Origin: a virus | Lineage: Duplodnaviria; Caudoviricetes | Reading direction: 5' to 3' (one strand) | Virus record (IMG/VR): IMGVR_UViG_3300029982_000009 | Length of the DNA: 64,000 nucleotides | The notes under the pieces: generated by a model | The model's database searches: none | What the model was told of the DNA's origin: nothing | The model's input: only the letters and a program-made list of their open reading frames with translations | Shown here: positions 1 through 64,000 of the stretch, one piece after another | How positions within the stretch are numbered: the first letter of the stretch is position 1 | Layout of the letters: the number at the start of each line of letters is the position of its first letter | Position numbers and translations under genes: made by a program

Positions 1-39
1 AGCAATCAACACCCACTAATTAACTCAAAAGGAAAAATA

Positions 40-351
40 ATGCCAGAATCTTCTGCTAATGTTGTAACTCGAACAAAAATTAATACCAAGGTTATTCCAC
101 CAACATTATATTCGGTTGTTTATCTAACCGATGAAAAAACTAGTGCGGTGTTTGTTGCCGAAACTTTAATTAGAATTTTTAATTTTGATATCGAATCGGC
201 TGCGGTATTAACTGAGGAAATTAGTACAACGGGCTCCGGTGTAGCCGCCGAAAATCTCACCAAAGAAATTGCAACACATCTTACCGAGTTGGTTTTACGA
301 GATGCTCAACTTCAGAATTATCCCTTGCGGGTGGAAGTTAGGGCCGAATAA
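40..351 (+). CDS. clpS: ClpS-like ATP-dependent Clp protease adaptor homologue
   Basis: PPTLYSVVYL..D..T...FV.E.L..IF....E.A pattern and length match ClpS; AAGGA RBS upstream; N-degron pocket residues divergent. Confidence 0.7.
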   Translation: MPESSANVVTRTKINTKVIPPTLYSVVYLTDEKTSAVFVAETLIRIFNFDIESAAVLTEEISTTGSGVAAENLTKEIATHLTELVLRDAQLQNYPLRVEVRAE

Positions 352-449
352 TAAAATTTTTTTATTCTGCAGAGTAAATTAATTTTTTCAGGAATTAGCA
401 AAATTCCAATTATTGCAAGAGAAACCAAAATAACCAAAATTTCAATCAT
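318..449 (-). CDS. putative small membrane protein (43 aa)
   Basis: MIEILVILVSLAIIGILLIP hydrophobic stretch, GGGGG RBS and TAAATA motif (464-469) upstream; overlaps end of clpS-like gene. Confidence 0.35.
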   Translation of the reverse strand: MIEILVILVSLAIIGILLIPEKINLLCRIKKFYYSALTSTRKG

Positions 450-488
450 ATTAACCCCCGATATATTTATCGGAAATAGGAGAAACAT

Positions 489-722
489 ATGTCTCAAAAT
501 TCTCAAAATTCTTTCCTTCACGATTTCTTGCGCGGAACCAGTCGCTCTCTCACCTCTCGTCAGGCGCGTTCTTATTTTGGCATTTTAAATTTACGTGCGC
601 GTATTTCAGAGCTTCGCCAGCTTGGTCTGCAAGTCAATACAGATAAGACCACGGATGGTCGGACCAAATATTGGATTAGTTCACGGGACGTATGGGGTTC
701 CAAGGCACGACTTTTCGCGTAA
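489..722 (+). CDS. small winged helix-turn-helix DNA-binding protein
   Basis: LTSRQARSYFGILNLRARISELRQLG HTH-like pattern; AGGAG RBS. Confidence 0.6.
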   Translation: MSQNSQNSFLHDFLRGTSRSLTSRQARSYFGILNLRARISELRQLGLQVNTDKTTDGRTKYWISSRDVWGSKARLFA

Positions 723-741
723 ACTACCTCTACTCAACTAC

Positions 742-771
742 AAAAGCCGAGCTGATTTCAGCTCGGCTTTT
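742..771. terminator. intrinsic terminator-like inverted repeat
   Basis: AAAAGCCGAGCTGA-TT-TCAGCTCGGCTTTT, 14 bp arms, T-tract follows. Confidence 0.75.
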
Positions 772-799
772 CGTTTTTCAGGCCCCAAAAGTAGCTTTG

Positions 800-1000
800 T
801 AGGTTGTTGAAAACAAAGGCCCGATTTCACGAATATGACGCCGTATGGCCCTTTAAGGGGGCTAGACGTGGCTGGGTATGGCTAAAATAGCAGGGGCATA
901 TTGGGGCGATTTAAGTCCTTTGTTTTCAAGGGATCAGTTTTTTCTGGGTTTTCCCCATTCTTCTCTTGCATTCGATACCGAGATTTGTTATACTATATTT
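800..1000 (+). repeat. promoter-linked ~200 bp intergenic module, copy 1
   Basis: TTGAAAACAAAGG (807-819) ... AAGTCCTTTGTTTTCAA (913-929) ... TTGCAT-N17-TATACT; similar to 46335-46540 and 61590-61800. Confidence 0.85.
966..994 (+). promoter_or_regulatory. sigma70-type early promoter
   Basis: TTGCAT (966-971), 17 nt, TATACT (989-994). Confidence 0.8.
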
Positions 1001-1020
1001 GTTGGTAAGGAGAGTAAAAC

Positions 1021-1197
1021 ATGGCTGCTACCTGCAAACGCAAAGACGACGATTTTCATATGTATTCGATTCCCGAGTTTCTCGTGGGTGAGTTTGACAA
1101 ACTGCTAGAAATCGCGCAAAATGCGCCATTTATGTCTTCGACTAAATGGGACGCGGAAGATCTGTTAAATGAAAAATTTAGCAAATACAGGATCTAG
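1021..1197 (+). CDS. hypothetical protein (58 aa, not in ORF track)
   Basis: AAGGAG RBS, ATG 1021, MAATCKRKDDDFHMYSIPEF...KYRI, TAG 1195-1197. Confidence 0.7.
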   Translation: MAATCKRKDDDFHMYSIPEFLVGEFDKLLEIAQNAPFMSSTKWDAEDLLNEKFSKYRI

Positions 1198-1200
1198 ATA

Positions 1201-1229
1201 TTGCAATCGGATTCAGAATTTGCTATAAT
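1201..1229 (+). promoter_or_regulatory. sigma70-type early promoter
   Basis: TTGCAA-N17-TATAAT with TG extension, followed by TATTTCAGTGAGG. Confidence 0.8.
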
Positions 1230-1249
1230 TATTTCAGTGAGGGAAACGA

Positions 1250-1552
1250 ATGAGCATTGCAACTACGATTTTTGAACAACTCGGTGGTAATCGATTTGTG
1301 GGAATGACCGGTGCGAGAAATTTTATCTCGCGTGGAAATTCCCTGACTTTCAAAATTACTAAGGCTTGCAACAAAATCACGCATGTTGAAATTGAACTCA
1401 CTCACTCGGATACTTATCGGATGGTGATGTATAATTGCCGTCATACGAAAAATGGTTTCAAGCAACAAATTGTTCGGGATATTTCTCCGGTCTACGCCGG
1501 CCAACTGCAAGGTATTTTTACAGAAGAAACTGGGCTCTACACAAGGCTGTAA
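1250..1552 (+). CDS. conserved phage hypothetical protein
   Basis: IFEQLGGNRFVGMTGA ... F...TGLYTRL pattern recurrent in phage early proteins; RBS and promoter upstream. Confidence 0.75.
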   Translation: MSIATTIFEQLGGNRFVGMTGARNFISRGNSLTFKITKACNKITHVEIELTHSDTYRMVMYNCRHTKNGFKQQIVRDISPVYAGQLQGIFTEETGLYTRL

Positions 1553-1566
1553 TTGAAAGGAAATCG

Positions 1567-1860
1567 ATGACACTGCAAGAATATGTAAATAACGGATCCG
1601 GTAGTTTTGCCACGATGTTCACCCCGGGAGATTTCATTATTTTTACCACCGGTGCTGGTATGTATCTAGGTGACAATAACACCTGGAATTTTCACCCGGG
1701 TCCGCTGCGCCAGGAATCGGATTGGGATGCCGCAACTAATATTGTCGGCGAAAAACTTTCTGCCATGATGAAGGCTGTTCTGCAAATGCACGTTATGGCG
1801 GTTAATCGCTATCCTTACGTAAATGAAGTTTTCGTTACGCCAAAAAGATCGACAATTTGA
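1567..1860 (+). CDS. hypothetical protein
   Basis: ORF-track 1435..1860 trimmed to ATG 1567 preceded by AAGGA. Confidence 0.65.
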   Translation: MTLQEYVNNGSGSFATMFTPGDFIIFTTGAGMYLGDNNTWNFHPGPLRQESDWDAATNIVGEKLSAMMKAVLQMHVMAVNRYPYVNEVFVTPKRSTI

Positions 1861-1868
1861 AACCTGTT

Positions 1869-2024
1869 ATGTCGCGCTCGGCCGGTAAACTGAGTATTAA
1901 ATTGCTAACACTCGTATGTACCTTTGTATTGTGCGCCTCTCTCATTTTAGTGCCGGATCAGATAAGCCATAGAACTATCTGCTTTATGCTGGCGATGGTA
2001 ATTTTTGTTCAAACCAACTTTTGA
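1869..2024 (+). CDS. small membrane protein (51 aa, not in ORF track)
   Basis: MSRSAGKLSIKLLTLVCTFVLCASLILV...FMLAMVIFVQTNF, two hydrophobic segments. Confidence 0.5.
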   Translation: MSRSAGKLSIKLLTLVCTFVLCASLILVPDQISHRTICFMLAMVIFVQTNF

Positions 2025-2053
2025 TTGACAACCACTAGTTAACCTGATACACT
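2025..2053 (+). promoter_or_regulatory. sigma70-type early promoter
   Basis: TTGACA-N17-TACACT. Confidence 0.75.
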
Positions 2054-2074
2054 GTAATTGAAAGGGAAATCATT

Positions 2075-2254
2075 ATGAAGAAGTCGAATTTGGTAGTTGT
2101 TGCAAAGAGCGAGTTTGAAAAGGCAAAGCAAACCGAAATTACTGTGGGTGAAGCCCACGCATTGTATGGAACCGGCGCGCATATTCTAATGCGGCCAGAC
2201 GGTACTATTAATTACCGAGATCCGGATTCAGACCGCGCAATTTTGTTCGATTAA
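2075..2254 (+). CDS. hypothetical protein (59 aa, not in ORF track)
   Basis: AAGGGA RBS, MKKSNLVVVAKSEFEK...ILFD. Confidence 0.65.
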   Translation: MKKSNLVVVAKSEFEKAKQTEITVGEAHALYGTGAHILMRPDGTINYRDPDSDRAILFD

Positions 2255-2274
2255 TTATTTTCTGGGAGCGTGCA

Positions 2275-3003
2275 ATGAGTGATACTACCCTAATTTCGTG
2301 CAATATTATCTGGGCAGCGGCGGTTGCTGCCCAGAGAATTAACGGGGCATATGTCAAACGGCATCTTAGTCTTACCATGTATGATCCTTATAACTGGGGT
2401 AAACTCGATCCAGATAATAGCAATAAATTAACAAATATCGCATTAATGCGGATTTTTATAAAATCTGGCATGACGGATGTGTCCGAGGATGATTTTGAAC
2501 AAGGAAAAATTATTCGTGATTATTTTTGCTCGTTAATTCATCTGGTGTTTTCAGATAATGCCGGTAAGTTTATTCGAGCTGCGATCACGGCCGCTACACT
2601 CACTGAGATTCCATTGGGAGATAAAACATTAGCCTTAATCGCGTCTTTGCCGAATATGTATTATGCTCGTATGGAGCAGGAATCTAATGAACGAGCTTAC
2701 GATGAGTTACTCGAAAAAAGTGTGCCGTTAAGCGTTTTATTTCCTGATCAGCTTACAAATAAGCTCCGAATCAAAATTGCTATAATGCAGCCGGTTGTGG
2801 GTTGTTCTTGTTCTTTTATTAAGGAAAGTGATATTACAGCAACGGTTACGGCTGATAACAGCCAATATTCACTTGTAAAATTTTGGGCAAATCCGCACAA
2901 CTGGGTAATCGGCGGGGAGTATGATATTTGTTGGTTTGGAAATAGCCAGTTAGACGGTAAGATAAGCAGGCTTTTGTCTGTCGTTCAGAAAGGTACGCTG
3001 TGA
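2275..3003 (+). CDS. conserved jumbo-phage hypothetical protein
   Basis: 242 aa ORF, GGGAG RBS, AAAVAAQRING.YVK N-terminal motif. Confidence 0.75.
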   Translation: MSDTTLISCNIIWAAAVAAQRINGAYVKRHLSLTMYDPYNWGKLDPDNSNKLTNIALMRIFIKSGMTDVSEDDFEQGKIIRDYFCSLIHLVFSDNAGKFIRAAITAATLTEIPLGDKTLALIASLPNMYYARMEQESNERAYDELLEKSVPLSVLFPDQLTNKLRIKIAIMQPVVGCSCSFIKESDITATVTADNSQYSLVKFWANPHNWVIGGEYDICWFGNSQLDGKISRLLSVVQKGTL

Positions 3004-3740
3004 GGAAAAAATTTGTTACTACCTCGATTGCACTTCAGATGCCTGTGAAAGAATTATTTGCATTAATGGATAAGGATTCGACCGAGGGTCAAACCCATAA
3101 AAATTGGTGTAAAATTTTCGATATCGACGGCATAAATTATGGTGGAAAATTACGTTCCATCAGATTGCAATGTATTAAAAGAAGTCCCGTTTGTTGTGAA
3201 TGTGGGCTCGTTGCGACGGATGCTAGTCTAGAAACCAACAAAACAAATCTTCCGAATGGATACCATTTCAATGTGTATTCTGCGAACGGAATTTTGTTTA
3301 CTATGGATCACATTTTTCCAGCATCATTGGGAGGGCCATCTGCTCTGGGTAATTTACAGACAATGTGCTCAACTTGCAACGGTAAGAAAAAGAACGATTT
3401 AGATTTCGGAAGGATTTTCACTATTCCGGAAAAGGAAATTAAGACAATATGCAGCAACATAAATCGCCAGCCACAAACAATCCCCACATTGCTGGGGCTG
3501 TTACTCTCACCATCGTTCAAGGAGAATCGGGAAGCGGTAAGAGCACTTGGGCGCGTGAGTATATCGACCAACACAGAGAAAGAAAAATTGTGCGGATTAA
3601 TCGAGATGATATTCGATCAATGTTACATTCATCCGATACCTCGTTGGAAAAAGATGTTGCTGCCGTTGAAGAGCTTCAAATTCGACATTTTTTATCTAAT
3701 GGCTATTCGGTTTTGCTGGACAATACCCATCTTTCTTTAA
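3000..3740 (+). CDS. HNH endonuclease
   Basis: CCEC ... TMDHIFP.S.GG.S..GNLQTMC..CN..K HNH signature; 3' part overlaps the next gene. Confidence 0.8.
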   Translation: MRKKFVTTSIALQMPVKELFALMDKDSTEGQTHKNWCKIFDIDGINYGGKLRSIRLQCIKRSPVCCECGLVATDASLETNKTNLPNGYHFNVYSANGILFTMDHIFPASLGGPSALGNLQTMCSTCNGKKKNDLDFGRIFTIPEKEIKTICSNINRQPQTIPTLLGLLLSPSFKENREAVRALGRVSISTNTEKEKLCGLIEMIFDQCYIHPIPRWKKMLLPLKSFKFDIFYLMAIRFCWTIPIFL

Positions 3741-4417
3741 GTTCTGTTTCAAGGTTGCAAAACATTGCTGCAAATATGAAAGTTTCTTCGTATATTCATC
3801 GAATGGAAACAAGCCTTGAAGATTGTATTCAGCATGATGAAGGCCGTATCGGTAAATCTCATGTTGGCCGAGCTGTAATTTGCCGCCAATTTCTTAAGAG
3901 TGGCAGGTTGCAACTTGATCCCAATAAAAAGATTGTGCTTGTAGATGTAGACGGTACCCTTGCCAATTCTACTGGAATCCGTAGTCCATACGATGAAGAT
4001 GCAGTAGGGAAGGATAGAGTTTATCCATTGATTGCTGCGTGGGTTCGTGAATTAGCTAAAGATCATACAATTTTAATTGTATCAGGCAGACATTCTACAT
4101 GCGGAGACGCGACTATTGCTTGGCTAAATTTTTATCAAATCCCATTTGATCATATCTTTATGCGGCACGGTTGGGATTCTAGACATGACTATATCGCAAA
4201 AAGTGAAATTCTCAACGAATTACTCGGCCTTGTGTCAAAGGAACAAATTCTAATGGCAATCGACGACAGATATCAGGTTGTTGAAAAAGCATGGCGGGCC
4301 AACGGTATTAAGTGTATTCCTGTTCGGGGAACTCCTCATCATTCATTAACCTGCCCAAATTTGGGAGTTGATTCGAAAAAAACCTGTGAACATTGCGGCG
4401 CGATTGGAAATTTCTAA
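3449..4417 (+). CDS. pseT: polynucleotide 5'-kinase/3'-phosphatase (T4 PseT-like)
   Basis: GESGSGKST Walker A + RINRDDIR kinase domain; VDVDGT HAD motif, SGR, IDDRYQV. Confidence 0.9.
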   Translation: MQQHKSPATNNPHIAGAVTLTIVQGESGSGKSTWAREYIDQHRERKIVRINRDDIRSMLHSSDTSLEKDVAAVEELQIRHFLSNGYSVLLDNTHLSLSSVSRLQNIAANMKVSSYIHRMETSLEDCIQHDEGRIGKSHVGRAVICRQFLKSGRLQLDPNKKIVLVDVDGTLANSTGIRSPYDEDAVGKDRVYPLIAAWVRELAKDHTILIVSGRHSTCGDATIAWLNFYQIPFDHIFMRHGWDSRHDYIAKSEILNELLGLVSKEQILMAIDDRYQVVEKAWRANGIKCIPVRGTPHHSLTCPNLGVDSKKTCEHCGAIGNF

Positions 4418-4481
4418 ATAAGAAACCCGCTAATTAATTGGAAATCGGACGAGTATGGTATTTAAGAAATAAGGAGTATTT

Positions 4482-5582
4482 ATGGCAATTTGGGAAACCT
4501 TTGCGACAAAGATTGAATTACTGCCCCACCCTAATGCAGATCGTATGCAGATCGGTCGAGCCGGCAAATTTCAAATTGTTGTTGGTATGGGACAATATCA
4601 AAATGGGGATGTGATCGTATTCGCGCCGGAGAGAGCAATTCTGCCGGATTCGTTGAAAAGCGAATATGTTAATTCAGCAACCGGTATTAGTTATCTAACC
4701 GGTTCCGAACATAATCGAGTTAAACAGGTTCGTCTGCGTGGAGAATTAAGTGAGGGAGTAACTCTGCCAATTGATTGGGTTCTTGCCACCGTCCCCGAAT
4801 GGAATGCGGTTGAGAATATCCCTCTTAATGTGGATATTTCAGAAAAATTAGGAATCTATAAATATCAGCCGGTAATTCCATATAATATGTCGGGAATTAT
4901 TAATTCATTTGACTCTGTTAATTTCGGGTCCCGAGCAGCCCACCACGACGTTGAACAATTTCGACTGTTTGCAGATGAATTTGTATTTGGTGAGGATTGT
5001 ATTACTTCAGAAAAAATTCACGGTTCTCAGGGAAATTTCTATTTTTCAAAGACAGGAGAAATCGGGGTAACTAGCAAGGGGATGAATGAGCGAGATCAAG
5101 TAATAGAGCGCTCGGAAAAGAATCTTTACTGGCAGGCATTAGAAAATTCTGGGTTAATCAACCTAGTAAAATGCGATCTATTAGAACCCGAAAGTATTGA
5201 TCTTAAAAATTTTGATGTTCAGTTTGTGGGGGAAGTTATTCCTTGTCAGCCTGGATATTCGTACGGACAAGATAAGCCGACAATTAAACTTTTTAGAATA
5301 CGAATCGACGGACGAGAGTTATCGGTTGATGAAATCGAAACAACGTTCGGTAAATCGTTTATTGAAAAGTATTGGGTGCCAATTTTATATCGTGGACCGT
5401 TTGATCCCAGTGTTTTTGAAAAACTAAGCGGCGGAATGGAAACAGTATCCGGTAAAAGTTTGCATATTCGAGAGGGAATTGTAATTACTCCCGCAGTGCC
5501 AAGAGTCGCCCGCCGTGGTTTTAATCTTTCGTTGAAATTTTTGAATCGAAAATATAAATCTTCAGATGAGGACCTGTCCTAA
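4482..5582 (+). CDS. RNA ligase, DRB0094-like family
   Basis: PHPNADR N-terminus, RLRGELSEG, SEKIHGS (motif I), VGEV, REGIVI motifs. Confidence 0.85.
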   Translation: MAIWETFATKIELLPHPNADRMQIGRAGKFQIVVGMGQYQNGDVIVFAPERAILPDSLKSEYVNSATGISYLTGSEHNRVKQVRLRGELSEGVTLPIDWVLATVPEWNAVENIPLNVDISEKLGIYKYQPVIPYNMSGIINSFDSVNFGSRAAHHDVEQFRLFADEFVFGEDCITSEKIHGSQGNFYFSKTGEIGVTSKGMNERDQVIERSEKNLYWQALENSGLINLVKCDLLEPESIDLKNFDVQFVGEVIPCQPGYSYGQDKPTIKLFRIRIDGRELSVDEIETTFGKSFIEKYWVPILYRGPFDPSVFEKLSGGMETVSGKSLHIREGIVITPAVPRVARRGFNLSLKFLNRKYKSSDEDLS

Positions 5583-5914
5583 TGATTTCTGAAGATTTAT
5601 ATAATACAACAATTAAAAATCTTCTTGCCATTAAGACGTATGCGGCAACGTTGTACGATGAATGGCAAGATGTACTTATCGAAGAACTAGGCACTGGATT
5701 AGTTAAACCGTCTTTTTGGGCCAGGAGTTCAAAACAAAAAGCAAACGTACTTTCTATGGAATTATTAGAGTCGGATATTTATATTAATGCTCGAAAATCA
5801 GGTGCGTTAAAAATTCCTGTGTCCTATCTTAACAATCCGGATTGGAAAAATTGCCTTCGGAAGAAATTAAAACGACGGAAAAATAAATTACTGATTGATA
5901 AATTGTCGGAGTAG
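5582..5914 (+). CDS. hypothetical protein, paralogue family B (ends LIDKLSE)
   Basis: LYDEWQ and C-terminal KLSE shared with 5917 and 6469. Confidence 0.75.
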   Translation: MISEDLYNTTIKNLLAIKTYAATLYDEWQDVLIEELGTGLVKPSFWARSSKQKANVLSMELLESDIYINARKSGALKIPVSYLNNPDWKNCLRKKLKRRKNKLLIDKLSE

Positions 5915-5916
5915 GT

Positions 5917-6243
5917 ATGATTCCCGTAGAAGTAGTTAAAATTGTTGCCGAAAATACCGAGTTAATCGAAAAAGAGATTGAACACATTTACGCCGAATGG
6001 CAGGCAATTAAATTGAAAAATTTAGGATATACCTGGGGGTTTGGACGTCGTTCAAAAGATACAACTATTCGACCAGTATATAATCGTAAATGGAATTTAA
6101 AATTTATCACTGTTAATAGTGGTCAGGGATGTGAATTTATTTTTCCTACTCGATGGATAAGCGATGAAAATTGGAAAATTGAAGCGATGCTCGGTATAAC
6201 CAACGAAGTAAATCTAGTATTGATTGAAAAATTATCGGAATAG
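5917..6243 (+). CDS. hypothetical protein, paralogue family B (ends LIEKLSE)
   Basis: IYAEWQAIKLKNLGYTWG aligned with 6469 ORF. Confidence 0.75.
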   Translation: MIPVEVVKIVAENTELIEKEIEHIYAEWQAIKLKNLGYTWGFGRRSKDTTIRPVYNRKWNLKFITVNSGQGCEFIFPTRWISDENWKIEAMLGITNEVNLVLIEKLSE

Positions 6244-6252
6244 GAAAATATT

Positions 6253-6468
6253 ATGACTTTTGACCCATTACAACTCGATGCACAATTACAGAGATGCGCT
6301 CAAGAACTACCCGAAGGCTACCGCATAGTCATACAAGTCGAACGGGATTCTGGGTGGGTTAATCTTATGGATCCGAATGGAGATTATGTCGAATACCCAT
6401 GCAATAATGAATATGGGTTAATCGAACAGGTAATGGATGCACTGGAATTTTCAAAAAGTTTGGTGTAA
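6253..6468 (+). CDS. hypothetical protein
   Basis: 71 aa ORF with AGGA RBS in tightly packed operon. Confidence 0.7.
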   Translation: MTFDPLQLDAQLQRCAQELPEGYRIVIQVERDSGWVNLMDPNGDYVEYPCNNEYGLIEQVMDALEFSKSLV

Positions 6469-6807
6469 ATGTGTTTACTAGAAAAACGAGTTCTTGCTGC
6501 AATACGCGATCGTGTAGAGATAGAAAACGAAATTGCCATAATTTATGACGAATACCAGCGGTTAAAACTTAAAATTTTAGGATATACCTGGGGAAACGAT
6601 GGTAATTATGGAACAACCTTTACGCAGGTCTCTGAGGTGTGCATAATAGAATCGATCACTGAAAAACATATCACTATTAACCCAAATAGATATAACGAAT
6701 TAGTAATGCCAACCGTTTGGGTAAGTAATCCGAATTGGCAGGATGAAGCGACAGAAATTTTAAAGGAAATACTAGGTCATAATTTGCTTGAAAAGTTATC
6801 TGAATAA
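6469..6807 (+). CDS. hypothetical protein, paralogue family B (ends LLEKLSE)
   Basis: IYDEYQRLKLKILGYTWG aligned with 5917 ORF. Confidence 0.75.
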   Translation: MCLLEKRVLAAIRDRVEIENEIAIIYDEYQRLKLKILGYTWGNDGNYGTTFTQVSEVCIIESITEKHITINPNRYNELVMPTVWVSNPNWQDEATEILKEILGHNLLEKLSE

Positions 6808-6816
6808 TGCTATAAT
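6788..6816 (+). promoter_or_regulatory. sigma70-type promoter, probably leaderless
   Basis: TTGAAA-N17-TATAAT, ATG 6 nt downstream. Confidence 0.65.
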
Positions 6817-6822
6817 AAAACT

Positions 6823-7194
6823 ATGAAAACTTGTTCTTCAATTACCGCAAATATTTTCGTTGGCCTCAGAGAGGCATATTCCGATAAGATTCAGACATTG
6901 GATGCCGCTCGGGATATTTTGCATAACTATTGTGATTCAAAAGGTTTATGCGTATCGCTAACACCAACGGAATTTATCTATACTAGCTCGGCAGATAAAA
7001 ATATAGATGGATTTGAACCCGGATTTATCGTAGGCTTAATTAATTATCCCTTGTATCCATCAACACCAGAAAAAATTTACGAACATGCAAGTATTCTTGC
7101 TAAAGAGTTATTGCTAATGTACGGGGAATTAAAGGTAACGGTCATTATGGAAGATAAAACCATAACGATAGAAAAGAGCGACTGCGATGGTTAA
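6823..7194 (+). CDS. conserved phage hypothetical protein
   Basis: TPTEFIYT...EPGFIVGLINYP motif. Confidence 0.75.
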   Translation: MKTCSSITANIFVGLREAYSDKIQTLDAARDILHNYCDSKGLCVSLTPTEFIYTSSADKNIDGFEPGFIVGLINYPLYPSTPEKIYEHASILAKELLLMYGELKVTVIMEDKTITIEKSDCDG

Positions 7195-8287
7195 ACTAGA
7201 TCAAATTATGAATGTCGATATCTTAGAAGAATTAATTAAGAATCGATTTATCTCGAGAAAATTTCATTCAACATTTCCTCTGGCAATTTTGAATTATACC
7301 CAGATCGCTCAATTTAGCAAGGATTTAGTCTGGGGTCCCGAAATGAATTCTTGCCGAGGTCTAATTTACCGTACGGATACGACAGAAATTGTTGCTAGAC
7401 CGTTTGCGAAATTTTGGAACTTAAATGACGCACGACATCCCGAGACTCTAGAGATTAATCTTCCTCCTGGAGTTCCCCTGTTAACGACTAAAATGGACGG
7501 ATCGTTAGGCATACTGTATTCGTGGGACAACCAAAATTATGTAGCAACTCGTGGTTCATTTGAATCAGACCAGGCTCATTGGGCAACCGAATGGCTGCAA
7601 AAAAAGTACCCCCGATTAAAACTTCCGCGGGATTATACTCTGTTAACCGAAGTTATTTTTTCAGAAAATAGAATAGTCGTGCAATACGATTTTGAAGGCC
7701 TTGTAACCCTAGGCGCAATTCACAATGAAACCGGTAAGGAATTATCGCGTTCGGATTTAAAATCATACTGCATCGCGAATGAATTACCGTTGGTTAAAGA
7801 TCACGTTAAAGACTTAAAAACTTGCGTAGCAGAAAATATTCGAAATCAGGAAGGATATGTTGCAACATACTCAACTGGGTTCAAAGTCAAAATTAAATTT
7901 GAAACCTATTGCCAATTGCATCGAATTTTGACGGGATTAAATCCGCATACTATCTGGGAAATGCATCGAGACGGAAAAAATGAAGAACTTCTTGCTTGGG
8001 CAGCAGATGAAATTATCCCCACCGAATTTAAGGCCTGGTTGAATAAATGGAATTTACAATTAACCAATGATTACTACAAAATACTATTTGTGGCTCAACG
8101 AATTCTAGATCGTAAACCGAGTGGAGGTACACGAAAAGATATCGCTGCATTTTTCTTACAGACCGATCACAAATATTATGCATCAATTTTATTTGGGTTG
8201 CTCGATGGTAAAGATGTGTCCGAAACTATTTGGAAATTGATTGAACCTAAATCAACCGATACTTTCAGAGAAGATATTGAAATATAA
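7187..8287 (+). CDS. RNA ligase 1 (T4 RnlA-like)
   Basis: CRGLI, RPFAKFWN, TTKMDGSLG (motif I), LTEVI, EGYV, KVKIK motifs. Confidence 0.88.
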   Translation: MVKLDQIMNVDILEELIKNRFISRKFHSTFPLAILNYTQIAQFSKDLVWGPEMNSCRGLIYRTDTTEIVARPFAKFWNLNDARHPETLEINLPPGVPLLTTKMDGSLGILYSWDNQNYVATRGSFESDQAHWATEWLQKKYPRLKLPRDYTLLTEVIFSENRIVVQYDFEGLVTLGAIHNETGKELSRSDLKSYCIANELPLVKDHVKDLKTCVAENIRNQEGYVATYSTGFKVKIKFETYCQLHRILTGLNPHTIWEMHRDGKNEELLAWAADEIIPTEFKAWLNKWNLQLTNDYYKILFVAQRILDRKPSGGTRKDIAAFFLQTDHKYYASILFGLLDGKDVSETIWKLIEPKSTDTFREDIEI

Positions 8288-8298
8288 AGGAAAACTAT

Positions 8299-8345
8299 TA
8301 GATAGAAAAGCAGTAAGAGGTTAACTCTTACTGCTTTTCTATCTA
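8299..8345. terminator. bidirectional terminator between convergent operons
   Basis: 21 bp perfect arms TAGATAGAAAAGCAGTAAGAG / CTCTTACTGCTTTTCTATCTA, 5 nt loop. Confidence 0.85.
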
Positions 8346-8353
8346 GCAATCGT

Positions 8354-11300
8354 TTAATGACAATTGCTTAGTGTAATACTGCCATTGATTCCTAATGTAA
8401 TTATTGCACCCCCGCCTAAGGTCATTGCACAGTTTCCCGGCGTTGTTGTGATTATATATGGGGCAGCGGCAATTGCGGAATTATTATATCCAGAAGCCGC
8501 CGCTAATGCATTAATGGTTTTTGTTGTACCCACCAAAATACCACCCGTATAAACGGTAGAACTAGTAGTGGGCGTCGTGCCATCTGTTGTATAATAGATG
8601 ATCGAGCCAGGAGTTGAATCGGTAATTATAACTGTTTGTGTAGTAGTATATACGCCTGCTATTGGATTGAATATAGGAGTTGCAGTCGTGGACGTGATGT
8701 TAATAGTATAGACGGCCGAACTCGTTGAAGAGTTATTGTATCCAATTTTAGTAGCAATTGCATACAACGTTTGTGTCGTTGATACGGTAACAGAACCCGT
8801 TACTTGGGTAGCTCCTGTGCAAGTTGTGGTATTGCATCCAGTAAATGTACCGGTTGTATTATACCAGATTGTAGCACCAGATGTTCCACTAGAGATAGAC
8901 ACCGTTTGTACCGAAGTATACGTTGCTGTTCCCGGTGAAAAAGTTGGCGCACTCGCAGTAGGTAGGTTGATTACATATGCGGCGGTGGCTATCGCGCTAT
9001 TTGAGTATCCCGGAGCTATTGCAATTGCTTTTACTGTTTCTGATACAGTAACCGAAATAGCACCCGTGTATAGAGTTGAGGATGGTGTCGGGGTTGTACC
9101 ATCTGTCGTGTAATAGAGTATTGCCCCCGGGGTTGTACTTGCAATAGTAACAGATTGTGTTCCAACATATGTTCCCGCTCCGGGGGTTAATGTTGGGAGA
9201 GCAGCCGCAGGTAGGTTAATTGTATAGGCCGCGGAAGTTATTGCAGAATTAGTATATCCTGCGTAGGTAACAATAGCATAGAGGGTTTCCGACGATGCAA
9301 CTGATACCGTACCCGTTACTTGGGTTGCACCCGTGCAAGTTGTGGTAGTGCAGCCAGTAAATGTACCGGTTGTATTATACCAGATTGTAGCACCGGTAGT
9401 GGAACTACTAATTGTAACTAATTGAATAGAAGTATATGTTCCCGCTGCAGGAGAAAAACTAGCCGATGCTGCCACCGGTGTTCCAATAACAAAGGCTGCC
9501 GAGCCTACCGGACTGTTTGTATAACCAGACGCTACTGCAAGCGCTTGGATAGTCTCGGAAACTGATACCGAAATAGGCGTAGAGTATAATGATGATGCTG
9601 TTGTTGGAGTACTTCCGTCTGTAGTATAGTAAATCGATGCTCCCGGAGTGGTTGACGTAATAGCAACACTCTGGGTACTGGTGTAGGTCCCCGCCACCGG
9701 TGAAAATGTTGGGGTGACAGCAACAGGTAAGCCTGCACTATAACAAGATGCCGCGTTAAAAGTTAATGGAGATCCCGCATTACCAGGTGTTCCGCCCATT
9801 GCTGCATAGCAGGCCTGTGCAGGAATAAGAGCCGCATGGCCGCCAGGACCACTGCCGCCAGTAACATCCGGTCCAATAGCCGGATAAGAAAGTGTCGTAC
9901 CCCACCAAGATGGTTTAGCACTCAAATAGAATGACGCGGGTAGTGTGTGTGTAAGCCCAGTTTTCCATACGATTGCACTAGAAATATTTCCGTAGTTTCC
10001 GTGTAAGGTAGCACTAGAGTATGCCAGTGTCGAATCAGCCGCATTGCCCGGTGCTGTAACCCCATCGTCCGCCGCTTCAGAATAGCCGAAGGACCATCCA
10101 TATACAAGGCTATCATAACTTCTGTTAACAGGATATTGTACAGCGTCGGTTTGTCCGGTACCACTATTATAAGGCGTTACGCCTACTCCGGGTCCAGGAC
10201 CATATCCAATATTATTTTCTTGCTCAGGGCCACCGATTACATTGCCTAACGCATTATTTCCTATTGAAAGCGTGGAAGCCTGAAATGCTCTAGCTCCCTG
10301 AAATGGATTACAGGTATGTCCCGATGTTAATGCGCTACAAACCTGTAATGTACTTCCGGAGGTAACTGTATTACGCCCTGCTGCTAATGGATACCCATTG
10401 TCTGAACTGCCGATTACCCAGTTACGATATTCTGTATTGCGTGTACTAGATCCCCAAATTGAGTCGAGATCAATGGTTGTCAGCACATTCCCTTCAAGCA
10501 AGTTAAATTCTGGATTTGCTCCATGGAAATCGATACCACCTATCATAAAGTTAGGTGAATTTTGATCAAATTCGCCTAGAGTATAGTTATAGCTGATTAC
10601 GTTACCAGATGGCCCTCGTTCAATGACTATGCAATCATGTCCTCTTTCGCATATATTATTTTCAATTTTCATTTTTGAGGTGTAGAAATCGATTTGACCA
10701 GTCGAATCGTAAGTACCAGGCTGGTGGAAAATAGCGTTTGAGAAGTAGTTGTTGCTAACCTCTCCGCCGTAGCTGTAATGGAAATCAAAATAGTCTGCAT
10801 CGGTGTAATTTACCTCGACTCCGTGTACAAAACAATTTTCGCACATCGAACCAAGAACATCGACACCAACGCTTGTAGTTGTTCCTGCATTTGTCGTATA
10901 TATTTGCAGATTCTCTACTCCGGCTTGTATTGCTGACGGAGAAAATGGTGTTGCTAAGGGAGCGGTAGTTGTTCCTGATCCGTATAGTGTCCAGGTACAA
11001 GTTCCGTCGGAAGTTGTTGAAAAAGACCCTGTGCCGCTTGTGCAATTATAAGGTCCATTACCGCCTGAACCTGTAGGCGCCGCGGTTTCCTGATAGATGT
11101 TTCCACCATTGGTAACGTTCGCGCCAGGGTAATATGTATGCGACGTTGCCCAGCTAGGCAACGTGGACCCAAACGTCCAGTATAGCCCAGGTGAAATGGT
11201 GATTGTGGTCCCGCTCACGCCGGTTACTAGAACGGTCTGCCCACTTGACCTATAACCTCCATATACATCGCAAAAGTTGCAGAAGCCTTCAGTACCAGTC

Positions 11301-11869
11301 GAATTTACGTTGTTGCCAAGAGAGTTTAATTCTGTGACTGTGAGTAACTTACCAACTGAGATATTGGTAGCACTGGCTACCGTGACACTAGTAGATCCGG
11401 CCGTTAGTCCGCTAGTAACCGCAGTATCATTGGCTGTACTTGGGAATGAGGATGAGCCAAGGATAATCGCACCATTGCCGCTTGAACCTGTAAAATTCAG
11501 AATTGTTGAATTCGCGCCCTGCCCATTAAGGTAGCAGTAACTTGGAACCGTTAATGTACCAGCGATCACAAAAGTACCGGCAGCCAGATTAACATATTTC
11601 TCGGCTCCTACCGATCCACCGCAAGCGGCTAAAGCCGTGTTTATAGCTGAGGTTTGATCACTACCTGTAGATGTAATGGTGCTACCTGCTTGTGTTGCTG
11701 TAGGAATACCTCCCGGTATGCCTGCTACGCTCCAATCAACCGCGCATCCTGTTGGGGTTGCGCCAGTGCAAGTTCCTGATCCATATGGATAAAGTAGTCC
11801 ACTCCACGCTTGGGCGTGGACTACACAAGGAAGAAGCATGAATACTAGTGCTATGAGAAATCGTTTCAT
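8354..11869 (-). CDS. signal-peptide-bearing beta-helix/pectate-lyase-like adhesin with five chitobiase C-terminal (FN3-associated) repeats
   Basis: MKRFLIALVFMLLPCVVHA signal peptide; AINTAL..C...YVNL.AGTF beta-helix cap; repeats TPTFSP.AGTYT.TQ.V.I...TPGA.IYYTTDG.TP. Confidence 0.8.
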   Translation of the reverse strand: MKRFLIALVFMLLPCVVHAQAWSGLLYPYGSGTCTGATPTGCAVDWSVAGIPGGIPTATQAGSTITSTGSDQTSAINTALAACGGSVGAEKYVNLAAGTFVIAGTLTVPSYCYLNGQGANSTILNFTGSSGNGAIILGSSSFPSTANDTAVTSGLTAGSTSVTVASATNISVGKLLTVTELNSLGNNVNSTGTEGFCNFCDVYGGYRSSGQTVLVTGVSGTTITISPGLYWTFGSTLPSWATSHTYYPGANVTNGGNIYQETAAPTGSGGNGPYNCTSGTGSFSTTSDGTCTWTLYGSGTTTAPLATPFSPSAIQAGVENLQIYTTNAGTTTSVGVDVLGSMCENCFVHGVEVNYTDADYFDFHYSYGGEVSNNYFSNAIFHQPGTYDSTGQIDFYTSKMKIENNICERGHDCIVIERGPSGNVISYNYTLGEFDQNSPNFMIGGIDFHGANPEFNLLEGNVLTTIDLDSIWGSSTRNTEYRNWVIGSSDNGYPLAAGRNTVTSGSTLQVCSALTSGHTCNPFQGARAFQASTLSIGNNALGNVIGGPEQENNIGYGPGPGVGVTPYNSGTGQTDAVQYPVNRSYDSLVYGWSFGYSEAADDGVTAPGNAADSTLAYSSATLHGNYGNISSAIVWKTGLTHTLPASFYLSAKPSWWGTTLSYPAIGPDVTGGSGPGGHAALIPAQACYAAMGGTPGNAGSPLTFNAASCYSAGLPVAVTPTFSPVAGTYTSTQSVAITSTTPGASIYYTTDGSTPTTASSLYSTPISVSVSETIQALAVASGYTNSPVGSAAFVIGTPVAASASFSPAAGTYTSIQLVTISSSTTGATIWYNTTGTFTGCTTTTCTGATQVTGTVSVASSETLYAIVTYAGYTNSAITSAAYTINLPAAALPTLTPGAGTYVGTQSVTIASTTPGAILYYTTDGTTPTPSSTLYTGAISVTVSETVKAIAIAPGYSNSAIATAAYVINLPTASAPTFSPGTATYTSVQTVSISSGTSGATIWYNTTGTFTGCNTTTCTGATQVTGSVTVSTTQTLYAIATKIGYNNSSTSSAVYTINITSTTATPIFNPIAGVYTTTQTVIITDSTPGSIIYYTTDGTTPTTSSTVYTGGILVGTTKTINALAAASGYNNSAIAAAPYIITTTPGNCAMTLGGGAIITLGINGSITLSNCH
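8447..9726 (-). repeat. five tandem ~85 aa chitobiase/beta-hexosaminidase C-terminal-type repeats (A-B-A-B-A)
   Basis: protein repeats visible; 84 bp near-identical DNA copies at 8795-8878 and 9311-9394. Confidence 0.85.
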
Positions 11870-11917
11870 ATATTTAACCTTTTTTGCGGCACGCCGTACA
11901 TGTGTCGCCGAGTTAAC

Positions 11918-14900
11918 TTACCACCCTTGGAACTCCGCGCTCCATCCAGCACCGCCATCTCCGCCCGTTCCGGATGTCGTATAGGTTGCCGCCGTGTAGC
12001 CGGAACCGCCCGACGCCGTGCAAGAGGCCAAAGCGCCTCCGCTCCACGTCGGGGTAACCGTCCCGCCCGACCCTCCGCCACCCAGAATGTTGAAAGTTAC
12101 ATTCGTCCCTGTGCCGCATCCTGCGCCAGCCTGTACCACCGTGCAACTGGACAGCGCCCCGGAAGTGACGCCCAGTGTTGCTTTGGGCTGGCTCGTGCAG
12201 GTCCCGCTTGTTGCCGCAGCCTCAGGCACGGTAACCAGGCCCCCAGGACCACCAGCCGTGTAGATGGATGGCCAAGTCGAAACGGCAGCTTGCGAGGAAA
12301 GAACTACGACACCCCCGCCTCCACCTGATCCTGCTCCTGTAGAGTTTGCAGCAGGAGGTGCGCCGTATCCTCCACTCGCGTCAATGATGCCCGTGTGAGT
12401 GCCGTCTGTACCCGTTATCGAGGCGCACATCAGGATGACAGGTGCTCCACCATTTCCGGCTGCTCCCCCTGTGCTACCTCCCTGCTTGCCACCCCCGCCA
12501 TAGGAATATAGGCCATCCAGCCCAGCTCCCAAGGCAAGGAAATTGTGCTTAAGGCCGGAGGAAAGCGTACCTCCATTTCCACCGTTTCCGCCGTTTGCTG
12601 CTCCTGCCGCTCCACCGCCAGTCGTACCAATATTGGTAGCGTAGTAATAGGGTAGCCCAGCAGTACCGGCAGCAGTGCCACCACCCGACCCACCGCCACC
12701 GCTGCTATCCATCGGGTAGCCATTTCCATATCCAGCCATTGCGCCATTCGCTTCAATCGTCCCTGCAATCGTGCAGGCGCCGGATACGTGGACGATCAAA
12801 CCTGCCGCAGAGTTCACCGTCACCGTGTTGCCATAAGGAACGGTGAAGGTCGTGTAATTATACTCGCCGCTCATGTTGCCGCTGGCGTTGGTGTTCGAGC
12901 CATTTGATCCGTCGCCAAAATATTGCAGCCAGCCGGGGACGTTCGGACTCATAGCCGATCCGGTGGCTGCAACGGTGCAACTGCCCCCCAACGTGCAAGT
13001 CTGCCCATTTACCGTGGTCGAACTGTTGGCCAGCGCAGAGTTAGGTATCGCGCTGGCGATCACTGACAAAGATGGTGTAGAGGCAGAGTTGCTCACCGTT
13101 GGAACCAGCCAGGAAGGCCAAGTGCCCGCCGAAGCTGCAAAGTTTGTAACCGTGCCGAATGAAGTGCATCCGGTGCCAGAGGCGCTGGCTCCACTTGGCC
13201 CGAACGTATAGGTGCAAGATGAACCGGCCCCCGCGTTGCCCGTCGACCCGGAAGTCAGTTGCCAGCTTTGCGTCGCCGGGTTGTAGCCGAGAATGTCTTC
13301 CGCCTGCTTGGCCTGGGCGCTATTCCAGCCCTGCGCGTTCAGCATGGGATAGGTCGCATTCCATGCCGCGCACTGTGCGCTTGTGCCGCAGCCAACAACC
13401 ACCGCCCCCATCTTGCTTCCTCCGTTGCCCCCATAAGGTGGCAACCCCATGAACAGTCCATCGCGATGAGGGCCGGAAAGCACCATTCCATACGGCGTAG
13501 TTAGTTGGCCGCGTCCGGGGATATACCCTGTTAAACTAACCGCTGGGTAACCGTCATAAAGTGTCGGATCGTTGTTGTTTGCAAACTGGCCCTCGTAATC
13601 GTTACTCCCGAATTGACCGGCTGATTGGAAGTAGAAATTGGAATGCTGGCCGCCTTCTTGATAGTTATTGAAGCCGAAATTCAACCCATTGATCTTGATT
13701 CTGAAATAATGCGGCTGCTCCAGCGTATCCCCCGTGGCGAACGTACCGACAACCGGAGTCGTGACGATTGCCGATCCATCCACAGCTCCGGTGGCCCCGT
13801 TGTAGACATTTAGAGTTCGTCCTTGCGGGTAGATGTGATACGGATTATTGTTCACAGCCACCACCGGCGTCCCGGTAATGCCCGCACCTGCATTTAAAAT
13901 AGTGCATCCTGAGAGCGCGGTGCCTACCACTGTGGGATAGATCATCGGCGCGGAAGTGTAAGTGATGCCTGTAATCTGGATGGTAGGAGGCGAGTTTACT
14001 GTGTAACTTGTGCCGCCAGTCGCTGTGCAAGCAGTAACTGCGCCGCCGCTCACCGACACCGTAGCCGTACCGCCTGAGCCTGTCAAGGCTGGGGCATAGC
14101 CATAGGACCGCGTATTGATGGTGCCGTTCACTCCGGCGCCGTTGTAAATCGTCAATGTGTTTCCGCTGGCACTGGAAACAATAGGATATATCACCCGGAC
14201 AGTTCCGTCCAGCCCACTCTCTCCGCTGACGGCCATCCCGTTCGTCACACCCGGAACTACCCAATCGGCATCCATACCAAAGCCATAACCGGTAAGTCCG
14301 CCCGCAGCTACTGTCGAGTTATTTGTGAGAGGGTAATTCATCACATCCACGGTGATGTGCGTCCCGTCCGGCACTGCCGTGATATGAGAGCATTGCCAAC
14401 TAGGGTCCACCTTGTCGAACATGCAGACCGTCTGGCCGGTACTGAATCCTGTCGAACTGGCAACAGGGATCGTCACGTTGGACAGCGGCATGGTGTTCGT
14501 GCCGCCCGTTTGGGAGCCGGTGGTTATAGCCGCCGTGGTCGTCGTTGTGGCAGTTGTCAGGCCAAACGTTGAGTCCCAATTGGCTGCGCTGGAGCCGGTA
14601 AATGTGCCTGCACTGATGCCTGAGATATACCCTGCGTTGTAGCCATGCGTAACGTCAATCATGGCCAAGTCGTTCCCCCAGCTTCCGGTGACTCCCTGAG
14701 TCTGCGTGAGGGCAAATGTGCAGGTAGCTCCGCAGGTCTGTGTATTGAGCCTGCCCTCTGGAACATTCCCCGTCTCTCCCAGGCGTGAGCGCCATTCCAG
14801 GCCCTCGTTCTGTGCTAAACCTTGGCCCACACTAAAGGCTCCTGTAAGGAGCGGTATCGAGTCACCTGGCGCATAACTGGTCAAGCTGATGTTATGCCCA

Positions 14901-16222
14901 GCCTGCGAACCCGACGAATGCACCCACATCTGGGTAATCATAGTATTCAGACTGGTTTCATCCCCGTCAAAATCTCGCGTACCCCCGAAAACGGATTGTT
15001 GAAGATTAAGCGCGGCAGCAGGATGCGGAGTATTGCCGCTTCCGGCACTGGTAATCGTTTGAGCAAACAGGGGCTGGGCATAGTGCCGATTATCCCCAAG
15101 TGACATGCCACCATTACAAATCACCTGCGGTGGACCCCATCTATAATCAGTCACACAACCGCTAGTAGTTGTGGCGGCAGGCCCATTCACTGGAATGCCA
15201 TAATCTGTCGTATTTCCCATGCCCCAGGGCTGTGCTTCCGTCTGCGCATAGTTCGCGGGAGCCAGAATGGAACAGGCAACCGACGGAGCGGCGAGGCACG
15301 CCAGAAACGAGTTGGCAATGCCGTTGTTCCCCGTTCCTGCTGGGGTTTGCTGCTGCGCTGCGTTGATCTGGCCGTTCGTAGTGCCAGCCACGACGGTGCC
15401 TGGGAATGTGCCATTGCCAGTGGACCCGCCCAGGGTAATAGACGGTGCGCCGGTGCCAACGCTTAAACCTCCTGGGAGCGTGTTTAATTGTGATGGTCCG
15501 CTACCAGTCTGTGCTCCGTTTGTCATCGCGTTCCAAGTTGTCGAGCCGCCTGGTCCGCATCCAGTGCCGTCTGCTTTGGCATAAAGTCCTGTGCAACTTC
15601 CGCTTGCCCCTCCAATAATTACTGGGTTCACTAGTCCGGATCCTAGAGGTCCAGAGAATAAGGCCTCACCGCCTGAATTATACATCGTTAATAACGGGGT
15701 ACCGGAACCTATAATTATATTAGTAGCCTGGAAGTTACCCCCTGGTGTGGTTGACGTACCATTTGCAGGTAATGCAGCATTAGCGGTCGCTTGGGCGGCA
15801 GTTTCTGCGGTAATAGCTCTGGCGGTTTCACCTGAAAAAATAGTTCGTTCATCGGTTATCGATGTTATCACACTAGCATTTGTTAGAACAATCGCAACAG
15901 GAATATCGGTTACACCAAAATTCGTCGTTTTCACTGCGGGTACGCACGATGCCGAGGTATTAAGATAGATATAATTTAGGGATGAGGCAGTAAGTGTTAA
16001 TGTCCCTCCGCTATATATAAATATTGACCCTTGGCAGTTAACAGTTCCAGCCGATATTTCTGCTTGCAATCCTGTGCCAGCGGTAACCCAATACCCGGGC
16101 GCAGTACCGTTAGAATATTTTGCATTAAGCGCAGAAATTGGAGCAATTTGAGTCGCTGGATTCTGCGCAAGGCTAAAGGGGCCTATACAGGCTAACATTA
16201 TTGATAAAATTATTTTTCTCAT
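11918..16222 (-). CDS. signal-peptide-bearing Gly/Thr-rich tail-fibre-like protein
   Basis: MRKIILSIMLACIGPFSLA signal peptide; Gly-rich GGxGG C-terminus; overlaps baseplate wedge stop (ATGA); GC-rich body. Confidence 0.75.
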   Translation of the reverse strand: MRKIILSIMLACIGPFSLAQNPATQIAPISALNAKYSNGTAPGYWVTAGTGLQAEISAGTVNCQGSIFIYSGGTLTLTASSLNYIYLNTSASCVPAVKTTNFGVTDIPVAIVLTNASVITSITDERTIFSGETARAITAETAAQATANAALPANGTSTTPGGNFQATNIIIGSGTPLLTMYNSGGEALFSGPLGSGLVNPVIIGGASGSCTGLYAKADGTGCGPGGSTTWNAMTNGAQTGSGPSQLNTLPGGLSVGTGAPSITLGGSTGNGTFPGTVVAGTTNGQINAAQQQTPAGTGNNGIANSFLACLAAPSVACSILAPANYAQTEAQPWGMGNTTDYGIPVNGPAATTTSGCVTDYRWGPPQVICNGGMSLGDNRHYAQPLFAQTITSAGSGNTPHPAAALNLQQSVFGGTRDFDGDETSLNTMITQMWVHSSGSQAGHNISLTSYAPGDSIPLLTGAFSVGQGLAQNEGLEWRSRLGETGNVPEGRLNTQTCGATCTFALTQTQGVTGSWGNDLAMIDVTHGYNAGYISGISAGTFTGSSAANWDSTFGLTTATTTTTAAITTGSQTGGTNTMPLSNVTIPVASSTGFSTGQTVCMFDKVDPSWQCSHITAVPDGTHITVDVMNYPLTNNSTVAAGGLTGYGFGMDADWVVPGVTNGMAVSGESGLDGTVRVIYPIVSSASGNTLTIYNGAGVNGTINTRSYGYAPALTGSGGTATVSVSGGAVTACTATGGTSYTVNSPPTIQITGITYTSAPMIYPTVVGTALSGCTILNAGAGITGTPVVAVNNNPYHIYPQGRTLNVYNGATGAVDGSAIVTTPVVGTFATGDTLEQPHYFRIKINGLNFGFNNYQEGGQHSNFYFQSAGQFGSNDYEGQFANNNDPTLYDGYPAVSLTGYIPGRGQLTTPYGMVLSGPHRDGLFMGLPPYGGNGGSKMGAVVVGCGTSAQCAAWNATYPMLNAQGWNSAQAKQAEDILGYNPATQSWQLTSGSTGNAGAGSSCTYTFGPSGASASGTGCTSFGTVTNFAASAGTWPSWLVPTVSNSASTPSLSVIASAIPNSALANSSTTVNGQTCTLGGSCTVAATGSAMSPNVPGWLQYFGDGSNGSNTNASGNMSGEYNYTTFTVPYGNTVTVNSAAGLIVHVSGACTIAGTIEANGAMAGYGNGYPMDSSGGGGSGGGTAAGTAGLPYYYATNIGTTGGGAAGAANGGNGGNGGTLSSGLKHNFLALGAGLDGLYSYGGGGKQGGSTGGAAGNGGAPVILMCASITGTDGTHTGIIDASGGYGAPPAANSTGAGSGGGGGVVVLSSQAAVSTWPSIYTAGGPGGLVTVPEAAATSGTCTSQPKATLGVTSGALSSCTVVQAGAGCGTGTNVTFNILGGGGSGGTVTPTWSGGALASCTASGGSGYTAATYTTSGTGGDGGAGWSAEFQGW

Positions 16223-19200
16223 GAAATCCTCAAATTAAGATTGTTTAGACTAGTTACGACAGAGATATTTTTTACTGTAGCCGCTGATATAAAAATTTCA
16301 TATGGGTTGCAGACAATTTGCTCTAACGCACCATACGAAAGATTTCCTGCATTTGGAACTAGATGAACCGCATTAATAATATTGGTCATATTCGACAAAA
16401 TATAGTTAGATAGTTGTGCCCAGAAAAATGTTTGGCCAAAATTAAAATTACCAATTGTAAAAAAATTATTTACAAGAGTAATAATTTGGCTTGCAATTTC
16501 GCCGGCACCCACTGCACTATTTGGGTTTGCTACGGCCACAAATGTTGCCTGAACCGAGGGGTCGGCTTTATCACCAAAAAGTGGAACAAACTGAGCCGAA
16601 TTAAAAATTAATTCATCAGATACCATTTTGTAATTATTAAGATCATTAAAATCGTTTGATAGCGTCTCGGTTGTTGGTGGTGTTGGTAATGCTATTTGTC
16701 CCGTTTGATCTGTTATGTATTGTTGATATGCGGTAGCATAACTTGATTCGAGACAATACATATCTATAATGTTCGACGGACTAGGATCTATTCTACGATT
16801 ATCAGACGCATTATGCTGATATTGAAATTTTAAATTTTGTCGTCCTACATAATACGAATATGTTAAAGTACTTCCTGGCTGATTAAGTGTTGTTTTAGTT
16901 GCTAAACTCCCAACCCTTGATATCTGATAAAATTGAAGAGTTGAGAGGCAAAAAATAATTGCTCCATTTGCATACGAGTATAAATTATTATTTATGTCCG
17001 TGGGTAAATTAACAACAACTACCTGATTAGCTCCAGAGCTTATTAATTTTGTAGTAGATTGCGAGTTATCGGTTACTAAAAATATAAAATTACTATCAGA
17101 CACACAATCTTTAAAGAAAAAAGGGTCAGTGGGAATACCAGTATATGCTAGCCCTGCATATTGAATTTGCACCCTACTATTATCAATTAAACCATTAATT
17201 TCATCAACGACTGCGTAAACATCTACTGATATATCGTTCGGTAATCCGAGGTTAACGGCAACGCCGGGCGCACTGTTAGTTTCTAAGATTATTATCTGAT
17301 CGGTTAGTGTAGACGCGTTGGTTGGATCGTATACCTTAGCATTAGGATCAAAATAAAAGGTTGTTTGCTGTTCAGATCCAAAATAATAGGCATTTGATTG
17401 TTGATATACAGTAAAAGTTGTAGTACTCGTTGGTACGAACGCCAATAGCCAATCGTTTGTATTAATCGCCGCTGGACTCATCGGAGCAATAAACTGGGAA
17501 CCATAAATTGCTGGGCTAAAATTTAATGGTAATGTGTTATCTAAACTCCATGAAAGAGTGTATGAATTATATGATAGAGCTACCGCATTTCCATTAGTTA
17601 AATAGGTGATTAATTTTTGAATTAAATTACTCGGTAATACGGGAATGTATAATGGTAAAATGCCGGTTAATAATGCCCCGGTAGGAATTTTTTGCGATAG
17701 TAAAATTGCTCCACTACCGTCAACATTTATCCCATTCATTGAGATCGAGTTTCCGATGCCAGCCGAATCAGCAGAAGTAATAGCCGCATAAATTATAGAT
17801 TTCTGATTCAATAATTGGGAAGACGAAGTGATTAGATTATTGTTAATGTCAAAAAATTGACCAGTGGGAGCGGTAAATTGTAATAATGATCCAATTTTCA
17901 GAATTGATGAATGCGAGACGGGCGCGAAACGTCCATCGTTTATTGTAATTAGATTGCCGGTGGCAACATCACTTATCCATCCAGAGCTAGAAGTATTGTC
18001 AGTTAACACTAAATTCCAGGCGGTCGCTGCCGAGGGAATAGTGATTGGATAATTACTGGGATTAAGGACAAACGACAGCGTATTATTAGACGATATTAGC
18101 GAGGTTATCTGACTTTCTACAATTGTTGCTAAATTATTTTGATTTGCATAGGTATAATTATTTGTTATAACTGACGGATCTGTATATATAAAACCATCGT
18201 CACAAAAAACATTTGTGCTACTAAATTTTCCAGTTGGATCAATTACATCGAGATATCGACTTACTCCGCTAGCCGTCCTATTGATTGCTTTTAATTGTAA
18301 AATATTGCTATATTTTGTAAAGGGAAAAGAGTTATAATCTTGACCATTTACCATTCTATTTTGCGAGTAGAAACTTTGGGGTGCCTTTAATTTAATATTT
18401 GCTAACGATTCGGTACCCGCACTATTACCTACGGTGTATTGTAAACTCGCATTGATTGTTAATAGCTGTGTACGATTTGTCTTACTCGTATAGTTAATAG
18501 GAAAAGATAAATTGGACATTTCTGAAGGATTAATTCTATATGTTAGCCCATTAGATGAACGAGTAAAGCATATAAAATTACCTTGAGGAATTGCTCCAAA
18601 AACACCGTCACCGAAGATTAAAGTAATAGCATCGTTGATTTGATTAGTTACAGAAAAAATTGTTTGCTGCTGCGATGGAAGATTATTGAAAGCTGTATTT
18701 TCTCCGTAAATTGTTTGTACCTGAGTCCATTCTGTAATTGTTCCGTCTGTATTAAGTTGATATAGCCATACATCCGAGTTATTAACGCCGGTTTGGGATA
18801 AATTGATAGATGTATTAGGTAACCCAGATGCAATACTAAAAGTTTGCGACGACAATGTTCCCTGTTTAAAATAGAGAAAATACCCCGTATTTTGGCTAGC
18901 AAATCCTAGTCCATCATTTTCATAAAGAAGATTAAAAGTAGAAGTGTGTTCGGGGTCGATTTCATATATAAATGTTTCGCCAACAGAAGTAGGGTTAACT
19001 ATTTCAAAATTTGTACTTGAACTATTAATAGATGCTGTGAATGCATATGGCGGCGCCTGTCCTGCCGACGAAGACAAGCCGTATTCTGAATAATTAATTC
19101 CATTAATTACATTTGTATTACCAGGATTGCCAATGGTTTGAGAACTAATTAAAACTGCATTGATAATAGTATTCCACTGATCTTGCCAGTTTCTATTAGT

Positions 19201-19641
19201 GCGATCATTCCAATTAATTGTTATTCCATTAAGATTATTTCCTAGCGAATCATATACATTATCGTTAACAGAAAGACTATTTATTTTTAGATAGCCATTT
19301 GCAGCTAAATTTCGACTCGGAATATAATTAACAAGATTAGCCAGATAATTAATAGAATTTCTACTTTGCGCAGTAGGAAGAAAGTTTTCTCTCGCATTCA
19401 TATCATAACGAAAGGACATACTTTGTCCCATAAATGCAATTAGATCAATTAATGCCGTGAACTCGCTGCTTTCAATATAATCATTGAAATTTTCTGGATT
19501 TTTTAGTTGCAAATAATTTATGAACGATTTTCGTAGTGTGGAAAAATCGTACGACGCGAGATTCGGGCTGCCCATAGAAGTATAGAAAGCCTGCCAATCT
19601 TGAATGCCAAAAGCCGTTGTTGCTTGCAGTGATGTTCCCAT
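16219..19641 (-). CDS. baseplate wedge subunit (gp6-like)
   Basis: YDFSTLRKSFINYL...FNDYIESSEF.ALIDLIAF.GQ...FR.DMNARENFL.TA N-terminus; ES...IK..AP..F.SQNRMV...DY. Confidence 0.85.
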   Translation of the reverse strand: MGTSLQATTAFGIQDWQAFYTSMGSPNLASYDFSTLRKSFINYLQLKNPENFNDYIESSEFTALIDLIAFMGQSMSFRYDMNARENFLPTAQSRNSINYLANLVNYIPSRNLAANGYLKINSLSVNDNVYDSLGNNLNGITINWNDRTNRNWQDQWNTIINAVLISSQTIGNPGNTNVINGINYSEYGLSSSAGQAPPYAFTASINSSSTNFEIVNPTSVGETFIYEIDPEHTSTFNLLYENDGLGFASQNTGYFLYFKQGTLSSQTFSIASGLPNTSINLSQTGVNNSDVWLYQLNTDGTITEWTQVQTIYGENTAFNNLPSQQQTIFSVTNQINDAITLIFGDGVFGAIPQGNFICFTRSSNGLTYRINPSEMSNLSFPINYTSKTNRTQLLTINASLQYTVGNSAGTESLANIKLKAPQSFYSQNRMVNGQDYNSFPFTKYSNILQLKAINRTASGVSRYLDVIDPTGKFSSTNVFCDDGFIYTDPSVITNNYTYANQNNLATIVESQITSLISSNNTLSFVLNPSNYPITIPSAATAWNLVLTDNTSSSGWISDVATGNLITINDGRFAPVSHSSILKIGSLLQFTAPTGQFFDINNNLITSSSQLLNQKSIIYAAITSADSAGIGNSISMNGINVDGSGAILLSQKIPTGALLTGILPLYIPVLPSNLIQKLITYLTNGNAVALSYNSYTLSWSLDNTLPLNFSPAIYGSQFIAPMSPAAINTNDWLLAFVPTSTTTFTVYQQSNAYYFGSEQQTTFYFDPNAKVYDPTNASTLTDQIIILETNSAPGVAVNLGLPNDISVDVYAVVDEINGLIDNSRVQIQYAGLAYTGIPTDPFFFKDCVSDSNFIFLVTDNSQSTTKLISSGANQVVVVNLPTDINNNLYSYANGAIIFCLSTLQFYQISRVGSLATKTTLNQPGSTLTYSYYVGRQNLKFQYQHNASDNRRIDPSPSNIIDMYCLESSYATAYQQYITDQTGQIALPTPPTTETLSNDFNDLNNYKMVSDELIFNSAQFVPLFGDKADPSVQATFVAVANPNSAVGAGEIASQIITLVNNFFTIGNFNFGQTFFWAQLSNYILSNMTNIINAVHLVPNAGNLSYGALEQIVCNPYEIFISAATVKNISVVTSLNNLNLRIS

Positions 19642-19646
19642 ATGAT

Positions 19647-19652
19647 TATTTA
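19647..19652 (-). promoter_or_regulatory. late promoter TAAATA, 5 nt before ATG
   Basis: TAAATA-N5-ATG, same geometry at several other late genes. Confidence 0.7.
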
Positions 19653-19707
19653 TGCTCTAGATACAAGACGGTTAATTCATTAATGAATTCGCGGCTGACA
19701 GGATGGG

Positions 19708-20082
19708 TTAGAAATCACTAGACAGTTCAGAATTGAAGTTCACTATTAGTTGATCCGTTTCATTTGTGTTAACATATTGAATAATTACTGTTACTGTAAT
19801 TGTATGTTGTCCCTGAGTAAGATCGAGACTTACTAATGTTATTCTAGGATCGTTATTAATGATTGAACTAATGTTAGCACTAATGTCATCTAAATCGGTC
19901 TGTGTTATATTATCGAATAATTTATCCCAAATTATGCATCCGAAATTAGGTTGCATAAGACGTTGCCCACGCCGAGTTTTTAACGCATTCAATAAATCCT
20001 GCTGAATAAGTTTCCTATCGGTAAGAACAAATTTCTTTTGAGCATCTGACGATACCGTTGAAAAGCCTGAATATATTGACAT
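19708..20082 (-). CDS. baseplate wedge protein (gp25/GPW-like)
   Basis: LI.QDLLNAL.TR.G.R.M.PNFGC.IWD.LFD ... DPRI motif. Confidence 0.9.
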   Translation of the reverse strand: MSIYSGFSTVSSDAQKKFVLTDRKLIQQDLLNALKTRRGQRLMQPNFGCIIWDKLFDNITQTDLDDISANISSIINNDPRITLVSLDLTQGQHTITVTVIIQYVNTNETDQLIVNFNSELSSDF

Positions 20083-20091
20083 AGTTTACCC

Positions 20092-20463
20092 TTACATTGT
20101 TGGCTTGCTAGCGGCAATCATTTGCGCTAATTGGGTTTTAGAATAAGACACGCCAGGTTGATTGGGTGATTGGGGATTATTAAGTGTTACGTTTCCGGTT
20201 TGATTATCCATGCCTGTTATTTTAAAATTGGTCGGCTGGTTTGTGGGCCCCGATGGCAATTGGATTGTAGATCCTCGAGTTGATAATTGCTGGGAAATTG
20301 CGGGATCAATTGGTTTTACCGCTTGAGAATTTGTGTTTATATTTGCAGAATTTGCCACGCCTGGGGTAGCTGTCTTTATATTGTTTTTAAGTCCAGATTG
20401 ATTAACCGACGGTGCTAACCCTGGTATTGACGGTAAATCTTCAAATAATTCTATTATTCTCAT
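20092..20463 (-). CDS. hypothetical late protein with MRIIELFE N-terminus
   Basis: TATAAATA and AAGGTG upstream; low-complexity Pro/Asn/Gln body. Confidence 0.7.
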   Translation of the reverse strand: MRIIELFEDLPSIPGLAPSVNQSGLKNNIKTATPGVANSANINTNSQAVKPIDPAISQQLSTRGSTIQLPSGPTNQPTNFKITGMDNQTGNVTLNNPQSPNQPGVSYSKTQLAQMIAASKPTM

Positions 20464-20489
20464 TTATATCACCTTATTTGTATTTATAC

Positions 20490-22889
20490 TCATCCCAATA
20501 CAGCTTTGATTCCGGATAGCGCCCCGGCGTAAATTGGAGTAGATGCTTTTTGGGGCGTGGCGGCATTACTCGGTGCAGTTGGTGATGAAACAGATACGGG
20601 TGTAGCCGCTGATATGAGGTTAATCTCGTGACTGTCATCAAACCGAATACATTGTAATTCTTGGGTGAAAACACCGTTGGCTATCTTGTTAGTTATTTCT
20701 AAAACTCGATAGTAACCGCTAAAAACATTACGATGATATACAACATTATTACTTTTATCTGGTGGGGTAATTAATCCACTTGAAAGATCTATATCCCTGG
20801 GAATTAGGAAATTGAGATTCATGTAAATTTCTCCACTATTGAACATAATTCCTCCAGGTGCTCCGCTCGCTTCTGTTATATATGGTACTAAGGTTGAATT
20901 TGCTGATGGATTTAGAAATAGTCCATCTTGCTTAATATAATCAGGGTCACCGTTAACAGTTAATCTAACCGATAACATTTCTGCGGGAGCATAAATTGTC
21001 GCAGCGACATCTGCCGCTGTAGTTCTTTCGGGAGTTTGCTCGGCCGTTATATTAGTTGATTTGATACTACTTGGTGCTGCCGATAGAACTCTAGAGGCGT
21101 TTACTGCTGTACCTTTTTGAGCTATTACATATGTTGAATTAGATGCGGTTGGTTGATCTGCCGGAGTCGATGATCCTGTTCCTTGCTGCTTAGTACTCTT
21201 ATTAGCAACTTGGGTATATGTTAAAAAAGCAGTTTTGAATTCCATATCAAAGTTAAGAATTTCGGTATTTTTGCCGGTTAATATATAGTTATATTCTTTT
21301 AAAACTCGCAACGCCGGAGTCTGATTAGGTACTTCAAATATTTTTGCGTTATCGATTATATATGGTTTTACGATGTATCGATAATTAGCCGCGTATTTTC
21401 CACGTAAAAAATCATAACCAAGAATTGTTGTTTCGCTGCTAATCATGAACCATTGAAACGGTCCTTGTAATTGTTTAATCGCTTCCTTAATTCCGATATC
21501 TGTTGTCGGGTCGCCCGATACTAAATTTGCCATATTAATTATGTCGCTTATTTTTTTCTCGAATACTTTAATTTGATTGGTTATATACTCACTACTTATA
21601 ATTAAAGTATTAATTGAATCAAGAATACTAGCGCCGACGCCAAATCGTACAATACTATGGCCAGATGAACTGCCATCAGGGTTAAAATATACCTGGTTAA
21701 CCGCGGTTATTCCAGGCCCAATAGATGTTGTTGAAATTTCACCCGTTGTTACTGTTTGCCCATTAATATTAGCGGTAGTTGTTGCATTTTTAATTGCATG
21801 TGTTTGCCCAAGGTTATATGCATAATTATTTGCCATTACCTGTATCGGTGTTGCCCCAGATGTCATTTTTGCATCTTTAGGGGCAGACGTTGTATTTGTA
21901 TATACAGGATTTACAAACAAACTTGCTCCAATATTAATATTTGATGAACTCGAGCTAAGTTCTGTACTTATCTGAGGTAAACATATAATTTCATAATTAT
22001 CTGCTACTGTATATGTATTTGTATCTACATAATGTTTTTGATGCTGATTCAATGAATATGCTAATCCATCGCAGTAATTTTGCACTGTGCTGCTGTTAGA
22101 AATTTCAACCATCGAATCAATTCTTCCGGCTATTTCTGTATTTGATAATTCATTAATTGGAATTGCTGTAATTTTATAGGTTGCTCCGGTGGATCCCGCT
22201 TTAATTTCCATGTTGGCTAATACTATTGGAATATATTTAGTTGTTCCTGCAATAGTATTGAGTGAACCATCATCAAAAAATCCATTAAATGAGATTTTAA
22301 GTAAGTATGGTAGTTGACAATAGTTATACTCGTTTATAGATTGGCAAAAATCATAAAGATTTTCAATTAAGTCCATTCCATTTGGTTCTATTATATCGAA
22401 AGTTATATTTGTTGCATTTGACCCACGATTTTCTTGATTTTGGCCGGCTATAGTCTTCATATCAAGATTATCAATGCCTAAATCTGTAGGGAAATATGTT
22501 GATAATTTATTTGTACCCATTCCTCCTGATTGACAAATAGTTGTCCAATCTGACGGTACATACCGTTGTGCAGCCATCATTAATGCATGTAATTTTGGGG
22601 TAGTAACTTGTAATGTTATTAACGGGGTATAACTTGCATAAGAGTTAAGCAAATTGGGCCTAATAGAGCTGTTTGCAGTAGCAGACGTCGTGGATAATTG
22701 TTGATCATCTAAATTTTTGTCGGCTGCGCCTTGTGATCGGAATGATGCTAATTGATTTTGAGAATTATTAACTTGGGCTACCAACGCCGCAGGTGGGGTG
22801 TTAAGAGCAGAAACTTCGTTTGCTACCGCAGCTTTTTTCTTTGCAATAATCTCTTCTAAACTTAGTCCTTCATTTGTATTAATTGCCAT
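20490..22889 (-). CDS. tail/baseplate hub-associated structural protein
   Basis: N.L..YASYT..ITL, I.EP.G..L, G.Y.V..I.N....GVFTQ.L pattern of contractile-tail hub proteins; position in tail operon. Confidence 0.65.
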   Translation of the reverse strand: MAINTNEGLSLEEIIAKKKAAVANEVSALNTPPAALVAQVNNSQNQLASFRSQGAADKNLDDQQLSTTSATANSSIRPNLLNSYASYTPLITLQVTTPKLHALMMAAQRYVPSDWTTICQSGGMGTNKLSTYFPTDLGIDNLDMKTIAGQNQENRGSNATNITFDIIEPNGMDLIENLYDFCQSINEYNYCQLPYLLKISFNGFFDDGSLNTIAGTTKYIPIVLANMEIKAGSTGATYKITAIPINELSNTEIAGRIDSMVEISNSSTVQNYCDGLAYSLNQHQKHYVDTNTYTVADNYEIICLPQISTELSSSSSNINIGASLFVNPVYTNTTSAPKDAKMTSGATPIQVMANNYAYNLGQTHAIKNATTTANINGQTVTTGEISTTSIGPGITAVNQVYFNPDGSSSGHSIVRFGVGASILDSINTLIISSEYITNQIKVFEKKISDIINMANLVSGDPTTDIGIKEAIKQLQGPFQWFMISSETTILGYDFLRGKYAANYRYIVKPYIIDNAKIFEVPNQTPALRVLKEYNYILTGKNTEILNFDMEFKTAFLTYTQVANKSTKQQGTGSSTPADQPTASNSTYVIAQKGTAVNASRVLSAAPSSIKSTNITAEQTPERTTAADVAATIYAPAEMLSVRLTVNGDPDYIKQDGLFLNPSANSTLVPYITEASGAPGGIMFNSGEIYMNLNFLIPRDIDLSSGLITPPDKSNNVVYHRNVFSGYYRVLEITNKIANGVFTQELQCIRFDDSHEINLISAATPVSVSSPTAPSNAATPQKASTPIYAGALSGIKAVLG

Positions 22890-22891
22890 TT

Positions 22892-23197
22892 TTAAAGTTC
22901 CAATGCTGCTTTGACTGCCGATGGATCGGGTATATAAATTGCAGTACCCGCGGTAAAATTACCTAACGGGTCAGCAGATAACGTTCCTGGATTTCGTTGA
23001 GCAAAAATCCACCAGAGTTCGGCATATCCATAAAGATCAAACGCCATTAGATCCGGGCGAGAATCATATGCATCGCTTATTACTACTAAATTATCAGATG
23101 GACTAGCTGGGACATATCGCGGCGTCCAGGTATTTAATATTCCATTAGCTGAAATAGATGTATCGTAGTATGCACTTGCGCTAGTATAAGTAGTCAT
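22892..23197 (-). CDS. LysM-like baseplate wedge protein (gp53-like)
   Basis: YDSRPDLMAFDLYG..ELWWIFAQRNP motif. Confidence 0.8.
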   Translation of the reverse strand: MTTYTSASAYYDTSISANGILNTWTPRYVPASPSDNLVVISDAYDSRPDLMAFDLYGYAELWWIFAQRNPGTLSADPLGNFTAGTAIYIPDPSAVKAALEL

Positions 23198-23203
23198 GAT
23201 TTC

Positions 23204-24244
23204 CTAAAGTTGTATATCGCTAAGGCTAGTATCAGCTTGCGTTTCGATTGTGGGGAAGTCACCGCTTTTTGTGTTCGTGCTAACCGCAGTGTTATCACTT
23301 CCTAATATAACTGTTGGTGAGTTAGCTGAAAACCCAGAAAACGATGGAATAGCAGACGGTGTTAGACTAGAAATGGTTCCATTTAAAGATGGGGATAAAT
23401 CAGGATTTGGACCTAAAAGTCGGGTAGTTCCGTTAGAAAAATTTTGCAAACCAAATTGCGAGGCAAATAATCGGCTAAACACGGGTACAACAGAAATATT
23501 AACAGTCATCTGACACGGAATTTTAGTTATTTCTCCGTTTAATCCTGGTAATGCAACGGTAACATAATCGACATTGTCGGGAAAAGTAGTAGTAACGTTA
23601 GTAACAACAACCGGAAGACTATCTAACCCTACAAACCCGATGCCTGTTAAATTGACAATTAATGGCGGCGCTCCTGCTAAGTTAATTTTTCCGGATCCCG
23701 CGCTTGCGTCATTTCCGGTAAACATCATAGTTAGGCAACGAAGAAAGTGGATTGCCGCAACTACATATTGGCCCTCATATGGGGTTCTAACGACAAAATC
23801 ACCACTTATATCAAAAGGCTTAATTTCACTATTTTTGTACGAGTGATATGTAAAATTACTATGAGTAACAGCTTGATTCTCATATGTTGAAGAAAATGAA
23901 AGAGGAACTGACGGCTGAAAGGGGAAGACGACGCCATTTGTTTGATTAAGAATTTTTAATAAAGTATTTGCTGGGTCTCTATAAAAAATTGCAGGACTTC
24001 CTGACAGCATACTGATTTTAACTCGTTTATCATTACCCGAAGCGCCATTAAATGTTACTTTGGGGGTAGTGGCTTTTAATGATGGTATATTTAAGCTCGA
24101 TACTCTTGAAGTACTAGGAAACATTGTTCCTATTTGCGTCGGGGTAAATGATGTTACTGAGTCAACTCCCGATGCATCTGTTACAGATGGAGTCGGCGCA
24201 AATTGATCTTCACTTTGACTCATATCTGGCAATGGAATTTGCAT
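23204..24244 (-). CDS. baseplate/tail-tube initiator-like protein (gp48/gp54-like)
   Basis: GVVFPFQP...Y......HSNF..H.Y.NS...I.G.F ... AAIHFLR..T.MF.G ... PP...L.G. Confidence 0.65.
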   Translation of the reverse strand: MQIPLPDMSQSEDQFAPTPSVTDASGVDSVTSFTPTQIGTMFPSTSRVSSLNIPSLKATTPKVTFNGASGNDKRVKISMLSGSPAIFYRDPANTLLKILNQTNGVVFPFQPSVPLSFSSTYENQAVTHSNFTYHSYKNSEIKPFDISGDFVVRTPYEGQYVVAAIHFLRCLTMMFTGNDASAGSGKINLAGAPPLIVNLTGIGFVGLDSLPVVVTNVTTTFPDNVDYVTVALPGLNGEITKIPCQMTVNISVVPVFSRLFASQFGLQNFSNGTTRLLGPNPDLSPSLNGTISSLTPSAIPSFSGFSANSPTVILGSDNTAVSTNTKSGDFPTIETQADTSLSDIQL

Positions 24245-24251
24245 TTTTTTC

Positions 24252-24280
24252 TTGACCCCGGAAGCAACTTATGTTAATAT
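24252..24280 (+). promoter_or_regulatory. possible sigma70 promoter for late sigma factor gene
   Basis: TTGACC-N17-TAATAT; GTTAATATTAAC palindrome (24273-24284) overlaps the -10. Confidence 0.45.
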
Positions 24281-24329
24281 TAACTTATAACATATTTATG
24301 CTTAAAATGTAAGTAGTACGGGGGACCCC

Positions 24330-25193
24330 ATTAAAGTTAATTATTTAAATAATCGTGATTTACTCAAGGAAATTCATCTTTCAAAGAATTCATATTGCTC
24401 TTATCGAAATGTTGAATTAGATCATCAATATGATGTTATTATATTTGATGTTACAGAAATATCGAATAGTATTCAGACAGCTAAGATCAATAGAGCAGCT
24501 AGAATTTTTCGGGAAACTGCAAATAAGATAGACCCAGCTAGTATCTTAGATACTGATTTAGTTTTTCGTGTTATGACTTGGGAACATATTCCGATGTTAC
24601 CGCCTAAGAAAACTATTGAAGAAAAGTTGGCTTCTGCATCTTCTGGTCTAAGCATTAATAAATTTTTTGAAGATAACGAAGAAGAAGATGTGGTAGAATT
24701 AGACGCAGAGATTGAAACTTTAATACAGACAAATATTAAAGCCGATCATATACGTATTAATTTTCCTCCATTTTTTCATTATAGATTAGATGAATTAGGT
24801 AATGCATTTCAGGTAGGCAAAAGCCATTGGATCGGGGAGTTTGATTCGGGATCATTTTGTAAGACGCAAGGTAATTTAACAGATACTTTGGCTCGTATGA
24901 TTATGAAATTAGTTGAAAAATACGCATCGAAAGGAAATTGGCGTAATTATTCATATCGAGAAGAATTTGAAGGCCAGGCTATTATGCAGTTAATTCAGGT
25001 TTGTCTTCAGTTTGATGAAAGTAAGAGCAGTAATCCATTTTCATTTTTTACGACCGTTGCTAGAAATGCATTTTTACGTATTTTAAACATTGAAAAGAAA
25101 AATCAGCAGATTAGAGACAAACTTCTAATAGATAACCATATGAATCCTTCCTATAGCGCAACAAGCCAGGCCGCAATTTTCGAGAGTGAGTAA
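24330..25193 (+). CDS. late-transcription sigma factor (T4 gp55-like), ATT start
   Basis: KVNYLNNRDLLKEIH N-terminus in frame 81 codons upstream of the ORF-track ATG; NWRNYSYREEF...QFDESKSSNPFSFFTT...NAFLRILNIEKKNQ.IRD.LL gp55-like core. Confidence 0.85.
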   Translation: MKVNYLNNRDLLKEIHLSKNSYCSYRNVELDHQYDVIIFDVTEISNSIQTAKINRAARIFRETANKIDPASILDTDLVFRVMTWEHIPMLPPKKTIEEKLASASSGLSINKFFEDNEEEDVVELDAEIETLIQTNIKADHIRINFPPFFHYRLDELGNAFQVGKSHWIGEFDSGSFCKTQGNLTDTLARMIMKLVEKYASKGNWRNYSYREEFEGQAIMQLIQVCLQFDESKSSNPFSFFTTVARNAFLRILNIEKKNQQIRDKLLIDNHMNPSYSATSQAAIFESE

Positions 25194-25201
25194 ATATTAT
25201 C

Positions 25202-26221
25202 ATGAGTGAATTGTTTAGGAAAGCTGCTATTTTCGGGGATATTCATCTTGGGCTTAAAGGAAACGGGCTTGTTCATAATGAAGATTGTTTAAATTTTATT
25301 AGATGGTTTTCGGAAACCGCAATATCTGAAGGCTGTGATATTTGTATTTTCTTAGGTGATTATTTTCATAATCGAAATAATACAAATCTTGTTACAATGA
25401 ATTATGGATTGCAGGGATTACGAATTTTAAGTGATTCGTTTGCTCGAGTTATTATGATCACCGGAAATCATGATCTTTATTATAAAGACAAACGAACAGT
25501 TAGTAGCGTATCTTGGGCTAACCACATTCCGAATATCGAAATTATAAATGAATGGACACAAATGGGCGATGTTATCTTTGCACCCTGGATGGTCCAGGAT
25601 GAATATAAAAAGATTTCGGTAGAAAAAGCAAAATATCTGATGTGCCACGCCGAGATTCCTAATTTCTTAATGAATGCTCAGACGGCAATGCCTGAGGTTG
25701 GCGAAATACGTGCAAAGAATTTTTCTGGATTCGAGCACGTATATAGTGGGCATTTTCATATGAGACAAACTCAAGGTAATATCACCTATATCGGTAATGC
25801 TTTCCCGCATAATTATACAGATGCCGGGGATGATTCTAGAGGAATGATGATTTTACCATATGGGCAAGAGCCAACTTTTTTGTCCTGGCCGGATGCTCCA
25901 AAATATAGAGTTGTTAAAATTAGTGATTTAGTTGTTGATCCCTCTTCATACCTACCAGCGCATAGTTATATTAAATTGGTCTTAGATACGGCAATATCAT
26001 ATGAAGAGGCCAGTTATTTAAAGGAAACTTTAGTGAAGGAATATGAATTGCGCGAAATGTCGTTGGTACCGGTTAAAAAAGATATGTACGCCGAAGATCT
26101 AGCAAATGGCGGCAATATTTCTTTTCAATCGGTTGATTCTATTGTGCAGGGACAAATAACAGCAATTAATAGTGATTTTTACGACTCTAATCTTTTATTA
26201 AGTATCTATAGAGAATTGTGA
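25202..26221 (+). CDS. recombination endonuclease subunit (gp47/Mre11/SbcD-like)
   Basis: GDIHLG, LGDYFH, GNHD, GHFH metallophosphoesterase motifs. Confidence 0.92.
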   Translation: MSELFRKAAIFGDIHLGLKGNGLVHNEDCLNFIRWFSETAISEGCDICIFLGDYFHNRNNTNLVTMNYGLQGLRILSDSFARVIMITGNHDLYYKDKRTVSSVSWANHIPNIEIINEWTQMGDVIFAPWMVQDEYKKISVEKAKYLMCHAEIPNFLMNAQTAMPEVGEIRAKNFSGFEHVYSGHFHMRQTQGNITYIGNAFPHNYTDAGDDSRGMMILPYGQEPTFLSWPDAPKYRVVKISDLVVDPSSYLPAHSYIKLVLDTAISYEEASYLKETLVKEYELREMSLVPVKKDMYAEDLANGGNISFQSVDSIVQGQITAINSDFYDSNLLLSIYREL

Positions 26222-26222
26222 A

Positions 26223-26576
26223 ATGAAAGAAATTTTTATTTTTGGGTCAAATTTGCTGGGAATTCACGGAAAAGGCGCGGCATTATATGCCCGACAACAG
26301 TGTGGAGCAATTTATGGGCAGGGGAACGGCCTTCAAGGCAATTCTTATGCAATTCCCACTAAAGATGGAAGGCTGAAACCATTGCCATTATCTAATATTC
26401 AATCATATGTAGACGAATTTTTAATTTTTTCCGAAACACATCCTGAATTAACGTTTAGATTAACTCCGATTGGAACGGGATTAGCAGGATATAAACATTC
26501 GCAAATCGCTCCTATGTTTAGCGGTGTATCAAAAAATGTAATTATTCCCGAGGAATGGAAAATTTATTTATGCTAA
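26223..26576 (+). CDS. macrodomain-like protein (A1S_2505-type phage family)
   Basis: FIFGSNLLGIHGKGAAL ... SYAIPTK ... TPIGTGLAGY. Confidence 0.6.
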   Translation: MKEIFIFGSNLLGIHGKGAALYARQQCGAIYGQGNGLQGNSYAIPTKDGRLKPLPLSNIQSYVDEFLIFSETHPELTFRLTPIGTGLAGYKHSQIAPMFSGVSKNVIIPEEWKIYLC

Positions 26577-28345
26577 AATTAAAAAATCTTAAGATGAAAA
26601 ATTTCCTTTCTTTTGGAAATGCAGTACAAGAAATTGATCTTAATAGAGAAGAGTTAGTGCTTATACTAGGTGAAAATTTAGATATGGGCGGCGAAGATGC
26701 GGGCAGTAGAAATGGCGTAGGGAAAACAGGAATTCTTAATGGAATTTCTTATGCGTTATTTGGCTGGGCAGTATCTAATATTAAGAAAGAACATTTGATA
26801 AACAAATCAAATGGGAAAAATATGGAAGTTTCTTTAGATTTCGAATCGAATGGTAAGACATATAAAATAGTTCGAGGGCGTCGTCCAAATAATTTAGAAT
26901 TTTATGTTAGCGGAACTAAACAACAAGTGTGTGAAAATTCTGCCGACGATGATGCTCAAGGGGATAGTAGAGAGACACAGCTTGAAATAGAAAAAATCTT
27001 AGGCATGAGTCAGGCTATGTTTTGCCAGGTTGTTGCGCTTAATACATATACTGTTCCTTTTTTATTCCAGCGTGTGCATGAACAACGGGCAATTATTGAA
27101 CAGTTATTGGGCATTACCTTGTTATCAGAAAAAGCGGAAAAATTAAAGAAAGATATTAAATCGGTTAACGAGCAAATTGTTAAAGAACAAATACGAATTA
27201 AAAGTACGGAAGAAGCAAATACTCGTATTCAAATGCAAATTAATTCGTTACTAACGAAACAAAAAAAGTGGGCTTTAAATCATACCAGCTCTTTGGTTGA
27301 ATTAGAAGAAGCAATTTCTTTTTTGTCGACCATTGATATTGAAAAAGAATTAGTGTTGTACGAGTTGTGGGATGAATACAAAATCTTAAAAAGTTACAAG
27401 GCAGAATTAGCCGATTCCCTTCGGCAAGAAAAAATATTACTAACAAAAGAAGATAAAAAACAGATATCACTTCAATTAGATCTTGATAGTTTAAAAGATC
27501 AATGCTGTCATACATGCCATCAAAAATTACAGACAGATGTTCACACCACACTTCTTAATAATAAACAGATAGAATATGAACGAGTGACCTCGGAAAAATT
27601 AAGATTGGAGCAAACCATTGCAGATTTAGAACGTCGGCTAGCCGATTTTCCGATGATAGAAGTTCCAATTCAGCCGTCTTATGATACAATAGCCGAAGCA
27701 TACGATCATAAAAATAAATTGAGTCTTTTAATGCAACAATATGAAACGGCTAAAAATAGTGAAGATCCATATAAAGATTCAATTTTTGATATGAAAAATT
27801 CTGCACTTGAAACAATAGATTTTTCGACCATGAATGAATTAACAAAATTTAACGAACATCAAGAATTCTTATTAAAATTACTGGTTAATAAAGACAGTTT
27901 TATTCGAAAAAAGATAATTGATCAAAATTTAAGTTATTTAAATTCAAGGTTAGATCATTATCTAACTAAACTAGGGTTGCCGCATAGTGTAATTTTTGAA
28001 AATGACCTTAGCGTTTCTATTAATGAGTTAGGACGAGAATTAAGTCCTGGCAATTTAAGTAGGGGAGAAATGGCAAGGCTTTCATTGGGATTAAGTCTTA
28101 GTTTCCGAGATGTGTATGAGAATTTATATCAGAAAATTAATTTATTTTTTGCAGATGAAATTCTCGATAATGGGCTAGATATTTTAGGTGGATTAGATGC
28201 AATGAATTTGCTAAGAGATCTAACTAGAGATCAAGGAAAATCAGTTTGGTTAATTTCACATAAGGATGAATTAATTTCAAAAGCAAACACAATTTGTAAA
28301 ATTATTAAAGAAAGCGGGTTTTCAACCATTAGTTTCGATGAATAA
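26555..28345 (+). CDS. recombination ATPase subunit (gp46/Rad50/SbcC-like)
   Basis: MKNFLSFGN, NGVGKT Walker A, CHTC zinc hook, LSRGE signature, FADEILD Walker B, ISH. Confidence 0.92.
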   Translation: MENLFMLKLKNLKMKNFLSFGNAVQEIDLNREELVLILGENLDMGGEDAGSRNGVGKTGILNGISYALFGWAVSNIKKEHLINKSNGKNMEVSLDFESNGKTYKIVRGRRPNNLEFYVSGTKQQVCENSADDDAQGDSRETQLEIEKILGMSQAMFCQVVALNTYTVPFLFQRVHEQRAIIEQLLGITLLSEKAEKLKKDIKSVNEQIVKEQIRIKSTEEANTRIQMQINSLLTKQKKWALNHTSSLVELEEAISFLSTIDIEKELVLYELWDEYKILKSYKAELADSLRQEKILLTKEDKKQISLQLDLDSLKDQCCHTCHQKLQTDVHTTLLNNKQIEYERVTSEKLRLEQTIADLERRLADFPMIEVPIQPSYDTIAEAYDHKNKLSLLMQQYETAKNSEDPYKDSIFDMKNSALETIDFSTMNELTKFNEHQEFLLKLLVNKDSFIRKKIIDQNLSYLNSRLDHYLTKLGLPHSVIFENDLSVSINELGRELSPGNLSRGEMARLSLGLSLSFRDVYENLYQKINLFFADEILDNGLDILGGLDAMNLLRDLTRDQGKSVWLISHKDELISKANTICKIIKESGFSTISFDE

Positions 28346-28346
28346 C

Positions 28347-28379
28347 AAAATGCCTGAAGATTAACTCTTCAGGCATTTT
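28347..28379. terminator. bidirectional terminator
   Basis: AAAATGCCTGAAGA-TTAAC-TCTTCAGGCATTTT between convergent genes. Confidence 0.8.
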
Positions 28380-28751
28380 TCATTCTGATACTTCTAATGT
28401 TCTATCTGTACTAGAACTAATTAATTCTCGTAATGGTTTTGCTAAAATTATGCAGCCGTCGCTTGCGGTATGATTAACATTGGAATTATCTCCATGAATC
28501 ATAAATCCTGTCCGTCCAAACGTATTAGTACCGAATGTTGGGGTAAGATGAGTTACCAATAAGCCTTTCCCTCCAGGATCATCGACGAATGTCTGTATAG
28601 TCCATAATCCTTGGGGAATAGGTCCGTGGTTTTTAATTTGCTGCTCTGAAGAATTATCTAGATCTGCGCCATTACCGCTATAACCTTTTCCAATTAATTT
28701 TCCAGATGGATCTATTAGATTTCCAGTTGTTTGTTCATATTTCCAAGACAT
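28380..28751 (-). CDS. Tlde1/DUF2778-like L,D-transpeptidase-fold protein
   Basis: GYSG...GPIP.G.W.I...GRTGFMIHGDN.....ASDGCII. Confidence 0.75.
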   Translation of the reverse strand: MSWKYEQTTGNLIDPSGKLIGKGYSGNGADLDNSSEQQIKNHGPIPQGLWTIQTFVDDPGGKGLLVTHLTPTFGTNTFGRTGFMIHGDNSNVNHTASDGCIILAKPLRELISSSTDRTLEVSE

Positions 28752-28763
28752 TATTATCTCCTC

Positions 28764-30998
28764 TTATGCATTTTGCGCCGAACTACCTAACTGAACAGAG
28801 CTTGCTCCTAGATCATAATATGAACTAGCAGTCGTTCCATTCGCATCAGCGGTTCTAGCCCCGGTATTAGACGGTAGATTATGTAAAATTTTATAAAGGT
28901 TTGCAGCGCCACCGACCCCCACTAAGTGGGCCGCCATTAAAAATCCACCACGATCTTCAATAGAGCTATTACTATTTAAAACATTCATTGATGATAATGA
29001 TTGACAATTTTTTTTCATTAATTGTAGCATGGCCTGTTCTTGGGCCATTGTGTTACTAAACCAAGATTGAGAAGAATTGCATCCATTTAATCCTGACCAA
29101 TTTGCTGGATTACTAATAACCTGAGAATTAGTTCCGTGTTTAGAACTACCGGGTTTTAAATAACCACATGTTTCTAAAGCGGCTGCTCCAAATTGATATT
29201 TTCCTACAAATCCTAATTGATTTTGGGCTGAATAATTTCCACCCGATTCACGCTGCCCAATTTGAGCCATAAGCGCCTGTGTTTCCTTTACAGTGAGACC
29301 GCAAACTGGCCCAACTACTGGTTGTTTAGCGATGTCTGCTTCTGTTATTGAATGCCCTTTTGTTGTTCCTCTCACGCCTGATCTTGTTGTTCCTGTTTGC
29401 GGTCGAGTAATTTCTGATCCTGAGAAAGTTCCTTGTGTAACATTAAATGTTTTGATACCGTTTATTTCGTGCCCAGGCCAGGGTTCATGCGCCGGCGCCC
29501 TTTCACATATAGATTTAAAATTACCAGTTTGCCACCATGCTAGTGAGCCAGCAAGCTGTCCTACTTCTAACTGATTATTTGTTTCTATCGCACCGGGGTC
29601 AGATACTTGCGAAGGTTGCCCACCGTTAAGATTAACTGGAGCTGCGGTTACATTAAAAGCTGCGCCTGCGGTTATATTGGTTGCTGCTTTTGATGATAAT
29701 GAAATAGCGCCACCGGACCCTATTTTAATATCACCCGTAGAATTATAAATGGTAGACGCCCGTTGAGAACGAGCAGAAAATGTACCAGCACTATCGATTT
29801 TAGTATCTGATCCACTATGCATTTTGATACTGCCCGCAGCATTTAGATTAATATCTTTGTCAGCGTGGAAATTAATATTTCCTTGGCTGCGTACAGAAAA
29901 ATCCGAGGCAGAAAAAATATCTATAAAGCCAGAAGGGGATAACTCTACCCAAGCGGTTCCCGAACTGTTAATAACATAAATTTGACCATTTGTATCATCT
30001 AATAGAATTTCATTGCCTGAGGTTGATCGAATTCTTATACCTTGATCTTGGCCGTCAATAGTGCCGTCATCCATGACAAATTGATGACCTCCGGTACGAT
30101 AAGCACACGATAATGCTTTTGTTAATGCCGGGTCATCTACTTGTGGGTTTGAATTTACATAATTGTTAATTAAATCAATTATGGTAGCACTTTGCGTAAC
30201 ATTTGCAAAACTACTTAACCTACCGGGAGTACTTATACCAAATACCTGACTAGGATTTTCTCTAATGCTGGAAGCACTAGTACTGCCGCGGATAAAATCA
30301 AATGCCAATCCTTGTATTCCTAATTGTTTCGATTGAAATACCTGGGGAACCATTTGTACAGAGGTTACTGCGGTAGGACTAACATTTGCCTGCGCGGTTA
30401 AAACTGGTTCACTTACCGGCAAACGATATGGAATTTCTTGCTGCCCAGCCACATTCAATTGAATATATTGTTGTAACATCGTATGTGTTGGTATTGCGTT
30501 AGCACCTGATGGTTGCCAGATATATCCGCCATCATTGGGGCCAGTGGATGCTGTTACCGCACCAATAGCGGGAACCATGTGCGCGTTAACTGATTCTTGG
30601 ATGCAGGCAAACCAATATCCTTGAGACACATCACCGTTCACAAAAATAATTAGTACCTGCCCGTTTAGATCTGGTGGTACAGCCCAGAAGCCGTACGATT
30701 GAAAACTATTTTCATCGGTGTTATTAAAATCTATAGTAGGATCTATATATGAATCAACTGATACACGCTGCCGTGTCTGTCCTCGAAAAGGGCTAGCATA
30801 TGATACCGTAATCCATCCCAATGGATCATTTTCATTTGCCGCTCCAAATTGGGGAATGTACACTTGCAGCCGTCCGCTTCTAGTCGGATCAATATTATTT
30901 TTGATTATACCTATATAGGGACCCGGACTACGAAATTGGCCGGAATTATCGGATCGAGTATATGGTGCTGCCTTACTTCCTATACGTCTATTTTCCAT
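28764..30998 (-). CDS. baseplate hub/spike (gp5/VgrG-like) with C-terminal lysozyme-like domain
   Basis: IKNNIDPTRSGRLQVYIP OB-fold, SYGFWAVPPD, GHQFVMDDG, beta-repeat region, RESGGNYSA.N..G..GKYQF. Confidence 0.85.
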   Translation of the reverse strand: MENRRIGSKAAPYTRSDNSGQFRSPGPYIGIIKNNIDPTRSGRLQVYIPQFGAANENDPLGWITVSYASPFRGQTRQRVSVDSYIDPTIDFNNTDENSFQSYGFWAVPPDLNGQVLIIFVNGDVSQGYWFACIQESVNAHMVPAIGAVTASTGPNDGGYIWQPSGANAIPTHTMLQQYIQLNVAGQQEIPYRLPVSEPVLTAQANVSPTAVTSVQMVPQVFQSKQLGIQGLAFDFIRGSTSASSIRENPSQVFGISTPGRLSSFANVTQSATIIDLINNYVNSNPQVDDPALTKALSCAYRTGGHQFVMDDGTIDGQDQGIRIRSTSGNEILLDDTNGQIYVINSSGTAWVELSPSGFIDIFSASDFSVRSQGNINFHADKDINLNAAGSIKMHSGSDTKIDSAGTFSARSQRASTIYNSTGDIKIGSGGAISLSSKAATNITAGAAFNVTAAPVNLNGGQPSQVSDPGAIETNNQLEVGQLAGSLAWWQTGNFKSICERAPAHEPWPGHEINGIKTFNVTQGTFSGSEITRPQTGTTRSGVRGTTKGHSITEADIAKQPVVGPVCGLTVKETQALMAQIGQRESGGNYSAQNQLGFVGKYQFGAAALETCGYLKPGSSKHGTNSQVISNPANWSGLNGCNSSQSWFSNTMAQEQAMLQLMKKNCQSLSSMNVLNSNSSIEDRGGFLMAAHLVGVGGAANLYKILHNLPSNTGARTADANGTTASSYYDLGASSVQLGSSAQNA

Positions 30999-31025
30999 TT
31001 ATTCCTCTATACTCGTATTTATAAA

Positions 31026-31682
31026 TTACCAAATATGCTTAATAGCCCAATGAATAAATCCGTGTGGGTTATTCACATCTGTAAGTAATTGATTTGTTTG
31101 CCCTGTGATTTTTACACTATTATCTAATAAACTATTAATGTGCTCGGGCATTTGTTTTATGTTATTATCAGTTTCGAACGAATCAAGATCAGATAAATTT
31201 TTAGTGACCTGAGTAAGTACTGGATTGAAATTTTTTACGGTACCATTTGTTGTTATTAAAAAATCATTTACATTTGTTGATATAGAATCGGTATTTTTAG
31301 AAATTTGGGGAACCGCAGCATTAACTAACGTTATTGTGTCATTTGCAGACGCAGTTAATGAATTAATATTATCTAACATAGTATTGATTTTTTTAGTAGA
31401 AACAGGGGCGACATTGTCGAAATATGTTTTTTCACTAAGCGCAGCATTATTAAGATTGTAAAGTGTAGTATGCAGATCCCACAAATCTTGATTAAGCACT
31501 ACTATCGGGCCAGAAGGAGAATTTATAGTTGAAAGGAGCGTATCTATTTTTTTAGTTAATTGATATTCTTCTATTGGGGTTGCTATGAAAAATATTCCCA
31601 TTGATATTGCGCAGAAGGTAATAGCTAGCCAACCTAAAATTTTTGAACATGTAAGAATTTTATTTTCCATATTATTCCTCAA
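31026..31682 (-). CDS. membrane-anchored coiled-coil protein (spanin- or MlaD-like)
   Basis: N-terminal TM helix followed by heptad-like Asn/Thr-rich segment. Confidence 0.5.
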   Translation of the reverse strand: MRNNMENKILTCSKILGWLAITFCAISMGIFFIATPIEEYQLTKKIDTLLSTINSPSGPIVVLNQDLWDLHTTLYNLNNAALSEKTYFDNVAPVSTKKINTMLDNINSLTASANDTITLVNAAVPQISKNTDSISTNVNDFLITTNGTVKNFNPVLTQVTKNLSDLDSFETDNNIKQMPEHINSLLDNSVKITGQTNQLLTDVNNPHGFIHWAIKHIW

Positions 31683-31716
31683 TTAAAAAGGGACCCGATG
31701 AGGTCCCTTTTTAATT
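31681..31716. terminator. intrinsic terminator-like hairpin
   Basis: AATTAAAAAGGGACC-CGATGA-GGTCCCTTTTTAATT. Confidence 0.75.
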
Positions 31717-31730
31717 AACTAAAAATTAAT

Positions 31731-32162
31731 TTATGCAACTGGTACAGCGGTAACAACCTTAGGAATAACGGCAAGAATTGCATCTAGCTCGCCAATGAAA
31801 AGGTCAACATAGTTAGTAATAGTAGCAACTTTAGCTGAATTTTTGATAGCCGCTAACGATAGTAATGCTCCTAAATTTGTCTTAAGTGCGTTAAGTGCGT
31901 CAGATAGATTTGTGCTTGCGTCTTCGGCCTGAATGAATTTAGTTGCTAACACTAGACCATTCTGAATGACGGTGACGGCAGCGGTAACTTCAGCATCAAC
32001 AGATGTTCCGCCGACAGAAGTAACAATACTTTCAAGAATTGGGCTTACAAAAGCAATATCGGTTTCTGCAACCTGTGCCCAAGATGGTTCTGATTTGAAT
32101 AGTTTCTTAAATAGGTTTTCGATATCTTCGAAGTGAGTTTTAAAAGATAAAATAAAAGACAT
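31731..32162 (-). CDS. hypothetical protein (amphipathic helical)
   Basis: ORF-track 31731..32294; AAGGAG RBS favours ATG at 32162. Confidence 0.65.
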   Translation of the reverse strand: MSFILSFKTHFEDIENLFKKLFKSEPSWAQVAETDIAFVSPILESIVTSVGGTSVDAEVTAAVTVIQNGLVLATKFIQAEDASTNLSDALNALKTNLGALLSLAAIKNSAKVATITNYVDLFIGELDAILAVIPKVVTAVPVA

Positions 32163-32271
32163 GTTGATCTCCTTAATAGTTACAATTGTTTTTTCAATTG
32201 TGTTGTTTAAAATTGTTTCTGAAACAGCTTTCTGCACAGTTTCAACTGGTGACGTATGAGAGAGAAAATGA

Positions 32272-32829
32272 CTAAATATGTTTTTTAATGTCATAAGGAA
32301 TGCCCGCCGCGTGCATCAAGGTTTGAATCAATGGATCAGTTGATACATAACTTTCAGTTTTAATTCCCGCCGCCTGTTTTAAATTATCAATTGGCCTATT
32401 AATTTGTTCTCTGTAGTTACGCGGGCTTAACGGAACAAATAATTTTAAATTCTTTTCGGATAATGGATGATATTCGTCATCCATATATTTAAATTTCCAT
32501 TCATTTTGTTTTAGTTGTGACGCAGCCGATAAGTCTGAAATTAGTTGGAATATCTGGGTAATGAGGCGTCTTCGTCGTAAAATTTCTACATAAACTAAAT
32601 AGCTACCGGGTTTAATTTCTGATGCAGAAATGTCGGCATCCAAAATAAAATCGTAACCATTTTCAAAAAAACCAATTACATCAAGAGCTGCTCGCTTATC
32701 ATTAACCAAGAAACTTATAACGGCAATTTCATCATCTTTACCAATTTTAGAGCAAAATTCGTCGATGTGGATCGAGGGCTCGAGCACGAATTTTAAATCA
32801 GAGATTTCAAAAGATTCTAATACTTTCAT
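32272..32829 (-). CDS. conserved jumbo-phage hypothetical protein
   Basis: IHIDEF.SKIG.DDEI.V.SF...FFE.GYDFILDAD.S motif; TATAAATA and GGGAG upstream of ATG 32829. Confidence 0.75.
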   Translation of the reverse strand: MKVLESFEISDLKFVLEPSIHIDEFCSKIGKDDEIAVISFLVNDKRAALDVIGFFENGYDFILDADISASEIKPGSYLVYVEILRRRRLITQIFQLISDLSAASQLKQNEWKFKYMDDEYHPLSEKNLKLFVPLSPRNYREQINRPIDNLKQAAGIKTESYVSTDPLIQTLMHAAGIPYDIKKHI

Positions 32830-32862
32830 TTCACTCCCATGCAACTATATTTATAGTCTAAG

Positions 32863-33414
32863 CTATTGGGCAGCCTGATTTTGTTCTTCGGCCGCTTTCT
32901 GTGCGCCCGCGTGAGTATCAAGATCTTCTGAGTAGGCTTTCTCAATATTAGTTGAGTCGATATCATCCATATCGATTTCAGAATCCATAATTTCTTCGCT
33001 TCCTTGGGTAATGTCTTTCATTAGGAATCGTGGCATATTGATAGTTATTAGCCAAACAAGCATTTTTTTAAGTTTTGCTTTTTTAATTTTTGGACGAAAA
33101 TCATCGGCGTCTTCAATTTTTACAGGATATACAAGCCATGCTTTTCTATACCCAACTTTAACTCCATATGGTAATAATCTAGAGGCGCCGGATGGGTCCG
33201 GCATTTTGGATAACGGTGATGAAAATGTACATTGGACTCGGTATGCAGCAATTTCGGGGCCCGCTACTAACTCTAGTGTCTTCCAATTATGAAAGGCATA
33301 TAACCCATTTTCATCAATAACTCGTTCAAATTCTCGAAGAATAGACATAGCGCTTGCACTTATTGAGACTTGCCTAATATTATCGAGAATTTCGCTTATT
33401 TTAATATTTGCCAT
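32863..33414 (-). CDS. conserved jumbo-phage hypothetical protein
   Basis: L.EFERV.DE.GLYAF.NW...ELV.GP...MPDP.GA.RL motif; GATAAATA upstream. Confidence 0.75.
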   Translation of the reverse strand: MANIKISEILDNIRQVSISASAMSILREFERVIDENGLYAFHNWKTLELVAGPEIAAYRVQCTFSSPLSKMPDPSGASRLLPYGVKVGYRKAWLVYPVKIEDADDFRPKIKKAKLKKMLVWLITINMPRFLMKDITQGSEEIMDSEIDMDDIDSTNIEKAYSEDLDTHAGAQKAAEEQNQAAQ

Positions 33415-33555
33415 TGTTATCCTTCACGCATATTTATCAATGAATATCCCACGAACTTAGTTCGCATACAAGTATTTAGCATTTTTAAAGGAATAATTTG
33501 CATTGAAATGCTGCCGGTAAATACTTGGCAGGGTAATTTAGGGGAGACACTTCAT

Positions 33556-34308
33556 ATGTCGAGAACCAAAAAGGTACGCTCCAACAACGAGTTTTCAGAA
33601 TCAACTAAGAAAAACAACCCAGATACCGCTCATTATACAATTAAAACAGGAATTAAAAAGGCTGTTCAAATTATCCCACGCAATATTCACCAAGAAGAAT
33701 ATCTCGAGTATTTATTAAACCCAGAAAAAATGATTGTAATAGTACAAGGTCCAGCCGGCACTGGAAAAACAGTTATGGCGATGCTTGCTGCAATTAAGGC
33801 ATTTAGTGAAAAAAAAGTAAATAAAATTATTTTATGCCGTCCTTCAGTTGGAACCGATGATGAAAATCTCGGATTTCTACCGGGTGATATTAATGAAAAA
33901 TTAGCGCCGTGGCTTCAGGCATTATTTGATGTTCTTTTAGAGTATTTTTCTGCTAAAGAATTGGCAACAATGATTGAAAATAAACGGATCGAATGTTTAC
34001 CATTGATGTATGTGCGCGGACGAAATATTTCATCGTTCGTAATTTTAGATGAATCTCAAAATTGTTCTAAAAAACAAATTCTTGCTTTAGGTACTAGATT
34101 GTGTGAAGGTTCCAAATTAGTATTAACGGGAGATAATGATCAATCAGATAAACGTAGCGGAGATAATGGATTAAAATATTTTTCAGAGTCACTTAAAAAA
34201 TACGGTAGAAGTGAGTTTATTGCCAGTATTGAATTTTCGGAAAACGATATTGAAAGGCACCCTGTTGTAAAAGAAGTAATCGACATATTTAGAAAAGGGG
34301 AAGAATAA
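33556..34308 (+). CDS. phoH: PhoH-like ATPase
   Basis: GPAGTGKT, RPSV, GFLPG, RGR, LDESQN, GD..QSD, RHP motifs; start trimmed to ATG 33556 after GGGGAG. Confidence 0.93.
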   Translation: MSRTKKVRSNNEFSESTKKNNPDTAHYTIKTGIKKAVQIIPRNIHQEEYLEYLLNPEKMIVIVQGPAGTGKTVMAMLAAIKAFSEKKVNKIILCRPSVGTDDENLGFLPGDINEKLAPWLQALFDVLLEYFSAKELATMIENKRIECLPLMYVRGRNISSFVILDESQNCSKKQILALGTRLCEGSKLVLTGDNDQSDKRSGDNGLKYFSESLKKYGRSEFIASIEFSENDIERHPVVKEVIDIFRKGEE

Positions 34309-34316
34309 AATAAGAT

Positions 34317-34346
34317 AAAAACGGTGGCCTGACGGCCACCGTTTTT
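34317..34346. terminator. bidirectional terminator
   Basis: AAAAACGGTGGCC-TGAC-GGCCACCGTTTTT. Confidence 0.8.
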
Positions 34347-34908
34347 ATGATTCCAATATTGGATCAAAGCATTGCCGACATCGCGCCTCGTAAAGAGTAT
34401 CTGCCCCAACTAATACTCGACTAGTATCAGTGCTTAATCGTTGCGAATGAATTGCGGGTTCCCCGCATTTTACGCATACGGCTGATAATTTAATAACTTC
34501 GTCAGCAATAGCCATCAATTCTGGTATAGGATGAAATGGTTCCCCAGCAAAAGTTGTATCGAGTCCAGCGATAATAACTCTTTTTCCGGCACGTGCTAGT
34601 TCAATAGAAAATGATATTAGTTCATCCCCAAAAAATTGCGCTTCGTCAATTCCTATTACATCAAAATTATTAAGACATATTCCGGCAATAGTTTTTAGCT
34701 CGCCAGTAGTTTGAACTGTTTTCGCGGAGAAAGTTAATTTGCTGTGTGATGCAATATCGGTTACATTATATCTATTATCGATATTTGGTTTGAAACATTG
34801 TATTCGTTGTTTTGCAAAGGTAGCTCGGCGCAGCCGCCTTATTAATTCTTCGGATTTTCCTGAGAACATTGGCCCAGTTATTACTTCTATCCTACCGCTT
34901 TTCATCAT
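34345..34908 (-). CDS. tdk: thymidine kinase
   Basis: GPMFSGKSEELIRR, IDEAQF, AGLD..F.GEPF, C..C, YEARCRQC. Confidence 0.95.
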   Translation of the reverse strand: MMKSGRIEVITGPMFSGKSEELIRRLRRATFAKQRIQCFKPNIDNRYNVTDIASHSKLTFSAKTVQTTGELKTIAGICLNNFDVIGIDEAQFFGDELISFSIELARAGKRVIIAGLDTTFAGEPFHPIPELMAIADEVIKLSAVCVKCGEPAIHSQRLSTDTSRVLVGADTLYEARCRQCFDPILES

Positions 34909-35377
34909 GATCCTTTGATTCCGATATTAGTGTTTCTATTTGTTGCATTTGCTCGTTAAAAAATATTAATCCCCACTGAAATACTTTTTTTCTATCGGCA
35001 ATAGCCATAATACCCATTATGCGATCTTCTAAAATTTCATCTATAAAACCACACGAATTGGTTTCTTTAAACTGATCCGCGATAAAACCTTTTTTATCAA
35101 TATAACTGTGCGTTAACACTGCATTTGGGTGGGTATGAATAGTTCCAAAATATTTTAAATTTGTGCCCGCTTCTATTTCTTCCTCCGCACTCTGATAGGA
35201 AATTCCACGGGGGTTAGTTCTGTTAACCGATAAGTCGTCTAAGGCATAGATATAGAGCGTATCCATAACTTGCTTACCTAGTATGGCAGATATGCATTCG
35301 TTTGGATACGCTCTTAGCGCTTTTTGTTTAAATTCATTAACGATATCGTTATGAATAACAACTTGAGTTATGAACAA
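34892..35377 (-). CDS. JAB/MPN (JAMM) metalloprotease-like protein
   Basis: AYPNEC...GTIHTHPN....HS..D = E...HxH...S..D. Confidence 0.75.
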   Translation of the reverse strand: MFITQVVIHNDIVNEFKQKALRAYPNECISAILGKQVMDTLYIYALDDLSVNRTNPRGISYQSAEEEIEAGTNLKYFGTIHTHPNAVLTHSYIDKKGFIADQFKETNSCGFIDEILEDRIMGIMAIADRKKVFQWGLIFFNEQMQQIETLISESKDHDEKR

Positions 35378-35380
35378 GAA

Positions 35381-35677
35381 TTATTCCTCTGTGGTTAATT
35401 GCACCGCATCTAATTGTTCCGGATAAATTGCGTGAAAGTAGTCATATACATCTGAATAATTATCAGACGCAAATCGTGAATAATCACGGCATTTCTCTAT
35501 AGTTTTCTTTTTAAGATTTAACACGGTATCAGCTCTGTTTAATTCGGTAGCTCGCAAATTACGAACTAATGAGATATGTTCGTCCCTAGCTAAATTTCGT
35601 GAATCCGAGAAAAAATCTTTTTGACTAGTTGCCTTTTCATTAAGCGGTGCGATGAAAAATGTTGAAACTAAAAACAT
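35381..35677 (-). CDS. hypothetical protein
   Basis: 98 aa ORF with AAGGAG RBS. Confidence 0.7.
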   Translation of the reverse strand: MFLVSTFFIAPLNEKATSQKDFFSDSRNLARDEHISLVRNLRATELNRADTVLNLKKKTIEKCRDYSRFASDNYSDVYDYFHAIYPEQLDAVQLTTEE

Positions 35678-35687
35678 TTATTGCTCC

Positions 35688-36614
35688 TTATGTAAGTTGT
35701 GATAATTCGATAAGCACTGCGCTGCAAAGAATTTCGGCATCTGCGCATACTGGTATTTGAACCATTGCTTTACGAATAATTAGAATAGCTTGGTCAGTTA
35801 ATTCATTAGTATTACCCCATAAATCTAAATTATCATAGCAGAATCGGAAGAATGATTCTAATTCTTCTGGCCGAATTTGCTCGCAAATTAATTTACGTGC
35901 CTCTCTAATTTTTCCAGCCTTGAATAATGCGATAGCATCAATTTTATAATCACTTGATGAAGTACTTTCGTTTTGTTTCAACAGTTTTCCATCGACCGAA
36001 TTTAATTGACAGCTATTAATACCTTTTCGCAGGTCTGGCCAAGTGCCCCTTACATAGTCATCTAGGGTATCAAGGTCAAAGTCGATATTTTCTGTTAAAA
36101 GAATCTCTGCTAATTTAGAAGTAAAATCGGTAACATCCATTTTACAGATTTCAAGACTCTGTGTTCTACTGTGAATTGCCGGAATAATTCGATTTGGATA
36201 ATTACAGGTGAGGATGAATCGACTGGAGGATGCGTACTGCTCAAGAATACCCCTTAGTGCTGCTTGAGCAACGGGCGTTAGCCCGTCGGATTCGTCTAGA
36301 ACCACAACCTTCATTGTACCAAAGGGCATTGTGCTGGCAAAGGTTGTAATACGATCTCGCATAGTATCGATATTTCGTTCACGACTAGCGTTAATCCATA
36401 AAACGTCATATGGATCAATATGCAATTCGTTAATTAACATTGCGGCGGCGCTTGATTTACCGGTTCCGGGACTGCCATGTAGCAAGAGGTTCGGTAGATC
36501 TTTATTTTTTACAAATGCTTCGATCTGCAATTTTTGTTGTGGATTACTGAAAACATATTCCGAGAGTGTCTTAGGTCGATAACGTTCAGTCCAAAGACTA
36601 TGTTCAATATTCAT
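35688..36614 (-). CDS. sliding-clamp loader subunit (gp44/RFC small subunit-like)
   Basis: W.ERYRPKTL, GSPGTGKS, INAS, LDESD.LT..AQAALR, SR motif, DLRK.IN. Confidence 0.93.
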   Translation of the reverse strand: MNIEHSLWTERYRPKTLSEYVFSNPQQKLQIEAFVKNKDLPNLLLHGSPGTGKSSAAAMLINELHIDPYDVLWINASRERNIDTMRDRITTFASTMPFGTMKVVVLDESDGLTPVAQAALRGILEQYASSSRFILTCNYPNRIIPAIHSRTQSLEICKMDVTDFTSKLAEILLTENIDFDLDTLDDYVRGTWPDLRKGINSCQLNSVDGKLLKQNESTSSSDYKIDAIALFKAGKIREARKLICEQIRPEELESFFRFCYDNLDLWGNTNELTDQAILIIRKAMVQIPVCADAEILCSAVLIELSQLT

Positions 36615-36627
36615 AAGTCAATTATAC

Positions 36628-36999
36628 TTATTCCTTTCCATCAAAGCAAGAGATTTTTGCTAATTCATCTGAGTTAGAATATCCTAAAATTGCCTTAGGA
36701 TCTGCCCGACGGATGACAATATTTTGTTCTTTAAGTTGTACACCTCTAGACCACCGCCCGTGTTCCACTAATACCCATTGTCCCGGAATAAGATCATGAT
36801 TATCGTGGCCAACCGCATAGACTTTAGCCCACCGTGCATGAATACCACGGGATTTTTTATCATCGTCGATCAAGACAATTCCCATTGGGGTAATTTGTTC
36901 TCCAAAATATAAATCTTGAATAAGAACGTCCTTATGCAACGGAATAATTTCCTTAGCCGAAATAATCGGGGGAATTTCGTTTTGCTTCATTTCTTCCAT
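36628..36999 (-). CDS. groES: co-chaperonin GroES-like
   Basis: I.PLH..VLI...T..GIVL......A.VYAVG......G..VL pattern. Confidence 0.75.
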   Translation of the reverse strand: MEEMKQNEIPPIISAKEIIPLHKDVLIQDLYFGEQITPMGIVLIDDDKKSRGIHARWAKVYAVGHDNHDLIPGQWVLVEHGRWSRGVQLKEQNIVIRRADPKAILGYSNSDELAKISCFDGKE

Positions 37000-37268
37000 T
37001 ATTTCCTACCTTTTTTGTGGTGCTCGGGAAAATCAATTGGCTCTTCAGTCGATGTTGCATCCGATTTAGCTTGTGAAGATACTGGCTTATTTGATGGAAC
37101 CGTGGCATGTAGTTTAGCTGCTACCGGAGTTACCTGTGTTTGCTCTTCTTTAGCAGTAATTTTCTTAGATGGTTTTAATCCTACAGGTGTGGCATTTGGA
37201 TTTTGGTTTCTCATTGCCGACATATCAATCTTTTTGCCTAAGGCAGTTGTTACATAATGTTTTCCCAT
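36999..37268 (-). CDS. hypothetical protein
   Basis: T..GK.IDM..MR..N....VG motif; AAGGAG RBS. Confidence 0.7.
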   Translation of the reverse strand: MGKHYVTTALGKKIDMSAMRNQNPNATPVGLKPSKKITAKEEQTQVTPVAAKLHATVPSNKPVSSQAKSDATSTEEPIDFPEHHKKGRK

Positions 37269-37790
37269 TTATTTCTCCTTTAAAAATTCTTTATAATCTA
37301 GATTATAGAGTAGAGCATCAACGCGATGTATTTTTAATAAAAACAAACAATAAGATGAGCAAGAACTCCCACGGCCAACACCCCAGACAATATTATTTTT
37401 TTCGGCCGTATCTCGTAGATATTTAAGATATCGTAATAAATTTAATAAATTAAATTTTTTGTATAGCGTTAATTCTTCTTGCACTCTAAGTCGTTGGTCG
37501 TCGGTTGCGCACTGATTATATAGCCATAATTCGATATCAAATTGTGAATATTCTTCTGGCATTAACCAGATCTGTTGAAGCTGAGTATGATATTCTTCTG
37601 GAGTAGTTTCTCGAATATTATTCCATAAATTAACATTCGGCATAGCAAGAAAAGTTTCTTTTTTTGCTTGAATATATTTTTGCCCATTTTTCAAGAATAT
37701 ATTTTCAAAATCTAAATCGGGGTTTTTACGAAGTGCCTCGCAGATTTCTTCTTCTGTATATTCGATTTCACCATACTCGTCAATTTGCAT
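37269..37790 (-). CDS. stand-alone DNA polymerase III alpha-like fragment
   Basis: RVQEEL......LLRYL.YL.D......IVWGVGRGSS.SSY.LFLL.IH.VD...YNL resembles DnaE palm region. Confidence 0.75.
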   Translation of the reverse strand: MQIDEYGEIEYTEEEICEALRKNPDLDFENIFLKNGQKYIQAKKETFLAMPNVNLWNNIRETTPEEYHTQLQQIWLMPEEYSQFDIELWLYNQCATDDQRLRVQEELTLYKKFNLLNLLRYLKYLRDTAEKNNIVWGVGRGSSCSSYCLFLLKIHRVDALLYNLDYKEFLKEK

Positions 37791-38470
37791 TACTTATCCT
37801 TATCGTCGTCTTTCTTAATTCCACCTTCTAAAACAAATATTTTTGGATTTTTCTTTTTTGTTTCAGGATCAAAAATAATTTCTAATAATTCTTCGTCTTC
37901 ATCATTGGAAGTATTTTCTAATATATCTGCATATATAGTATCCCAATCGAGGTCTAAATCTTTCCAGGAAATATTATCGGCTGTTTGCTTAATATCCGCG
38001 GTTGTAATATCTGATCTATCCCACCAGGCGGTTGGGTGTTCGTCTGTAATATATGCGTAATCTGGAAAATTATTGTAGTCTTCGATGGTGTACATTATAT
38101 TATCGGATAGCTCACTTCCAATTATAACACTTTCTATTTCAAAATTCTCTTCTGTTATTGCAGAAAATTTTTGAAATAACATAATGCCGAGGATTTGATC
38201 ATATGGCTCTTCCGGTAAAAACACTAGATGATTATTGCCAAACATTTCCGATAATTTTAAAATATGTGGATTTTCGGAATTTAATATAATACTATTTTCA
38301 AAAATTTCTCTCATAAAAAATAAAATTCGTTGGAGAGCGATATTCTGATAATTGCTATTTTCTGTAGCAGTAATAACATTAACCTTCATTGTATACCGAT
38401 TTGGCAGAAGTCTATCACCATCACAAATAATAGCAGAAAAATTTAAATCGTAACTAAGTCTAACATTCAT
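37790..38470 (-). CDS. conserved jumbo-phage hypothetical protein
   Basis: LPEEPYDQI.GIMLF.K motif; acidic C-terminus. Confidence 0.7.
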   Translation of the reverse strand: MNVRLSYDLNFSAIICDGDRLLPNRYTMKVNVITATENSNYQNIALQRILFFMREIFENSIILNSENPHILKLSEMFGNNHLVFLPEEPYDQILGIMLFQKFSAITEENFEIESVIIGSELSDNIMYTIEDYNNFPDYAYITDEHPTAWWDRSDITTADIKQTADNISWKDLDLDWDTIYADILENTSNDEDEELLEIIFDPETKKKNPKIFVLEGGIKKDDDKDK

Positions 38471-38479
38471 AAGAGGCCC

Positions 38480-38722
38480 CTATCCGATGTTAAGTACACA
38501 CCCATCATTATCGTCTTCTTCTTTTTTCATATTACGTTTTTTTGTATATTCTTCTAATTTTTTATCAGAACGCTCACTCTGCTCGTCGATATATTGGCCT
38601 AACAGATTCTGGGCTTGCAGTGATAAATTTTGATTTAATGAAAATATAATTTTTTGAAGAGCTAGTATTTTTGAATCTAGCTCTTCATCCGTTAATTTTT
38701 CTAGTAATACATCTATTCCCAT
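38480..38722 (-). CDS. hypothetical protein
   Basis: 80 aa helical ORF in operon. Confidence 0.65.
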   Translation of the reverse strand: MGIDVLLEKLTDEELDSKILALQKIIFSLNQNLSLQAQNLLGQYIDEQSERSDKKLEEYTKKRNMKKEEDDNDGCVLNIG

Positions 38723-39274
38723 TTATCGTCCTGTACTACCAAATCCTAAATCAGCACGATTTGAAGTTGGTAATTCATTAACTTCGACAATATCAACATT
38801 TGTTTTTACTTCTACCGGAATCATTTGAACGATTTTATCTCCGGCTTTTACCGTATAATTTACTTTATTGTGGTTAGTAAGTAATACTTTAAGTTCACCG
38901 GTATACCCGGCATCAATTACTCCGCCCGATACCGTGATTCCTTTAACTGCCATACTTGATCGATCTCGATATAATAGACCATAATTAATACCTGTTTCGA
39001 CTAGCCGAATATCAGCGCGAATATAATTTTCGTTGTTAAATGGATTTACAAAAAGAAGTTTTTCAAACATAGTTCTCGGCTGCCGTAGGACAACATCATA
39101 ATCTTCTTCAGCGTCTACGTACCGGGCACTAACAAAGGTATTTACAAGTGTAACTGTATTCTTATTTAAAACGGTATCTTCGGCGGCATATAGATCAAAG
39201 CCTAAATCTTCACCTGCAGTTGATACCGTTGGTAGAATTGCATGTGCGGCTAATTTCTTTACTAACAGTGGCAT
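38723..39274 (-). CDS. dut: trimeric dUTPase with insertion
   Basis: GFDLYA, RSS, GVIDAGYTGE, GDKIVQ, RADLGFGSTG motifs. Confidence 0.93.
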   Translation of the reverse strand: MPLLVKKLAAHAILPTVSTAGEDLGFDLYAAEDTVLNKNTVTLVNTFVSARYVDAEEDYDVVLRQPRTMFEKLLFVNPFNNENYIRADIRLVETGINYGLLYRDRSSMAVKGITVSGGVIDAGYTGELKVLLTNHNKVNYTVKAGDKIVQMIPVEVKTNVDIVEVNELPTSNRADLGFGSTGR

Positions 39275-39295
39275 AAATTAAATCTCCTATTAATA

Positions 39296-39324
39296 ATTAT
39301 AACATTACTAATAGGAGGTGTCAA
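39296..39324 (-). promoter_or_regulatory. sigma70-type early promoter for the dUTPase operon
   Basis: TTGACA-N17-TATAAT on minus strand. Confidence 0.8.
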
Positions 39325-39325
39325 T

Positions 39326-40072
39326 CTAAAGTGTTGTTAAGTGTGCATATGACCAAATTGAGGTATTGCCTGTGTATTCTCCGACGCAAACATATATGTT
39401 TCCGTTGCCGTATGCAAGTTGCCCAGGTGTATCTGAAGGAATACCTACAGATGTTGGTACATATGATTTTGCAACGCTCAAACTATTTTTACGAGTAAGA
39501 ATCCAGTTTGTTCCGTCAGGACTACCTAAGGTAAGCGTATGTGGGCCAGCAGCATTAAATGTTAATACGTTGGTTACCGAATTAAAGCCAGTAATACTAT
39601 TCCCGTGCTGGACTGCTAATCCGCCGAAACTTAAATTATGACTAGAATCTACCGCAGTTACATACAATGTCAATTCGGAATAACCTAAATTTGGAAAATT
39701 TGTAGGATTAACTGTGGTGGTAACATTACCAGTCCCCGCAAGAGATACCTCATGAAATGTGCCTAATGTAAAATCAAAATTTTCTGTGGCCGAAGTAGTT
39801 AATGATCCATGATTATAAATCTGTAAGCCGAAATCATTTAATTCTGTATTTGATATCGGCATCCCGCCCATATTATTAATATTTGCATTTGCTCCATAGG
39901 TAAGTGCAGATTTAACTACCACCTTATTAATTAAATCATTAATTTCCGCAGCGGTTTCGGCGAAATTGTTCAGAGTGGCAAGAAAATTACTACGAAAGCC
40001 TTGGGTACTCTGATTCACACCCGCTACAGGATAGGTTGGATCGATTGAATTTGGATTAATTTGTGATGCCAT
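39326..40072 (-). CDS. virion structural protein
   Basis: M.S.IN..SID.TYPVAG.NQSTQGFR.NF N-terminus; TATAAATA and AGGAG upstream. Confidence 0.7.
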   Translation of the reverse strand: MASQINPNSIDPTYPVAGVNQSTQGFRSNFLATLNNFAETAAEINDLINKVVVKSALTYGANANINNMGGMPISNTELNDFGLQIYNHGSLTTSATENFDFTLGTFHEVSLAGTGNVTTTVNPTNFPNLGYSELTLYVTAVDSSHNLSFGGLAVQHGNSITGFNSVTNVLTFNAAGPHTLTLGSPDGTNWILTRKNSLSVAKSYVPTSVGIPSDTPGQLAYGNGNIYVCVGEYTGNTSIWSYAHLTTL

Positions 40073-40092
40073 ATTATTATCTCCTAATGTAT

Positions 40093-42885
40093 TTATACCC
40101 CAACTATTCTGCGATAATCCAATGGGGAATTTTTAAATTTTAGATAAATGCTGCCTTCATCTTGATGTAAAAATTTATCGCTAGTATCAACAAAAGTAAC
40201 ATTATAGAAAGTAGTAGAGTCTCCGATATCTATCTCTTCTGTGGAAATATTAATGCCTGCTTCTGTTGTTAATATTATGCCTAGTTCGGTTAACATATCG
40301 AATATGCTGCTTACTTTGGTGAATTCTGTTATTTCCGATAAACTCCAAGTATTTGTTTCTGTGTTCCAATTTTGCAAAATACCGTAGTTCCAAACATATC
40401 TATCAGTTTCTGCAAAAATTGTATTAAGCGGCCTATTATTATCATAGTATTGTTGTAGATAGAATAATATTTTTTGCCCCTGCCCAGGATTAACGTAGAC
40501 AAGCGGAATTGCGGGTACAAAACCCAATATTTCACCATTTGGCTGAGTATCAGTCATCCAAGTCGGGAGGAAGTTTTCATCAAATCCACTTAACGTTGTA
40601 TTAAGCTGATTAATCATATTTGGAATAGTCGGTGGATATAGCGTTTCATAATTGGCTGTCGTTATACTACCCGAATATGAATTACCGGCTAAATCGGTGT
40701 ATGAGTCTAATGGTTGAATGTAGATGATTTCGTAACCATCAGTTGTACTCTGGGCCCATTTAAGATTAGTAAATAGAAAAGTTTTTCGATGGTAATATTT
40801 GTCCAATGAGGCTGCAATTTCCGCAGGTGTTACTGCTGCAATTCCATATCCGATTAACATTCTTATAGTATTTTGAATGCCAAAATAAAAATCTTGCTGG
40901 CGATAAATTGCAGAGTTTGGAATTATTGCTTGGTCCAATAATGGTGTGAATAATGTTTCGCTATCCTCGTCGTTTAATAAAAATTCTAGGCTCAAATTTG
41001 TTTTCGGTGATGTATTATATGATGAGATCGGTGACGGCACTAAATTAAGAGTAAATGTTTGTGAAGTTTTTGCAAGATATTGGAAGTCTTTGTTCACAAT
41101 ATTATTGGGACCGGGTAAATCTGTTTCTGGAACCATTGACGATTTATTCGATCCTACAATAGCCGTTATGGTAAATGTGAATTGAAGGTCAAATTCTGTT
41201 TTATCGTTTAATAAGGTACAATCATTGAAACTAAAATATTGGAAGCTGGGGCTGCCAACTAAATCACCGTTCGATAATACTCTTAATCCGGTAGGTATCA
41301 TCCCGTCGATTAATGAATAATTAATTGGATTTCCTGGGGTTATTGCCGATCTTTCGGTTATTATGACCGGTGGAATTGCTAGATAATTGCTGCCTGTGTT
41401 GGTTAAGATTATATTTGATATACCGCCATTGTAGACTAGAACGGTTGCGCTAGCAGGTGATGTTTCTCCCGTTAGCCCAAATCCAACCAACGCGGAATCA
41501 TAAAATTCTCCGGTTGATAGTACATTAACCGTGTCAATTCCAAAGTTAAGATCAATAATTGCATTCAGCCCATTGGGATTATTCCATATAATATTAGAAA
41601 GATTTGGTAATTCTGTATATTGTTGAACCCCTGGGCTTATACTAACAGATGATATAGATCCATTGGAGGTATTTCCAGTAACGACAATATTTGCATTCGA
41701 AGAATTAATTCCCCCGGTAACAATGAACCATTCCCCAATGTTAAAATTGCTTCCCCCATTAATAATGGTAGCATCTATTACTTTTAATGTTGCATTTGCA
41801 GTCGCGCCGCCTGCAATTTGCGGTGTAGTAGATTCTAAAATTTCTGCTTTAAATGAAATTGTGCTAGGGACTCCCGGAGTCACGTTGCCAATATTAATAG
41901 GACTTGTCCATTGCACATTTTTTTGGTATGGACTTTCAACAGTAAGATACACGGGAAGAATAGTTTGATATGGATTAATTCCAGATGTCGGTTCAGTAAC
42001 TTTTTTGTAGGCTCTTACATTAAATTCATATGGGGAAGCATTGCTATAATAATTATCGACATAGCCGGTTAACCAGCCGGTATTTGCATTAAGCGATAAA
42101 TTACTATTGGGAAAAACATTTCCATTAATTAATTGGTAATTAATAGTATTGTTTTCATAATCTACCGCTTCAAATTGATGTTGTAAAAAATTGCCTGTTA
42201 TATTTCCGATATTAATATATTTTCCTTCATCTGATTCTAGAAAAATCGGAGAATAATAACTGCCGGAGGATGCTACGGTTAACGTAAAATTTGCAGTAAG
42301 ATTAGAACCGTATGCGGCGGTAAAAGAAAAAGTATTAGAAGACATGCTTAGAGAAATATTTGGCTTGCCAACTTCGATATTAGGATAAATTGCAGGAGTA
42401 TCATATAATACTGCGGGATTAATATACCCAGAAATATATCCGGATGAATCAATAGTAAGATTTCCCGGCAAGCCGCCGGATGAAAGACTAATATTAGGCG
42501 TGAATGGTAAACCGGCAATTGGCGCAATATTGGCCGACATCCAGGCTCCTGCTGGAAAAATTCCTAGATTTGCATTAGGAAAAATATCTAATAATTCAAC
42601 ATTAGATACACAAATTGAAAACGTTCTATCGGCTATTGAATTATTATCAGTTGCTCTAATAGTAAATGAATATGTTCCGGGTAGATTTTCGGAATTCGCC
42701 ATACCCCATATACTAGGAATAAATTGATTTTGCTTGGGAAGAGCTAATGTTACTCCGCTAGGTAACGATCCAGCAATAATATTATAGGTTGCTGTATTGC
42801 TAGCATTACAGTTTAGGTTAACAGAAAAGGTGTTACCTAAATTTACATTAGCGATATATCCTGGGGCTGTTATCCATGTTGGCAT
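40093..42885 (-). CDS. large virion structural protein with putative Ig-like repeats
   Basis: repeated Y.LI.G.LP.GL.L...G.I.G.P units; TAAATA-N5-ATG. Confidence 0.7.
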   Translation of the reverse strand: MPTWITAPGYIANVNLGNTFSVNLNCNASNTATYNIIAGSLPSGVTLALPKQNQFIPSIWGMANSENLPGTYSFTIRATDNNSIADRTFSICVSNVELLDIFPNANLGIFPAGAWMSANIAPIAGLPFTPNISLSSGGLPGNLTIDSSGYISGYINPAVLYDTPAIYPNIEVGKPNISLSMSSNTFSFTAAYGSNLTANFTLTVASSGSYYSPIFLESDEGKYINIGNITGNFLQHQFEAVDYENNTINYQLINGNVFPNSNLSLNANTGWLTGYVDNYYSNASPYEFNVRAYKKVTEPTSGINPYQTILPVYLTVESPYQKNVQWTSPINIGNVTPGVPSTISFKAEILESTTPQIAGGATANATLKVIDATIINGGSNFNIGEWFIVTGGINSSNANIVVTGNTSNGSISSVSISPGVQQYTELPNLSNIIWNNPNGLNAIIDLNFGIDTVNVLSTGEFYDSALVGFGLTGETSPASATVLVYNGGISNIILTNTGSNYLAIPPVIITERSAITPGNPINYSLIDGMIPTGLRVLSNGDLVGSPSFQYFSFNDCTLLNDKTEFDLQFTFTITAIVGSNKSSMVPETDLPGPNNIVNKDFQYLAKTSQTFTLNLVPSPISSYNTSPKTNLSLEFLLNDEDSETLFTPLLDQAIIPNSAIYRQQDFYFGIQNTIRMLIGYGIAAVTPAEIAASLDKYYHRKTFLFTNLKWAQSTTDGYEIIYIQPLDSYTDLAGNSYSGSITTANYETLYPPTIPNMINQLNTTLSGFDENFLPTWMTDTQPNGEILGFVPAIPLVYVNPGQGQKILFYLQQYYDNNRPLNTIFAETDRYVWNYGILQNWNTETNTWSLSEITEFTKVSSIFDMLTELGIILTTEAGINISTEEIDIGDSTTFYNVTFVDTSDKFLHQDEGSIYLKFKNSPLDYRRIVGV

Positions 42886-42900
42886 ATTGATATTTATGCC

Positions 42901-42934
42901 GACAAAGAAACGGCACTAGTGCCGTTTCTTTGTC
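42901..42934. terminator. perfect 34 bp palindrome, probable terminator
   Basis: GACAAAGAAACGGCACT|AGTGCCGTTTCTTTGTC. Confidence 0.7.
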
Positions 42935-42936
42935 AG

Positions 42937-43131
42937 TTACATGCTTAAGGTTTTTAAAAATTGCCGTTCTATTAGATATCTAGCCGCTGCCCAGGCAGAT
43001 TCTTCATTATGTGTCATTCCGGATAATAGAAAAATTTCGTGGGAAGAACGGTGAACTATTTCGTAAAATTTTCCAATTTTACGGCATCGTGCAGTCGTAT
43101 ATATAGTAGATACAAATTCTTTATCGGTCAT
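42937..43131 (-). CDS. small paralogue family A
   Basis: MTDKEFVSTIYTTA...EESAWAAA...FLKTLSM; ATGA overlap start. Confidence 0.7.
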   Translation of the reverse strand: MTDKEFVSTIYTTARCRKIGKFYEIVHRSSHEIFLLSGMTHNEESAWAAARYLIERQFLKTLSM

Positions 43132-43346
43132 TGCGAAAATTGTTCTAAAACTATAAGCTGAGTGGTTTTCCATGCAATTCCCCATAATTCTGAATGGCCA
43201 ATAATTCCCGAAGGAAAAAATTTGGTTGGAGTTAACCGAGTGAATTCTTCCGGCTCATCACCGATGCTTGCAATATACGCATAGCCGCCAAACCAATAGC
43301 ATTTTGCATTTGGATAAATCGCTTTAACCTGCTCTTTGTATGTCAT
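43128..43346 (-). CDS. small paralogue family A
   Basis: MTYKEQVKAIYPNA...LWGIAW...LEQFSQ. Confidence 0.7.
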   Translation of the reverse strand: MTYKEQVKAIYPNAKCYWFGGYAYIASIGDEPEEFTRLTPTKFFPSGIIGHSELWGIAWKTTQLIVLEQFSQ

Positions 43347-43567
43347 TCTGTGAATTTGTCTATCATATCTTCCGCAATTTTTGTATATGCGTTTTGCCAA
43401 GCGGCCTGCTCGTCGGCATACAACATACTAATTGCCTTATCATATTGCCCATATGAATCAACGTATTCTTCTCGCGGATCCGAGCAAATTATTTGGAAGA
43501 AATAATTATGCCATTCAATACATTTTGAATTTGGAAAAATCTTTTGAACTTGTTTTTTGTAATTCAT
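43343..43567 (-). CDS. small paralogue family A
   Basis: MNYKKQVQKIFPNS...AAWQNAY...IDKFTE. Confidence 0.7.
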   Translation of the reverse strand: MNYKKQVQKIFPNSKCIEWHNYFFQIICSDPREEYVDSYGQYDKAISMLYADEQAAWQNAYTKIAEDMIDKFTE

Positions 43568-43608
43568 TCTGAGAATCCCCAAATTCTAGTATTAATTTTA
43601 AGAATTTT

Positions 43609-43824
43609 TTAAAATCGGTAAACAATCCTACCTAAAGAGAGCGAATACGGAGAAAGTTCAACCTGAACGAAATCCCCTGGTTCAAGACGAATATTGTTTT
43701 TACGCATTCTGCCGCCTAGGTAACCAATGACTGTTTGTCCACCAGGAATTTCTACAATCCATGTTGTGTTGGGAAGAGTTTTAACGATTTTACCTTTTAA
43801 TTCGACTAGATCAACTGATGCCAC
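43609..43824 (-). CDS. infA: translation initiation factor IF-1
   Basis: G.IV..LPNT...VE...G..V...L.GRMRKN.IR...GD.V.VELSPY.L..GRIVYR; AGGAG RBS, GTG start. Confidence 0.93.
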   Translation of the reverse strand: MASVDLVELKGKIVKTLPNTTWIVEIPGGQTVIGYLGGRMRKNNIRLEPGDFVQVELSPYSLSLGRIVYRF

Positions 43825-43836
43825 GTTACTCCTGAT

Positions 43837-44037
43837 TCATTTTGAAAATTGGGTTAAAATTTTTGAGTTAATTGTTTTAGCAGCCCATTGCCATGCCATT
43901 TCTTCACTGATAAAACTAATTGCTAATATTTGTTCTACTTTAATTATAACATATTTAGTGTATTGATGCGTGGAAGAATTATCATTGGTGCATTTTGCGT
44001 CTGGATAAATCGATAATACAAATTCTTTATCGGTCAT
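43837..44037 (-). CDS. small paralogue family A
   Basis: MTDKEFVLSIYPDA...EEMAWQWAA...LTQFSK. Confidence 0.75.
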   Translation of the reverse strand: MTDKEFVLSIYPDAKCTNDNSSTHQYTKYVIIKVEQILAISFISEEMAWQWAAKTINSKILTQFSK

Positions 44038-44234
44038 TGCGCTAACCTATCTATTAATCGATCCGATAAAATCGCTGCCGCCGTCGTCCAGGCTTCTTCC
44101 TCGTTTTCGGCGATAACCGAAAATAAGAAAGGCCACTCCCCACGAAAAAATCCGTAGTGTCCTTTTAAAATAGATACCCCTGGGGAAATTCTAATTTTAG
44201 GGCATATTGAAATAGCTAGATCTTTATCAGTCAT
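44034..44234 (-). CDS. small paralogue family A
   Basis: MTDKDLAISICP...EEEAWTTAA...IDRLAQ. Confidence 0.75.
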   Translation of the reverse strand: MTDKDLAISICPKIRISPGVSILKGHYGFFRGEWPFLFSVIAENEEEAWTTAAAILSDRLIDRLAQ

Positions 44235-44481
44235 GATTGTAATGCCATAAAAAATTCCGCTTCTCTGAGGTTTTTAAACGGACCATATTCATATGTTTCA
44301 CCGGTATTATATACTACTTCAACCTTTATTTTACGGCAAAAATTCATACGATAATACAGAATTAATTCTGGGTAATTATTAATAGTTTTAACTATCGTTG
44401 GATTTTTACGAAGGATCACGAATAAAATGAAGACAATCGTGAAACATATATATATATCGCATAAAATATTAATATAATCAT
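44231..44481 (-). pseudogene. membrane protein gene apparently frameshifted in an (AT)6 tract
   Basis: ATG 44481 (ATGA overlap) is out of frame with the downstream ORF; removing one AT unit from 44446-44457 gives an 82 aa protein with an N-terminal TM helix. Confidence 0.5.
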
Positions 44482-44681
44482 TCTGATAATCTTGCTTGCA
44501 GCTCGGCATTAATAAAATTTTTTGCACTGCGCCACGCATCGGCGGCAGTCGAACACCAGGCTGATATTGCTTCCTTGTCGGAACGACCCGAAAAACTAAT
44601 ATTAAAGCATCCTAAAAATTGGTTGTGCCGAACATATGCACCGGGATAAATCGATAGCACGAATTCTTTATTGTTGTTCAT
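44478..44681 (-). CDS. small paralogue family A
   Basis: MNNNKEFVLSIYPGA...ADAWRSA...QARLSE. Confidence 0.75.
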   Translation of the reverse strand: MNNNKEFVLSIYPGAYVRHNQFLGCFNISFSGRSDKEAISAWCSTAADAWRSAKNFINAELQARLSE

Positions 44682-44896
44682 TCTGATAATCTTTCAACTA
44701 AGTTTTCATTGATCTTATCGGCCGCATCTTTCCAGGCATCGCTAGATGTTTTACTCCATTTCGATAGCGGATAAGGAAATACATCTACTATATTAGCATA
44801 CTTCTCAATGCGCCAACCATTAAACAGTGGGCTGAGATAGGCTCGCGCATATGGATATTGAGCGAGAACAATTTTTTTATTCGGGTTCTGCATCAT
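44678..44896 (-). CDS. small paralogue family A
   Basis: MMQNPNKKIVLAQYPYA...SDAWKDAA...VERLSE. Confidence 0.75.
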   Translation of the reverse strand: MMQNPNKKIVLAQYPYARAYLSPLFNGWRIEKYANIVDVFPYPLSKWSKTSSDAWKDAADKINENLVERLSE

Positions 44897-45105
44897 TCTG
44901 ATAGACATCGTAAAAATTGCCATTCGATCCTTTCAATTGTATCTTCCCATGCAAATTCTTCGTCACACCCCCAACTTGACAGCGTCGCGCCGGAATTATT
45001 TTGAAGTATTCTCCAGATCGGCTTGCCTGTGACGGGTGAACGGCCAGATACCGCAATCGCGTCCGGATAAACTGCCCGGACGCGATTTATTAGTACGCTT
45101 TTCAT
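44893..45105 (-). CDS. small paralogue family A
   Basis: RVRAVYPDA...EEFAWEDT...LRCLSE. Confidence 0.75.
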   Translation of the reverse strand: MKSVLINRVRAVYPDAIAVSGRSPVTGKPIWRILQNNSGATLSSWGCDEEFAWEDTIERIEWQFLRCLSE

Positions 45106-46283
45106 TATTTGATCGCTTTCAGCAGGATAGTATCTGCATTCATGCTTTCCCGCAATGAAGTTTCTACCGCCTTGATATTATCGAACCACTTGAACGCTCC
45201 AACCTTGCTCATACTGTTAAACTGCTTTAGTTGTTCGGCGATCTTGCGCAGCGTTTTCGACGTGCTCTTGGTCGGGTCCATGTTAAGAATTTTGTTGCCC
45301 TTAACGTCAAGTGTTGAATTCGGAAGAGCAACATAGCGTCCAATTTTTCTCGTCTTGGTATTTAGAACCCATAATACGGTTGACTTGAGAATTTGAACAG
45401 GGTCAATGCTAGTGAGATGCATTTCCGGCTGAACCTGAAGGAAGCGCAACTTGCTAACAACCTTATCAGGAGTTGTCATCTTCTTCTTGCGGGACTTGCG
45501 CGTGCTCTTCTTGACGATACCGAAACCGGTAATGTCAGTGATGGCTGTTTCCCACCAGGCAACCGATGCTTTCAATTCGCGCTTGCCAAGATGCGCATAC
45601 GCTTCGTTGATTTCATCATTCTTGCCAGCAAGTGCAATCTTGAATTCCGAAAGATACACATTTGCAAACTCAATCAGATCCTTGGTACGATTACCAGGGG
45701 CAGTCGTTTTCGGATCATGCAAAATCTGCATGATATTTCGTTCCGACTTCTGATAATTCGATTCAACGAACTGGTCGAACGCGGCGTTGATCTCACCCTT
45801 CACCCGACGCAATTTTGCGTCAATGAAGTCTTGAATATTCGGCTTCGCGACCCCGTCAACTGCCGGAACTGAAACTTTCATATTTTCAAGGCATTTGCGC
45901 AGGTCACGAACAATAAACTTGCTTTCACGGAATCGTATCTTGAATCCCATCTGAATCATGCGGATCATCCAAGCCGATGCGTGCGGAATTTGCAACTTGC
46001 TCTTTTTTAATGCCTGAACTAATTCTGGCATATTGTTTGAAACGGCCAAGGCTTTCAGAGCAAGCTCGTGACCATGATCGTCATCCTGGGTTGCTGTATA
46101 CCAGGCAAATGCTGCGAGCAGTTGGCGATCATATTCATCCTGGGACCACTGCGCCTGCTCTTCAACGGAAGGCCAATAGGGCTCGTCAAGGCCGATATAC
46201 TTCGCCCCTTCTCCCTTGAAACGGAGTATCGGGGTTGGCTTTACATGCTCTGGCTTGAATGATCTTTTTACTGTCTTCGTCAT
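45105..46283 (-). CDS. conserved T4-like phage hypothetical protein
   Basis: KL.F......L.SIDP..I......LWV.NTKTRK.GRYVA...L.VKG..I......S..KTLRK C-terminal motif. Confidence 0.8.
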   Translation of the reverse strand: MTKTVKRSFKPEHVKPTPILRFKGEGAKYIGLDEPYWPSVEEQAQWSQDEYDRQLLAAFAWYTATQDDDHGHELALKALAVSNNMPELVQALKKSKLQIPHASAWMIRMIQMGFKIRFRESKFIVRDLRKCLENMKVSVPAVDGVAKPNIQDFIDAKLRRVKGEINAAFDQFVESNYQKSERNIMQILHDPKTTAPGNRTKDLIEFANVYLSEFKIALAGKNDEINEAYAHLGKRELKASVAWWETAITDITGFGIVKKSTRKSRKKKMTTPDKVVSKLRFLQVQPEMHLTSIDPVQILKSTVLWVLNTKTRKIGRYVALPNSTLDVKGNKILNMDPTKSTSKTLRKIAEQLKQFNSMSKVGAFKWFDNIKAVETSLRESMNADTILLKAIK

Positions 46284-46289
46284 GATTTA

Positions 46290-46318
46290 AATATACAAGA
46301 ATACGATACACTTGTCAA
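46290..46318 (-). promoter_or_regulatory. sigma70-type promoter, leaderless
   Basis: TTGACA-N17-TATATT, ATG 6 nt downstream. Confidence 0.75.
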
Positions 46319-46334
46319 CCACTATTTTCAGATT

Positions 46335-46540
46335 TTTAAGTTGTTGATTTTAAAGGGCCGATATCGTAAATATGGCGCCGTATGGCCCCAATATGACCCC
46401 AGGAGTAGCTGAGTACCATCATTATAGTGGGGTCATATTGGGGCGATATAAGTCCTTTGTTTTCAATGGCGCATTTTTCTTGGTTTTTAGGCTGATTTCG
46501 CTTGCATTCGGTACCGGAGTTTGCTATACTTATTTTAGTG
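46335..46540 (+). repeat. promoter-linked ~200 bp intergenic module, copy 2
   Basis: same boxes as copy 1; internal 17 bp perfect inverted repeat 46385-46401/46428-46444; TTGCAT (46502)-N17-TATACT (46525). Confidence 0.85.
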
Positions 46541-46574
46541 AATGGAACAGAGCTAACGAAGCAGAAGTTGGCTG

Positions 46575-46603
46575 TTGACAAGAATCAGGAACTTTGCTAC
46601 ACT
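46575..46603 (+). promoter_or_regulatory. sigma70-type early promoter
   Basis: TTGACA-N17-TACACT. Confidence 0.8.
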
Positions 46604-46631
46604 TAACAAGTAGTGAAAGGGGTAACACCGC

Positions 46632-47669
46632 ATGGCAACAGTGAAAATCATTCAGGGTTCGTATCGCAACCAGGAAATCAAAAACCAAACGTTTACGCTG
46701 ATTAATGGGTACGTGGAAACGCCGAATTCGAAGCATGTTACGGTCGAAGGAACAAAACTTTGTGGCCGTCCGACAGCTCGAATTCGCGTGAAGAGCCAGA
46801 AGGATTTTGTCATTGCCGGCACGGTTGAAACGGTTGATGATCAGATTTCTGTTGAAGAGGAATCCTCTGAGCCGGAAGTTGTTGAAACAGATGCAGCCGT
46901 ACTTGCGCGTATCAGTGATAGGTTTCAGATTTTAACTGAACTGACCCAGGGTGCTCTCACTGGAGATATTCGCGCATTGTTTGTAACCGGCGCCCCGGGA
47001 GTTGGAAAGACTTTCGGTGTTGAAAAGACGCTGCAAGATGCGGGGTTGGTTGAAATTTTTTCCGATCTTCCTCCTCGGTATGAAGTTATTTCTGGTGCAA
47101 TGTCTGCGGTCGGTATGTATATGAAGTTGTACGAATTCCGTGACGATAACAATGTTCTCGTCATTGACGATTGCGATTCGGTTTTTACCGACGAACTTTG
47201 CTTGAACCTGCTGAAAGCTGCATTGGATACGAGCAAGCGCCGCATGATTCACTGGAACGTGGATTCGGTTTCACTTCGGAAGGGTGATTGCCCTAACCAA
47301 TTTGAGTTCAAGGGTTCTATTATCTTCATTTCGAACATTAACTTCAAGAAGGTTCGTTCTGAGCGTATGCGTAACCATCTCGAGGCCCTCATGAGCCGTT
47401 CGCATTTTCTTGATCTTACTGTTCATACGGATCGCGAAAAGTTGCTCAGAATTGAAGACCTGGTTACGAATCATAAGATGCTTTCCCAGTTCAAACTGTC
47501 CGATAAAATGAGCGCAAAGGTTATGAAGTTCGTGCGTGATAACGCTTCGAAATTTAACGAGCTTAGCCTGCGCACTGTCATTAAATTGGCCGGTCTCGCC
47601 AGGACGTTCGACGAGAATGACAAGTGGATGCGAGTTGCTGAACTTTCTATGATGGGAAACCAATTTTAA
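46632..47669 (+). CDS. AAA-family ATPase (conserved T4-like phage family)
   Basis: GAPGVGKT Walker A, VLVIDDCD Walker B, LNLLKAALD, F.F.G.IIFISN, AL.SR. Confidence 0.88.
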   Translation: MATVKIIQGSYRNQEIKNQTFTLINGYVETPNSKHVTVEGTKLCGRPTARIRVKSQKDFVIAGTVETVDDQISVEEESSEPEVVETDAAVLARISDRFQILTELTQGALTGDIRALFVTGAPGVGKTFGVEKTLQDAGLVEIFSDLPPRYEVISGAMSAVGMYMKLYEFRDDNNVLVIDDCDSVFTDELCLNLLKAALDTSKRRMIHWNVDSVSLRKGDCPNQFEFKGSIIFISNINFKKVRSERMRNHLEALMSRSHFLDLTVHTDREKLLRIEDLVTNHKMLSQFKLSDKMSAKVMKFVRDNASKFNELSLRTVIKLAGLARTFDENDKWMRVAELSMMGNQF

Positions 47670-47703
47670 AATAGTGGGATTTAAATCCCACTATTTTAAA
47701 ATT
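47662..47703. terminator. perfect 42 bp palindrome
   Basis: AATTTTAAAATAGTGGGATTT|AAATCCCACTATTTTAAAATT. Confidence 0.7.
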
Positions 47704-47718
47704 AAAGGAGATGCTTAA

Positions 47719-47916
47719 ATGAAAAATGGTGTTTACGAGATTACCGATCCTATCAATGTTAAGAAGGTTTCGGATGAATTGGGCAACATTGTTACCGGTA
47801 AGGGTGGCGCTGAAATTAACATTAATGGAATTACCATTGCAGGTAATAGAGTTACCATTCGATGGGACAACCTATCTAGAGAGGTAAATATGGTTGTTTT
47901 GTCGTCTGCTAATTGA
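47719..47916 (+). CDS. hypothetical protein
   Basis: AAGGAG RBS, 65 aa. Confidence 0.7.
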   Translation: MKNGVYEITDPINVKKVSDELGNIVTGKGGAEININGITIAGNRVTIRWDNLSREVNMVVLSSAN

Positions 47917-48114
47917 GACGTCTGTTCTTCTTGCGGTCAAAATATGAACGCCGAAAACCTATAATTAAATGGCAAACAAAACAGATAAGAATGCGAAAAT
48001 TTAAGTTATTCTAGCTAGTTAAGTCGAATGCAAGATTAATGAGATGCGTGTTGCTGCTCTTTTTTGAAGAGTGGGAAACAATTTTAATCCATTAATTAAA
48101 GAAAGGATTGTATT

Positions 48115-48615
48115 ATGGTAAAATATTTAATACTCGCCTACAAGGCTGATAATGAAGATTACTGTATGGGGTGTCACGTGGCCTCCTACTCGTCCGATTT
48201 TCAGTATTTAAATACCACCGACCGCGAGGAGGCTCTTCGTTTCCTTGTGGATAAAATTACTTACAAAGTCGAGGACCGCGAATATGGCTATGACTTTACC
48301 ATTTTCATCGATGGCAAGACCTCGGAGTACAACAATCTTAATGGTGAAACTACAGATTATGACAATCTTATCACCAATTCCGAAGGTGAGTATGACTACG
48401 ACGAAGAGCCCGGTCGAAAACTCATGGCTGATGCAAGAGCCACGATTAAGCGTAACGAATTCGACGCGTTGGCAAAGGCCGCGGCCGCCGCACGCCGAGC
48501 TCAAACCGAGGCGGAAGAAGCATATAAGATTGAAGAAGCACGTAAAGAGCGGGAGAGGGAAGCGCATGATCGGAAAGAATTCGAACGCCTAACAGCAAAA
48601 TTTGGCGGTAAATAA
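48115..48615 (+). CDS. hypothetical protein with C-terminal coiled coil
   Basis: AAGGA RBS; E/R/A-rich C-terminus. Confidence 0.7.
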   Translation: MVKYLILAYKADNEDYCMGCHVASYSSDFQYLNTTDREEALRFLVDKITYKVEDREYGYDFTIFIDGKTSEYNNLNGETTDYDNLITNSEGEYDYDEEPGRKLMADARATIKRNEFDALAKAAAAARRAQTEAEEAYKIEEARKEREREAHDRKEFERLTAKFGGK

Positions 48616-48797
48616 TGAAACGATTGATTGCTTTTTGGAAAGCGCTAACCGGTGGATACGATTGCCAGGTATGCGGGCGATCGGGGTGTAAGCCCGTTGA
48701 CTATACCGATGGTTCAACTCATTGGAGTTGTTATAATGGATGCCGTTATTGGGAGTACGACGACGGCACCATCGAACGTATGCTAGACGGCCTGTAA
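48615..48797 (+). CDS. small Cys-rich (zinc-ribbon-like) protein
   Basis: CQVC...C...C..GC. Confidence 0.6.
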   Translation: MKRLIAFWKALTGGYDCQVCGRSGCKPVDYTDGSTHWSCYNGCRYWEYDDGTIERMLDGL

Positions 48798-48847
48798 AAA
48801 CATTTTGGAATTGCCCAAGGTAGAAAGAAGGATTATGTTCTTCATTA

Positions 48848-49084
48848 ATGGCAAATAATTTGGGAAAGTCGAATATAATGGCATCGAAGATTTCGCAGTA
48901 TGCAAAAGAACAAGTAAAATACCACTATCCCACCGCCCGAGTGATGCGCTGTGGATCCTGGTGTAAAATAATAACACACCTCGGTAAACCATTGCAGCCA
49001 GCTTGGAGTTCAAATTCCAATCGTACTTGGAGGGAAACATGGATCTGCTTGCAGGAGCTACTATTGAAGAGATTATCTCAGTAG
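48848..49084 (+). CDS. small paralogue family A
   Basis: KEQVKYHYPTA...TWRETW...LKRLSQ; alternative start 48878. Confidence 0.7.
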   Translation: MANNLGKSNIMASKISQYAKEQVKYHYPTARVMRCGSWCKIITHLGKPLQPAWSSNSNRTWRETWICLQELLLKRLSQ

Positions 49085-49293
49085 AAGCGAAGAATAAAAT
49101 TCTTGCAATGTTTCCGAATGCCGTTACGAAAAAGGCATATCTCTTAGACAATGGATATCGAATTGTTGAATCCAATGCCAACTATCCTACTAGCACATTG
49201 CTTTCTGATAAATTTTCGCATTCAATAGATACTGCCTGGATAGATTCTTGGTATTATATTCAGGAAAAGATAGTAGAAAGATTGTCGATATGA
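49039..49293 (+). CDS. small paralogue family A
   Basis: GGAGGG RBS; KNKILAMFPNA...DTAWIDSW...VERLSI. Confidence 0.7.
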   Translation: MDLLAGATIEEIISVEAKNKILAMFPNAVTKKAYLLDNGYRIVESNANYPTSTLLSDKFSHSIDTAWIDSWYYIQEKIVERLSI

Positions 49294-49520
49294 CCGAAGC
49301 AGAAAGAAAAATGCGAGAATTTAGACCCGGATGTTATTTAAAATACAATCCTTCCGGTAGATTTCAAATTCATCGATCCAATTTGTCTTGGTATGCCGGG
49401 TATACTGGATATAATGCACTTGGCATCGAATCAAAAACCAAGGACGGTGCCTGGGAAAACGCATTATCATTATATCAATTGGGTGAAGATCTATTGTTAA
49501 TTCGGGTATTAAGCCAATGA
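49290..49520 (+). CDS. small paralogue family A
   Basis: ATGA overlap; DGAWENA...IRVLSQ. Confidence 0.7.
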   Translation: MTEAERKMREFRPGCYLKYNPSGRFQIHRSNLSWYAGYTGYNALGIESKTKDGAWENALSLYQLGEDLLLIRVLSQ

Positions 49521-49726
49521 ATTACAAAGCAAAAGTTAGGGAAATTTATCCCAAGGCAAATTGGATATTCGAGATTAGAACTTCTAACGGCGAACAAAAA
49601 ATTTTATTTAGGATTTTTTTAACTCCGACTCGATCTCTGTATCCGGCTGATAAAAACCTAGAACTTGCATGGAAAAATGCATATGAGCATTGCGAGCAAG
49701 AATTGTTAAAACGATTGGAGCAATAA
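49517..49726 (+). CDS. small paralogue family A
   Basis: MNYKAKVREIYPKA...ELAWKNAY...LKRLEQ. Confidence 0.75.
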   Translation: MNYKAKVREIYPKANWIFEIRTSNGEQKILFRIFLTPTRSLYPADKNLELAWKNAYEHCEQELLKRLEQ

Positions 49727-49974
49727 TGTCTTCTCCGAAACAACGGATGATTAAAGAAAAAGTCGTTAAAATTTACCCTGATGCCAAATTGCGTCGCAAG
49801 TATGGAATATATTATCGAGTTTTTCGCTCGCCTATGCTAGATTCTTGGATGGAGGAACCAGGCCTATTAACTTTTTGCACCCCAATTGATGGTTGGTTCA
49901 GATCATCCGACAAGGCGTGGGAGTATGCCTGGAAAGAAATACAAACAGATTTAATTGAGAGGTTTGCATATTGA
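49726..49974 (+). CDS. small paralogue family A
   Basis: KEKVVKIYPDA...DKAWEYAW...IERFAY. Confidence 0.75.
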   Translation: MSSPKQRMIKEKVVKIYPDAKLRRKYGIYYRVFRSPMLDSWMEEPGLLTFCTPIDGWFRSSDKAWEYAWKEIQTDLIERFAY

Positions 49975-50486
49975 AAAATATTTTTCTATCTTCAGATGCC
50001 CATTTTTCGCATCGTAACATTATTAAGTATTGCGATAGACCATTTTTTTATGTCGAAGAAATGAATGAGCGACTCATTCAGAACTGGAATGAGGTTGTTC
50101 GAAATGATGATGAAGTTTATTATTTAGGTGATTTTGGATTACACAGTCCTGAAGTGCTTATGCCATTTAGAAATCGATTAAATGGTAATTGGAAAATGTT
50201 TATCGGCGGCAATCATGATCGAAATTCATTATTGCAAAGTCCGGGACTAGCCGAGCAAGTAGTTAAATTCAGTGAGAAAAAAGTTGTTAATTTTGAACTA
50301 GACGGTATTCCTTTATGGTTAAGTCATTGCCCAGCAAATGTTCTACCTAACGATCCAATTAATCTTTACGGGCACACTCACGATCATGTTCCTATGCTAG
50401 CGGGTAACAACCGTAAAATTAACATTGGGGTTGACGCTTGGAATTTATATCCAGTAGCTTGGGAGCAAATTAAAGCCTTGCTATAA
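49971..50486 (+). CDS. calcineurin-like metallophosphoesterase
   Basis: SDAHFSH, LGDF, GGNHD, GHTH, NIGVDAW; TTG start. Confidence 0.88.
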   Translation: MKNIFLSSDAHFSHRNIIKYCDRPFFYVEEMNERLIQNWNEVVRNDDEVYYLGDFGLHSPEVLMPFRNRLNGNWKMFIGGNHDRNSLLQSPGLAEQVVKFSEKKVVNFELDGIPLWLSHCPANVLPNDPINLYGHTHDHVPMLAGNNRKINIGVDAWNLYPVAWEQIKALL

Positions 50487-50488
50487 TT

Positions 50489-51097
50489 TTAGGAGCCCTC
50501 TTCAATATTAAAATAGTTAGATGCATCCTGAATATAATACCGACTTAACGCAAAATAATTTCCATGAATAATAATTTCATTGCCGGAGGCTAACGCTTCC
50601 GGCAAATTGTCGTGTCTAAAACCCAAATTCTTAATGAAAGTTAATGCTTCTTCATGTGTTGGAATATTTCCGCGTTTTGAAAATGGATTTCTCGGGGCAA
50701 TCCAATTATGTAATTCTTTTTGAACAAGTCGACTAATACCGATATCCGAAACATGCTGACTCCAAGTAAAAGAAAATCCATCCTCTGGAAAAATCAAATA
50801 TGGATTTCCGAATAGGTAGACTTCTGTTATATTTGGTGTGCAGCTTCTTGAATTTGATCTTAACGCGGTAAATCCGTTTGTTTTAAGAATATGATCCAGC
50901 ATCGCCTGCTCTTGTAATGATTGCCCTAGCGGCATTCTAGTATTAGGTGTCGCCGCATTAAAAAATGGTTTTCTTGTATCAATACCACGATATAAAAATG
51001 TATTAGCGGCTTTGACACCGGAAATAAATTCCTTACAGGAATCATTTATTCGGGTTAATGTATCATTTATACTGATTTCAAATTCGTCGGCTTTCAT
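50489..51097 (-). CDS. putative ADP-ribosyltransferase-fold protein, paralogue 1
   Basis: FLYRG...LRSNSRSCT...FG.PY.IFP..GF.FTWS...GNEI.I.G.Y. Confidence 0.6.
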   Translation of the reverse strand: MKADEFEISINDTLTRINDSCKEFISGVKAANTFLYRGIDTRKPFFNAATPNTRMPLGQSLQEQAMLDHILKTNGFTALRSNSRSCTPNITEVYLFGNPYLIFPEDGFSFTWSQHVSDIGISRLVQKELHNWIAPRNPFSKRGNIPTHEEALTFIKNLGFRHDNLPEALASGNEIIIHGNYFALSRYYIQDASNYFNIEEGS

Positions 51098-51227
51098 GTA
51101 ATTATTTAGCTCGATTACGAGATAAGCCCGTATTGTTCTTAAGAGCCACGGATGTAGCGAGTTAGAATTAAGATATACCTTTTAAGCTCTTAATTGTTAT
51201 ATTTTTCATAAATGGCTAAATATATTT

Positions 51228-51415
51228 ATGTTCAAGTCATTCAAATATCGATTAACTCCAACCAAAGAACAAGAGAAAACTCTTGTGGAATGGCAAGGGC
51301 AGTTGAGATTTGTTTGGAATAATTTTCTTAAGCAAAATATTGATAGATATCAATTGGAAAAGAGATTCATCTTGGAAACAGGAAGCCACTTCTCTTTAGA
51401 GAAGTGGTAGTTCAC
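51228..51415 (+). mobile_element. tnpB: internally deleted IS200/IS605-family tnpB remnant with right end
   Basis: MFKSFKYRLTPTKEQ..TL...G..RFVWN HTH_OrfB-like start joined to GAAGCCACTTCTC-TTTA-GAGAAGTGG-TAGTTCAC right-end hairpin. Confidence 0.75.
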
Positions 51416-51443
51416 CGAATTACCTCATCGCATAAATATCTAT

Positions 51444-52376
51444 ATGACAACTTTTCCAGAACTTAATCCAGGCGAAACGACAAGTTTTCCGAGAGGACAG
51501 GCCCCCGAAATTCAAGCCAATCTTTTTTCAACGTATTCTAGGGTTGATAGAAACAGACTTATACAAGTGTGCAAATTTATCGAAGAACATTGCTCCGAAT
51601 TTTTAGCATCGGCCAAAGCCGCCAATAGATTTTTATATCGAGGAATTAAAACTTATGATTCGCCTTCAAAAATTTTTTTAGGCAGCCCACGCAATGACCG
51701 ACGTTCTAGAGATACCGATCCAGCGGTTCAGTTAATAGTCGATGAATATTTAACATTGCAAGGATTTAAAGCACTACGATCAAATAGTATTTTTTGCACT
51801 GGAGAAGAGCAGAATGCGTTGACATATGGCGATCCATATATTATTTTTCCTATTAATGGATTTGAGTATACCTGGAGCCTAGAGCATCTTGATTGGGTTA
51901 TTCAACCGCGCTTCTTATCCCCGAATTATAGTGCCCTGCGAAATATTTTTAACGACATCTATTATAGTACCCGAGACGATACACACAAGGCAACCCTTGC
52001 AAATATTGCTATAAAAAATGCTGTGGAAATATATGTTAAGCCTTTTACGTGGGGCGGTAGCGGAGATGGCTATTTTTATGATCTTGCCCAGTTAAGAAAG
52101 TTTATGCAAATTGCTGCAAAATTATCGGCAACTGTTGAAGAAGTTCGTCATTATTTTACACCCGAATTAAGAGCAAAAATTAATAGACTAATATCAAATT
52201 CACTTAATCCAAAAATTGCATCCCAACAATTTGTCAAACTGAATAAATTATTGAAAACTCGGCTAGATACCGCGATTAAATTAGATCACGAAGTTATGAT
52301 TCACGGTTCGTACGTAGCAGTAGAGTCAAATAAATTTAATGAAGCATTGGGTCAATATTTTCTTAATATTAATTAG
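51444..52376 (+). CDS. putative ADP-ribosyltransferase-fold protein, paralogue 2 (with insertion)
   Basis: FLYRG...LRSNSIFCT...YG.PY.IFP..GF.YTWS...DHEV.IHG.Y. Confidence 0.6.
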   Translation: MTTFPELNPGETTSFPRGQAPEIQANLFSTYSRVDRNRLIQVCKFIEEHCSEFLASAKAANRFLYRGIKTYDSPSKIFLGSPRNDRRSRDTDPAVQLIVDEYLTLQGFKALRSNSIFCTGEEQNALTYGDPYIIFPINGFEYTWSLEHLDWVIQPRFLSPNYSALRNIFNDIYYSTRDDTHKATLANIAIKNAVEIYVKPFTWGGSGDGYFYDLAQLRKFMQIAAKLSATVEEVRHYFTPELRAKINRLISNSLNPKIASQQFVKLNKLLKTRLDTAIKLDHEVMIHGSYVAVESNKFNEALGQYFLNIN

Positions 52377-53062
52377 GGCCGCCTACCAGAAAGTTTTGGA
52401 TATTTTCTACCTATTCCCGCAATAGCTTTTGTTTTAACACCCTTCATAATAGATTGCGCTTCTGGACTATTTGGAGACAGCAGGAAATTATTTAATTTTC
52501 TGCGGGCAATATCTAGATCTTGATCAATCATATTTTCATTATTCTGTACTAACGAAAAATATCGCCCAAATAATAATTCATATAATGCTATATTCTGTTT
52601 AACAGAAGAATATGCTTCCTGGAAATAATCAAGGTCTACTTTGCGTTTATCTGCACGATCTAGTGCCGTTTGATATCTTGATTCTATTCTCGCTCTTGCA
52701 ATAGATTCGTCAACGTCTACAAATATCATGAATGTTTGATAATAACATTCTTTTAATTTTTTGTTCAATCGAATTATTACGTCTGCATTTCTTCCGGTAG
52801 TATTAATAATTAATCCTAAATAATCATTGGCCCATAGATTAAAACGTTTTTCGGTAGTTTTACCGGCTGTCTCATAATCTGATAATGTTTTTAAATGTAG
52901 TTTGGTTCGATCTATATCTAATTGTTTGAATCCTCGGGTCTCGAGACCAAATTCTTTTTCAATGGTAGTTTTTCCACTACCGGGCGACCCGACTAAAAAT
53001 ATAGCCTTAAAGTTAAAATTATCGTGGACGCCCTCATTTAAAATCGCTTCAGATATTTTCAT
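52373..53062 (-). CDS. P-loop kinase (zeta-toxin/AAA_33-like)
   Basis: EGVHD...FKAIFLVGSPGSGKT, IINTTG, MIFVDV....A..R. Confidence 0.75.
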   Translation of the reverse strand: MKISEAILNEGVHDNFNFKAIFLVGSPGSGKTTIEKEFGLETRGFKQLDIDRTKLHLKTLSDYETAGKTTEKRFNLWANDYLGLIINTTGRNADVIIRLNKKLKECYYQTFMIFVDVDESIARARIESRYQTALDRADKRKVDLDYFQEAYSSVKQNIALYELLFGRYFSLVQNNENMIDQDLDIARRKLNNFLLSPNSPEAQSIMKGVKTKAIAGIGRKYPKLSGRRP

Positions 53063-53075
53063 ATTAATATTTAGT

Positions 53076-53744
53076 CTAGTCTGTTATGCCAAAATATTTT
53101 CTAGCTGCCTCGCCATACAACGACCCACTAATAGCGATGTATTGGCCATTGATTATTATTTCGTTTCCAATTCTAAGAGCCATATCAAAATGCTTATTGC
53201 CGAAAAATTCCCATTTATCAACAAATTTTTTAGCTTCATCACGGGTGATAGCATCTATTCTTCTCGAATCATTAAAATCTTTTAGTTCCCAATATAGATT
53301 GGAATTACTTCCGATATCCTTAATTCTTGCACTCCAGGTAAAATTAAAACCTGTCAACGGAAAAATTAAATAAGTTGCTCCAAATGACATTTCCACTTTC
53401 GACGTGGTACAAATAGAATTTTTTCGTAGGGCGGGAAAGTTATTCAATTCAAATATATGATCCAAGAGTTGTTGTCCATATGGGCTAGCCCATATGGACA
53501 ACCTACTTATGGGTGTAAGCCCGTGGAAAATAACAGGCCGGTTACTGATACCTCCAATACCCCGATATAAAAAGGTATTATTCTTCTGCATAATAGGTAG
53601 TACATCACAATGTGTTGTTATAAAATCGAGAACTTTTTCTAATTTTTCTGAGTTGTAATTTTTAATGCCACCGTAGTTATCGGCCCAGTCATCTACTGTA
53701 CTGGTATTAATGTCACTCGGATTTATTATTTCGTATATTTTCAT
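53076..53744 (-). CDS. putative ADP-ribosyltransferase-fold protein, paralogue 3
   Basis: FLYRG...LRKNSICTT...FG..Y.IFP..GF.FTWS...GNEI.I.G.Y. Confidence 0.6.
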   Translation of the reverse strand: MKIYEIINPSDINTSTVDDWADNYGGIKNYNSEKLEKVLDFITTHCDVLPIMQKNNTFLYRGIGGISNRPVIFHGLTPISRLSIWASPYGQQLLDHIFELNNFPALRKNSICTTSKVEMSFGATYLIFPLTGFNFTWSARIKDIGSNSNLYWELKDFNDSRRIDAITRDEAKKFVDKWEFFGNKHFDMALRIGNEIIINGQYIAISGSLYGEAARKYFGITD

Positions 53745-53749
53745 TGTAC

Positions 53750-54424
53750 CTAGCCTGTTATCCCAAAATATTCTTTAACTGCATAGATATATGGATAATC
53801 TGATGATTTAATAGCAACATATTGCCCATTAATTGTAATTTCATTACCTACCCAAAGAGCTTGATCGAAATTATTATTTCGAAAGTCCCACTTTTTAATA
53901 AATTTATTTGCGGCATCCTGGTCTAATCGATTAATTCCTATATAGGAATTATATAATTTTTTCAGCTCATTATAAATTTCATTATTACCACCTACATCTT
54001 TTATAATTTTGCTCCAGGTAAAATTAAATCCATTCACCGGAAAAATATAATATATTTTTCCAAAATTTACATATTCATCGGGTTTGGTAGTTGCACATAT
54101 TGAATTTCTTCTTAATGAAATAAATCCTGTTAGCTTAAATATTTTATCTAATATCCATTGTTGATCTTTTCCCATACCATACGGTTCCCGCGTAACCGGG
54201 GTCGCCCCCAGAAAAATAGTCGGCGAGGGCGCGTTAATTCCGCGATATAAAAATTTATTCTTTGATTGCATATCTTTTACGGCCTGACTACAATGTTTAG
54301 ATATAAATTCGAAAACATGTTCCAATTTTTCTTGCTCGTAATTTTTAAAACCACCAAACCCGTTGGTCCAAACATCGAGGTTATCCTCGTCTTCAATTGG
54401 TTTCAATAATTCGAATATTTTCAT
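53750..54424 (-). CDS. putative ADP-ribosyltransferase-fold protein, paralogue 4
   Basis: FLYRG...LRRNSICAT...FG..Y.IFP..GF.FTWS...GNEI.I.G.Y. Confidence 0.6.
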   Translation of the reverse strand: MKIFELLKPIEDEDNLDVWTNGFGGFKNYEQEKLEHVFEFISKHCSQAVKDMQSKNKFLYRGINAPSPTIFLGATPVTREPYGMGKDQQWILDKIFKLTGFISLRRNSICATTKPDEYVNFGKIYYIFPVNGFNFTWSKIIKDVGGNNEIYNELKKLYNSYIGINRLDQDAANKFIKKWDFRNNNFDQALWVGNEITINGQYVAIKSSDYPYIYAVKEYFGITG

Positions 54425-55071
54425 TATATTCCTATACCAAATCGTTTTACTAGTTCGGTATGATACTTATCGGCCAATGCGATATATTGACCATGAATAG
54501 TAATTTCATTTTTACTGTGCAGAGCCATTGCAAAATTATTTTTTGAGAATTGCCAGTATTTAACAAATTTTTTTGGAGAACTAACTAGCTTTTCGCGTGC
54601 CAACGAACTTGCCAATTCGTTATTTGCTCCAATATCTTCAATTTTTGGACTCCATGTAAAATCAAAACCCTTAACGGGAAAAATATGATATAATTTACCG
54701 AATCCGTATAAATCTGTATTGCTGCCCGTGCAACAGATGCTATTTGAGCGTAATGAAGAAAATCCACACTGTTGTAATATTTTATCTAACAGCGGTTGAT
54801 CATATTCCGCGCTGTATGATTCACGCGCTGTCGGCGTTATACCATGAAATACATTGGGTACGCCAACATCATACCCTATTCGACGATATAAAAATGTTTG
54901 CGTATCTTGCATGGCTGTAACAGCTTTTTTACAGTGCTTATCAATAAAATTCATTATTTCTCTAGTAGGAGAGTTGTATACTTTTTGCCCGCCATGCGTT
55001 TCATCCCATAAGTCATCCGGATTCTCTTTTTCAAAATCTTTAAATGGTTTCATTAATTTATTTAGTCGCAT
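54424..55071 (-). CDS. putative ADP-ribosyltransferase-fold protein, paralogue 5
   Basis: FLYRR...LRSNSICCT...FG..Y.IFP..GF.FTWS...KNEI.IHG.Y; start trimmed to ATG 55071. Confidence 0.6.
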   Translation of the reverse strand: MRLNKLMKPFKDFEKENPDDLWDETHGGQKVYNSPTREIMNFIDKHCKKAVTAMQDTQTFLYRRIGYDVGVPNVFHGITPTARESYSAEYDQPLLDKILQQCGFSSLRSNSICCTGSNTDLYGFGKLYHIFPVKGFDFTWSPKIEDIGANNELASSLAREKLVSSPKKFVKYWQFSKNNFAMALHSKNEITIHGQYIALADKYHTELVKRFGIGI

Positions 55072-55117
55072 ATTATATTTATTGACTTTTATTAGAAATA
55101 TAATGTATAATAAAAAC

Positions 55118-55663
55118 ATGAAGAATTATACAAATATTATGCTCGATCTCGAGACCTGTGGAACTATTCCAAATGCGAAAGTATTATCAATTTCTGCGGT
55201 AGCATTTGATCCGTTTGATTATACAGCAGATTTATCAGATAATCCAACCTTAGATTTATTGCTGTCTTTAGACGATCAGGAGAATCGTTATGAAGATCCC
55301 GCAACTCTAGAGTGGTGGGCCAAGCAAGATCCATCGGTTATTGAAAAGATTTTCAGCGATACCGGACGGGTATCAGTTGAACATGCACTAGCCCAGTTAA
55401 CCAAATTTGTATGGAATAAGGACCGACTTTGGGCACAAGGAATCGCAGTTGATTTTCCAATGCTTGATAATTTATATCGAGAACACAGCAAGAATATTCC
55501 TTGGCAGTATTGGCGTGTAACAGATAGCAGAACATTACGTGCATTGACGACTACACAAGAATATCCGGCTAGTCATGACTCGCTCGACGATTGCCGTCAG
55601 CAAATTAGAGCAGTCACAGAAGCATTGCATAAATTGGGTGTTGAAGAATTTTCCCGCAAGTAA
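55118..55663 (+). CDS. 3'-5' exonuclease (DEDDh, ExoVIII-like)
   Basis: MLDLET, VDF.ML, DSRT, HDSLDDC; leaderless after TTGACT-N18-TATAAT. Confidence 0.88.
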   Translation: MKNYTNIMLDLETCGTIPNAKVLSISAVAFDPFDYTADLSDNPTLDLLLSLDDQENRYEDPATLEWWAKQDPSVIEKIFSDTGRVSVEHALAQLTKFVWNKDRLWAQGIAVDFPMLDNLYREHSKNIPWQYWRVTDSRTLRALTTTQEYPASHDSLDDCRQQIRAVTEALHKLGVEEFSRK

Positions 55664-55682
55664 TTTGCTATATAAGACAAGT

Positions 55683-55704
55683 GAAGGAGCCAATTGGCTC
55701 CTTC
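55683..55704. terminator. perfect 22 bp palindrome between convergent genes
   Basis: GAAGGAGCCAA|TTGGCTCCTTC. Confidence 0.65.
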
Positions 55705-55705
55705 C

Positions 55706-56428
55706 TTAGTCTGTGACTTTAATTCCGTTTGGCCCTAGATTTCCGCTAACGCCTATTTTTGATAACTCTAAGGTATTAGGATGATTGCCGAAATATCTGA
55801 ACAATAGGTGCTCAATATCTTTATATTGTCCAATTTCTAATGCACTACTAAATTCTTCTAACATTAGATTATACCGATAAAAGACCAACGCTGTTCGATC
55901 AGCCGGCCAACTCCACAATCTCGACATAAACTGAAAATTTAACCCACCGGTAACCTGTGCTGGAAATTGGCTATTTCTTCGGGCGGCAAACATATATTTG
56001 TTCCTATGTTCAAACGTTTCCACTGAGAACCCGTCGGATAAAAAATACCTTCCACTCAATTTAAATACTCGATCAATATTTTCTAATAATTTCGGCCGGC
56101 TAACTACAAAATCTAAGGTCTTACCAGTTACAAGTAATTCTGTATACGATTTTACAACATCCCAATTATCGGTTGATTTATAAATTTGTTGAACCTGGAT
56201 ATCGGTATTATAATTAATAAGTCCTAATAGATACGGTTTAAGAATTGCAGATTCTTCTTCTGTAATACTGCTTTCCCCACTGCTTTCGGAAAGAATAATT
56301 TGCGCATCGGGAATTTTATCTTTCACACTTTTTAATGTATTAATAGTTTGCTCTAATCGTTGTTCGGCAGAATAGACACCATGCTTGGTATGCAATGCGC
56401 TACCGATTAAAAATAAAGTTTTGATCAT
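55706..56428 (-). CDS. putative glycosyltransferase-like protein
   Basis: F.I.SA......Y..EQR.EQT..T..SV..KIP...I.L.ESS...FKLSGRY pattern. Confidence 0.45.
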   Translation of the reverse strand: MIKTLFLIGSALHTKHGVYSAEQRLEQTINTLKSVKDKIPDAQIILSESSGESSITEEESAILKPYLLGLINYNTDIQVQQIYKSTDNWDVVKSYTELLVTGKTLDFVVSRPKLLENIDRVFKLSGRYFLSDGFSVETFEHRNKYMFAARRNSQFPAQVTGGLNFQFMSRLWSWPADRTALVFYRYNLMLEEFSSALEIGQYKDIEHLLFRYFGNHPNTLELSKIGVSGNLGPNGIKVTD

Positions 56429-56429
56429 A

Positions 56430-57269
56430 TTACTCCAAATTGAAAAGATATGGATTAGCCTGCGCCAATCGATTTCTATAAAAAATATAATGTTCTAATA
56501 ATTCATGGCGCCCACCGGAGATTGCCGCGGTTTTTATGTCGGACAACGAGCGCAGTTCATCTAAGATATGAGGCGGCAATTTTGTTTTATTTAGTAATTC
56601 ATCCCGTGTATAACGGTAATGTTCTACCTTTATATTATGATTTGTATTAATAAAGACACTAAACAGCCGTTCTACGACAAAGGTAAAATAAGGGAGTGCG
56701 GCGTTAGGTCCATAATGAGCGGCGGTTTTAAACATCATATCGTAATCGGCTGAATCCGTTTTTACCATATCGATAAAAAACTTTAAAAAATCAATATACT
56801 GTTTCCAAAATATTTTATTTCCAACAAAATAATTACAAAGCGCGAATGTCTCTGAATCCATCCAAAGTTTATTTAAATCTACAGATATGTGCATCTTATT
56901 AAGATTTCGTTGAATCAAATCTTTTAGTCCGGGATGACAATTCTCGCCTTGAGTAATTACACTAGGAGATAGACTTTCATTAATCGGAGTTGGATTAATA
57001 AAATAGACATCGGCTCGATTCGGATCTATTTCGATAAAATCGATAAATTGCTGGCCAGTAATATTAGTCTTTGCTTCAAACTTTGGACTAACAAATCCCC
57101 ATAGATCTAATCCGTGCTGTAATGCATATGTCTGTCCTGGTTCAAAAGATTGGTATTCACATAATTCGGGATGCAAATTTTCTAAATTATTATAGGGAAC
57201 AAACGGCAATTTAACTTTTTCCAGTTGTTCCTTTAGATAACATATTTGATATACTTGTATTTTGCTCAT
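56430..57269 (-). CDS. putative glycosyltransferase-like protein
   Basis: YQI.Y, EL.EY, WGFVS.KF, F..CNYFVG...FW, ERLF pattern. Confidence 0.45.
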   Translation of the reverse strand: MSKIQVYQICYLKEQLEKVKLPFVPYNNLENLHPELCEYQSFEPGQTYALQHGLDLWGFVSPKFEAKTNITGQQFIDFIEIDPNRADVYFINPTPINESLSPSVITQGENCHPGLKDLIQRNLNKMHISVDLNKLWMDSETFALCNYFVGNKIFWKQYIDFLKFFIDMVKTDSADYDMMFKTAAHYGPNAALPYFTFVVERLFSVFINTNHNIKVEHYRYTRDELLNKTKLPPHILDELRSLSDIKTAAISGGRHELLEHYIFYRNRLAQANPYLFNLE

Positions 57270-57302
57270 GTAATATTATAGCACATTGAAATAAATACTT
57301 AT

Positions 57303-58013
57303 ATGAAAATTGCAGAATTATTATTTGAGGGTGGTAATGCCTTTGTTGGCGACTTAGCTGTAATTCGTATTGCTAGAGCCCAAGTAAAACCTACGGTCGC
57401 TTTTCTAGAGGGTATTACCGGTCTCTCGCTTTTGAATAACATGCTCGGATCAACGGGTATTAAAGAAACGAGTGGAGATATCGATCTAGCAGTTGATAGG
57501 TCGGAAATAACTAAAGATGAATTATTAGTTACTATCAGACAATGGACAGATGCTCATAATATGACGGCCGTTATGCCTGCAAAAAAATTAGGCAGTAGTG
57601 TAACGATGCGTTGCCCGATCTCTGGCAACCCGAAAAATGGTTTCGTTCAGGTAGATTTAATGTTTGTATCCGACATTGAATTTGCGAGATGGGCAATTCG
57701 TGCGAATCCTGATAGTAAATATAAAAATCTAGTAAAGAATAAGCTATTATATAATCTTGCAAAGTCGATGAATTTACGATATCAAGAGCAGGAAGGATTA
57801 ACTACTCTTGACACAAAGAAACTTCTTAAAAATGGCAATAATCCAGATTTCATTGCGAAAAAATTATTGAATGCTAAAGCAACGAGAAAAGATATTGAGT
57901 CAGTTGAAAGTATAATGGCTGCATTGAAAAATGATCCTAAAAAAGAGGAAAAACTTCGATTTGCTTATCCTGCGGTATTGGCAGAAGTCGGAGTTGATTT
58001 GAGATCGATATGA
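57303..58013 (+). CDS. Pol-beta-superfamily nucleotidyltransferase
   Basis: LGSTG.K..SGDIDLAVD (GS...DxD) and FVQVDLMF third Asp. Confidence 0.75.
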   Translation: MKIAELLFEGGNAFVGDLAVIRIARAQVKPTVAFLEGITGLSLLNNMLGSTGIKETSGDIDLAVDRSEITKDELLVTIRQWTDAHNMTAVMPAKKLGSSVTMRCPISGNPKNGFVQVDLMFVSDIEFARWAIRANPDSKYKNLVKNKLLYNLAKSMNLRYQEQEGLTTLDTKKLLKNGNNPDFIAKKLLNAKATRKDIESVESIMAALKNDPKKEEKLRFAYPAVLAEVGVDLRSI

Positions 58014-58597
58014 AAATATGCGAAATTGAGAACTCAACTCCTCTGGAACGATTGGAGATGGCAGAAATGGTAGCAAATAATATTCAAGACAATTGTTCTA
58101 CGGCTATCAAGTCATTTAATGTATGTCAGAATCTTTTGTTTTCCGGAATTTATAACCACACCGAATTTTCATTTACCAGCCACTCGCCGGAACATAGAAC
58201 GCCCAGAGGTATGTCAAAAGAGCAACAACTCTATCTTGATTCATGCCTAAGAATAATGGGGTTTACTGCATTACGAAGTAATAGTATGTTTTGCATTGCC
58301 GATTATATGCAAGCTAAAAATTTTGGAGAATTGTATATAATTTTTCCTTGTGATGGATTCTCGTTTACATGGAGTAAGAAACGAAAATATATGTCCTGGA
58401 TTAATACCCCGCATGGTCCTTTACTTGCTAGCAGAGCTGATGCGTCGGCAACAATTTCTATTTTTGGATTAAAGAATAAAAATTTTGTCAATGCGGTTAA
58501 CTCGGGGAATGAAATATTAATACATGGTGACTATTATGCGTTGAAAGTATATACAGATGGCGCCGCACGGGTTTTGAAAAAATTAGGTATATTCTAG
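58010..58597 (+). CDS. putative ADP-ribosyltransferase-fold protein, paralogue 6 (Arg lost)
   Basis: LLFSG...LRSNSMFC...FG..Y.IFP..GF.FTWS...GNEI.IHG.Y. Confidence 0.55.
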   Translation: MKICEIENSTPLERLEMAEMVANNIQDNCSTAIKSFNVCQNLLFSGIYNHTEFSFTSHSPEHRTPRGMSKEQQLYLDSCLRIMGFTALRSNSMFCIADYMQAKNFGELYIIFPCDGFSFTWSKKRKYMSWINTPHGPLLASRADASATISIFGLKNKNFVNAVNSGNEILIHGDYYALKVYTDGAARVLKKLGIF

Positions 58598-58609
58598 GTA
58601 AATACTAAT

Positions 58610-60112
58610 ATGCGATACTTTGAATTGTTTGAATCGAGTCGAGGAATTTTTGTAAGAACCCAGGAAGCCGCAGCGGGCAAAACTATTACGGTTTCAAATA
58701 AGGAAGGAGAAGTTTTAACGGCAATCGGAAATTATCTTCTTCCCGAGACTGGATTGTTTTATGCAAATGATGATGTTTCCAGCCTTCCGGCTAAAGCAAG
58801 ATTGCTGCCTTTAGGCGAGCAGAAAAAATTATTAAAGACCGGGCAGCAAAAAGTAATGGATGCATTGGAACAATATAAAATCACCGCAAAAATTTTACCC
58901 GCCAATTGGCATATTACGAATACTGCGGGAAGAGCGGCAATGATTACTCTCTGGACAAATAGCCGTAATCAAAAAGTTGCGTTTGTAAAACTATTTGTAT
59001 CCAAGAGTCCGAGTGCAATCCCATTTTATTGGAGCAATAGCAATTTCGCTCGAGATACCGGGTTTGCATTATCAAATGATGCTCAACAAAAATCTGAATT
59101 AAATCTTAAACCATTAACCGTTGTTGGGGTCGATGCGAGATTTACAATTGACGATCTATTGGAACAAATTGACGAAAATATTATAACCCATACCGAACTT
59201 CCTTTAGAAGTAATTGAGCAGGTGCCCAAACTTCTTAAGAATATTCAAGTCGGGTTTTCAAGTCCTATTGCAAATGCAGCCCAGTATATTAGTTCATATG
59301 AAGTTGATTTAGGTGAAACCGGGGCTCCGATTGCATTAATGACCGGTCATTTTATATCCGGCGCATACCAACAAGTTGAGGAACAATTATTGAAGCCAAT
59401 GGGATCAAGCTGGGCAAAGATTAAAACCTGCTCTTTTCCGATGGCAGGCAACGAACAGTTGGTAGATAGTTATTTAAACATTGACGCTGATACAAAATTA
59501 GGTATTAGTTCAAAAAATTCTAAAGGCGGCGCCGCTGCTAGCATTACAAGTTTATCCTCGGTAATTGAAAAAAATCCTGAAAGATTTAAAGATCTTGTTA
59601 AAAAGAAAAAATACAAATATCTATTTAATGTAATTAATCTTTTAAAGAATAAATCCGCAATTGATGGTCCACTTGAATTAGGTGTTATGTATGGAATTAT
59701 TGACGCCGCTGATTTGATTAAAATTAAGGCGGCCATTGATGATCCCAATCTTGTTAAAACCGACGTAACTAAAAAGCTGCAAAAATTGTTGGCCAATAAA
59801 ATTTATAACCCAGTTACCACAAGTCCTAATTATACTGTCGGGTTGCATCTTCTTACGGTAGTTGCTCATTTAGTAACTGCTCACCTTAATGAGCAAGAAG
59901 ATTTAGTTACCGAATTTTTCAAAGCTATCTTAGCTAGGTCAAATATGATTCAGGTAATGACCAAAATAAGTAAGACCGGAACCGGGGCAGCATTCACAGA
60001 TTTCAATGTTATCTGGCCACCAGTATTTCAGGGAAAGGTCCAATTTCAGTCCCAAAAAGCGTATTCAGCGAGTGCAAGGCCAAACGGACGAATATGTTTT
60101 AAAATTCACTAA
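58610..60112 (+). CDS. hypothetical late protein, possible PD-(D/E)xK nuclease C-terminal domain
   Basis: E..AP.AL...LVDSY......GISSK..GG motif spacing; TAAATA-N5-ATG. Confidence 0.5.
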   Translation: MRYFELFESSRGIFVRTQEAAAGKTITVSNKEGEVLTAIGNYLLPETGLFYANDDVSSLPAKARLLPLGEQKKLLKTGQQKVMDALEQYKITAKILPANWHITNTAGRAAMITLWTNSRNQKVAFVKLFVSKSPSAIPFYWSNSNFARDTGFALSNDAQQKSELNLKPLTVVGVDARFTIDDLLEQIDENIITHTELPLEVIEQVPKLLKNIQVGFSSPIANAAQYISSYEVDLGETGAPIALMTGHFISGAYQQVEEQLLKPMGSSWAKIKTCSFPMAGNEQLVDSYLNIDADTKLGISSKNSKGGAAASITSLSSVIEKNPERFKDLVKKKKYKYLFNVINLLKNKSAIDGPLELGVMYGIIDAADLIKIKAAIDDPNLVKTDVTKKLQKLLANKIYNPVTTSPNYTVGLHLLTVVAHLVTAHLNEQEDLVTEFFKAILARSNMIQVMTKISKTGTGAAFTDFNVIWPPVFQGKVQFQSQKAYSASARPNGRICFKIH

Positions 60113-60147
60113 CGAAAAGCCCACCTATCTAGGTGGGCTTTTCGTTA
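60110..60147. terminator. bidirectional terminator
   Basis: 18 bp arms TAACGAAAAGCCCACCTA-TC-TAGGTGGGCTTTTCGTTA. Confidence 0.8.
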
Positions 60148-60231
60148 ACTGGTTGTTCAATATTATCAATTTTCTATTTTAATTTTCAAATCGTCAGGTC
60201 ATATTTTCCTCATTCCAAAATTAAAACTTTT

Positions 60232-60663
60232 TTATCCAATAGGAAATAAATGTGGGATAATCGGCTGCTTCGGACGATTACGTTGCAAAAATAAATTATG
60301 AGTAGCAAACGGTGTAACAATTGAGGCATCCGTAGCTAACCACACTCTAGCGAGCCTACGATGCCCATGCCGATTTAGATATCGTGCGGCAAAATAATCA
60401 ACGCCGACCATTCCGCCTTCAAATCCTATCAGTGCCGCAGTATGATTTGTAATCTTGCTGGGCAAAAAATCTTCACGGTCGTGATCGTTTCCCGTTAGCA
60501 TGTATCGAGTAGAAAATGTATCTAGCCCTCGAGCAGTAATGTCAGCCCCAAGTAAAATCTTTTCAGATCGATCAAGATTTGGTGTGGGGACCGATGGCAG
60601 TTCTTGCGCTGCAAGTGACATAGCCGCTAGCGAAAGTGCCAGAATACCAATGTGTGCTCTCAT
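60232..60663 (-). CDS. secreted/membrane protein with signal peptide
   Basis: MRAHIGILALSLAAMSLAA.ELPS.P...R.LD..ST motif. Confidence 0.7.
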   Translation of the reverse strand: MRAHIGILALSLAAMSLAAQELPSVPTPNLDRSEKILLGADITARGLDTFSTRYMLTGNDHDREDFLPSKITNHTAALIGFEGGMVGVDYFAARYLNRHGHRRLARVWLATDASIVTPFATHNLFLQRNRPKQPIIPHLFPIG

Positions 60664-60664
60664 A

Positions 60665-60886
60665 TTACCCCTTCTTTTTCGGCGTCGAATCAAACTGGAT
60701 TTCTGCGATTCGAATTTGCGGTTCGTTTGCACTATTAACGAACGCAGTGATTTTCAGCCACTTATTGTCCGTGAATACAATAACATTTTCACAATCTCCC
60801 GATCGAACAATTTCCAGGTGCCTAACGTTCGAGGTAATAAATGTGGTGATTGAATGTGGTCCTTCTGCAATAATCGGATCTGTCAT
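60665..60886 (-). CDS. hypothetical protein
   Basis: AAGGA RBS, 73 aa. Confidence 0.65.
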   Translation of the reverse strand: MTDPIIAEGPHSITTFITSNVRHLEIVRSGDCENVIVFTDNKWLKITAFVNSANEPQIRIAEIQFDSTPKKKG

Positions 60887-60901
60887 ATGTTCCTTTCTGA
60901 G

Positions 60902-61225
60902 TTAGCAAAGGTAATTCGCACCGTACAAATTAACTGCGGTTCCCCAGCCGAAATTGGCATCAAAAATATTTCCGCGCACATGCTTTGCCGCAGCGGCCCA
61001 GCTAGCGGCCCTGTAGATGTCGCCGGCTTGCTTGTCAATGAAGCAATAAACGCTTCTGCTGCCTTGGTCACTTTTAATGACCTTAAAAAACTTCCCGCCA
61101 TTAGAAATTTCGATAATGGACGGCGTGAGATTCTTGAAGTTTTCGGCATAATATTTGTTCGTTTCGTCTTGAATCTTGGCAACAAAACCAACCACCTGAG
61201 CAGCAACCTTTTCGTTAGCTTTCAT
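60902..61225 (-). CDS. conserved phage hypothetical protein
   Basis: RSVYCFIDK..GDIYRAASW.A.AK.VRGNI motif; start trimmed to ATG 61225 below promoter. Confidence 0.75.
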   Translation of the reverse strand: MKANEKVAAQVVGFVAKIQDETNKYYAENFKNLTPSIIEISNGGKFFKVIKSDQGSRSVYCFIDKQAGDIYRAASWAAAAKHVRGNIFDANFGWGTAVNLYGANYLC

Positions 61226-61244
61226 CCATTCCCTCACTGAAATA

Positions 61245-61273
61245 AGTGTATCAAAAATCAGATCACTTGTCAA
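61245..61273 (-). promoter_or_regulatory. sigma70-type early promoter
   Basis: TTGACA-N17-TACACT then TATTTCAGTGAGG. Confidence 0.8.
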
Positions 61274-61280
61274 CCGAAAA

Positions 61281-61580
61281 TTACAATTGATTTTTATATT
61301 TCTGCTTTCCCATCCACCATTCGTCGGAAACGGAGTCATACAACGGATGACGATAATCATCCTCATCCCATTCGCCGCCGCACAAATATTCGCTTTCGGT
61401 ATTGCCCGCACGATCCGGCCCCTCGCCGTTTTCGCTATAGCCGTACGAATCAAATCCTTCGTCGTCATCGTAGCATTCAGGATTAATACCGTTACCGCGT
61501 CCTCCGCCATTTTTTGCCCACCAATTTTGATCCTTGGCATACCAACGGCTTACGGTCGGACTGTATTTTCCTACGCTCAT
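61281..61580 (-). CDS. acidic conserved phage hypothetical protein
   Basis: GKYSPTV...EGFDSYGY...DRAG..E..Y motif. Confidence 0.75.
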   Translation of the reverse strand: MSVGKYSPTVSRWYAKDQNWWAKNGGGRGNGINPECYDDDEGFDSYGYSENGEGPDRAGNTESEYLCGGEWDEDDYRHPLYDSVSDEWWMGKQKYKNQL

Positions 61581-61589
61581 ATCTTATTT

Positions 61590-61800
61590 CCTCACTGAAA
61601 TAAGTATAGCAAAGTTCGGTACCGAATGCAAGCGAAAAATGATCGGAAAACACAAAAAATGATCTGTTGAAAATAAAGGACTTATATTGCCCCAAAATGC
61701 CACCAATTTTTTCGACAATATAATGCTACTCCAGAGGCTAATTGGGGCCCTGCTGGGGTAAAATCAGGAAATCGGTCCTTTAAAATCAACACTTTACCGA
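61590..61800 (-). repeat. promoter-linked ~200 bp intergenic module, copy 3 (inverted)
   Basis: reverse complement carries the same boxes and TTGCAT (61631)-N17-TATACT (61608). Confidence 0.85.
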
Positions 61801-61814
61801 TGTAAAAATTGCAG

Positions 61815-61843
61815 TTGACATCGTGATCGTCATTTGCTATAAT
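61815..61843 (+). promoter_or_regulatory. sigma70-type early promoter
   Basis: TTGACA-N17-TATAAT then TATTTCAGTGAGG. Confidence 0.85.
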
Positions 61844-61865
61844 TATTTCAGTGAGGAGAACAACT

Positions 61866-62114
61866 ATGCCGGATCAATCAGTTGCCCCGAAAAAGTTCAT
61901 CATTCAGATTCCCATGTATCGTGGGAAAGGGCGAAATAAGTCCTTTGTTTGCAACTGGTATGTGACTGGCTTCTCATGGCGCAATATGTCCGACGCAGAA
62001 CCCAACAAAATTCAGTATGGCGCGGATCGTTCTAGAGCTATTTCGATGGGGAAAATCACTGCGCAAGACCGGCTCTCGCAGTTTAGGCTTATCGGGGAAG
62101 TGGTTCCCGAATAA
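61866..62114 (+). CDS. hypothetical protein
   Basis: GAGGAG RBS; start trimmed to ATG 61866. Confidence 0.7.
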   Translation: MPDQSVAPKKFIIQIPMYRGKGRNKSFVCNWYVTGFSWRNMSDAEPNKIQYGADRSRAISMGKITAQDRLSQFRLIGEVVPE

Positions 62115-62121
62115 ATTTTGG

Positions 62122-62150
62122 TTGACAATGTATTCGAATTTTGCTATAAT
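62122..62150 (+). promoter_or_regulatory. sigma70-type early promoter
   Basis: TTGACA-N17-TATAAT. Confidence 0.85.
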
Positions 62151-62177
62151 TGGTTTAGTGAATGAGAAAGAGGTTTC

Positions 62178-62321
62178 ATGAGAAATCGATTGCTCTGGTG
62201 TTCGCAGGTGTTGGTGCTTACCTCAGCGTGCGCACTATTAACACACTTTCCCATTACCGCGATGTGTTGCGTAATTACATCTGCCGTAATTGGATTTTTT
62301 TCTGTAATTTTTGGTAGGTAA
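62178..62321 (+). CDS. small membrane protein (47 aa, not in ORF track)
   Basis: GAGG RBS; MRNRLLWCSQVLVLTSACALL...IGFFSVIFGR. Confidence 0.55.
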   Translation: MRNRLLWCSQVLVLTSACALLTHFPITAMCCVITSAVIGFFSVIFGR

Positions 62322-62324
62322 CGG

Positions 62325-62353
62325 TTGACAAGTAAATCCAAGTTTGCTATACT
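62325..62353 (+). promoter_or_regulatory. sigma70-type early promoter with ~110 nt leader
   Basis: TTGACA-N17-TATACT. Confidence 0.8.
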
Positions 62354-62463
62354 GATTATGTTGATGAGATAAACGTAACGGAAATGACGACTGATCATTC
62401 CGTTATAAAAGTTAACCCGGTGACTGCAAAGCAGCGCCCCAACCGAAAAGGACAAATTCAATT

Positions 62464-63108
62464 ATGAGTAATGTAGACACAAAGCTGTTCACTGTTGCCG
62501 GTACTTCACTTTCTAACGGTTCCTACAAGGCGCGTTTCGCGCAGGACGTTGCTGGACGTGTTAAGATGCTGGAGCGTTATGGCGACACCGATGTTGTACT
62601 GGTCGAGCTGCCCAATCCTATGACCAAGACTGATGCCATTGCATTCCTGCAGGAAGCGAAGCCCGTGGGCGTTAATCTCGAAGCACTTGCCTCCAAGGAA
62701 ACTTCATTGGTTGTGCGTAGCACTCCTCGCGCTACCAAGGCAACGAAGACCGATGAAGAGAAGGCTGCTGCGAAGCTCGCCAAGGAAACGGCAAAGGCCG
62801 CGAAGGTATTTGAGCGTGCCGCGGCAAAGGCAGCGAAGGAGCTCGCCCGTGCTAATGCAAAGATTGTGAAGGATGCCGAGAAGGCAACGAAGGCGGCCGC
62901 AAAGGCTGCTGCGAAGCCGGTTGCTCCCGTACTTCCGACGCCGGTCAAGCCGGTAGGTCCTGAGCCCATTGAGAAGCGTCCGGTTGCCGCCGACTCGCTG
63001 GTTACTACCATTGTCAATTCCGCTCGCAAGGGTCATTCGATCCGCGCCAAGGCGCAATCTGCACTAACCTCCACTCCCCAGGTTGCAACCGTCAACGACG
63101 TAGCCTAA
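62464..63108 (+). CDS. Ala/Lys-rich histone H1-like protein with conserved N-terminal domain
   Basis: FTVAGTS...K.RFA.D...R.K.L...G.TD..L.ELP.PMTK domain followed by AAKA repeats. Confidence 0.75.
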   Translation: MSNVDTKLFTVAGTSLSNGSYKARFAQDVAGRVKMLERYGDTDVVLVELPNPMTKTDAIAFLQEAKPVGVNLEALASKETSLVVRSTPRATKATKTDEEKAAAKLAKETAKAAKVFERAAAKAAKELARANAKIVKDAEKATKAAAKAAAKPVAPVLPTPVKPVGPEPIEKRPVAADSLVTTIVNSARKGHSIRAKAQSALTSTPQVATVNDVA

Positions 63109-63122
63109 TTCGAAAATCAATT

Positions 63123-63157
63123 AAAATAACGGGCTGACAGATTCAGCCCGTTATTTT
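63123..63157 (+). terminator. intrinsic terminator
   Basis: AAAATAACGGGCTGA-CAGAT-TCAGCCCGTTATTTT. Confidence 0.8.
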
Positions 63158-63181
63158 TATGGTAATTCAAGGAAAAATCAT

Positions 63182-63397
63182 ATGAAGCTATTTTGGGGAT
63201 TGATTGAAACCGCATCGCCGCATCGTCATACGTTTGATAAAGATAAATGGAAACTTGTTTCGGAATTTAAATCTGTAAGAATATATCGCGATTCACTGTA
63301 TAACGAACGGTCAGATGGGCATGTATTGCTCTACACGAATACCTGTCTTACCTGTGGGGATTTTCTAGAAAAGCAATTAGTTCAAATACCGGAATAG
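63182..63397 (+). CDS. hypothetical protein
   Basis: AAGGA RBS; H.H...C..CG possible zinc ribbon. Confidence 0.65.
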   Translation: MKLFWGLIETASPHRHTFDKDKWKLVSEFKSVRIYRDSLYNERSDGHVLLYTNTCLTCGDFLEKQLVQIPE

Positions 63398-63409
63398 AAG
63401 GCCATTTAA

Positions 63410-63634
63410 ATGGATAGACGATTTGTTATGCAATGCGGCGCCTGTGGCGCACATCTTTATCGGAACTGTTGCAGTGGGTATGATCCGTACGACCGTTGTC
63501 CGGCTTGCAGCAAATTTTTGAATACCGGAAGTCGTTCGTTATCTCTTGTGCGTACTGAGCAATACGTATCTACATCGGTATGGTATAATCCAGGCACATG
63601 GTTTTCTGGTAAATGGGTACCAATTGTGAACTAA
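63410..63634 (+). CDS. small zinc-finger protein
   Basis: CGAC...CC...CPAC. Confidence 0.65.
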   Translation: MDRRFVMQCGACGAHLYRNCCSGYDPYDRCPACSKFLNTGSRSLSLVRTEQYVSTSVWYNPGTWFSGKWVPIVN

Positions 63635-63645
63635 GGACATTATAT

Positions 63646-64000: not shown

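Follow-up and report, generated by a model that had tools for sequence, protein, structure and literature searches.

Three promoter-linked inverted-repeat modules in an uncultured T4-type peat phage as candidate enlarged PeSL cassettes

Three modules in a 64,000-nucleotide stretch of phage DNA (the window), which is part of a distant, uncultured T4-type phage from peat, are considered, with a probability of roughly 0.5, to be an enlarged variant of the PeSL-type composite regulatory cassette of T4-like phages. PeSLs of RB49/phi1, PST/T4 and nt-1/KVP40 comprise a stem-loop, defined as an effective transcription terminator, a sigma70-like early promoter with an AT-rich tract upstream, and an SD with ATG; many copies are found among small early genes, the copies are homogenised, some adjoin gene replacements, indels or inversions, and degraded 'half' cassettes exist (Arbiol et al. 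2010, PMC2839356; Comeau et al. 2014, PMC4122927). The modules resemble these cassettes both in layout, with the stem-loop just 5' of the promoter, and in behaviour, including the half cassettes and the position of some copies beside replacements, indels or inversions. The initial annotation had named PeSL as a precedent, which is the right one, and had suggested an element of an undescribed type; the latter does not hold, as the stem-loop, AT-rich tract, sigma70-type promoter, SD and ATG match published PeSLs.

Architecture of the Modules

The modules are a genuine repeat family joined to early promoters, in agreement at base level with the initial description. A profile search of the window recovers exactly three full copies and one 35-bp fragment (Table 1), and mean column identity in the alignment of the three copies is 77%. 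The box2 17-mer, with up to two mismatches, has four matches in the window against 0.11 expected from shuffles, and TTGANNNNAAAGG has seven against about 0.75. The inverted-repeat element spans 123 bp; box1 and box2 enclose a variable core of 93 nt in each window copy, and the two boxes were correctly described as mutually inverted, box1 of copy 1 being the exact inverted complement of the box2 13-mer. In almost every copy these inverted repeats are predicted to close a hairpin, with the central 4 nt of both boxes unpaired in most. The perfect inverted-repeat arms reported for the copy 2 core are present; the hairpin that they would form is lineage-specific, and the orthologue of copy 2 in the syntenic relative G003 (proteins 40–88% identical to those of the window phage) folds no better than shuffles (z −0.3).

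Table 1. Features of the three modules and their surroundings in the window
Feature	Position	Strand	Remarks
Canonical intrinsic terminator	742..771	+	13-bp stem and T-run; closes upstream transcription unit, directly before copy 1
Copy 1 box1	807..819	+	TTGAAAACAAAGG
Copy 1 variable core	820..912	+	93 nt
Copy 1 box2	913..929	+	AAGTCCTTTGTTTTCAA
Copy 1 promoter part	930..1023	+	36-nt spacer with phased T-tracts, then promoter, SD leader, ATG
Copy 1 TTGCAT	966-971	+	
Copy 1 TGT-TATACT	986-994	+	TATACT 989-994
58-aa ORF behind copy 1	1021-1197	+	ATG 1021
Divergent early promoter, TTGACA-17-TATATT	46290..46318	-	−35 is 25 nt from copy 2 box1; drives gene 45105-46283
Copy 2 box1	46344..46356	+	TTGATTTTAAAGG; opposite strand fits WATCAANNNNTTR at 46337-46349
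Copy 2 core	46357..46449	+	93 nt; perfect 17-bp inverted arms 46385-46401, 46428-46444
Copy 2 box2	46450..46466	+	
Copy 2 promoter part	46467..46537	+	35-nt T-tract spacer, TTGCAT, spacer palindrome TTCGGTACCGAA-like, TGC-TATACT
Copy 2 TTGCAT	46502-46507	+	
Copy 2 TATACT	46525-46530	+	
Second promoter, TTGACA-17-TACACT	46575..46603	+	serves nrdC.10-like gene 46632-47669
99-aa ORF behind copy 3	61281-61580	-	ATG 61580
Copy 3 promoter part	61570..61666	-	35-nt T-tract spacer, promoter, SD, ATG
Copy 3 TATACT	61608-61603	-	
Copy 3 TTGCAT	61631-61626	-	
Copy 3 box2	61667..61683	-	AAGTCCTTTATTTTCAA
Copy 3 core	61684..61776	-	93 nt
Copy 3 box1	61777..61789	-	TTGATTTTAAAGG; + strand fits WATCAANNNNTTR at 61784-61796
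Divergent early promoter, TTGACA-17-TATAAT	61815..61843	+	12/12 consensus; −35 is 25 nt from copy 3 box1
Box2-region fragment	61921..61955	+	35 bp; 17-mer with one mismatch 61938-61954; within ORF 61866-62114

The regular spacing first noted in the window is borne out, with 106 bp between box starts in all three copies and 53, 52 and 52 bp from the start of box2 to the −35 in copies 1, 2 and 3, respectively, and it extends to relatives. Besides the three copies in the window, at least three further full copies lie in other contigs of its phage type (at least six in the type) and six in G003. Box separation is 105–108 bp in 13 of 14 phage copies and 117 bp, one turn more, in the other. The box-to-−35 gaps cluster at 11/14, 23–26 and 34–36 nt; the box2-to-−35 spacer is 34–36 nt in all six window-type copies and 23–24 nt in six G003/G004-type copies, and the four class-1 spacers, which differ in sequence, are all 25–26 nt. 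Periodicity of the gaps reaches R = 0.78–0.84 at 10.5–12 bp, values attained by 62 of 20,000 random sets. Spacing is not freely variable across copies, box separation being near-constant and the gaps stepping by ~10–11 bp.

The motif TTGCAT-17-TGnTATACT/TATAAT is kept in all copies. TTGCAT agrees with the −35 consensus at just three of six positions, therefore the promoters are assigned to the extended −10 type (TGn + TATACT); the initial assignment as early promoters stands in that they are strong and sigma70-type, but TTGCAT is a poor −35. The cassette ends, as in PeSL, with an SD-bearing leader and ATG in copy 1 and with SD and ATG in copy 3; in copy 2 the leader is present with no ATG behind it, and this copy is thus a degenerate cassette end. 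Copies 2 and 3 are flanked by divergent promoters, as annotated initially; the −10 of the divergent promoter at copy 2 is only 6 nt from the ATG of the gene it drives. The predicted start of the copy 2 promoter is at ~46537, where one metatranscriptome contig begins, 7 nt past the −10, and an RNA contig begins at 46614, near the second promoter. These contigs, from two studies, begin at the expected starts and give a weak hint that both promoters are active.

Core Divergence and Exchange

The cores of the three window copies are 60–68% identical to one another, against 49 ± 4% for shuffles, whereas the same cores are 48–53% identical to their own positional orthologues in G003, against 46–49% for shuffles. 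Copies within one genome are more alike than positional orthologues, which indicates concerted evolution; this is as expected if, judging from these alignments, the modules form a recombining cassette family. Copy 2 and the copy at G001 32669 are a mosaic pair, with variable cores that are 100% identical and flanks that differ. Between lineages the cores are randomised and neighbouring spacers have shifted by 10–34 nt, yet the separation of the boxes stays at 105–108 bp.

Behind the tRNA-Ala(cgc) gene the window-type phage carries a full module, and G003 the tail and promoter only. Copy 3 borders a block that has opposite orientations in the window phage and G003, the gene downstream of copy 1 is swapped for another in G003, and one contig is possibly recombinant, or may be an assembly chimera. 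The earlier suggestion of a recombination cassette fits the within-genome likeness, the mosaic pair, the module at the inversion boundary and the presence or absence of box1 and core. A general association with synteny breakpoints is not seen; each of the three window copies has a positional orthologue in G003, with genes conserved on both flanks of copy 2, and the copies are therefore not especially mobile.

Relation to PeSL and Other Known Systems

The link to PeSL is provided by short versions of the cassette. A 10-bp terminator hairpin at G001 31261-31286 precedes TTTGTTTTCA, a further 14 nt and TTGCAT...TATAAT, and a 12-bp hairpin with this tail lies at G001 31603; the 3' arm of both hairpins deviates from AAGTCC and the 5' arm compensates. 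By pattern these short forms, at equivalent places, are ordinary terminators that share tail and promoter with the long forms, and for this reason architecture and behaviour of the modules fit PeSL. The promoter-proximal half would be the standard early-gene cassette, consisting of phased T-tracts, extended −10 promoter, conserved SD leader and start codon, and the distal half would be the cassette stem-loop enlarged to the 123-bp inverted-repeat element, box2 providing the 3' arm of the hairpin plus the U-tract and box1 the inverted counterpart of that arm. At copy 1 and at copies that follow tRNA genes, which transcription enters from upstream, the upstream unit most likely ends at the hairpin and U-tract; the T-rich box, in helical register upstream of the outward promoter in all copies, may be part of a UP-like, curved region of that promoter. 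Copies probably trade sequence by recombination or gene conversion, based on the concerted evolution and the mosaic pair; such exchange would keep the copies of one genome alike and make them possible joints for rearrangement.

Some features sit poorly with a PeSL. Copies 2 and 3, their orthologues and the copy at G001 60735 lie between divergent promoters, where there is nothing to terminate. The long form is not a canonical terminator, as its closing helix has ~4–7 pairs beside the U-tract and encloses ~95 nt, and a terminator scan finds in the long forms a local hairpin of only 5 pairs with a T-run; nor does PeSL logic predict a separation kept at 105–108 bp around randomised cores. Compared to the short PeSL hairpin, the element here is a compound inverted repeat with a ~93-nt variable core; its arms are a 13–17-bp motif kept across diverged phages and present in unrelated elements, the separation of the arms and their distance to the −35 seem to be under constraint, divergent promoters flank many copies, and any terminator activity or mini-circle formation is putative. 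That the two-box element also turns up in unrelated contexts suggests that it may be a recognised site and more than a hairpin.

Correia (CREE/NEMIS) elements of Neisseria are multi-copy intergenic elements of ~100–150 bp, bounded by inverted repeats, with outward promoters, an IHF site, hairpins that act on transcripts and TA target duplications in a bacterial chromosome. The modules are similar in size class, bounding inverted repeats, outward promoters and copy number; however, they have no sequence similarity to Correia elements, lack a duplication, and each is joined to a fixed promoter cassette. In enterobacteria, UP-element or curved-DNA and IHF-dependent promoters have T-tracts upstream of the −35 with an effect that depends on helical phase; UP elements themselves are short, degenerate sequences. 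In the G003 lineage the 24-nt spacer likewise puts WWTWTTTT at about −54 to −47, but the 17-mer here is conserved between taxa and has an inverted partner at a distance of 106 bp.

Alternative Explanations

The constrained spacing could also mean that a DNA-bending or regulatory protein docks at each box, whether IHF-like and from the host or a phage factor; two sites ten helical turns apart, each phased with an outward promoter, would let the DNA wrap or loop into a nucleoprotein structure by which early promoters are activated, insulated or, at a later stage, shut off. This is possible, though doubtful. It would account for 13–17-mers that are invariant in paralogues, orthologues and unrelated elements while cores drift, for the narrow range of box separation, for the phased gap classes, with the unlike class-1 spacers of equal length, and for the absence of compensatory changes between the box centres. 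Two-box elements are also found in a CRISPR leader adjoining repeat 1, among iterons directly behind the primase/helicase gene of an unrelated mobile element, and inside acidobacterial MITE-like repeats. In other bacteria, IHF-type proteins are active at CRISPR leaders, iteron regions and MITE-like repeats. The IHF consensus WATCAANNNNTTR, which the initial annotation located on the opposite strand in box1 of copies 2 and 3, is indeed exact there and in most relatives, yet it occurs seven times in the window against 7.25 expected, which is chance frequency, and is missed by copy 1 box1 and every box2; the match is weak evidence, and any binding is putative. The partner is hypothetical, and a search of 295 kb of contigs from related phages gave no HU/IHF gene. 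Spacing classes track lineages, so the number of independent events is small; the 13-mer by itself is over-represented in two phyla and resembles a generic terminator tail; and both boxes carry the T-rich centre on one and the same strand, contrary to expectation for inverted sites of one protein. It is only tentatively, and with considerable doubt, proposed that the box is a putative site of a conserved architectural protein, e.g., IHF-like and from an acidobacterial host, that the phage pair is a nucleoprotein switch or insulator, and that the box also serves CRISPR leaders, mobile-element origins and MITEs in those same bacteria.

It is improbable that the 123-bp unit is a domesticated, non-autonomous MITE-like element, common to bacteria and their mobile elements, that inserted upstream of early promoters and was retained. 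Terminal inverted repeats of 13–30 bp around a variable interior, in a unit 113–134 bp long, suit such an origin, as do multi-copy intergenic families with the 17-mer in two Acidobacteriota genomes, the G007 repeat, which mostly adjoins the 3' end of a convergent gene, and the box1 and core that come and go at the tRNA-Ala site. However, no phage copy shows a target-site duplication, no transposase partner is known, box2 always faces the promoter at a distance fixed per lineage, and the G099 17-mer is internal to MITEs with different terminal repeats; positional orthologues keep the ends and randomise the interior, which a neutral relic does not do. More improbable still is a ~125-nt hairpin RNA, a small RNA or RNase III-type processing site with a box1/box2 closing helix and a U-rich internal loop. 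Nearly every copy is predicted to form the closing helix, conservation of the non-pairing U-rich centre extends to unrelated elements, sense-strand folds of the window copies are somewhat better (−43/−60/−38 against −33/−45/−37 kcal/mol), copies directly behind tRNA genes would be co-transcribed, and in the G003 lineage a promoter-like TTGAnn-17/18-(T/G)AAAAT overlaps box1; a start there, however, would leave box1 out of the RNA, and box1 of copies 2 and 3 is not preceded by a promoter. The cores do not share a conserved structure, with fold z of −0.3 to −6 and similar values for both strands (−0.3 and −0.6 for the orthologues of copies 2 and 3), and Rfam covariance models at the gathering score give no match in the window, generic hairpins (miRNA precursor) falling far below threshold. 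A replication origin in the style of T4 oriF/oriG, where a promoter and an easily unwound region form a primer R-loop, is very improbable. Several copies per genome, AT-rich T-tracts beside promoters and the two-box element behind the primase/helicase gene favor it; however, the promoters are of the early type, with no MotA-box-like sequence at −30 and no MotA-type middle promoter, the phage copies lack iterons, GC skew does not turn at the modules, and copies are too many and tied to ordinary early genes.

Significance

Gene shuffling in T4-type phages is attributed to PeSLs, which have so far been described only as short hairpins in cultured phages; the modules would add an enlarged version, in which the copies clearly evolve in concert, the end motifs are conserved and the spacing is constrained, from a lineage of soil phages that has no cultured relative. 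The motif common to phage and acidobacterial genomes and small repeats is a lead to the host, not proof of it. The modules provide a defined sequence for two questions: in what way such cassettes fix the limits of transcription units and the strength of promoters, and whether they are recognised by a protein of the host.

Organization of the module

The three stretches were read directly and aligned, giving a mean column identity of 77% and a common order of parts: box1, a 93-nt core, box2, a T-tract-rich stretch of 35-36 nt, and a promoter. Box1 is TTGAAAACAAAGG in copy 1 and TTGATTTTAAAGG in copies 2 and 3; box2 is AAGTCCTTT(G/A)TTTTCAA; the promoter is composed of TTGCAT, a 17-nt spacer with TGn at its end, and TATACT, and is followed in copies 1 and 3 by a Shine-Dalgarno leader and an ATG. 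Exact coordinates bear out the distances in the initial annotation, with 106 bp from box1 to box2 in all three copies and 53, 52 and 52 bp from the start of box2 to the -35 in copies 1, 2 and 3, respectively; copies 2 and 3 are also flanked by divergent promoters, as had been claimed. The 17-mer of box2 occurs four times in the window at up to two mismatches, against 0.11 expected, and a profile made from phage copies recovers the three full copies and one 35-bp fragment in the window; this fragment, in a small ORF behind a divergent promoter, has the look of a cassette remnant taken up by coding sequence.

The 17-nt spacer of module-linked promoters contains a 12-bp palindrome (TTCGGTACCGAA or a near variant) that is kept among paralogues and in the orthologue of copy 2 in the related phage contig G003, and that may be an operator located in the promoter. 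Four peat metatranscriptome runs have coverage at 46537-46974 only, at a depth of 2-4, with none of their contigs on the module itself, and are uninformative on module transcription; peat RNA contigs of that depth start at 46537, 46557 and 46614, of which the first and last coincide with the start sites predicted for the module promoter and the second promoter. The promoter of gene 45105-46283 lies close to its ATG, and the G003 orthologue has a like layout (TTGACA-17-TATGAT-6-ATG), which suggests a leaderless or near-leaderless early mRNA.

Coordinates of the modules and of associated features (window positions unless a contig is named)
Feature	Location	Strand	Remark
Copy 1 (w1)	box1 807-819; box2 913-929	+	
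Copy 2 (w2)	box1 46344-46356; box2 46450-46466	+	
Copy 3 (w3)	box1 61789-61777; box2 61683-61667	-	
w1 orthologue	G003 60192	-	
w2 orthologue	G003 16570	+	
w3 orthologue	G003 32719	-	
Canonical terminator	742-771		precedes copy 1
35-bp box2-region fragment	61921-61955	+	17-mer with one mismatch; in frame within ORF 61866-62114
Spacer palindrome	46507-46518; copy 3 (61626-61603 region); G001 32669		
Promoter of gene 45105-46283	46283-46318	-	TTGACA-17-TATATT, 6 nt from -10 to ATG
Short forms	G001 31261-31286; G001 31603		
Full 125-bp module behind tRNA-Ala(cgc)	L185 5242-5458		window-type phage
Partial form at the same tRNA-Ala(cgc) site	G003 108509-108609		box2-like tail and promoter only
Gene with 66-nt repeats	G004 18856-19504; L170, L165, L175		immediately 3' of G004 module
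CRISPR leader element	L187 137-6579		
Primase/helicase-linked two-box element	L176 3023-4520; G008 contigs C30, C46		TGCGCA palindrome-rich
Contig joining two module regions	L169 (Ga0302200_10036897) 1-2954		

Related phages and copy number

The 345-aa ATPase of the window has ~36% identity to nrdC.10 of T4-type phages; an IMG/VR look-up of this nrdC.10-like protein found no relative, an identical protein is present on peat metagenome contigs, and the DNA occurs in many peat runs. Among 50,697 phage records, none matched the module region at the DNA level. The related phage contigs G001-G004 were obtained by pattern scans of IMG/VR and JGI metagenomes; a single-box scan of IMG/VR returned mostly chance matches among the matches listed. 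G001 and G002 come from a single phage, overlapping at 99.998% across 44.7 kb; modules and promoters are all that they have in common with the window, and they represent other parts of its genome type. Less closely related are G003 (125 kb) and G004 (28 kb). Protein comparison reveals synteny between G003 and the window, the 49 orthologues being 34-89% identical and most of them 40-75%. Since G001 and G002 belong to the same genome type, the full modules of the window-type phage number at least six (window, three; G001, two; L185, one, just past the G001 end), and short or partial forms occur as well; G003 carries six full copies. The gene following the G004 module contains about ten tandem 66-nt repeats, the number of which varies between metagenome contigs.

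Folding and short forms

The best-supported reading of the modules is that of enlarged PeSL-type (promoter-early stem-loop) cassettes; each cassette would comprise an early promoter, an upstream T-tract region, and a stem-loop with the boxes as its arms, and the copies would be kept alike by recombination. A hairpin closed by box1 and box2 is predicted in nearly all copies, with fold z-scores of -0.3 to -6 that are similar on both strands. The perfect 17-bp arms noted for copy 2 are present; they are a lineage-restricted rather than a general feature, as shuffled sequence folds just as well as the orthologues of copies 2 and 3. In most copies the four bases at the centre of the boxes are unpaired, and no compensatory changes were found at these bases across the copies compared.

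Two short forms in G001 have a hairpin, which in one case is GC-rich, 10 bp long and precedes TTTGTTTTCA, a stretch of 14 nt and the same promoter, and in the other is 12 bp long and precedes the same tail; in both, the 3' arm departs from AAGTCC and the 5' arm compensates, and the box2 sequence here plainly reads as a terminator arm plus U-tract. The window-type phage and G003 carry different forms behind their orthologous tRNA-Ala(cgc) genes, hence a single site can have or lack box1 plus core.

Rfam and tRNA scans of the window gave no matches, and a permissive Rfam scan of copy 2 gave generic hairpin matches only. A protein-coding function for copy 2, where gene callers place a 68-aa ORF, was rejected; copy 1 has that frame closed and copy 3 lacks it, and the lineages are separated by a 1-nt indel, so the ORF is not conserved. 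TGGCNC-N4-TGGC in the conserved 5' part was rejected as a sigma54 site, its spacing being one base short, and the likeness of box2 to boxA/Nus is a mere resemblance at a location, upstream of promoters, unsuitable for that function.

Spacing, phasing and recurrence in unrelated DNA

A DNA-level, protein-bound element is possible, as three observations are left unexplained by the PeSL reading: the constrained separation of the boxes, the phased distances to the promoters at either end, and the fact that unrelated mobile DNA also has the two-box element. The constraint on spacing that was initially proposed holds among the related phages; of 14 distinct phage copies, 13 have their boxes 105-108 bp apart and one has them 117 bp apart, and the separation is kept between the window phage and G003 where adjacent spacers are changed by 10-34 nt. 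The gaps that separate a box from the -35 of its outward-facing promoter, counted from the end of the box, form four groups: window-lineage copies have 34-36 nt and G003-lineage copies 23-24 nt, two more copies have 14 and 11 nt, and four divergent promoters adjoining box1, whose spacer sequences differ, have 25, 25, 25 and 26 nt. Collapsed to eight values, these give a phase concentration of R = 0.78-0.84 at periods of 10.5-12 bp, reached by 62 of 20,000 random sets; with few events, some of them related by descent, the phasing is suggestive only. From the consensus match at box1, IHF is a reasonable candidate binder; this match carries little information, box2 does not fit, and no gene of the HU/IHF family was found in G001-G004.

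The strict two-box pattern specifies 25 bases, for which the chance expectation is far below one, and it also matches unrelated DNA, including other phage-like contigs. In L187 a Cas6-RT-Cas1 fusion gene is separated from the first repeat of a CRISPR array by a leader that the element makes up; the arm of box1 type, which fits the IHF consensus, stops 18 nt short of that repeat, and the spacers of the array gave no real match to the phage contigs. In a Bryobacteraceae MAG and in metagenome contigs the element immediately follows a primase/helicase gene, is surrounded by TGCGCA repeats, and looks like the origin of an integrative element. Matches in Leclercia and proviruses (L038, L043, L196) have no annotated relatives, and Pfam/PHROG annotation of genes beside the unrelated elements was mostly uninformative.

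The 17-mer occurs at up to one mismatch in 11 copies in the Acidobacteriaceae MAG G007 (e.g. L217-L225), within a ~230-nt intergenic repeat of ~20 copies that mostly adjoins the 3' end of a convergent gene; in the acidobacterial genome G099 (L246-L254) it lies inside at least two MITE-like families with other terminal repeats. These intergenic repeats have no Rfam match. The shorter 13-mer was rejected as a host marker, as it outnumbers its reversed control in Acidobacteriota (~150 vs 21 matches) as well as in Pseudomonadota (49 vs 11) and is thus not specific alone; it may be a common terminator tail. A literature search for the box sequences returned unrelated primers only.

Synteny and exchange between copies

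Each of the three window copies has a positional orthologue in G003. The genes flanking copy 2 are conserved on either side; the gene downstream of copy 1 is replaced in G003, and copy 3 borders a block that differs in orientation between the two phages. A 2.9-kb peat contig, L169, joins window 47009-46343 (99.0%) to G001 32595-35079 (99.4%), with the shared core connecting sequence downstream of copy 2 and sequence upstream of the G001 32669 module; the contig is either a genuine recombinant or a chimera created at the repeat by assembly. Copy-by-copy synteny and this contig indicate that the modules are stable landmarks which sometimes coincide with rearrangements, not general breakpoints.

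Boxes, promoter and leader are kept between orthologous copies and the cores have diverged, with 48-53% identity between window and G003 cores vs 46-49% for shuffles; the cores of copies 1, 2 and 3 are mutually 60-68% identical vs 49 +/- 4% for shuffles. The core of copy 2 equals that of G001 32669 across its entire variable part, with unlike flanks, and the box2-to--35 spacer length is lineage-wide, being shared by six window-type copies at 34-36 nt and by six G003/G004-type copies at 23-24 nt. Within-genome likeness of the cores, together with the lineage-wide spacer, thus points to copies within a genome being kept alike by exchange of sequence, as is proposed for PeSL cassettes themselves (PMC2839356, PMC4122927).

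Follow-up and report, generated by a model that had tools for sequence, protein, structure and literature searches.

The last two genes of a baseplate operon in the 64,000-nucleotide stretch of viral DNA analyzed here (the window) encode large proteins, P0001 and P0002, that probably constitute a Sec-exported, disulfide-bonded and exchangeable glycan-binding and glycan-cutting kit of a Terriglobia phage. P0001 (11918-16222, 1434 aa) and P0002 (8354-11869, 1171 aa) are both on the minus strand, each the longest possible reading, and follow a gp6-like baseplate wedge gene (16219..19641, minus strand; phrog_10646, E 1e-244) whose stop codon overlaps the start of P0001 as ATGA, with AGGA 4 nt upstream; the gene structure described in the original prediction, two ORFs downstream of the wedge with the first coupled to it, is confirmed. 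The 1140-aa wedge protein has 6 cysteines and no signal peptide, and is 31-34% identical to its counterparts in jumbo phages such as RaK2 and Atu_ph07. A hairpin with a 20-bp stem and T-runs (8300..8344, no strand assigned), located in the gap where the P0002 and RNA ligase genes converge, marks the end of the operon. The best explanation for the source of this DNA is an uncultured jumbo T4-like phage of the RaK2/Atu_ph07 type, and for its host the Terriglobia (Acidobacteriota) of peat; the phage appears to be lytic. Fibre-like genes without signal peptides are present elsewhere in the window, at 39326-42885.

Both proteins had been claimed to begin with a Sec signal ending before a glutamine, and their N-termini do read this way. 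The signal peptide of P0001 (aa 1-19; 16166..16222, minus strand) consists of MRK, 13 uncharged hydrophobic residues and SLA-Q, and that of P0002 (aa 1-19; 11813..11869, minus strand) of MKR, 13 such residues and VHA-Q, the hyphen marking the predicted cleavage site. Each has the basic n-region, the h-region of ~10-15 residues and, at -3 and -1, the small residues of a Sec/signal peptidase I substrate, the calls here being made by n/h/c-region rules and conservation rather than by a trained predictor. The Tat twin-arginine motif S/T-R-R-x-F-L-K is absent from the two n-regions, neither of which contains RR. Among the real-looking genes of the window (~86 ORFs), only these two have signal-like N-termini. 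One database gene call begins P0002 at Met11; all the P0002 homologues retain the full signal, which supports a start at Met1. The same two proteins hold 27 (P0001) and 23 (P0002) cysteines, against at most 7 in every other ORF of the window. One cysteine lies within each signal peptide, and the mature counts are even, at 26 and 22. The closely spaced pairs quoted originally were all found (CTGATPTGC at P0002 aa 34, CLAAPSVAC at P0001 aa 309 and TCTLGGSC at P0001 aa 1075), and they belong to an arrangement of sequential short-range pairs in which the alternation of short and long Cys-Cys gaps far exceeds that of random placement (p ~0.001 for P0001, p <5e-6 for P0002).

Behind its signal, P0001 carries a family-defining N-module (aa 20-130; 15833..16165, minus strand), delineated by alignment, AF2 and Foldseek. 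Its mature N-terminus is conserved (Q-N/Q-P-Q-T-Q..AP..N-A-K-Y..G..PGY) and its beta-sandwich holds a conserved Cys pair, C63/C93. Structure prediction, proposed earlier as a check, gave a model with pLDDT >90 over aa 45-125, and this segment is predicted to have the "shoulder" beta-sandwich fold of receptor-binding proteins (RBPs). The best Foldseek match in the PDB is the tail fibre of cyanophage A-1(L) (8kec, E 1e-4), along with the RBP of lactococcal phage p2 (2wzp, 2bsd, 1zru; E ~0.02) and BPP-1 Mtd (1yu0-4; E ~0.1); in BFVD there are 17 matches at E <=1e-3, including entries named "Mtd N-terminal domain" and "RBP sandwich domain". Although the Foldseek probability for the three PDB proteins is 1.0, their match range (E 1e-4 to 0.1, TM ~0.4-0.5) makes this a likeness at the level of the fold only, and no sequence homology between them and the P0001 domain was detectable. 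The p2, Mtd and A-1(L) proteins also resemble P0001 in the N-terminal location of the domain, the exchangeable distal part and the position of the gene behind tail genes. They have no signal peptide, however, and assemble in the cytoplasm, whereas P0001 has a predicted cleavable signal, a conserved Gln-start leader and a conserved Cys pair.

The N-module defines a family without a name, comprising at least 662 clusters at 50% identity, whose members range from ~100 to ~2600 aa behind the one shared module. The proposed survey of relatives found a signal of the n/h/c type in 136 of the 141 complete members, with Ala (112) or Gly (18) at -1 in 130 of them, and a Gln at +1 that is invariant across a 51-row family alignment. 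Such retention in diverged relatives, despite the drift of the signal sequence itself, implies selection for function. Even mature cysteine counts occur in 121/141 complete members (p 8e-19), and in the viral loci Cys makes up 2.0% of the signal-bearing ORFs versus 0.8% of the remainder (p 2e-14). Both conserved cysteines are absent from L153, a relative of the beta-sandwich that has no signal peptide (hhalign probability 99.4). Where the signal-bearing form has its signal, this signal-less form carries an N-terminal peptide, RTVLPRKG, and in many prophages a separate signal-less 221-aa protein with this peptide is encoded just upstream of the family gene.

Family members reside almost exclusively in prophages of Acidobacteriota or in viral contigs (at least 90 in IMG/VR), and 69 of 72 genome matches to the N-module fall in Acidobacteriota/Terriglobia MAGs. 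The gene lies on the same strand as the tail genes and immediately downstream of them. Among its upstream partners are a gp6-like wedge (in two jumbo phages that are related to each other), the fibre-like protein of 221 aa (in >20 prophage loci), gpJ-like proteins and members of further PHROG families labeled "tail protein" or "tail fiber". In podophage-like contigs the large spike or fibre candidates encoded directly behind the adaptor-like gene all bear a signal. A 360-kb relative, 90% complete, has a single family copy between its gp6-like and gp7-like genes; the close relative L166 has none between wedge and gp7-like gene, so the protein is not a core part of the baseplate. Nothing in the window matches the gp7-like protein of relatives.

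The N-module of P0001 is followed by a Gly/Thr-rich neck (aa 131-280, with the Cys pair 210/222; 15383..15832, minus strand) that ends in a recombination joint. GC3 climbs from ~0.3 to ~0.7 at codons 250-280, and homology to a cellular protein begins at aa 281. The body beyond this point (aa 281-1434 and stop; 11918..15382, minus strand) corresponds to a whole mature, chromosomally encoded secreted protein of Terriglobia: it is 68% identical in amino acids to P0006 (aa 21-1173) and 81% identical in nucleotides to a bacterial gene over 2082 nt, with a GC3 of 0.59 versus the phage baseline of 0.25. The cellular relatives P0006 and P0017 are located among housekeeping genes. The signal of P0001 belongs to the low-GC3 phage module, the donor protein's own signal having been dropped at the joint. 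Judged by sequence, P0001 is a phage module (signal, beta-sandwich and neck) fused to a complete mature host secreted protein, and recent acquisition of the host body is the best explanation.

P0002 is, again on sequence criteria, a signal-bearing predicted beta-helix glycanase with five carbohydrate-associated repeats. The right-handed beta-helix glycanase-type domain (aa 20-~711; 9737..11812, minus strand) contains 8 sequential Cys pairs. The match of aa 1-715 to PF12708 is borderline (27.1 bits for a cut-off of 27), 17 of 33 homologues match the same profile, and a P0002 profile matches polygalacturonase 1bhe (E 4e-5). The C-terminal part with the stop codon (8354..9736, minus strand) comprises five CHB_HEX_C_1/Fn3_assoc repeats (aa ~712-1134; PF13290, 190.6 bits, and PF13287, 131 bits, both above the gathering score), three stretches of which are called by profile and five counted by eye and motif. 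Repeats 2 and 4 contain a CxxxxC pair, and a final 37-aa tail holds Cys 1147/1170. The homologues keep the signal peptide and a Q/L-W-S-G motif. Cellular homologues occur as fusions with PST flippases or Wza-type export proteins; the closest relatives come from phage tail modules, where their neighbors include other signal-bearing proteins.

The earlier description of these proteins as T4-type fibres does not hold, P0001 being a phage N-module with a captured host protein and P0002 a host-type glycanase. Neither is homologous to the T4 fibre proteins (gp34-37) or to gp7-gp12. Neither has a tail PHROG or Pfam match, the sole PHROG match of P0001 being a weak one to the head-closure family phrog_460 (E 5e-4). 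Among 50,697 phage records no fibre or baseplate gene matches P0001 or P0002, the latter producing matches solely through its CHB_HEX_C repeats.

Several known systems invite comparison. Klebsiella phages RaK2 and K64-1 (Alcyoneusvirus) and Agrobacterium phage Atu_ph07 have a homologous wedge, up to which the order of the baseplate genes is also the same. There the wedge is followed by a giant gp7-like structural protein on whose N-terminus no signal was seen, and homologues of P0001 and P0002 are absent from these three phages. All three are jumbo myophages with a multi-enzyme adsorption apparatus (see PMC10253068). The cultured acidobacterial podophages Tunturi 1 and 2 (PMC11924767; PP885685) share the signal and cysteine pattern: gp12, gp13 ("tail fiber"), gp14 ("pectin lyase"), gp16 and gp17 ("virion structural protein") each have a signal ending in A-Q and hold 10-34 cysteines, and their head, portal and terminase proteins have no such signals. 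Tunturi 2 has a signal on each of the large spike or fibre candidates encoded directly behind its adaptor-like gene. CHB_HEX_C repeats are common to gp17 and P0002; a homologue of the P0001 N-module is absent from both phages. The Tunturi paper is silent on signals and contains no virion proteomics (PMC11924767). In prophages of Porphyromonas gingivalis, genes annotated without function encode proteins whose signal cleavage exposes a Gln, interpreted as an adaptation to the host secretion system (PMC10367356); the host there is a member of the Bacteroidota, and no tail or fibre proteins are named.

The two proteins would be synthesized as Sec precursors, cut before the Gln by signal peptidase I and folded in the periplasm, where their cysteines would form sequential local disulfides. 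The original prediction had proposed just such export and disulfide bonding, and this part of it is well supported by comparison with relatives: the signals, the invariant Gln, the even cysteine counts and the signal-less relative without the Cys pair all point the same way. P0001 would represent a Terriglobia-phage-specific family with a constant signal, mature N-terminus and shoulder and an exchangeable distal part; P0002 would be a phage-borne branch of the beta-helix glycanases of host exopolysaccharide clusters, with five Ig-like carbohydrate-associated repeats added. Together they may form an exchangeable kit to bind and cut the glycans of the host surface, maturing in the periplasm and reaching particles or the outside only once holin and endolysin open the envelope. 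The predicted fold and the gene position of P0001 favor a receptor-binding protein. Because the particles of tailed phages are built in the cytoplasm, they stay out of reach of an exported protein until the inner membrane has been breached; that P0001 and P0002 subsequently join the particle is possible but doubtful. Equally tentative is the general form of this idea, in which Terriglobia phages send fibres or spikes through Sec, form their disulfides in the periplasm and mount them, after holin action, on fibre-less particles built in the cytoplasm; P0001 would then be such a fibre, with its docking site on the gp6-like/gp7-like baseplate rim. Such an extracytoplasmic last assembly step would, if true, be new for tailed phages. 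Host Sec is also used by spanins and T5 Llp/Cor-type lipoproteins, and filamentous-phage pIII is an exported, disulfide-bonded adsorption protein; inoviruses, however, assemble at the membrane and tailed phages in the cytoplasm. Other Sec-exported phage proteins are Lys44 of fOg44 and the SAR endolysins (PMC6116005). No fibre- or spike-like protein from a tailed phage is among them, and we found no report of, or precedent for, exported proteins of that kind in the tailed-phage literature.

A serious competitor, although we would not give it even chances, is that the proteins are exported and never mounted on the particle, acting instead as envelope remodelers that work in the periplasm during infection or lysogeny, cutting or masking nascent exopolysaccharide or O-antigen there. 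They would thereby block superinfection and keep progeny off debris, and would serve as free depolymerases after lysis. The flippase and Wza-type fusions of P0002's cellular homologues suggest periplasmic exopolysaccharide-processing enzymes, and P0002 has no recognizable virion-anchor domain. Receptor-masking lipoprotein genes adjoining RBP genes (T5 llp, cor) are an established precedent. The best model, also for P0002's cellular relatives, is WceF of Pantoea stewartii, an exported tailspike-like beta-helix glycanase whose N-terminal domain is still of the phage type and whose substrate is the exopolysaccharide of the cell itself (PMC7949094); the RBP-like shoulder of P0001 could likewise be a leftover or an oligomerization module only. 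WceF is, however, encoded by a cellular gene in an exopolysaccharide cluster and has a Tat signal (PMC7949094), whereas P0001 and P0002 are phage-encoded within a baseplate operon and bear signals of the Sec type. The occurrence of one N-module behind unrelated tail proteins, in myo-, sipho- and podo-like phages, is awkward for a single specific docking site, and substitution of the signal for RTVLPRKG, with the 221-aa protein carrying this peptide often just upstream, also fits a free enzyme. Against it, a constant N-module with swapped bodies of up to ~2500 aa is the architecture of an RBP, as is the fixed slot behind tail-tip or baseplate genes; the phage looks lytic, with these genes translationally coupled to late baseplate genes; and the large candidate spikes and fibres of Tunturi 2 and the podophage-like contigs are all signal-bearing.

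It is unlikely that the signals go unused in infection, as remnants of capture or as folding or docking elements of proteins that fold in the cytoplasm and join the baseplate in the ordinary way. To our knowledge all known tailed-phage fibres do assemble in the cytoplasm, and both bodies derive from host secreted proteins, so that a signal could be inherited baggage; but the P0001 signal lies in the phage's own low-GC3 module, the donor's having been discarded, its retention in diverged relatives is nearly universal, the paired cysteines are consistent with oxidative folding, and the form that has no signal also has no Cys pair. Least probable by far is that the region has no role in the phage and represents an assembly chimera or passenger DNA from the host. 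The GC content (0.55-0.58 at 12-16 kb versus ~0.36 elsewhere) and the nucleotide identity to a bacterial gene would suit it, yet the three-gene arrangement of wedge, P0001 and P0002 was independently assembled in ENA and JGI samples, the joint falls inside an intact ORF with a phage-like 5' part, the ATGA overlap and a clean terminator bracket the pair, and relatives carry family members in the same slot.

For annotation, the export favored here would affect signal-bearing ORFs behind tail genes, now filed as "membrane" or "hypothetical"; and the N-module, as a mark of Terriglobia phages, would be relevant to host prediction. The clean P0001 chimera is a sharp example of receptor-binding modules recruited from the host, and the cultured Tunturi phages render the question of export directly testable. 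Should export be real, a whole group of soil phages would fold part of its host-recognition apparatus in an oxidizing compartment to which the rest of the particle is never exposed, and the textbook assembly pathway would gain a step. This would explain how secreted, disulfide-dependent host glycan enzymes can be plugged directly onto a fibre module, and the stability of such fibres in acidic peat.

The two large genes behind the baseplate wedge gene both lie on the minus strand, P0001 at 11918-16222 (1434 aa) and P0002 at 8354-11869 (1171 aa), with the lengths and positions of the original prediction. The predicted coupling of P0001 to the wedge gene is equally sound: the wedge TGA stop falls within the ATGA that opens P0001, and an AGGA stands 4 bases upstream. 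The central claim, that both proteins carry Sec-type signals before a glutamine together with paired cysteines, is also borne out. Judged by the rules for basic (n), hydrophobic (h) and cleavage (c) regions rather than by a trained predictor, each N-terminus has a basic pair, a stretch of 13 uncharged hydrophobic residues, S-L-A or V-H-A, and then Gln. Among the real-looking genes in the ~86 ORFs of the window, only these two start in this manner. They hold 27 (P0001) and 23 (P0002) cysteines, against at most 7 in every other ORF, and since one Cys sits in each signal, the mature counts are an even 26 and 22. Short gaps between cysteines (3-41 residues) alternate with long ones, far more regularly than under random placement (p ~0.001 for P0001, <5e-6 for P0002), which is the pattern expected of sequential 1-2, 3-4 disulfides.

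The gp6-like wedge gene itself (16219-19641; phrog_10646, E 1e-244) encodes a protein with 31-34% full-length identity to its counterparts in RaK2, K64-1, Atu_ph07 and other jumbo myophages, and genes near it match gp25-like, gp5-like hub and further baseplate families. A hairpin with a 20-bp stem (8300-8344), common to the convergent RNA ligase gene, stands 3' of P0002, and thus P0001 and P0002 close the baseplate operon. A TAAATA directly 5' of the P0002 start was considered as a late promoter and rejected, being too near the ATG to serve this gene. The convergent genes (3449-8287, plus strand) form an RNA-repair set with PNKP-like, Rnl2-like and Rnl1/gp63-like ligases. T4 gp63 doubles as a tail-fibre attachment catalyst; that a gp63-like ligase gene lies beside the fibre-like ones could be chance or could reflect a link. 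Elsewhere in the window (39326-40072 and 40093-42885, minus strand) there is a pair of signal-less, Cys-poor proteins of 248 and 930 aa with fibre-like N-termini. They have no PHROG match and are candidates for the conventional cytoplasmic fibres of this phage.

P0001 is a chimera in which an N-module (signal peptide, mature leader and beta-sandwich) precedes a whole mature secreted protein of host type. The stretch from residue 281 to 1434 can be aligned over its full length with P0006 residues 21-1173, that is, with the complete mature form of this Terriglobia protein, at 68% amino acid identity with runs of ~80 identical residues (81% over 2082 nt). The P0006 gene is on a bacterial contig of 61% GC, between hemB, UDG, GH2/GH3 and pyruvate kinase genes, and that of a 44% relative is flanked by frr and tyrA/trp genes. 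Because its homologues stand among chromosomal genes, the body is a chromosomal secreted Terriglobia protein that had a signal of its own. GC3 is 0.25 in the phage baseplate genes, 0.34 over P0001 codons 1-250, 0.59 on average in the body and 0.68 in the donor gene, and it climbs to ~0.7 at codons 250-280, precisely at the joint. Homology and the GC3 joint together indicate that the P0001 signal is part of the phage's own long-resident N-module and that the donor signal was discarded. P0001 had no tblastn match in 50,697 phage records and a PDB sequence search with it found nothing; for its body, an ESM Atlas search gave a top score of 0.78, under the usable range, and an AF2 model (aa 280-1434, 15-row alignment) had a mean pLDDT of 42, too low for use. 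At a GC3 of 0.49-0.58, four other genes of the window (45105-46283, 46632-47669, 60902-61540 and 62464-63108) stand above the phage baseline (~0.25-0.3) and are for this reason probably recent acquisitions from high-GC genomes; two of them match PHROGs without an assigned function.

An exhaustive HMMER search with P0001 aa 1-230 yielded an N-module family of 662 clusters (50% identity) at E <=1e-3, unnamed and with no Pfam or PHROG match. The module lies nearly always at the extreme N-terminus of proteins of ~100 to ~1800 aa. Of its 72 matches in a species-level genome collection, 69 were Acidobacteriota/Terriglobia MAGs, and at least 90 IMG/VR contigs contain it. Gln20 (at +1), C63 and C93 do not vary in a 51-member alignment, the best-conserved stretch being the mature start (Q-Q/N-P-Q-T-Q-T-A-P, N-A-K-Y, G..P-G-Y). 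By n/h/c rules a signal is present in 136 of the 141 members with complete N-termini (Ala at -1 in 112, Gly in 18), and the mature Cys count is even in 121 of them (p 8e-19). The parity test was limited to this family, as our cleavage-site rule misplaces sites outside it (scattered +1 residues); non-family signal proteins were compared by Cys density only. A +1 Gln also occurs in cellular Terriglobia homologues (after ANA, CFA or LCA; P0006, P0008, P0011, P0013, P0015, P0017 and P0020). From these sequences it looks like a Q-rule-like habit outside the Bacteroidota; Acidobacteria are absent from the Q-rule paper.

In prophage and viral loci the family gene lies on the same strand as the tail genes and immediately 3' of them. 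The upstream partner is a gp6-like wedge gene in two jumbo relatives (wedge identity 68-69%); other partners are gpJ-like, of the PHROG 'tail protein', 'host specificity' or 'tail fiber' families, or a phrog_349 structural protein. In over 20 prophage loci it is a 221-aa fibre-like protein gene, whose ORF overlaps or abuts the family gene; neither this nor a 165-aa prophage neighbour family has a homologue in the window. Many prophage members in Terriglobia MAGs (L022, L024, L025, L029, L031, L038 and others) share a conserved n-region of unusual length, MVK..N.EF+I.N., that begins exactly at the stop of the 221-aa gene. A 360-kb relative (90% complete) has its sole N-module copy between the gp6-like gene and the giant gp7-like one, and in another relative the gp7-like gene follows the wedge directly. 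This slot is accessory and variable. No gp7-like gene was found in the window, nor any match there to the gp7-like proteins of RaK2, Atu_ph07 and a closer relative.

AF2 modeling of the family alignment gave a confident beta-sandwich at aa 45-125 (pLDDT >90), with the conserved mature leader (aa 20-44) placed without confidence. In the PDB, Foldseek ranked highest the tail fibre of cyanophage A-1(L) (E 1e-4), the RBP of lactococcal phage p2 and BPP-1 Mtd; its best matches among viral models carry labels such as 'Mtd N-terminal domain', 'RBP sandwich domain' and 'tip attachment protein J'. The modeled sandwich is, at the level of fold only, the virion-proximal 'shoulder' of receptor-binding proteins. 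A 381-aa prophage protein (IMG/VR contigs L153, 9825-10970, and L154) shares this sandwich (hhalign probability 99.4, 42% identity) and has neither the signal nor the two conserved cysteines, so that signal and Cys pair go together. Its N-terminus is instead 'RTVLPRKG...NW..LD', a peptide that also heads the separate 221-aa protein upstream of members in the >20 Terriglobia prophage loci. A complete 407-kb jumbo phage with terminal repeats (IMGVR_UViG_3300010429_000387, 144694-148955) has two weak sandwich-only matches (E 1e-7 and 2e-13) within ORFs of 902 and 2251 aa, which may be signal-less giant fibres sharing the shoulder.

In P0002 the signal is directly followed by a right-handed beta-helix domain of ~690 aa, which scores 27.1 bits against PF12708 (cut-off 27); 17 of 33 homologues match this family, and the P0002 profile matches polygalacturonase 1bhe (E 4e-5). 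The C-terminal part comprises five CHB_HEX_C_1/Fn3_assoc repeats (190 bits) followed by a short tail bracketed by cysteines, and a PDB sequence search matched only repeats of the CHB_HEX type. Homologues of cellular origin, 41-47% identical, include proteins from Terracidiphilus and Dormibacteraeota as well as fusions to PST flippases or Wza-type exporters; these fusions mark them as exopolysaccharide-cluster enzymes. The nearest relatives (62-64% identity) are on phage contigs. One is last in a row of large tail genes, 5' of a lysozyme gene. Another, on a podophage-like contig, follows an SU10-type adaptor without a signal and a 931-aa beta-helix protein, and its neighbours (1111, 931 and 155 aa) have signals and many cysteines. 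The GC3 of P0002 (0.34) suggests an older acquisition than that of the P0001 body.

We consider it most likely that both proteins would be exported via Sec, lose the signal by cleavage before Gln, become oxidised in the periplasmic space and serve as an exchangeable kit against host surface glycans that is set free once the envelope opens. Whether they would then become bound to the particle is another matter, and we regard this as rather unlikely. In its favour are the fold of the shoulder, the gene slot behind tail-tip or baseplate genes, the design of constant N- and variable C-terminus and the ability of T4 fibres and P22 spikes to attach to completed particles when simply mixed. That they are free or periplasm-acting enzymes is a serious possibility, if still short of probable. 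Several points favour it: the exported cellular tailspike-like enzyme WceF, which retains a phage-type N-domain (PMC7949094), is a precedent; P0002 is of exopolysaccharide-cluster origin and has no anchor domain, one N-module is found behind unrelated tails, and the N-terminal peptide of the signal-less form is replaced.

Vestigial signals, unused during infection, seem very improbable, fitting poorly with the conservation of the signal, the phage origin of that of P0001 and the Cys statistics. We practically rule out an assembly artefact, given the ATGA overlap and the independent assembly of the set of wedge, P0001 and P0002 from one JGI and one ENA peat sample.

With respect to known systems, tailed-phage spanins and receptor-masking lipoproteins use Sec, and the filamentous-phage adsorption protein pIII is, as proposed for P0001 and P0002, exported and disulfide-bonded, but its virus, unlike theirs, assembles at the membrane. 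Sec-using tailed-phage endolysins are known (Lys44, SAR; PMC6116005), and Porphyromonas gingivalis prophages have signal/Q-rule proteins of unknown function (PMC10367356). Our literature search found no paper directly reporting that fibre- or spike-like proteins in tailed phages carry signals. Phage receptor-binding/depolymerase modules as such are already known; those described here differ by their predicted export signals.

The same split between signal-bearing and signal-less proteins is found in Tunturi 2, a cultured podophage of Tunturiibacter (Acidobacteriota; PP885685, 9802-22744). Its gp12, gp13 ('tail fiber'), gp14 ('pectin lyase'), gp16 and gp17 ('virion structural protein') have signals ending in Ala before Gln and 10-34 Cys, whereas the terminase, portal, capsid, scaffold, gp11, gp31 and gp32 are signal-less. 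PHROGs gave nothing useful on gp11-gp14 or on the spike candidates of a compared contig (L252). The Tunturi phage paper (PMC11924767) contains no proteomics and does not mention signals. Cultured Tunturi 2 is a ready test system for the export of signal-bearing proteins and, if signal-bearing fibres prove to be mounted after export, this would be a possible new assembly route for tailed phages.

Follow-up and report, generated by a model that had tools for sequence, protein, structure and literature searches.

The late sigma factor gene of an uncultured giant phage from peat, known from metagenomic DNA (IMG/VR record IMGVR_UViG_3300029982_000009) raises the question of which codon starts its translation and what that codon does for the phage. 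The window, which is the whole 64,000-nt stretch of this DNA that was analyzed, contains a gp55-like reading frame (frame 0 of the window sequence) that is closed by a TAA at 24303–24305 and ends with a TAA at 25191–25193. The codons after the upstream stop are AAT GTA AGT AGT ACG GGG GAC CCC ATT AAA GTT AAT TAT, in which the ATT occupies 24330–24332 on the plus strand, and the first ATG, GTG or TTG of the frame is the ATG at 24573–24575. The first-pass annotation, made from the sequence alone, had claimed that the frame is open from the TAA at 24303 without a canonical start until 24573, that the family-typical N-terminus begins at the ATT at 24330, and that a G-rich site lies 4 nt upstream of this codon. 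All of these coordinates were found to be correct. The upstream TAA closes the frame nine codons 5′ of the ATT, a Shine-Dalgarno-like GGGGGA (24320–24325, plus strand) lies 4 nt before it, and conservation within the family sets in exactly at that codon. We are highly confident that the late sigma factor is initiated at the ATT at 24330 and not at the ATG at 24573. The coding sequence so defined (24330–25193, plus strand) comprises 287 codons and the TAA, and the ATG at 24573 is an internal codon (Met82) that has been wrongly taken as the start by gene callers.

To place this frame among the genes of the window, the 64 kb were scanned for stop-to-stop frames of 120 codons or more, of which there are 74. 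The sigma frame had the longest start-less leader among the plausible genes, 89 codons. Five other frames were flagged, two of which lie inside the long minus-strand gene at 11918–16222 and one of which overlaps the plus-strand gene at 46632–47669; the remaining two (50489–51181, minus strand; 61200–61598, plus strand) have leaders of only 28–29 codons, which could have arisen by chance. Since no comparable leader was found in the other plausible genes, the missing canonical start appears to be gene-specific within these 64 kb. An alternative genetic code was ruled out because a second in-frame stop, the TAA at 24288, is located just 5′ of the TAA at 24303.

By profile, motif and predicted fold, the product is classified as a putative gp55-type late sigma factor. 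The 287-residue protein matched phrog_12791, annotated as ‘sigma factor for late transcription’ (1.8e-62), and phrog_234 (4.6e-25), and gave no match in Pfam. A phmmer comparison with T4 gp55 (PDB 7d7c/7d7d; chain 7d7c_F of an RNA polymerase open complex) aligned residues 184–259 with an E value of 1.1e-4, and residues 2–16 aligned with residues 7–21 of T4 gp55. The AlphaFold model of the product had an overall pLDDT of 85.3, and its top Foldseek match was again 7d7c_F (E value, 9e-4; probability, 1.00; rmsd of 1.3 Å over 89 columns), with sigma domain-2 chains next in rank, which indicates a sigma-region-2-like helical domain. The N-terminus of the window protein carries the motif K-x-N-Y-[LV]-N-N-[KR]-[DE]-L-L, and residues N4, Y5, L6, N7, N8, D10, I15 and H16 were invariant across 40 homologues. 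The likeness to T4 covers both the N-terminal K-x-N-Y-[LV]-N-N motif and the sigma-region-2-like domain. It extends to the surroundings of the gene: the gene next downstream is gp47/SbcD-like, as gp47/46-type recombination nuclease genes adjoin the sigma gene in T4, and TATAAATA-type late promoters occur in the window.

The window protein differs from T4 gp55 in length (287 versus 185 aa). Approximately 160 extra residues, within residues 1–170 (24330–24830), separate its N-terminal motif from the sigma-like domain. Most of this extra region is confidently folded in the model, with a disordered stretch at residues 116–135, and no match to a fold in the PDB was obtained for it; one relative (P0023) has a further Cys-rich insertion of approximately 25 residues there. 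The start codon also sets the window gene apart from T4 gene 55, which starts at ATG. The nearest cultured phages are the jumbo phages Atu_ph07, Phosso, PA5oct and the Rak2-like group, with protein identities of 33–37%. The sigma genes of PA5oct, Atu_ph07 and Phosso start, unlike that of the window, at an ATG, which in the cultured jumbo relatives is located one to four codons 5′ of the N-terminal motif. A nucleotide search of cultured phages with the locus gave no match, and the metagenomic runs that contain it are peat metagenomes.

The codon used at the position of the ATT was surveyed by aligning the 30 closest database proteins and obtaining DNA for a subset. At this column the entries have either an annotated first M (MK[QTV]NYLNN) or an internal I that unconserved residues, varying in number, precede; the other entries are truncated. 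The unconserved residues before the internal I (GG, EA, RG) are the translated Shine-Dalgarno sequence. When the DNA was checked, an Ile codon recurred at the column. ATT was found in ten distinct lineages including the window (the window, L161/L162, L081, L082, which equals L174, L166, L167 on a 360-kb contig, L168, L172/L173 on a 353-kb contig, L175 and L074), and ATC was verified on DNA in one (L163, whose protein is 75% identical); an Ile codon was further deduced from an internal Ile in eight cases known only as protein. Other relatives have a canonical codon at the same column, namely ATG in L080, where a stop lies four codons before, GTG in L078, and TTG in L164/L165, where a stop codon stands immediately before. 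These canonical starts fix the true N-terminus at the column.

The upstream sequences of the ATT and ATC orthologues are consistent with this assignment. A stop upstream with no canonical start in between was observed in the window, L161/L162, L163, L074, L166, L167 and L168, and in the seven loci, from five lineages, that lack a canonical start, the in-frame stop is found 5–35 codons upstream. In every ATT or ATC orthologue, GGAGG, GGGAGG or GGGGG ends 4–7 nt before the column. An ATG or TTG further upstream, when there is one, has no fixed position and either overlaps the Shine-Dalgarno sequence or derives, in varying frames, from a conserved promoter motif. ATT was the codon in 9 of 10 lineages (L161/L162 not counted separately from the window), whereas it makes up 60% of the Ile codons in these genes, which gives an uncorrected P of about 0.04 that ignores relatedness; a preference for ATT over ATA and ATC at the column is thus marginal.

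Could the ATT be an assembly error, or the gene be decaying, so that the functional protein starts at the ATG at 24573 (206 aa) or no functional protein is made? Gene callers do report a product of 206/207 aa, and the 207-aa database entry P0002 is such a truncated call of the window gene. The ATT nevertheless held in contigs from other sequencing runs. An independent peat DNA run yielded a contig that spans 23800–24804 with 0 differences and reads ATT; a contig of a metatranscriptome run spans 24286–24535, also with 0 differences, and reads ATT. RNA-library contigs cover the locus in part; their ends are not usable as transcript ends, and the uncovered parts are uninformative. The Logan assemblies L161 and L162, from other runs, encode a protein 97% identical and have the same TAA, Shine-Dalgarno sequence and ATT.

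The 81 codons between the ATT and the first ATG also do not resemble those of a decaying gene. The protein they encode is identical in L161/L162, and dN/dS over these codons was 0.08 against L163 and 0.18 against L081, with silent sites near saturation; judged by these ratios, the stretch is under strong purifying selection. Residues 10–90 were modeled with pLDDT of 94–98, and a strand is predicted at residues 79–82, directly before Met82. A product starting at 24573 would miss the invariant N-terminal motif of the family, the part that matches residues 7–21 of T4 gp55. Together with the recurrence of the ATT arrangement in ten diverged lineages, these observations make an error or decay extremely improbable; to the extent that sequences can decide the matter, this explanation is refuted.

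A second alternative is that the N-terminus is reached by another route, such as re-initiation after a mini-ORF, initiation at a near-cognate codon such as the ACG at 24318, or reading by a special phage tRNA. A four-codon mini-ORF (ATG CTT AAA ATG TAA, 24298–24312) does end 17 nt before the ATT. However, the mini-ORF is unconserved: its ATG comes from the late-promoter motif and is in frame in L172 but out of frame in L163, and the 97% relative has ATA in place of its second ATG. After inspection of the orthologue leaders, both this mini-ORF and the ATG-TAA ‘start-stop’ at 24307–24312 were rejected as conserved features. The ACG at 24318 lies upstream of the Shine-Dalgarno sequence and is not conserved, and no tRNA genes were found in the 64-kb window. 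By contrast, the Shine-Dalgarno sequence of every lineage keeps a fixed spacing to the ATT column. We regard these other routes as very unlikely, and direct initiation at the ATT remains the preferred assignment.

To examine how the start codon evolved, a maximum-likelihood tree of 61 family members was built from the part of the protein that is C-terminal to the disputed region. The tree was divided into two clades, each with support of 100/99. The clade of 28 rows has canonical starts and mostly an N-terminal extension of 8–12 residues. The clade of 33 rows holds every row with an ATH codon or Ile at the column (18 rows; 10 verified on DNA and 8 deduced from protein), together with six truncated entries of unassigned state, two rows with one extra residue, and seven rows that are canonical at the column and scattered in at least four places. 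Given this distribution, the Ile-codon start is old and widely retained, and it has occasionally been replaced by ATG or TTG. A single T-to-G change turns ATT into ATG, and silent sites are saturated; retention of ATT over such divergence argues for selection of a weak start rather than for a frozen accident. At the same time, the weak start is not indispensable, since ATG or TTG has taken its place in at least seven members of this clade.

Weak starts were also frequent outside the ATT lineages. Start codons were tallied in the canonical-start relatives L001–L160 (160 loci from IMG/VR and JGI metagenomes), with the start of every gene picked by Shine-Dalgarno score under one rule and with ORFs of at least 150 aa taken as neighbors. 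Among all genes, GTG or TTG was assigned to 57 of 115 sigma genes (50%) and to 38 of 191 neighboring ORFs (20%; Fisher p of 1e-7). Among genes with a Shine-Dalgarno match of at least 4 nt, the counts were 51 of 103 (50%) and 3 of 53 (6%), respectively (Fisher p of 1e-8). A variant of the tally gave the same result. This enrichment is support and not proof, since the sequences are related and the picking of starts is heuristic; it suggests that late sigma genes generally favor weak initiation, of which AUU would be the extreme case.

It is known that AUU is a poor start codon. In Escherichia coli in vivo, AUU, AUC, AUA and CUG initiate at 0.1–3% of the level of AUG, and infC and pcnB are the only genes with a confirmed AUU start (Hecht et al., bioRxiv 10.1101/063800). 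Added IF3 also depresses AUU more than any other start codon, and IF1 supports the discrimination by IF3 rather than relieving it (He et al., PMC5499595). Both the weakness of AUU starts and their suppression by IF3, the latter invoked in the first-pass annotation, are established for infC and pcnB (10.1101/063800; PMC5499595). In an optimized context in E. coli extracts, AUU reached 0.5–0.74 of AUG (PMC5499595), so that any throttle exerted by this codon could be mild; these yields are E. coli values and may not be those of the phage host.

A sigma70-type (early) promoter of the sigma gene was identified by consensus scan on the plus strand, with the −35 hexamer TTGACC at 24252–24257 and the extended −10 element TGTTAATAT at 24272–24280, in which TAATAT (24275–24280) is preceded by TG; the spacer is 17 nt. 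The sequence cTTGACC, directly after the start of the divergent gene, is kept in seven of the eight clade-B orthologue lineages inspected, L175 being the deviating one, and TGnTATAAT-like elements occur at the same spacing in orthologues. Transcription of the sigma gene is predicted to start at approximately 24286–24288. The RNA-library contig begins at 24286, which is a weak hint for this start, since contigs do not map RNA ends. The leader is thus approximately 43 nt long, and the second codon of the gene is AAA. The leader with the first 15 codons was less structured than shuffled controls (z = +0.95), no consensus structure was detected in ten aligned orthologue leaders, and an Rfam search with the sigma leader of the window gave no match. 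With a strong promoter, an open leader, a good Shine-Dalgarno sequence at optimal spacing and an AAA second codon, the start codon is the only weak element of the gene.

Based on these features, a constitutive limit on the dose of the sigma factor can be proposed. The AUU at 24330 would be read as Met by the initiator tRNA, presumably with fMet. The sigma message would be made from the first minutes of infection behind the strong, near-consensus sigma70-type promoter, and the AUU would keep the protein scarce and slow to build up despite early and abundant mRNA. With the sigma factor scarce, host RNA polymerase would not be diverted to the YATAAATA promoters too early or too completely, which may benefit the phage. 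The AUU would in this way set the dose of late transcription and, indirectly, its delay. That the ATT has been kept by selection as a throttle is reasonably likely in our judgment, and as a whole explanation of the locus, an ATT-started sigma gene serving as a selected, clade-wide translational throttle is considered probable.

The proposed control resembles that of known bacterial genes. As in E. coli infC and pcnB, an AUU start is combined with a functional Shine-Dalgarno sequence and conserved in relatives; there, it keeps the product low and is discriminated against by IF3, both of which are predictions in the present case. In contrast to infC, which is autoregulatory with its own product as the discriminator, the sigma factor has no known link to IF3, and the window case differs from infC and pcnB in being a phage gene with ATC in one lineage. 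Another comparison is Streptomyces sigR, where a conserved GTC start lets IF3 hold SigR down and where a canonical start leads to overproduction and constitutive expression of the regulon (Feeney et al., 2017, PMC5472188). In both systems, the dosage of a sigma factor would be set at initiation by a clade-conserved non-canonical start, as shown for sigR and proposed here for the phage. The codons differ (GTC versus ATT), dependence on IF3 was demonstrated experimentally for sigR alone, and SigR is balanced against a co-transcribed anti-sigma factor, whereas none is evident next to the phage gene.

The promoters on which the sigma factor is expected to act were searched in the window. The sequence YATAAATA was found at 15 sites, ten of them intergenic, and eight of these ten lie 3–48 nt 5′ of a gene on the same strand, mostly virion genes. 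So placed, YATAAATA is the T4-type late promoter. One such motif, CATAAATA (24293–24300, minus strand), is located inside the sigma leader and faces the divergent virion-protein operon (23204–24244 and beyond). Orthologue leaders retain this motif, in plus-strand form ATATTTAT or nearly so, and the early/late promoter layout of 24252–24300 is kept in orthologues as well. The spacing rules of T4 place the late start of this motif at approximately 24287. The predicted early and late starts thus fall on the same base pair. The early promoter of the sigma gene and a late promoter read by the sigma factor itself would then overlap head-on, and use of one should preclude use of the other. Such an arrangement suggests a possible negative feedback on transcription of the sigma gene once late transcription begins.

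At four sites (19647–19654, 32848–32855 and 42891–42898 on the minus strand; 51431–51438 on the plus strand), YATAAATA ends 3–5 nt before the downstream ATG, and since the distance is so short, the late mRNAs made from these motifs are probably leaderless. Three other sites, at 20481, 31016 and 40090 (all minus strand), end 17 nt before a start.

An alternative to a constant throttle, along the lines of the first-pass inference that IF3 status gates the early-to-late switch, is that the AUU acts as a timed gate, with translation of the sigma factor turned off while discrimination by IF3, together with IF1, is high. A shift in the factors, brought about by the phage or by the infection, would release it and so set the early-to-late switch. 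AUU is the codon most sensitive to the concentration of IF3 (PMC5499595), and the GTC of sigR offers a precedent, in which IF3 acts on a sigma factor gene by way of its non-canonical start (PMC5472188). The phage itself encodes an IF-1 homologue of 71 aa (43609–43824, minus strand; PF01176, 68 bits), located amid a run of small genes and started by a GTG 4 nt after AGGAG, the same short spacing as that of the sigma Shine-Dalgarno sequence. Moreover, several late promoters end 5 nt before an ATG, and some late mRNAs may be leaderless, as noted above. Leaderless mRNAs, too, are disfavored by IF3. Since both would be affected in the same direction, a single shift in the factor balance could favor the sigma AUU and the leaderless late mRNAs together.

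The distribution of IF-1 genes in related phages is among the observations that speak against such a gate. Three relatives whose sigma gene starts canonically (L045, L043 and L067) encode IF-1 as well, which is therefore not tied to the ATT start, a co-occurrence that was assessed in canonical-start relatives and cultured phages only. It was found in the related phage records G001–G003 and was absent from PA5oct and Atu_ph07. No IF3 homologue or domain was detected in five related phage records, and IF1 is known to support the discrimination by IF3 (PMC5499595), which is opposite to a release. Relatives have exchanged ATT for ATG, TTG or GTG without other visible change, and the leader has no sensor-like or conserved RNA structure. 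A timed gate is accordingly considered unlikely, and a constitutive throttle on sigma dosage fits the data at least as well.

A wider circuit can also be drawn from these elements. Weak sigma initiation would be a rule of the gp55 type, with AUU in this clade and approximately 50% GUG or UUG in the sister clade; in phages that encode IF-1, a factor shift during infection would raise translation of both the sigma factor and the leaderless late mRNAs, while the late promoter opposing the early promoter of the sigma gene would concurrently switch transcription of that gene off again. We consider this full circuit doubtful, slightly more so than the gate on its own, and retain the constitutive throttle as the preferred explanation.

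Nearly all database entries of the clade have a wrong N-terminus for the sigma gene. Among the 30 best matches, nine are truncated, including P0001, P0002, P0007, P0012, P0014 and P0021, and the truncated entries begin at a downstream Met or Leu. Another 11 are extended through the ribosome-binding site, including P0003–P0006, P0010, P0011, P0013, P0017, P0020 and P0023. Because almost every entry of the clade is affected, gene callers need to allow ATT and ATC as starts for the gp55-type family.

Full-text literature searches on ATT starts in phages and on gp55 or late sigma factors in jumbo phages returned no such description. The kind of control is already known from infC, pcnB and sigR; its occurrence in this gene and in a virus, and its conservation across a clade, are new. 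Control at the start codon would here act on the master regulator of late genes in a large group of uncultured giant phages known from metagenomes of peat, soil and freshwater, a level not described for phage late sigma factors in searchable papers. The phage gene would thereby form a natural parallel to Streptomyces sigR, and changing ATT to ATG offers a simple genetic way to approach how the amount of the sigma factor and its timing are set.

A further feature was observed in the sigma leader of the two 97% relatives. An insertion of 239 nt (L161, 2489–2727; L162, 1–144) is located between the late-promoter motif and GCTTAAAAT. Only chance-level matches to it were obtained in Rfam, and neither the window nor the other loci contain a further copy. 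The insertion is rich in hairpins (MFE of −67.9 kcal/mol) and includes a perfect 20-nt palindrome; a mobile element, a leader RNA and a small ORF are the candidates for what it may be.

Follow-up and report, generated by a model that had tools for sequence, protein, structure and literature searches.

Two divergent arrays of thirteen short, similar genes in one phage raise the question of what these proteins are and what they may do for the virus. The original prediction regarded them as translationally coupled paralogues with conserved ends and a hypervariable middle, forming an expanding early library for anti-defence or host takeover. The observation itself is confirmed and its interpretation is partly supported. 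All 13 open reading frames are present where they had been placed. A search of the window (the whole 64-kb stretch of DNA analysed) with a profile derived from 109 members of the family gave 13 copies of 64–83 aa with E values from 1e-8 to 5e-22, all within the two arrays, and no other match. The minus-strand array contains 8 copies (42937–45105) and the plus-strand array contains 5 (48878–49974). The features of the locus are as follows.

46290..46318, minus strand: sigma-70-like promoter of the minus-strand operon, TTGACA-17-TATATT, 11/12, best match in 42.5–50.6 kb, 7 nt upstream of the 392-aa gene
45105..46283, minus strand: 392-aa gene, phrog_11903, heading the minus-strand operon
44893..45105, minus strand: c1, 70 aa, HMM E 1.6e-13
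44678..44896, minus strand: c2, 72 aa, start ATGATG, HMM E 5e-16
44478..44681, minus strand: c3, 67 aa, HMM E 2e-17
44231..44539, minus strand: small ORF outside the family, listed as 102 aa, probably shorter
44034..44234, minus strand: c4, 66 aa, HMM E 5e-11
43837..44037, minus strand: c5, 66 aa, the modelled copy, HMM E 5.5e-22
43609..43824, minus strand: IF-1 homologue, 71 aa, GTG start with AGGAG, PF01176 E 4.8e-19
43343..43567, minus strand: c6, 74 aa, HMM E 8.8e-19
43128..43346, minus strand: c7, 72 aa, HMM E 1.1e-14
42937..43131, minus strand: c8, 64 aa from the ATGA-coupled ATG, HMM E 2e-18
42901..42934, no strand assigned: perfect 15-bp hairpin directly after the c8 stop, self-complementary match, no U tract
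46575..46603, plus strand: sigma-70-like promoter of the plus-strand operon, TTGACA-17-TACACT with TG, 10/12, second-best match
46632..48797, plus strand: four genes preceding the array, namely an AAA-type ATPase (345 aa, phrog_1250), a 65-aa ORF, a 166-aa ORF and a 60-aa Cys-rich ORF
48878..49084, plus strand: c9, 68 aa, or 78 aa from 48848, HMM E 2.3e-12, weakest member
49039..49293, plus strand: c10, 84 aa from the ATG at 49039, family domain from near 49081, HMM E 3.5e-15
49290..49520, plus strand: c11, 76 aa, HMM E 1.4e-8
49517..49726, plus strand: c12, 69 aa, HMM E 3e-16
49726..49974, plus strand: c13, 82 aa, HMM E 5.5e-18
49971..50486, plus strand: metallophosphoesterase, 171 aa, final gene of the plus-strand operon, PF12850 E 3.8e-5, phrog_547 E 9.6e-44

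Most copies overlap their neighbours, by ATGA (c1/c2, c2/c3, small ORF/c4, c4/c5, c6/c7, c7/c8, c10/c11, c11/c12) or by TAATG (392-aa gene/c1, c12/c13), and c13 is joined to the phosphoesterase gene by TTGA. The start of c10 is ambiguous (ATG at 49039 or earlier), and therefore c9 and c10 are not ATGA-coupled. The minus-strand array is not unbroken, being interrupted by the IF-1 gene and the small unrelated ORF, and the hairpin after c8 is, from its sequence, the likely end of this operon. The small ORF matches neither the family profile nor Pfam; at its 5′ end it runs into c3, and in this part it has a (TA)n tract that differs by a 2-nt indel in a variant strain, only 62 aa of it are called by one pipeline, and it is probably over-called. 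Public pipelines missed c9 in the loci covering it (L001–L003, L006).

The predicted consensus is borne out by the alignment (xxxKxxVxxIYPxA...AWxxAxxxIxxxLxxRLSx), in which W is invariant and P nearly invariant. The family has no sequence match in Pfam, PHROG or PDB, and about 550 clusters (50% identity), mostly full-length at 60–100 aa and all metagenomic, match its profile at E≤1e-3. Judged by sequence, the 13 genes are an unnamed small-protein family known only from metagenomic sequences.

Structure modelling covered one copy, c5, and gave a confident model (AF2 pLDDT 94.8) of alpha1-beta1-beta2-beta3-alpha2 topology (H3–10, E15–21, E26–33, E36–41, H45–65), nearly all best matches of which are dsRBDs. 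In a wide fold search the top 39 matches were dsRBD-type domains, including two mitoribosomal proteins (Z 5.2–7.8); in a second listing all 50 were of this type (Z 6.1–7.8), with Z 6–7.8 to dozens of solved dsRBDs. Against PF00035 clusters of the ESM Atlas, predicted dsrm domains, TM-scores were 0.65–0.80 for the c5 model and 0.68–0.76 for the Atlas's own model of the same protein. The copies are thus predicted to adopt a dsRBD-like fold, c5 by its model and the others by keeping the same core positions. The conserved ends are the two helices (K-E-x-V-x-x-I-Y-P-x-A in helix 1 and T/S-E-E-x-A-W-x-x-A-W-x-x-I-x-x-x-M/L-L-x-K-L in helix 2), whose conserved residues appear to be spaced as expected for a buried helix face. 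Variation falls in the three-stranded sheet and its hairpins, which differ among copies in both sequence and length, and the beta1-beta2 loop, which carries indels, is the most variable. A conserved scaffold with a diversified part is therefore found as proposed, but "hypervariable" is too strong for the whole middle, where the beta-sheet residues Y29, I31, L38 and S39 are conserved.

Topology and size, as modelled, are common to the family and to canonical dsRBDs, and we take the A-x-x-x-A spacing with which helix 2 opens to recall KKxAKxxAA of these domains. Unlike them, the phage proteins are stand-alone and occur in arrays whose copy number ranges from 13 to at least 46, and none of the 109 members matches the Pfam dsrm profile. 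The basic RNA-binding motif KKxAK is replaced by an acidic helix cap, T/S-E-E-x-A-W: positions 45–46 are 52–56% acidic, and K/R are rare there. No conserved residue of the family alignment points to a common active or binding site. By analogy, the family would be more like the "black sheep" dsRBDs, which bind proteins (Gleghorn and Maquat 2014, cited in PMC11722364).

Related giant phages have the same layout, in which a gene of about 400 aa (orthologues of the 392-aa gene, 47–57% identical) heads an array with an embedded IF-1 gene; the gene order is identical in two further contigs, and all related loci examined have IF-1 within the array. In one relative, a gene with an RF-1 domain is found two genes after IF-1. 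Together with the dsRBD-like fold and the presence of ribosome hibernation factors and a release-factor domain among the lower-ranked fold matches, this suggests that the copies may bind structured RNAs or the ribosome and, with IF-1, shift translation to phage messages. We consider this explanation doubtful, taking into account the acidic region in place of KKxAK, the pI from 4.8 to 9.95 across the 13 copies, the absence of dsrm profile matches, and the fact that the loop making the minor-groove contact in dsRBDs is the most variable one and carries indels.

The time of synthesis was judged from promoters and RNA. The two top sigma-70-like matches of the region point outward from 46.3–46.6 kb, and both arrays lie downstream of this module as predicted, the plus-strand one being four genes (2.2 kb) past its promoter. 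No T4-type late motif (TATAAATA) was found in 42.9–50 kb. Contigs from RNA libraries, 100% identical, cover c5–c7 (43797–43947 for c5; 43180–43500 and 43508–43657 for the c6 region), IF-1, the 392-aa gene and the ATPase gene, and those from two studies span 46537–46875, the region of the plus-operon promoter; these are assembled metatranscriptome-library contigs, in which contaminating DNA is possible, and the plus-strand array has no such contig. Synthesis of the copies early in infection, as had been proposed, is probable. The same promoters and the lack of a late motif in the region make it highly improbable that the copies are packaged in the head and injected, with the conserved N-terminus as a capsid-targeting leader, as in T4 internal proteins. 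M-T-Y/D-K-E-x-V does, in our reading, loosely resemble the T4 leader MKTYQEF, but this segment is helix 1 of the predicted fold rather than a detachable leader, and no (L/I)-x-E cleavage pattern follows it in the alignment.

Comparison with the variant strain, 95–96% identical, revealed 109 differences, all common to two independent runs. Pooled pN/pS of the copies (0.71) exceeded that of the 392-aa gene (0.12; Fisher p=0.003) and did not depart from neutrality (p=0.12). IF-1 had zero changes, and its contrast with the near-neutral change and loss of copies also argues against a joint role of the copies with IF-1 in translation. Recent amino-acid changes reached 12.9% in the variable middle versus 11.5% in helix 2. 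Positive diversifying selection was not detected, because pN/pS is near neutral and changes are not confined to the middle. In the variant strain a mid-protein block of c1 is replaced, c2 is frameshifted by a 1-nt deletion in an A7 run, and c9 by a 1-nt deletion at 48965. One contig joins 49232 to 49926 (a 693-bp deletion with in-frame fusion of c10 and c13), by which c11 and c12 appear to be deleted. Changes also reach conserved sites, namely the near-invariant Pro in c5 (P12S) and the helix cap in c4 (E46G, E47A).

Such neutrality and losses at just 4–5% divergence would be expected of functionless or decaying duplicates, carried along with little selection on individual copies. In our opinion this is unlikely: the ORFs are intact, the core motif persists in lineages with only 47–57% identity between their 392-aa genes, and operon position and overlapping start-stop codons are conserved. 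The family also comprises about 550 clusters with a confidently predicted fold, and c5, c6 and c8 show few changes.

The library cannot be called expanding: its copies are old (20–40% identical within this genome), and the only recent events seen are losses, the two frameshifts and the 693-bp deletion. Yet copy number differs widely among related phages, with 14 copies at the locus and 24 in the whole 125-kb record in L009, 33 in 16 kb in L007 and 46 in 21 kb in L015. Copies are gained and lost quickly between strains.

Summarizing these data, the most likely reading, with chances that we consider about even, is that the arrays encode an early, individually dispensable panel of small binders on a dsRBD scaffold, serving host takeover or counter-defence. 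Host polymerase would transcribe both divergent operons soon after infection from the host-type sigma-70-like promoters, and the array genes would be translated as coupled strings. Through its own variable surface, each copy might recognise a separate host target, which could be a protein or a small signal, and the copies together would constitute a redundant panel. The phage could then do without any single copy, and this would account for the frameshifts, deletions and near-neutral change by which closely related strains differ. The IF-1 gene embedded in every relative examined points toward translation, and the binder panel leaves it unaccounted for.

Hyperplastic regions of T4-type phages, with their PeSL (promoter-early stem-loop) ORFan cassettes (PMC2839356, PMC4122927), are similar in that they too group small, early genes that are non-essential and functionally uncharacterised, with content differing between close relatives. 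There each gene has a promoter and a stem-loop, whereas here genes are coupled with one promoter per operon, and all array genes belong to one family of common descent. Relatives of the 392-aa gene occur in T4-type and other large phages; fold matches to the AF2 model of its product were uninformative. Large eukaryotic DNA viruses also carry multigene families, such as ASFV MGF and those of poxviruses. Bacillus phage G has about 35 copies of a zinc ribbon, a lineage-specific expansion (PMC7824862). In these expansions, too, one small domain is present as many diverged tandem paralogues in a single large viral genome, and related viruses differ in copy number, but the fold and family are other, and here the short coupled genes form two divergent early operons with IF-1 embedded.

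Among published systems, the closest precedent is Acb4 (anti-CBASS 4) of Bacillus phage SPO1 (PF13876, PDB 9E4W), a dsRBD-derived immune-evasion sponge of 96 aa, encoded by a single gene, with extra helices and a basic ligand pocket, whose tetramer traps 3′3′-cGAMP (PMC11722364). The structural neighbours published for Acb4 (ribonucleases, release factors, ribosome hibernation factors) belong to the same classes as those of our family. It is conceivable, if improbable, that the paralogues oligomerise in the same manner, each sequestering a different immune signal (cyclic di-/oligonucleotides) that the coupled phosphoesterase degrades. This would agree with the shared small core fold, the apparent early expression and the metallophosphoesterase coupled to c13, with a phosphoesterase gene after the array in relative L009 as well. 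Against it, the proteins, at about 66 aa, have two helices rather than the five of Acb4, they form arrays, none of the 109 members matches PF13876, and the alignment has no conserved basic or aromatic pocket residues beyond the core. 9E4W is absent among the fold matches listed for c5. By sequence the family does not belong to Acb4. The precedent means that phages have made a dsRBD-type fold into an immune-evasion binder.

Thirteen small open reading frames (ORFs) were listed in two groups, eight on the minus strand (c1-c8) and five on the plus strand (c9-c13). After trimming to family-fitting starts, all of them fit the consensus of the original prediction, with the Trp invariant and the Pro nearly so, and a profile made from 109 members recognized the 13 copies in the 64-kb window (E 1e-8 to 5e-22) and none outside the arrays. 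The existence of the 13 paralogues is thus confirmed by both the alignment and the profile search. The start of c10 is ambiguous, and public pipelines did not call c9 in L001-L003 and L006, the loci that extend over it. A perfect 15-bp hairpin is situated 3' of c8.

Main features of the array region in the window
42937-45105, minus strand: eight family copies (c1-c8)
43609-43824, minus strand: IF-1 homologue (71 aa), embedded in the array
44231-44539: small unrelated ORF (102 aa as drawn), spanning an AT-rich (TA)n tract at 44340-44480, between c3 and c4
45105-46283, minus strand: 392-aa gene, heading the minus-strand operon
48848-49974, plus strand: five family copies (c9-c13)
49971-50486, plus strand: phosphoesterase gene

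Translational coupling, also claimed previously, is confirmed by eight junctions with an ATGA overlap, two with TAATG (392-aa gene/c1 and c12/c13) and one with TTGA (c13/phosphoesterase gene), all read in the DNA, but the minus-strand array is broken by the IF-1 gene (PF01176, E 4.8e-19) and likewise by the small unrelated ORF. The (TA)n tract of the latter carries 3-, 2- and 3-nt indels in a natural variant strain; because of these, including the 2-nt one, the ORF is probably over-called and its 5' part non-coding, and probably the last ~40-60 codons alone are gene-like. Directly upstream of the plus-strand array, a 60-aa ORF (48615-48797, plus strand) without a family match has a CxxC...C...C spacing that suggests a small zinc ribbon.

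No match to the family was obtained in profile searches of Pfam, PHROGs and PDB, nor among 50,697 phage records that were searched by blastn (7-kb region) and by tblastn (one member). Apart from the proteins of the window itself, a word-indexed protein search gave just a few close metagenomic relatives. The exhaustive profile search of 1.84 billion representatives gave 553 clusters at E<=1e-3, mostly full-length and of 60-100 aa, all from metagenomic sources and every one named 'hypothetical'. A few of these proteins consist of 2 to 4 fused copies of the same domain, and such tandem copies were the genuine fusions; no informative domain fusions were found among the matches. Two long matches, P0010 (1813 aa) and P0020 (2461 aa), were spurious, being DUF3586 and globin repeat proteins.

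The AlphaFold2 model of c5, obtained with the 109-sequence alignment (pLDDT 94.8), comprises helix 3-10, strands 15-21, 26-33 and 36-41 and helix 45-65, i.e., alpha1-beta1-beta2-beta3-alpha2 in 66 aa, and this predicted order agrees with a dsRBD-like topology (helix, three strands, helix, ~65-70 residues). In a wide, all-against-all structural search the best 39 rows were all of dsRBD type (Z 5.2-7.8), and in a second look the same was true of the best 50 of 50 rows (Z 6.1-7.8), with 115 chains at Z>=5. The domains in the 39 rows belong to RNase III, Dicer, ADAR, PKR, Staufen, mitoribosomal proteins and others. ESM Atlas clusters with PF00035 were superimposed on the c5 model with TM 0.65-0.80 and rmsd 1.8-2.5 A, and the Atlas's own independent model of the c5 protein gave TM 0.68-0.76 with the PF00035 clusters. 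Since the match lists are so uniform, the assignment of the dsRBD fold is considered firm, each score being middling in itself (single Z below 8). The prediction of a c5 homodimer (score 0.28, mark 0.42) carries no weight either way.

The column profile shows conservation at V7, I10, Y11, P12, A14, Y29, I31, L38, A48, W49, A52, W53, I56, M60, L61 and L64, which, judging by their spacing, probably form a buried face. The loop between beta1 and beta2 is the main site of indels, its columns being mostly gaps or variable, and the pI of the 13 copies ranges from 4.8 to 9.95. The earlier view of a conserved scaffold carrying a diversified part is in agreement with the predicted structure of c5.

In canonical dsRBDs of PF00035 (dsrm), helix 2 starts with a basic KKxAK and the beta1-beta2 loop is conserved (GPxH); the family has neither feature. 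Its positions 44-46 read T/S-E-E (52-56% acidic, 10-14% basic) and continue as x-A-W; the positions of the two motifs were equated by their pattern rather than in a printed structural alignment. Neither the 13 copies of the window nor the 109 members matched the PF00035 profile at E<=10, and no dsrm match was present in the 125-kb relative with 24 copies. Because T/S-E-E-x-A-W replaces KKxAK and the beta1-beta2 loop is prone to indels, canonical binding of dsRNA is unlikely. In our opinion, the chance is about even that the copies make up a set of small early binders directed at the host, with the putative anti-defence or host-takeover role proposed at first.

The nearest precedent in the literature is Acb4 of phage SPO1, a tetrameric sponge that derives from a dsRBD and captures CBASS signals. 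Its protomer of ~96 aa has helices a1-a3 at the N-terminus and a4-a5 at the C-terminus around a three-stranded sheet, and its tetramer binds cyclic dinucleotides in basic pockets (PMC11722364). The c5 model is smaller (66 aa), with one predicted N-terminal and one C-terminal helix; none of the 109 members matched PF13876 at E<=10, and the column profile reveals no conserved residues that might form a basic pocket. The Acb4 structure 9E4W was absent among the fold matches listed for c5. With these differences in sequence, size and pocket, it is very unlikely that the copies are sponges of the Acb4 type. HicA toxins (PF07927) also have a dsRBD-like fold, but the family has no PF07927 match and no column with a conserved His, the catalytic His being expected in the sheet.

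The order ~400-aa gene (orthologous to the 392-aa gene), array with IF-1 inside, giant Ig-domain protein and dUTPase is shared by several related giant-phage contigs, which differ in the number of copies.

Family copies and embedded IF-1 genes in the window and related giant-phage loci
Window: longest contig 292,778 bp; 13 copies in 64 kb
L009: 125 kb; 14 copies in the locus, 24 in the record as a whole, which has a second cluster; IF-1 at 2397-2612
L007: 353 kb; 33 copies in 16 kb; IF-1 at 6520-6735
L015: 359 kb; 46 copies in 21 kb; IF-1 at 17301-17516

Copies of the window are 20-40% identical to one another and to their best matches in the relatives, while the 392-aa gene is 47-57% identical among the same relatives; therefore, the duplications are old and the copies evolve faster than this gene. 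An 'expanding' array, as originally suggested, is not evident in the window's genome. Many diverged tandem single-domain paralogues with numbers varying among genomes are characteristic of lineage-specific multigene families of giant phages, into which the array fits; tandem families of this kind are known, e.g., ~35 zinc ribbons in phage G (PMC7824862).

All related giant-phage loci that were examined have IF-1 embedded among the paralogues. Because of this constancy, binding of the copies to RNA or the ribosome, with a role directed at translation, is the main rival explanation, and an RF-1-domain gene near the array of one relative also speaks for it. Against RNA binding stand the acidic motif at helix 2 and the indel-rich loop, and we regard this role as rather unlikely. 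The RF-1-domain protein in question (111 aa, PF00472, of ArfB-like size) is encoded on a contig of GCA_015689235.1 two genes past IF-1, at the array end, and is the second translation-related gene in that array block. Four relatives have a DUF7717 (PF24835) gene of ~107-123 aa in the group of small genes that diverges from the ~400-aa gene (1508-1831 in L007 and 8525-8845 in L015); in these two loci the surrounding small genes are family copies according to profile matches. The DUF7717 gene is absent from the array region of the window.

Early expression, another part of the original prediction, is reasonably supported. Within 42.5-50.6 kb, the two best sigma-70-like promoter matches point outward from the spacer at 46.3-46.6 kb, and no T4-type late motif was found in 42.9-50 kb. 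In two studies, three metatranscriptome libraries yielded contigs with 100% identity to the window that cover c5-c7, IF-1, the 392-aa gene and the beginning of the ATPase gene (the first of the plus-strand operon). They hint at transcription of these genes, though carry-over of DNA could give the same contigs. No RNA-library contigs fell on the plus-strand copies, which is uninformative on their expression. A capsid-targeting leader was rejected on the basis of fold and promoter type, and packaged proteins are given little credence. In T4-type PeSL cassettes each ORFan has its own early promoter and stem-loop, whereas the array genes overlap (ATGA/TAATG) and strong promoter matches occur at 46.3 and 46.6 kb only.

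The window's proteins recur on contigs as long as 292,778 bp, and many peat metagenomes contain identical DNA. A giant tailed phage is indicated by the neighbouring genes, which encode a clamp-loader-like ATPase, a DNA polymerase III alpha fragment, dUTPase, thymidine kinase and a 930-aa Ig-domain protein. Large phages such as PA5oct, Cr30 and phiM12 have distant relatives of the 392-aa gene; in Pseudomonas phage PA5oct the homologue lies among neck and tail genes, and the array is absent there. Its AlphaFold2 model (pLDDT 87.6) gave generic helical matches only, and as an IMG/VR query it retrieved no record beyond one already known. Elsewhere in the window, a 1434-aa ORF (11918-16222, minus strand) lies in a stretch of 55-58% G+C, compared with 33-47% in the remainder, and a 60-aa HTH_OrfB_IS605 fragment (51228-51410, plus strand) seems to be what is left of an IS605-family element that decayed in the phage; its counterpart in L009 (9897-10982) is a full 361-aa TnpB-type gene with OrfB_IS605 and Cas12f1-like_TNB domains.

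The variant strain, represented by two runs from another study, is 95-96% identical to the window. Its differences are real, since all 109 in the overlap are common to both runs. Substitutions were evaluated by Nei-Gojobori counting.

Changes between the window and the variant strain
392-aa gene: pN/pS 0.12
IF-1: no change
Eight minus-strand copies, pooled: pN/pS 0.71

The pooled pN/pS of the copies is distinct from that of the 392-aa gene (Fisher p=0.003) but not from neutrality (p=0.12), and the copies flanking the unchanged IF-1 have 1-17 residue changes each. The share of changed residues is 5.1% in helix 1, 12.9% in the middle and 11.5% in helix 2, without a significant difference between the middle and the helices (p=0.17). 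With the middle so close to helix 2, recent change is not confined to the 'variable core' assumed earlier but spreads beyond it. Positive selection is not demonstrated by these values.

In the same strain a 1-nt deletion frameshifts c9, and c2 is frameshifted within an A7 run. In one contig 49232 is followed directly by 49926, a 693-nt deletion that removes c11 and c12 and fuses c10 with c13 in frame at the shared TGCCTGG of the A-W motif; a low-depth contig of the same run retains c12. Single copies are therefore dispensable, and the arrays shrink as well as grow. That most copies are simply drifting, a reading to be set beside the near-neutral pN/pS and the frameshifts, appears improbable to us. 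Gene content is known to differ between close relatives in the hyperplastic early regions of T4-type phages (PMC2839356, PMC4122927), and the same is seen for the array in the variant strain. The plus-strand operon of this strain has a second small indel polymorphism, in which 44 other letters take the place of 432 bp at 47669-48102, including a 65-aa ORF (47719-47916).

An extension of the binder panel, which we consider unlikely, is that the arrays are a combinatorial repertoire, with a variable sheet for each target and helix codons acting as recombination joints for in-frame chimeras. The sheet of each copy would serve to neutralise a separate host defence or host factor, and the conserved helix codons would double as joints at which paralogues recombine. 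The c10-c13 fusion would then be one such event in a natural strain, and the arrays a built-in source of new specificities on the dsRBD scaffold.

The family itself, its dsRBD fold without the RNA-binding motif, the conserved pairing with IF-1 and the observed in-frame fusion of paralogues are new. Giant phages spend kilobases on arrays of tiny genes, and few parts of phage genomes are so poorly understood; one such array family now has a confident predicted fold and a defined early operon, and its gain and loss are documented in natural strains. Taken with Acb4, the family suggests a repeated remodelling of the RNA-binding dsRBD fold into small binders by phages. The constant pairing with IF-1 is a concrete lead. 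Should the copies prove to act on host defences or on the translation machinery, the ~550 metagenomic clusters would offer a large and so far unused supply of inhibitors, and the family would be a model for viral multigene diversification.
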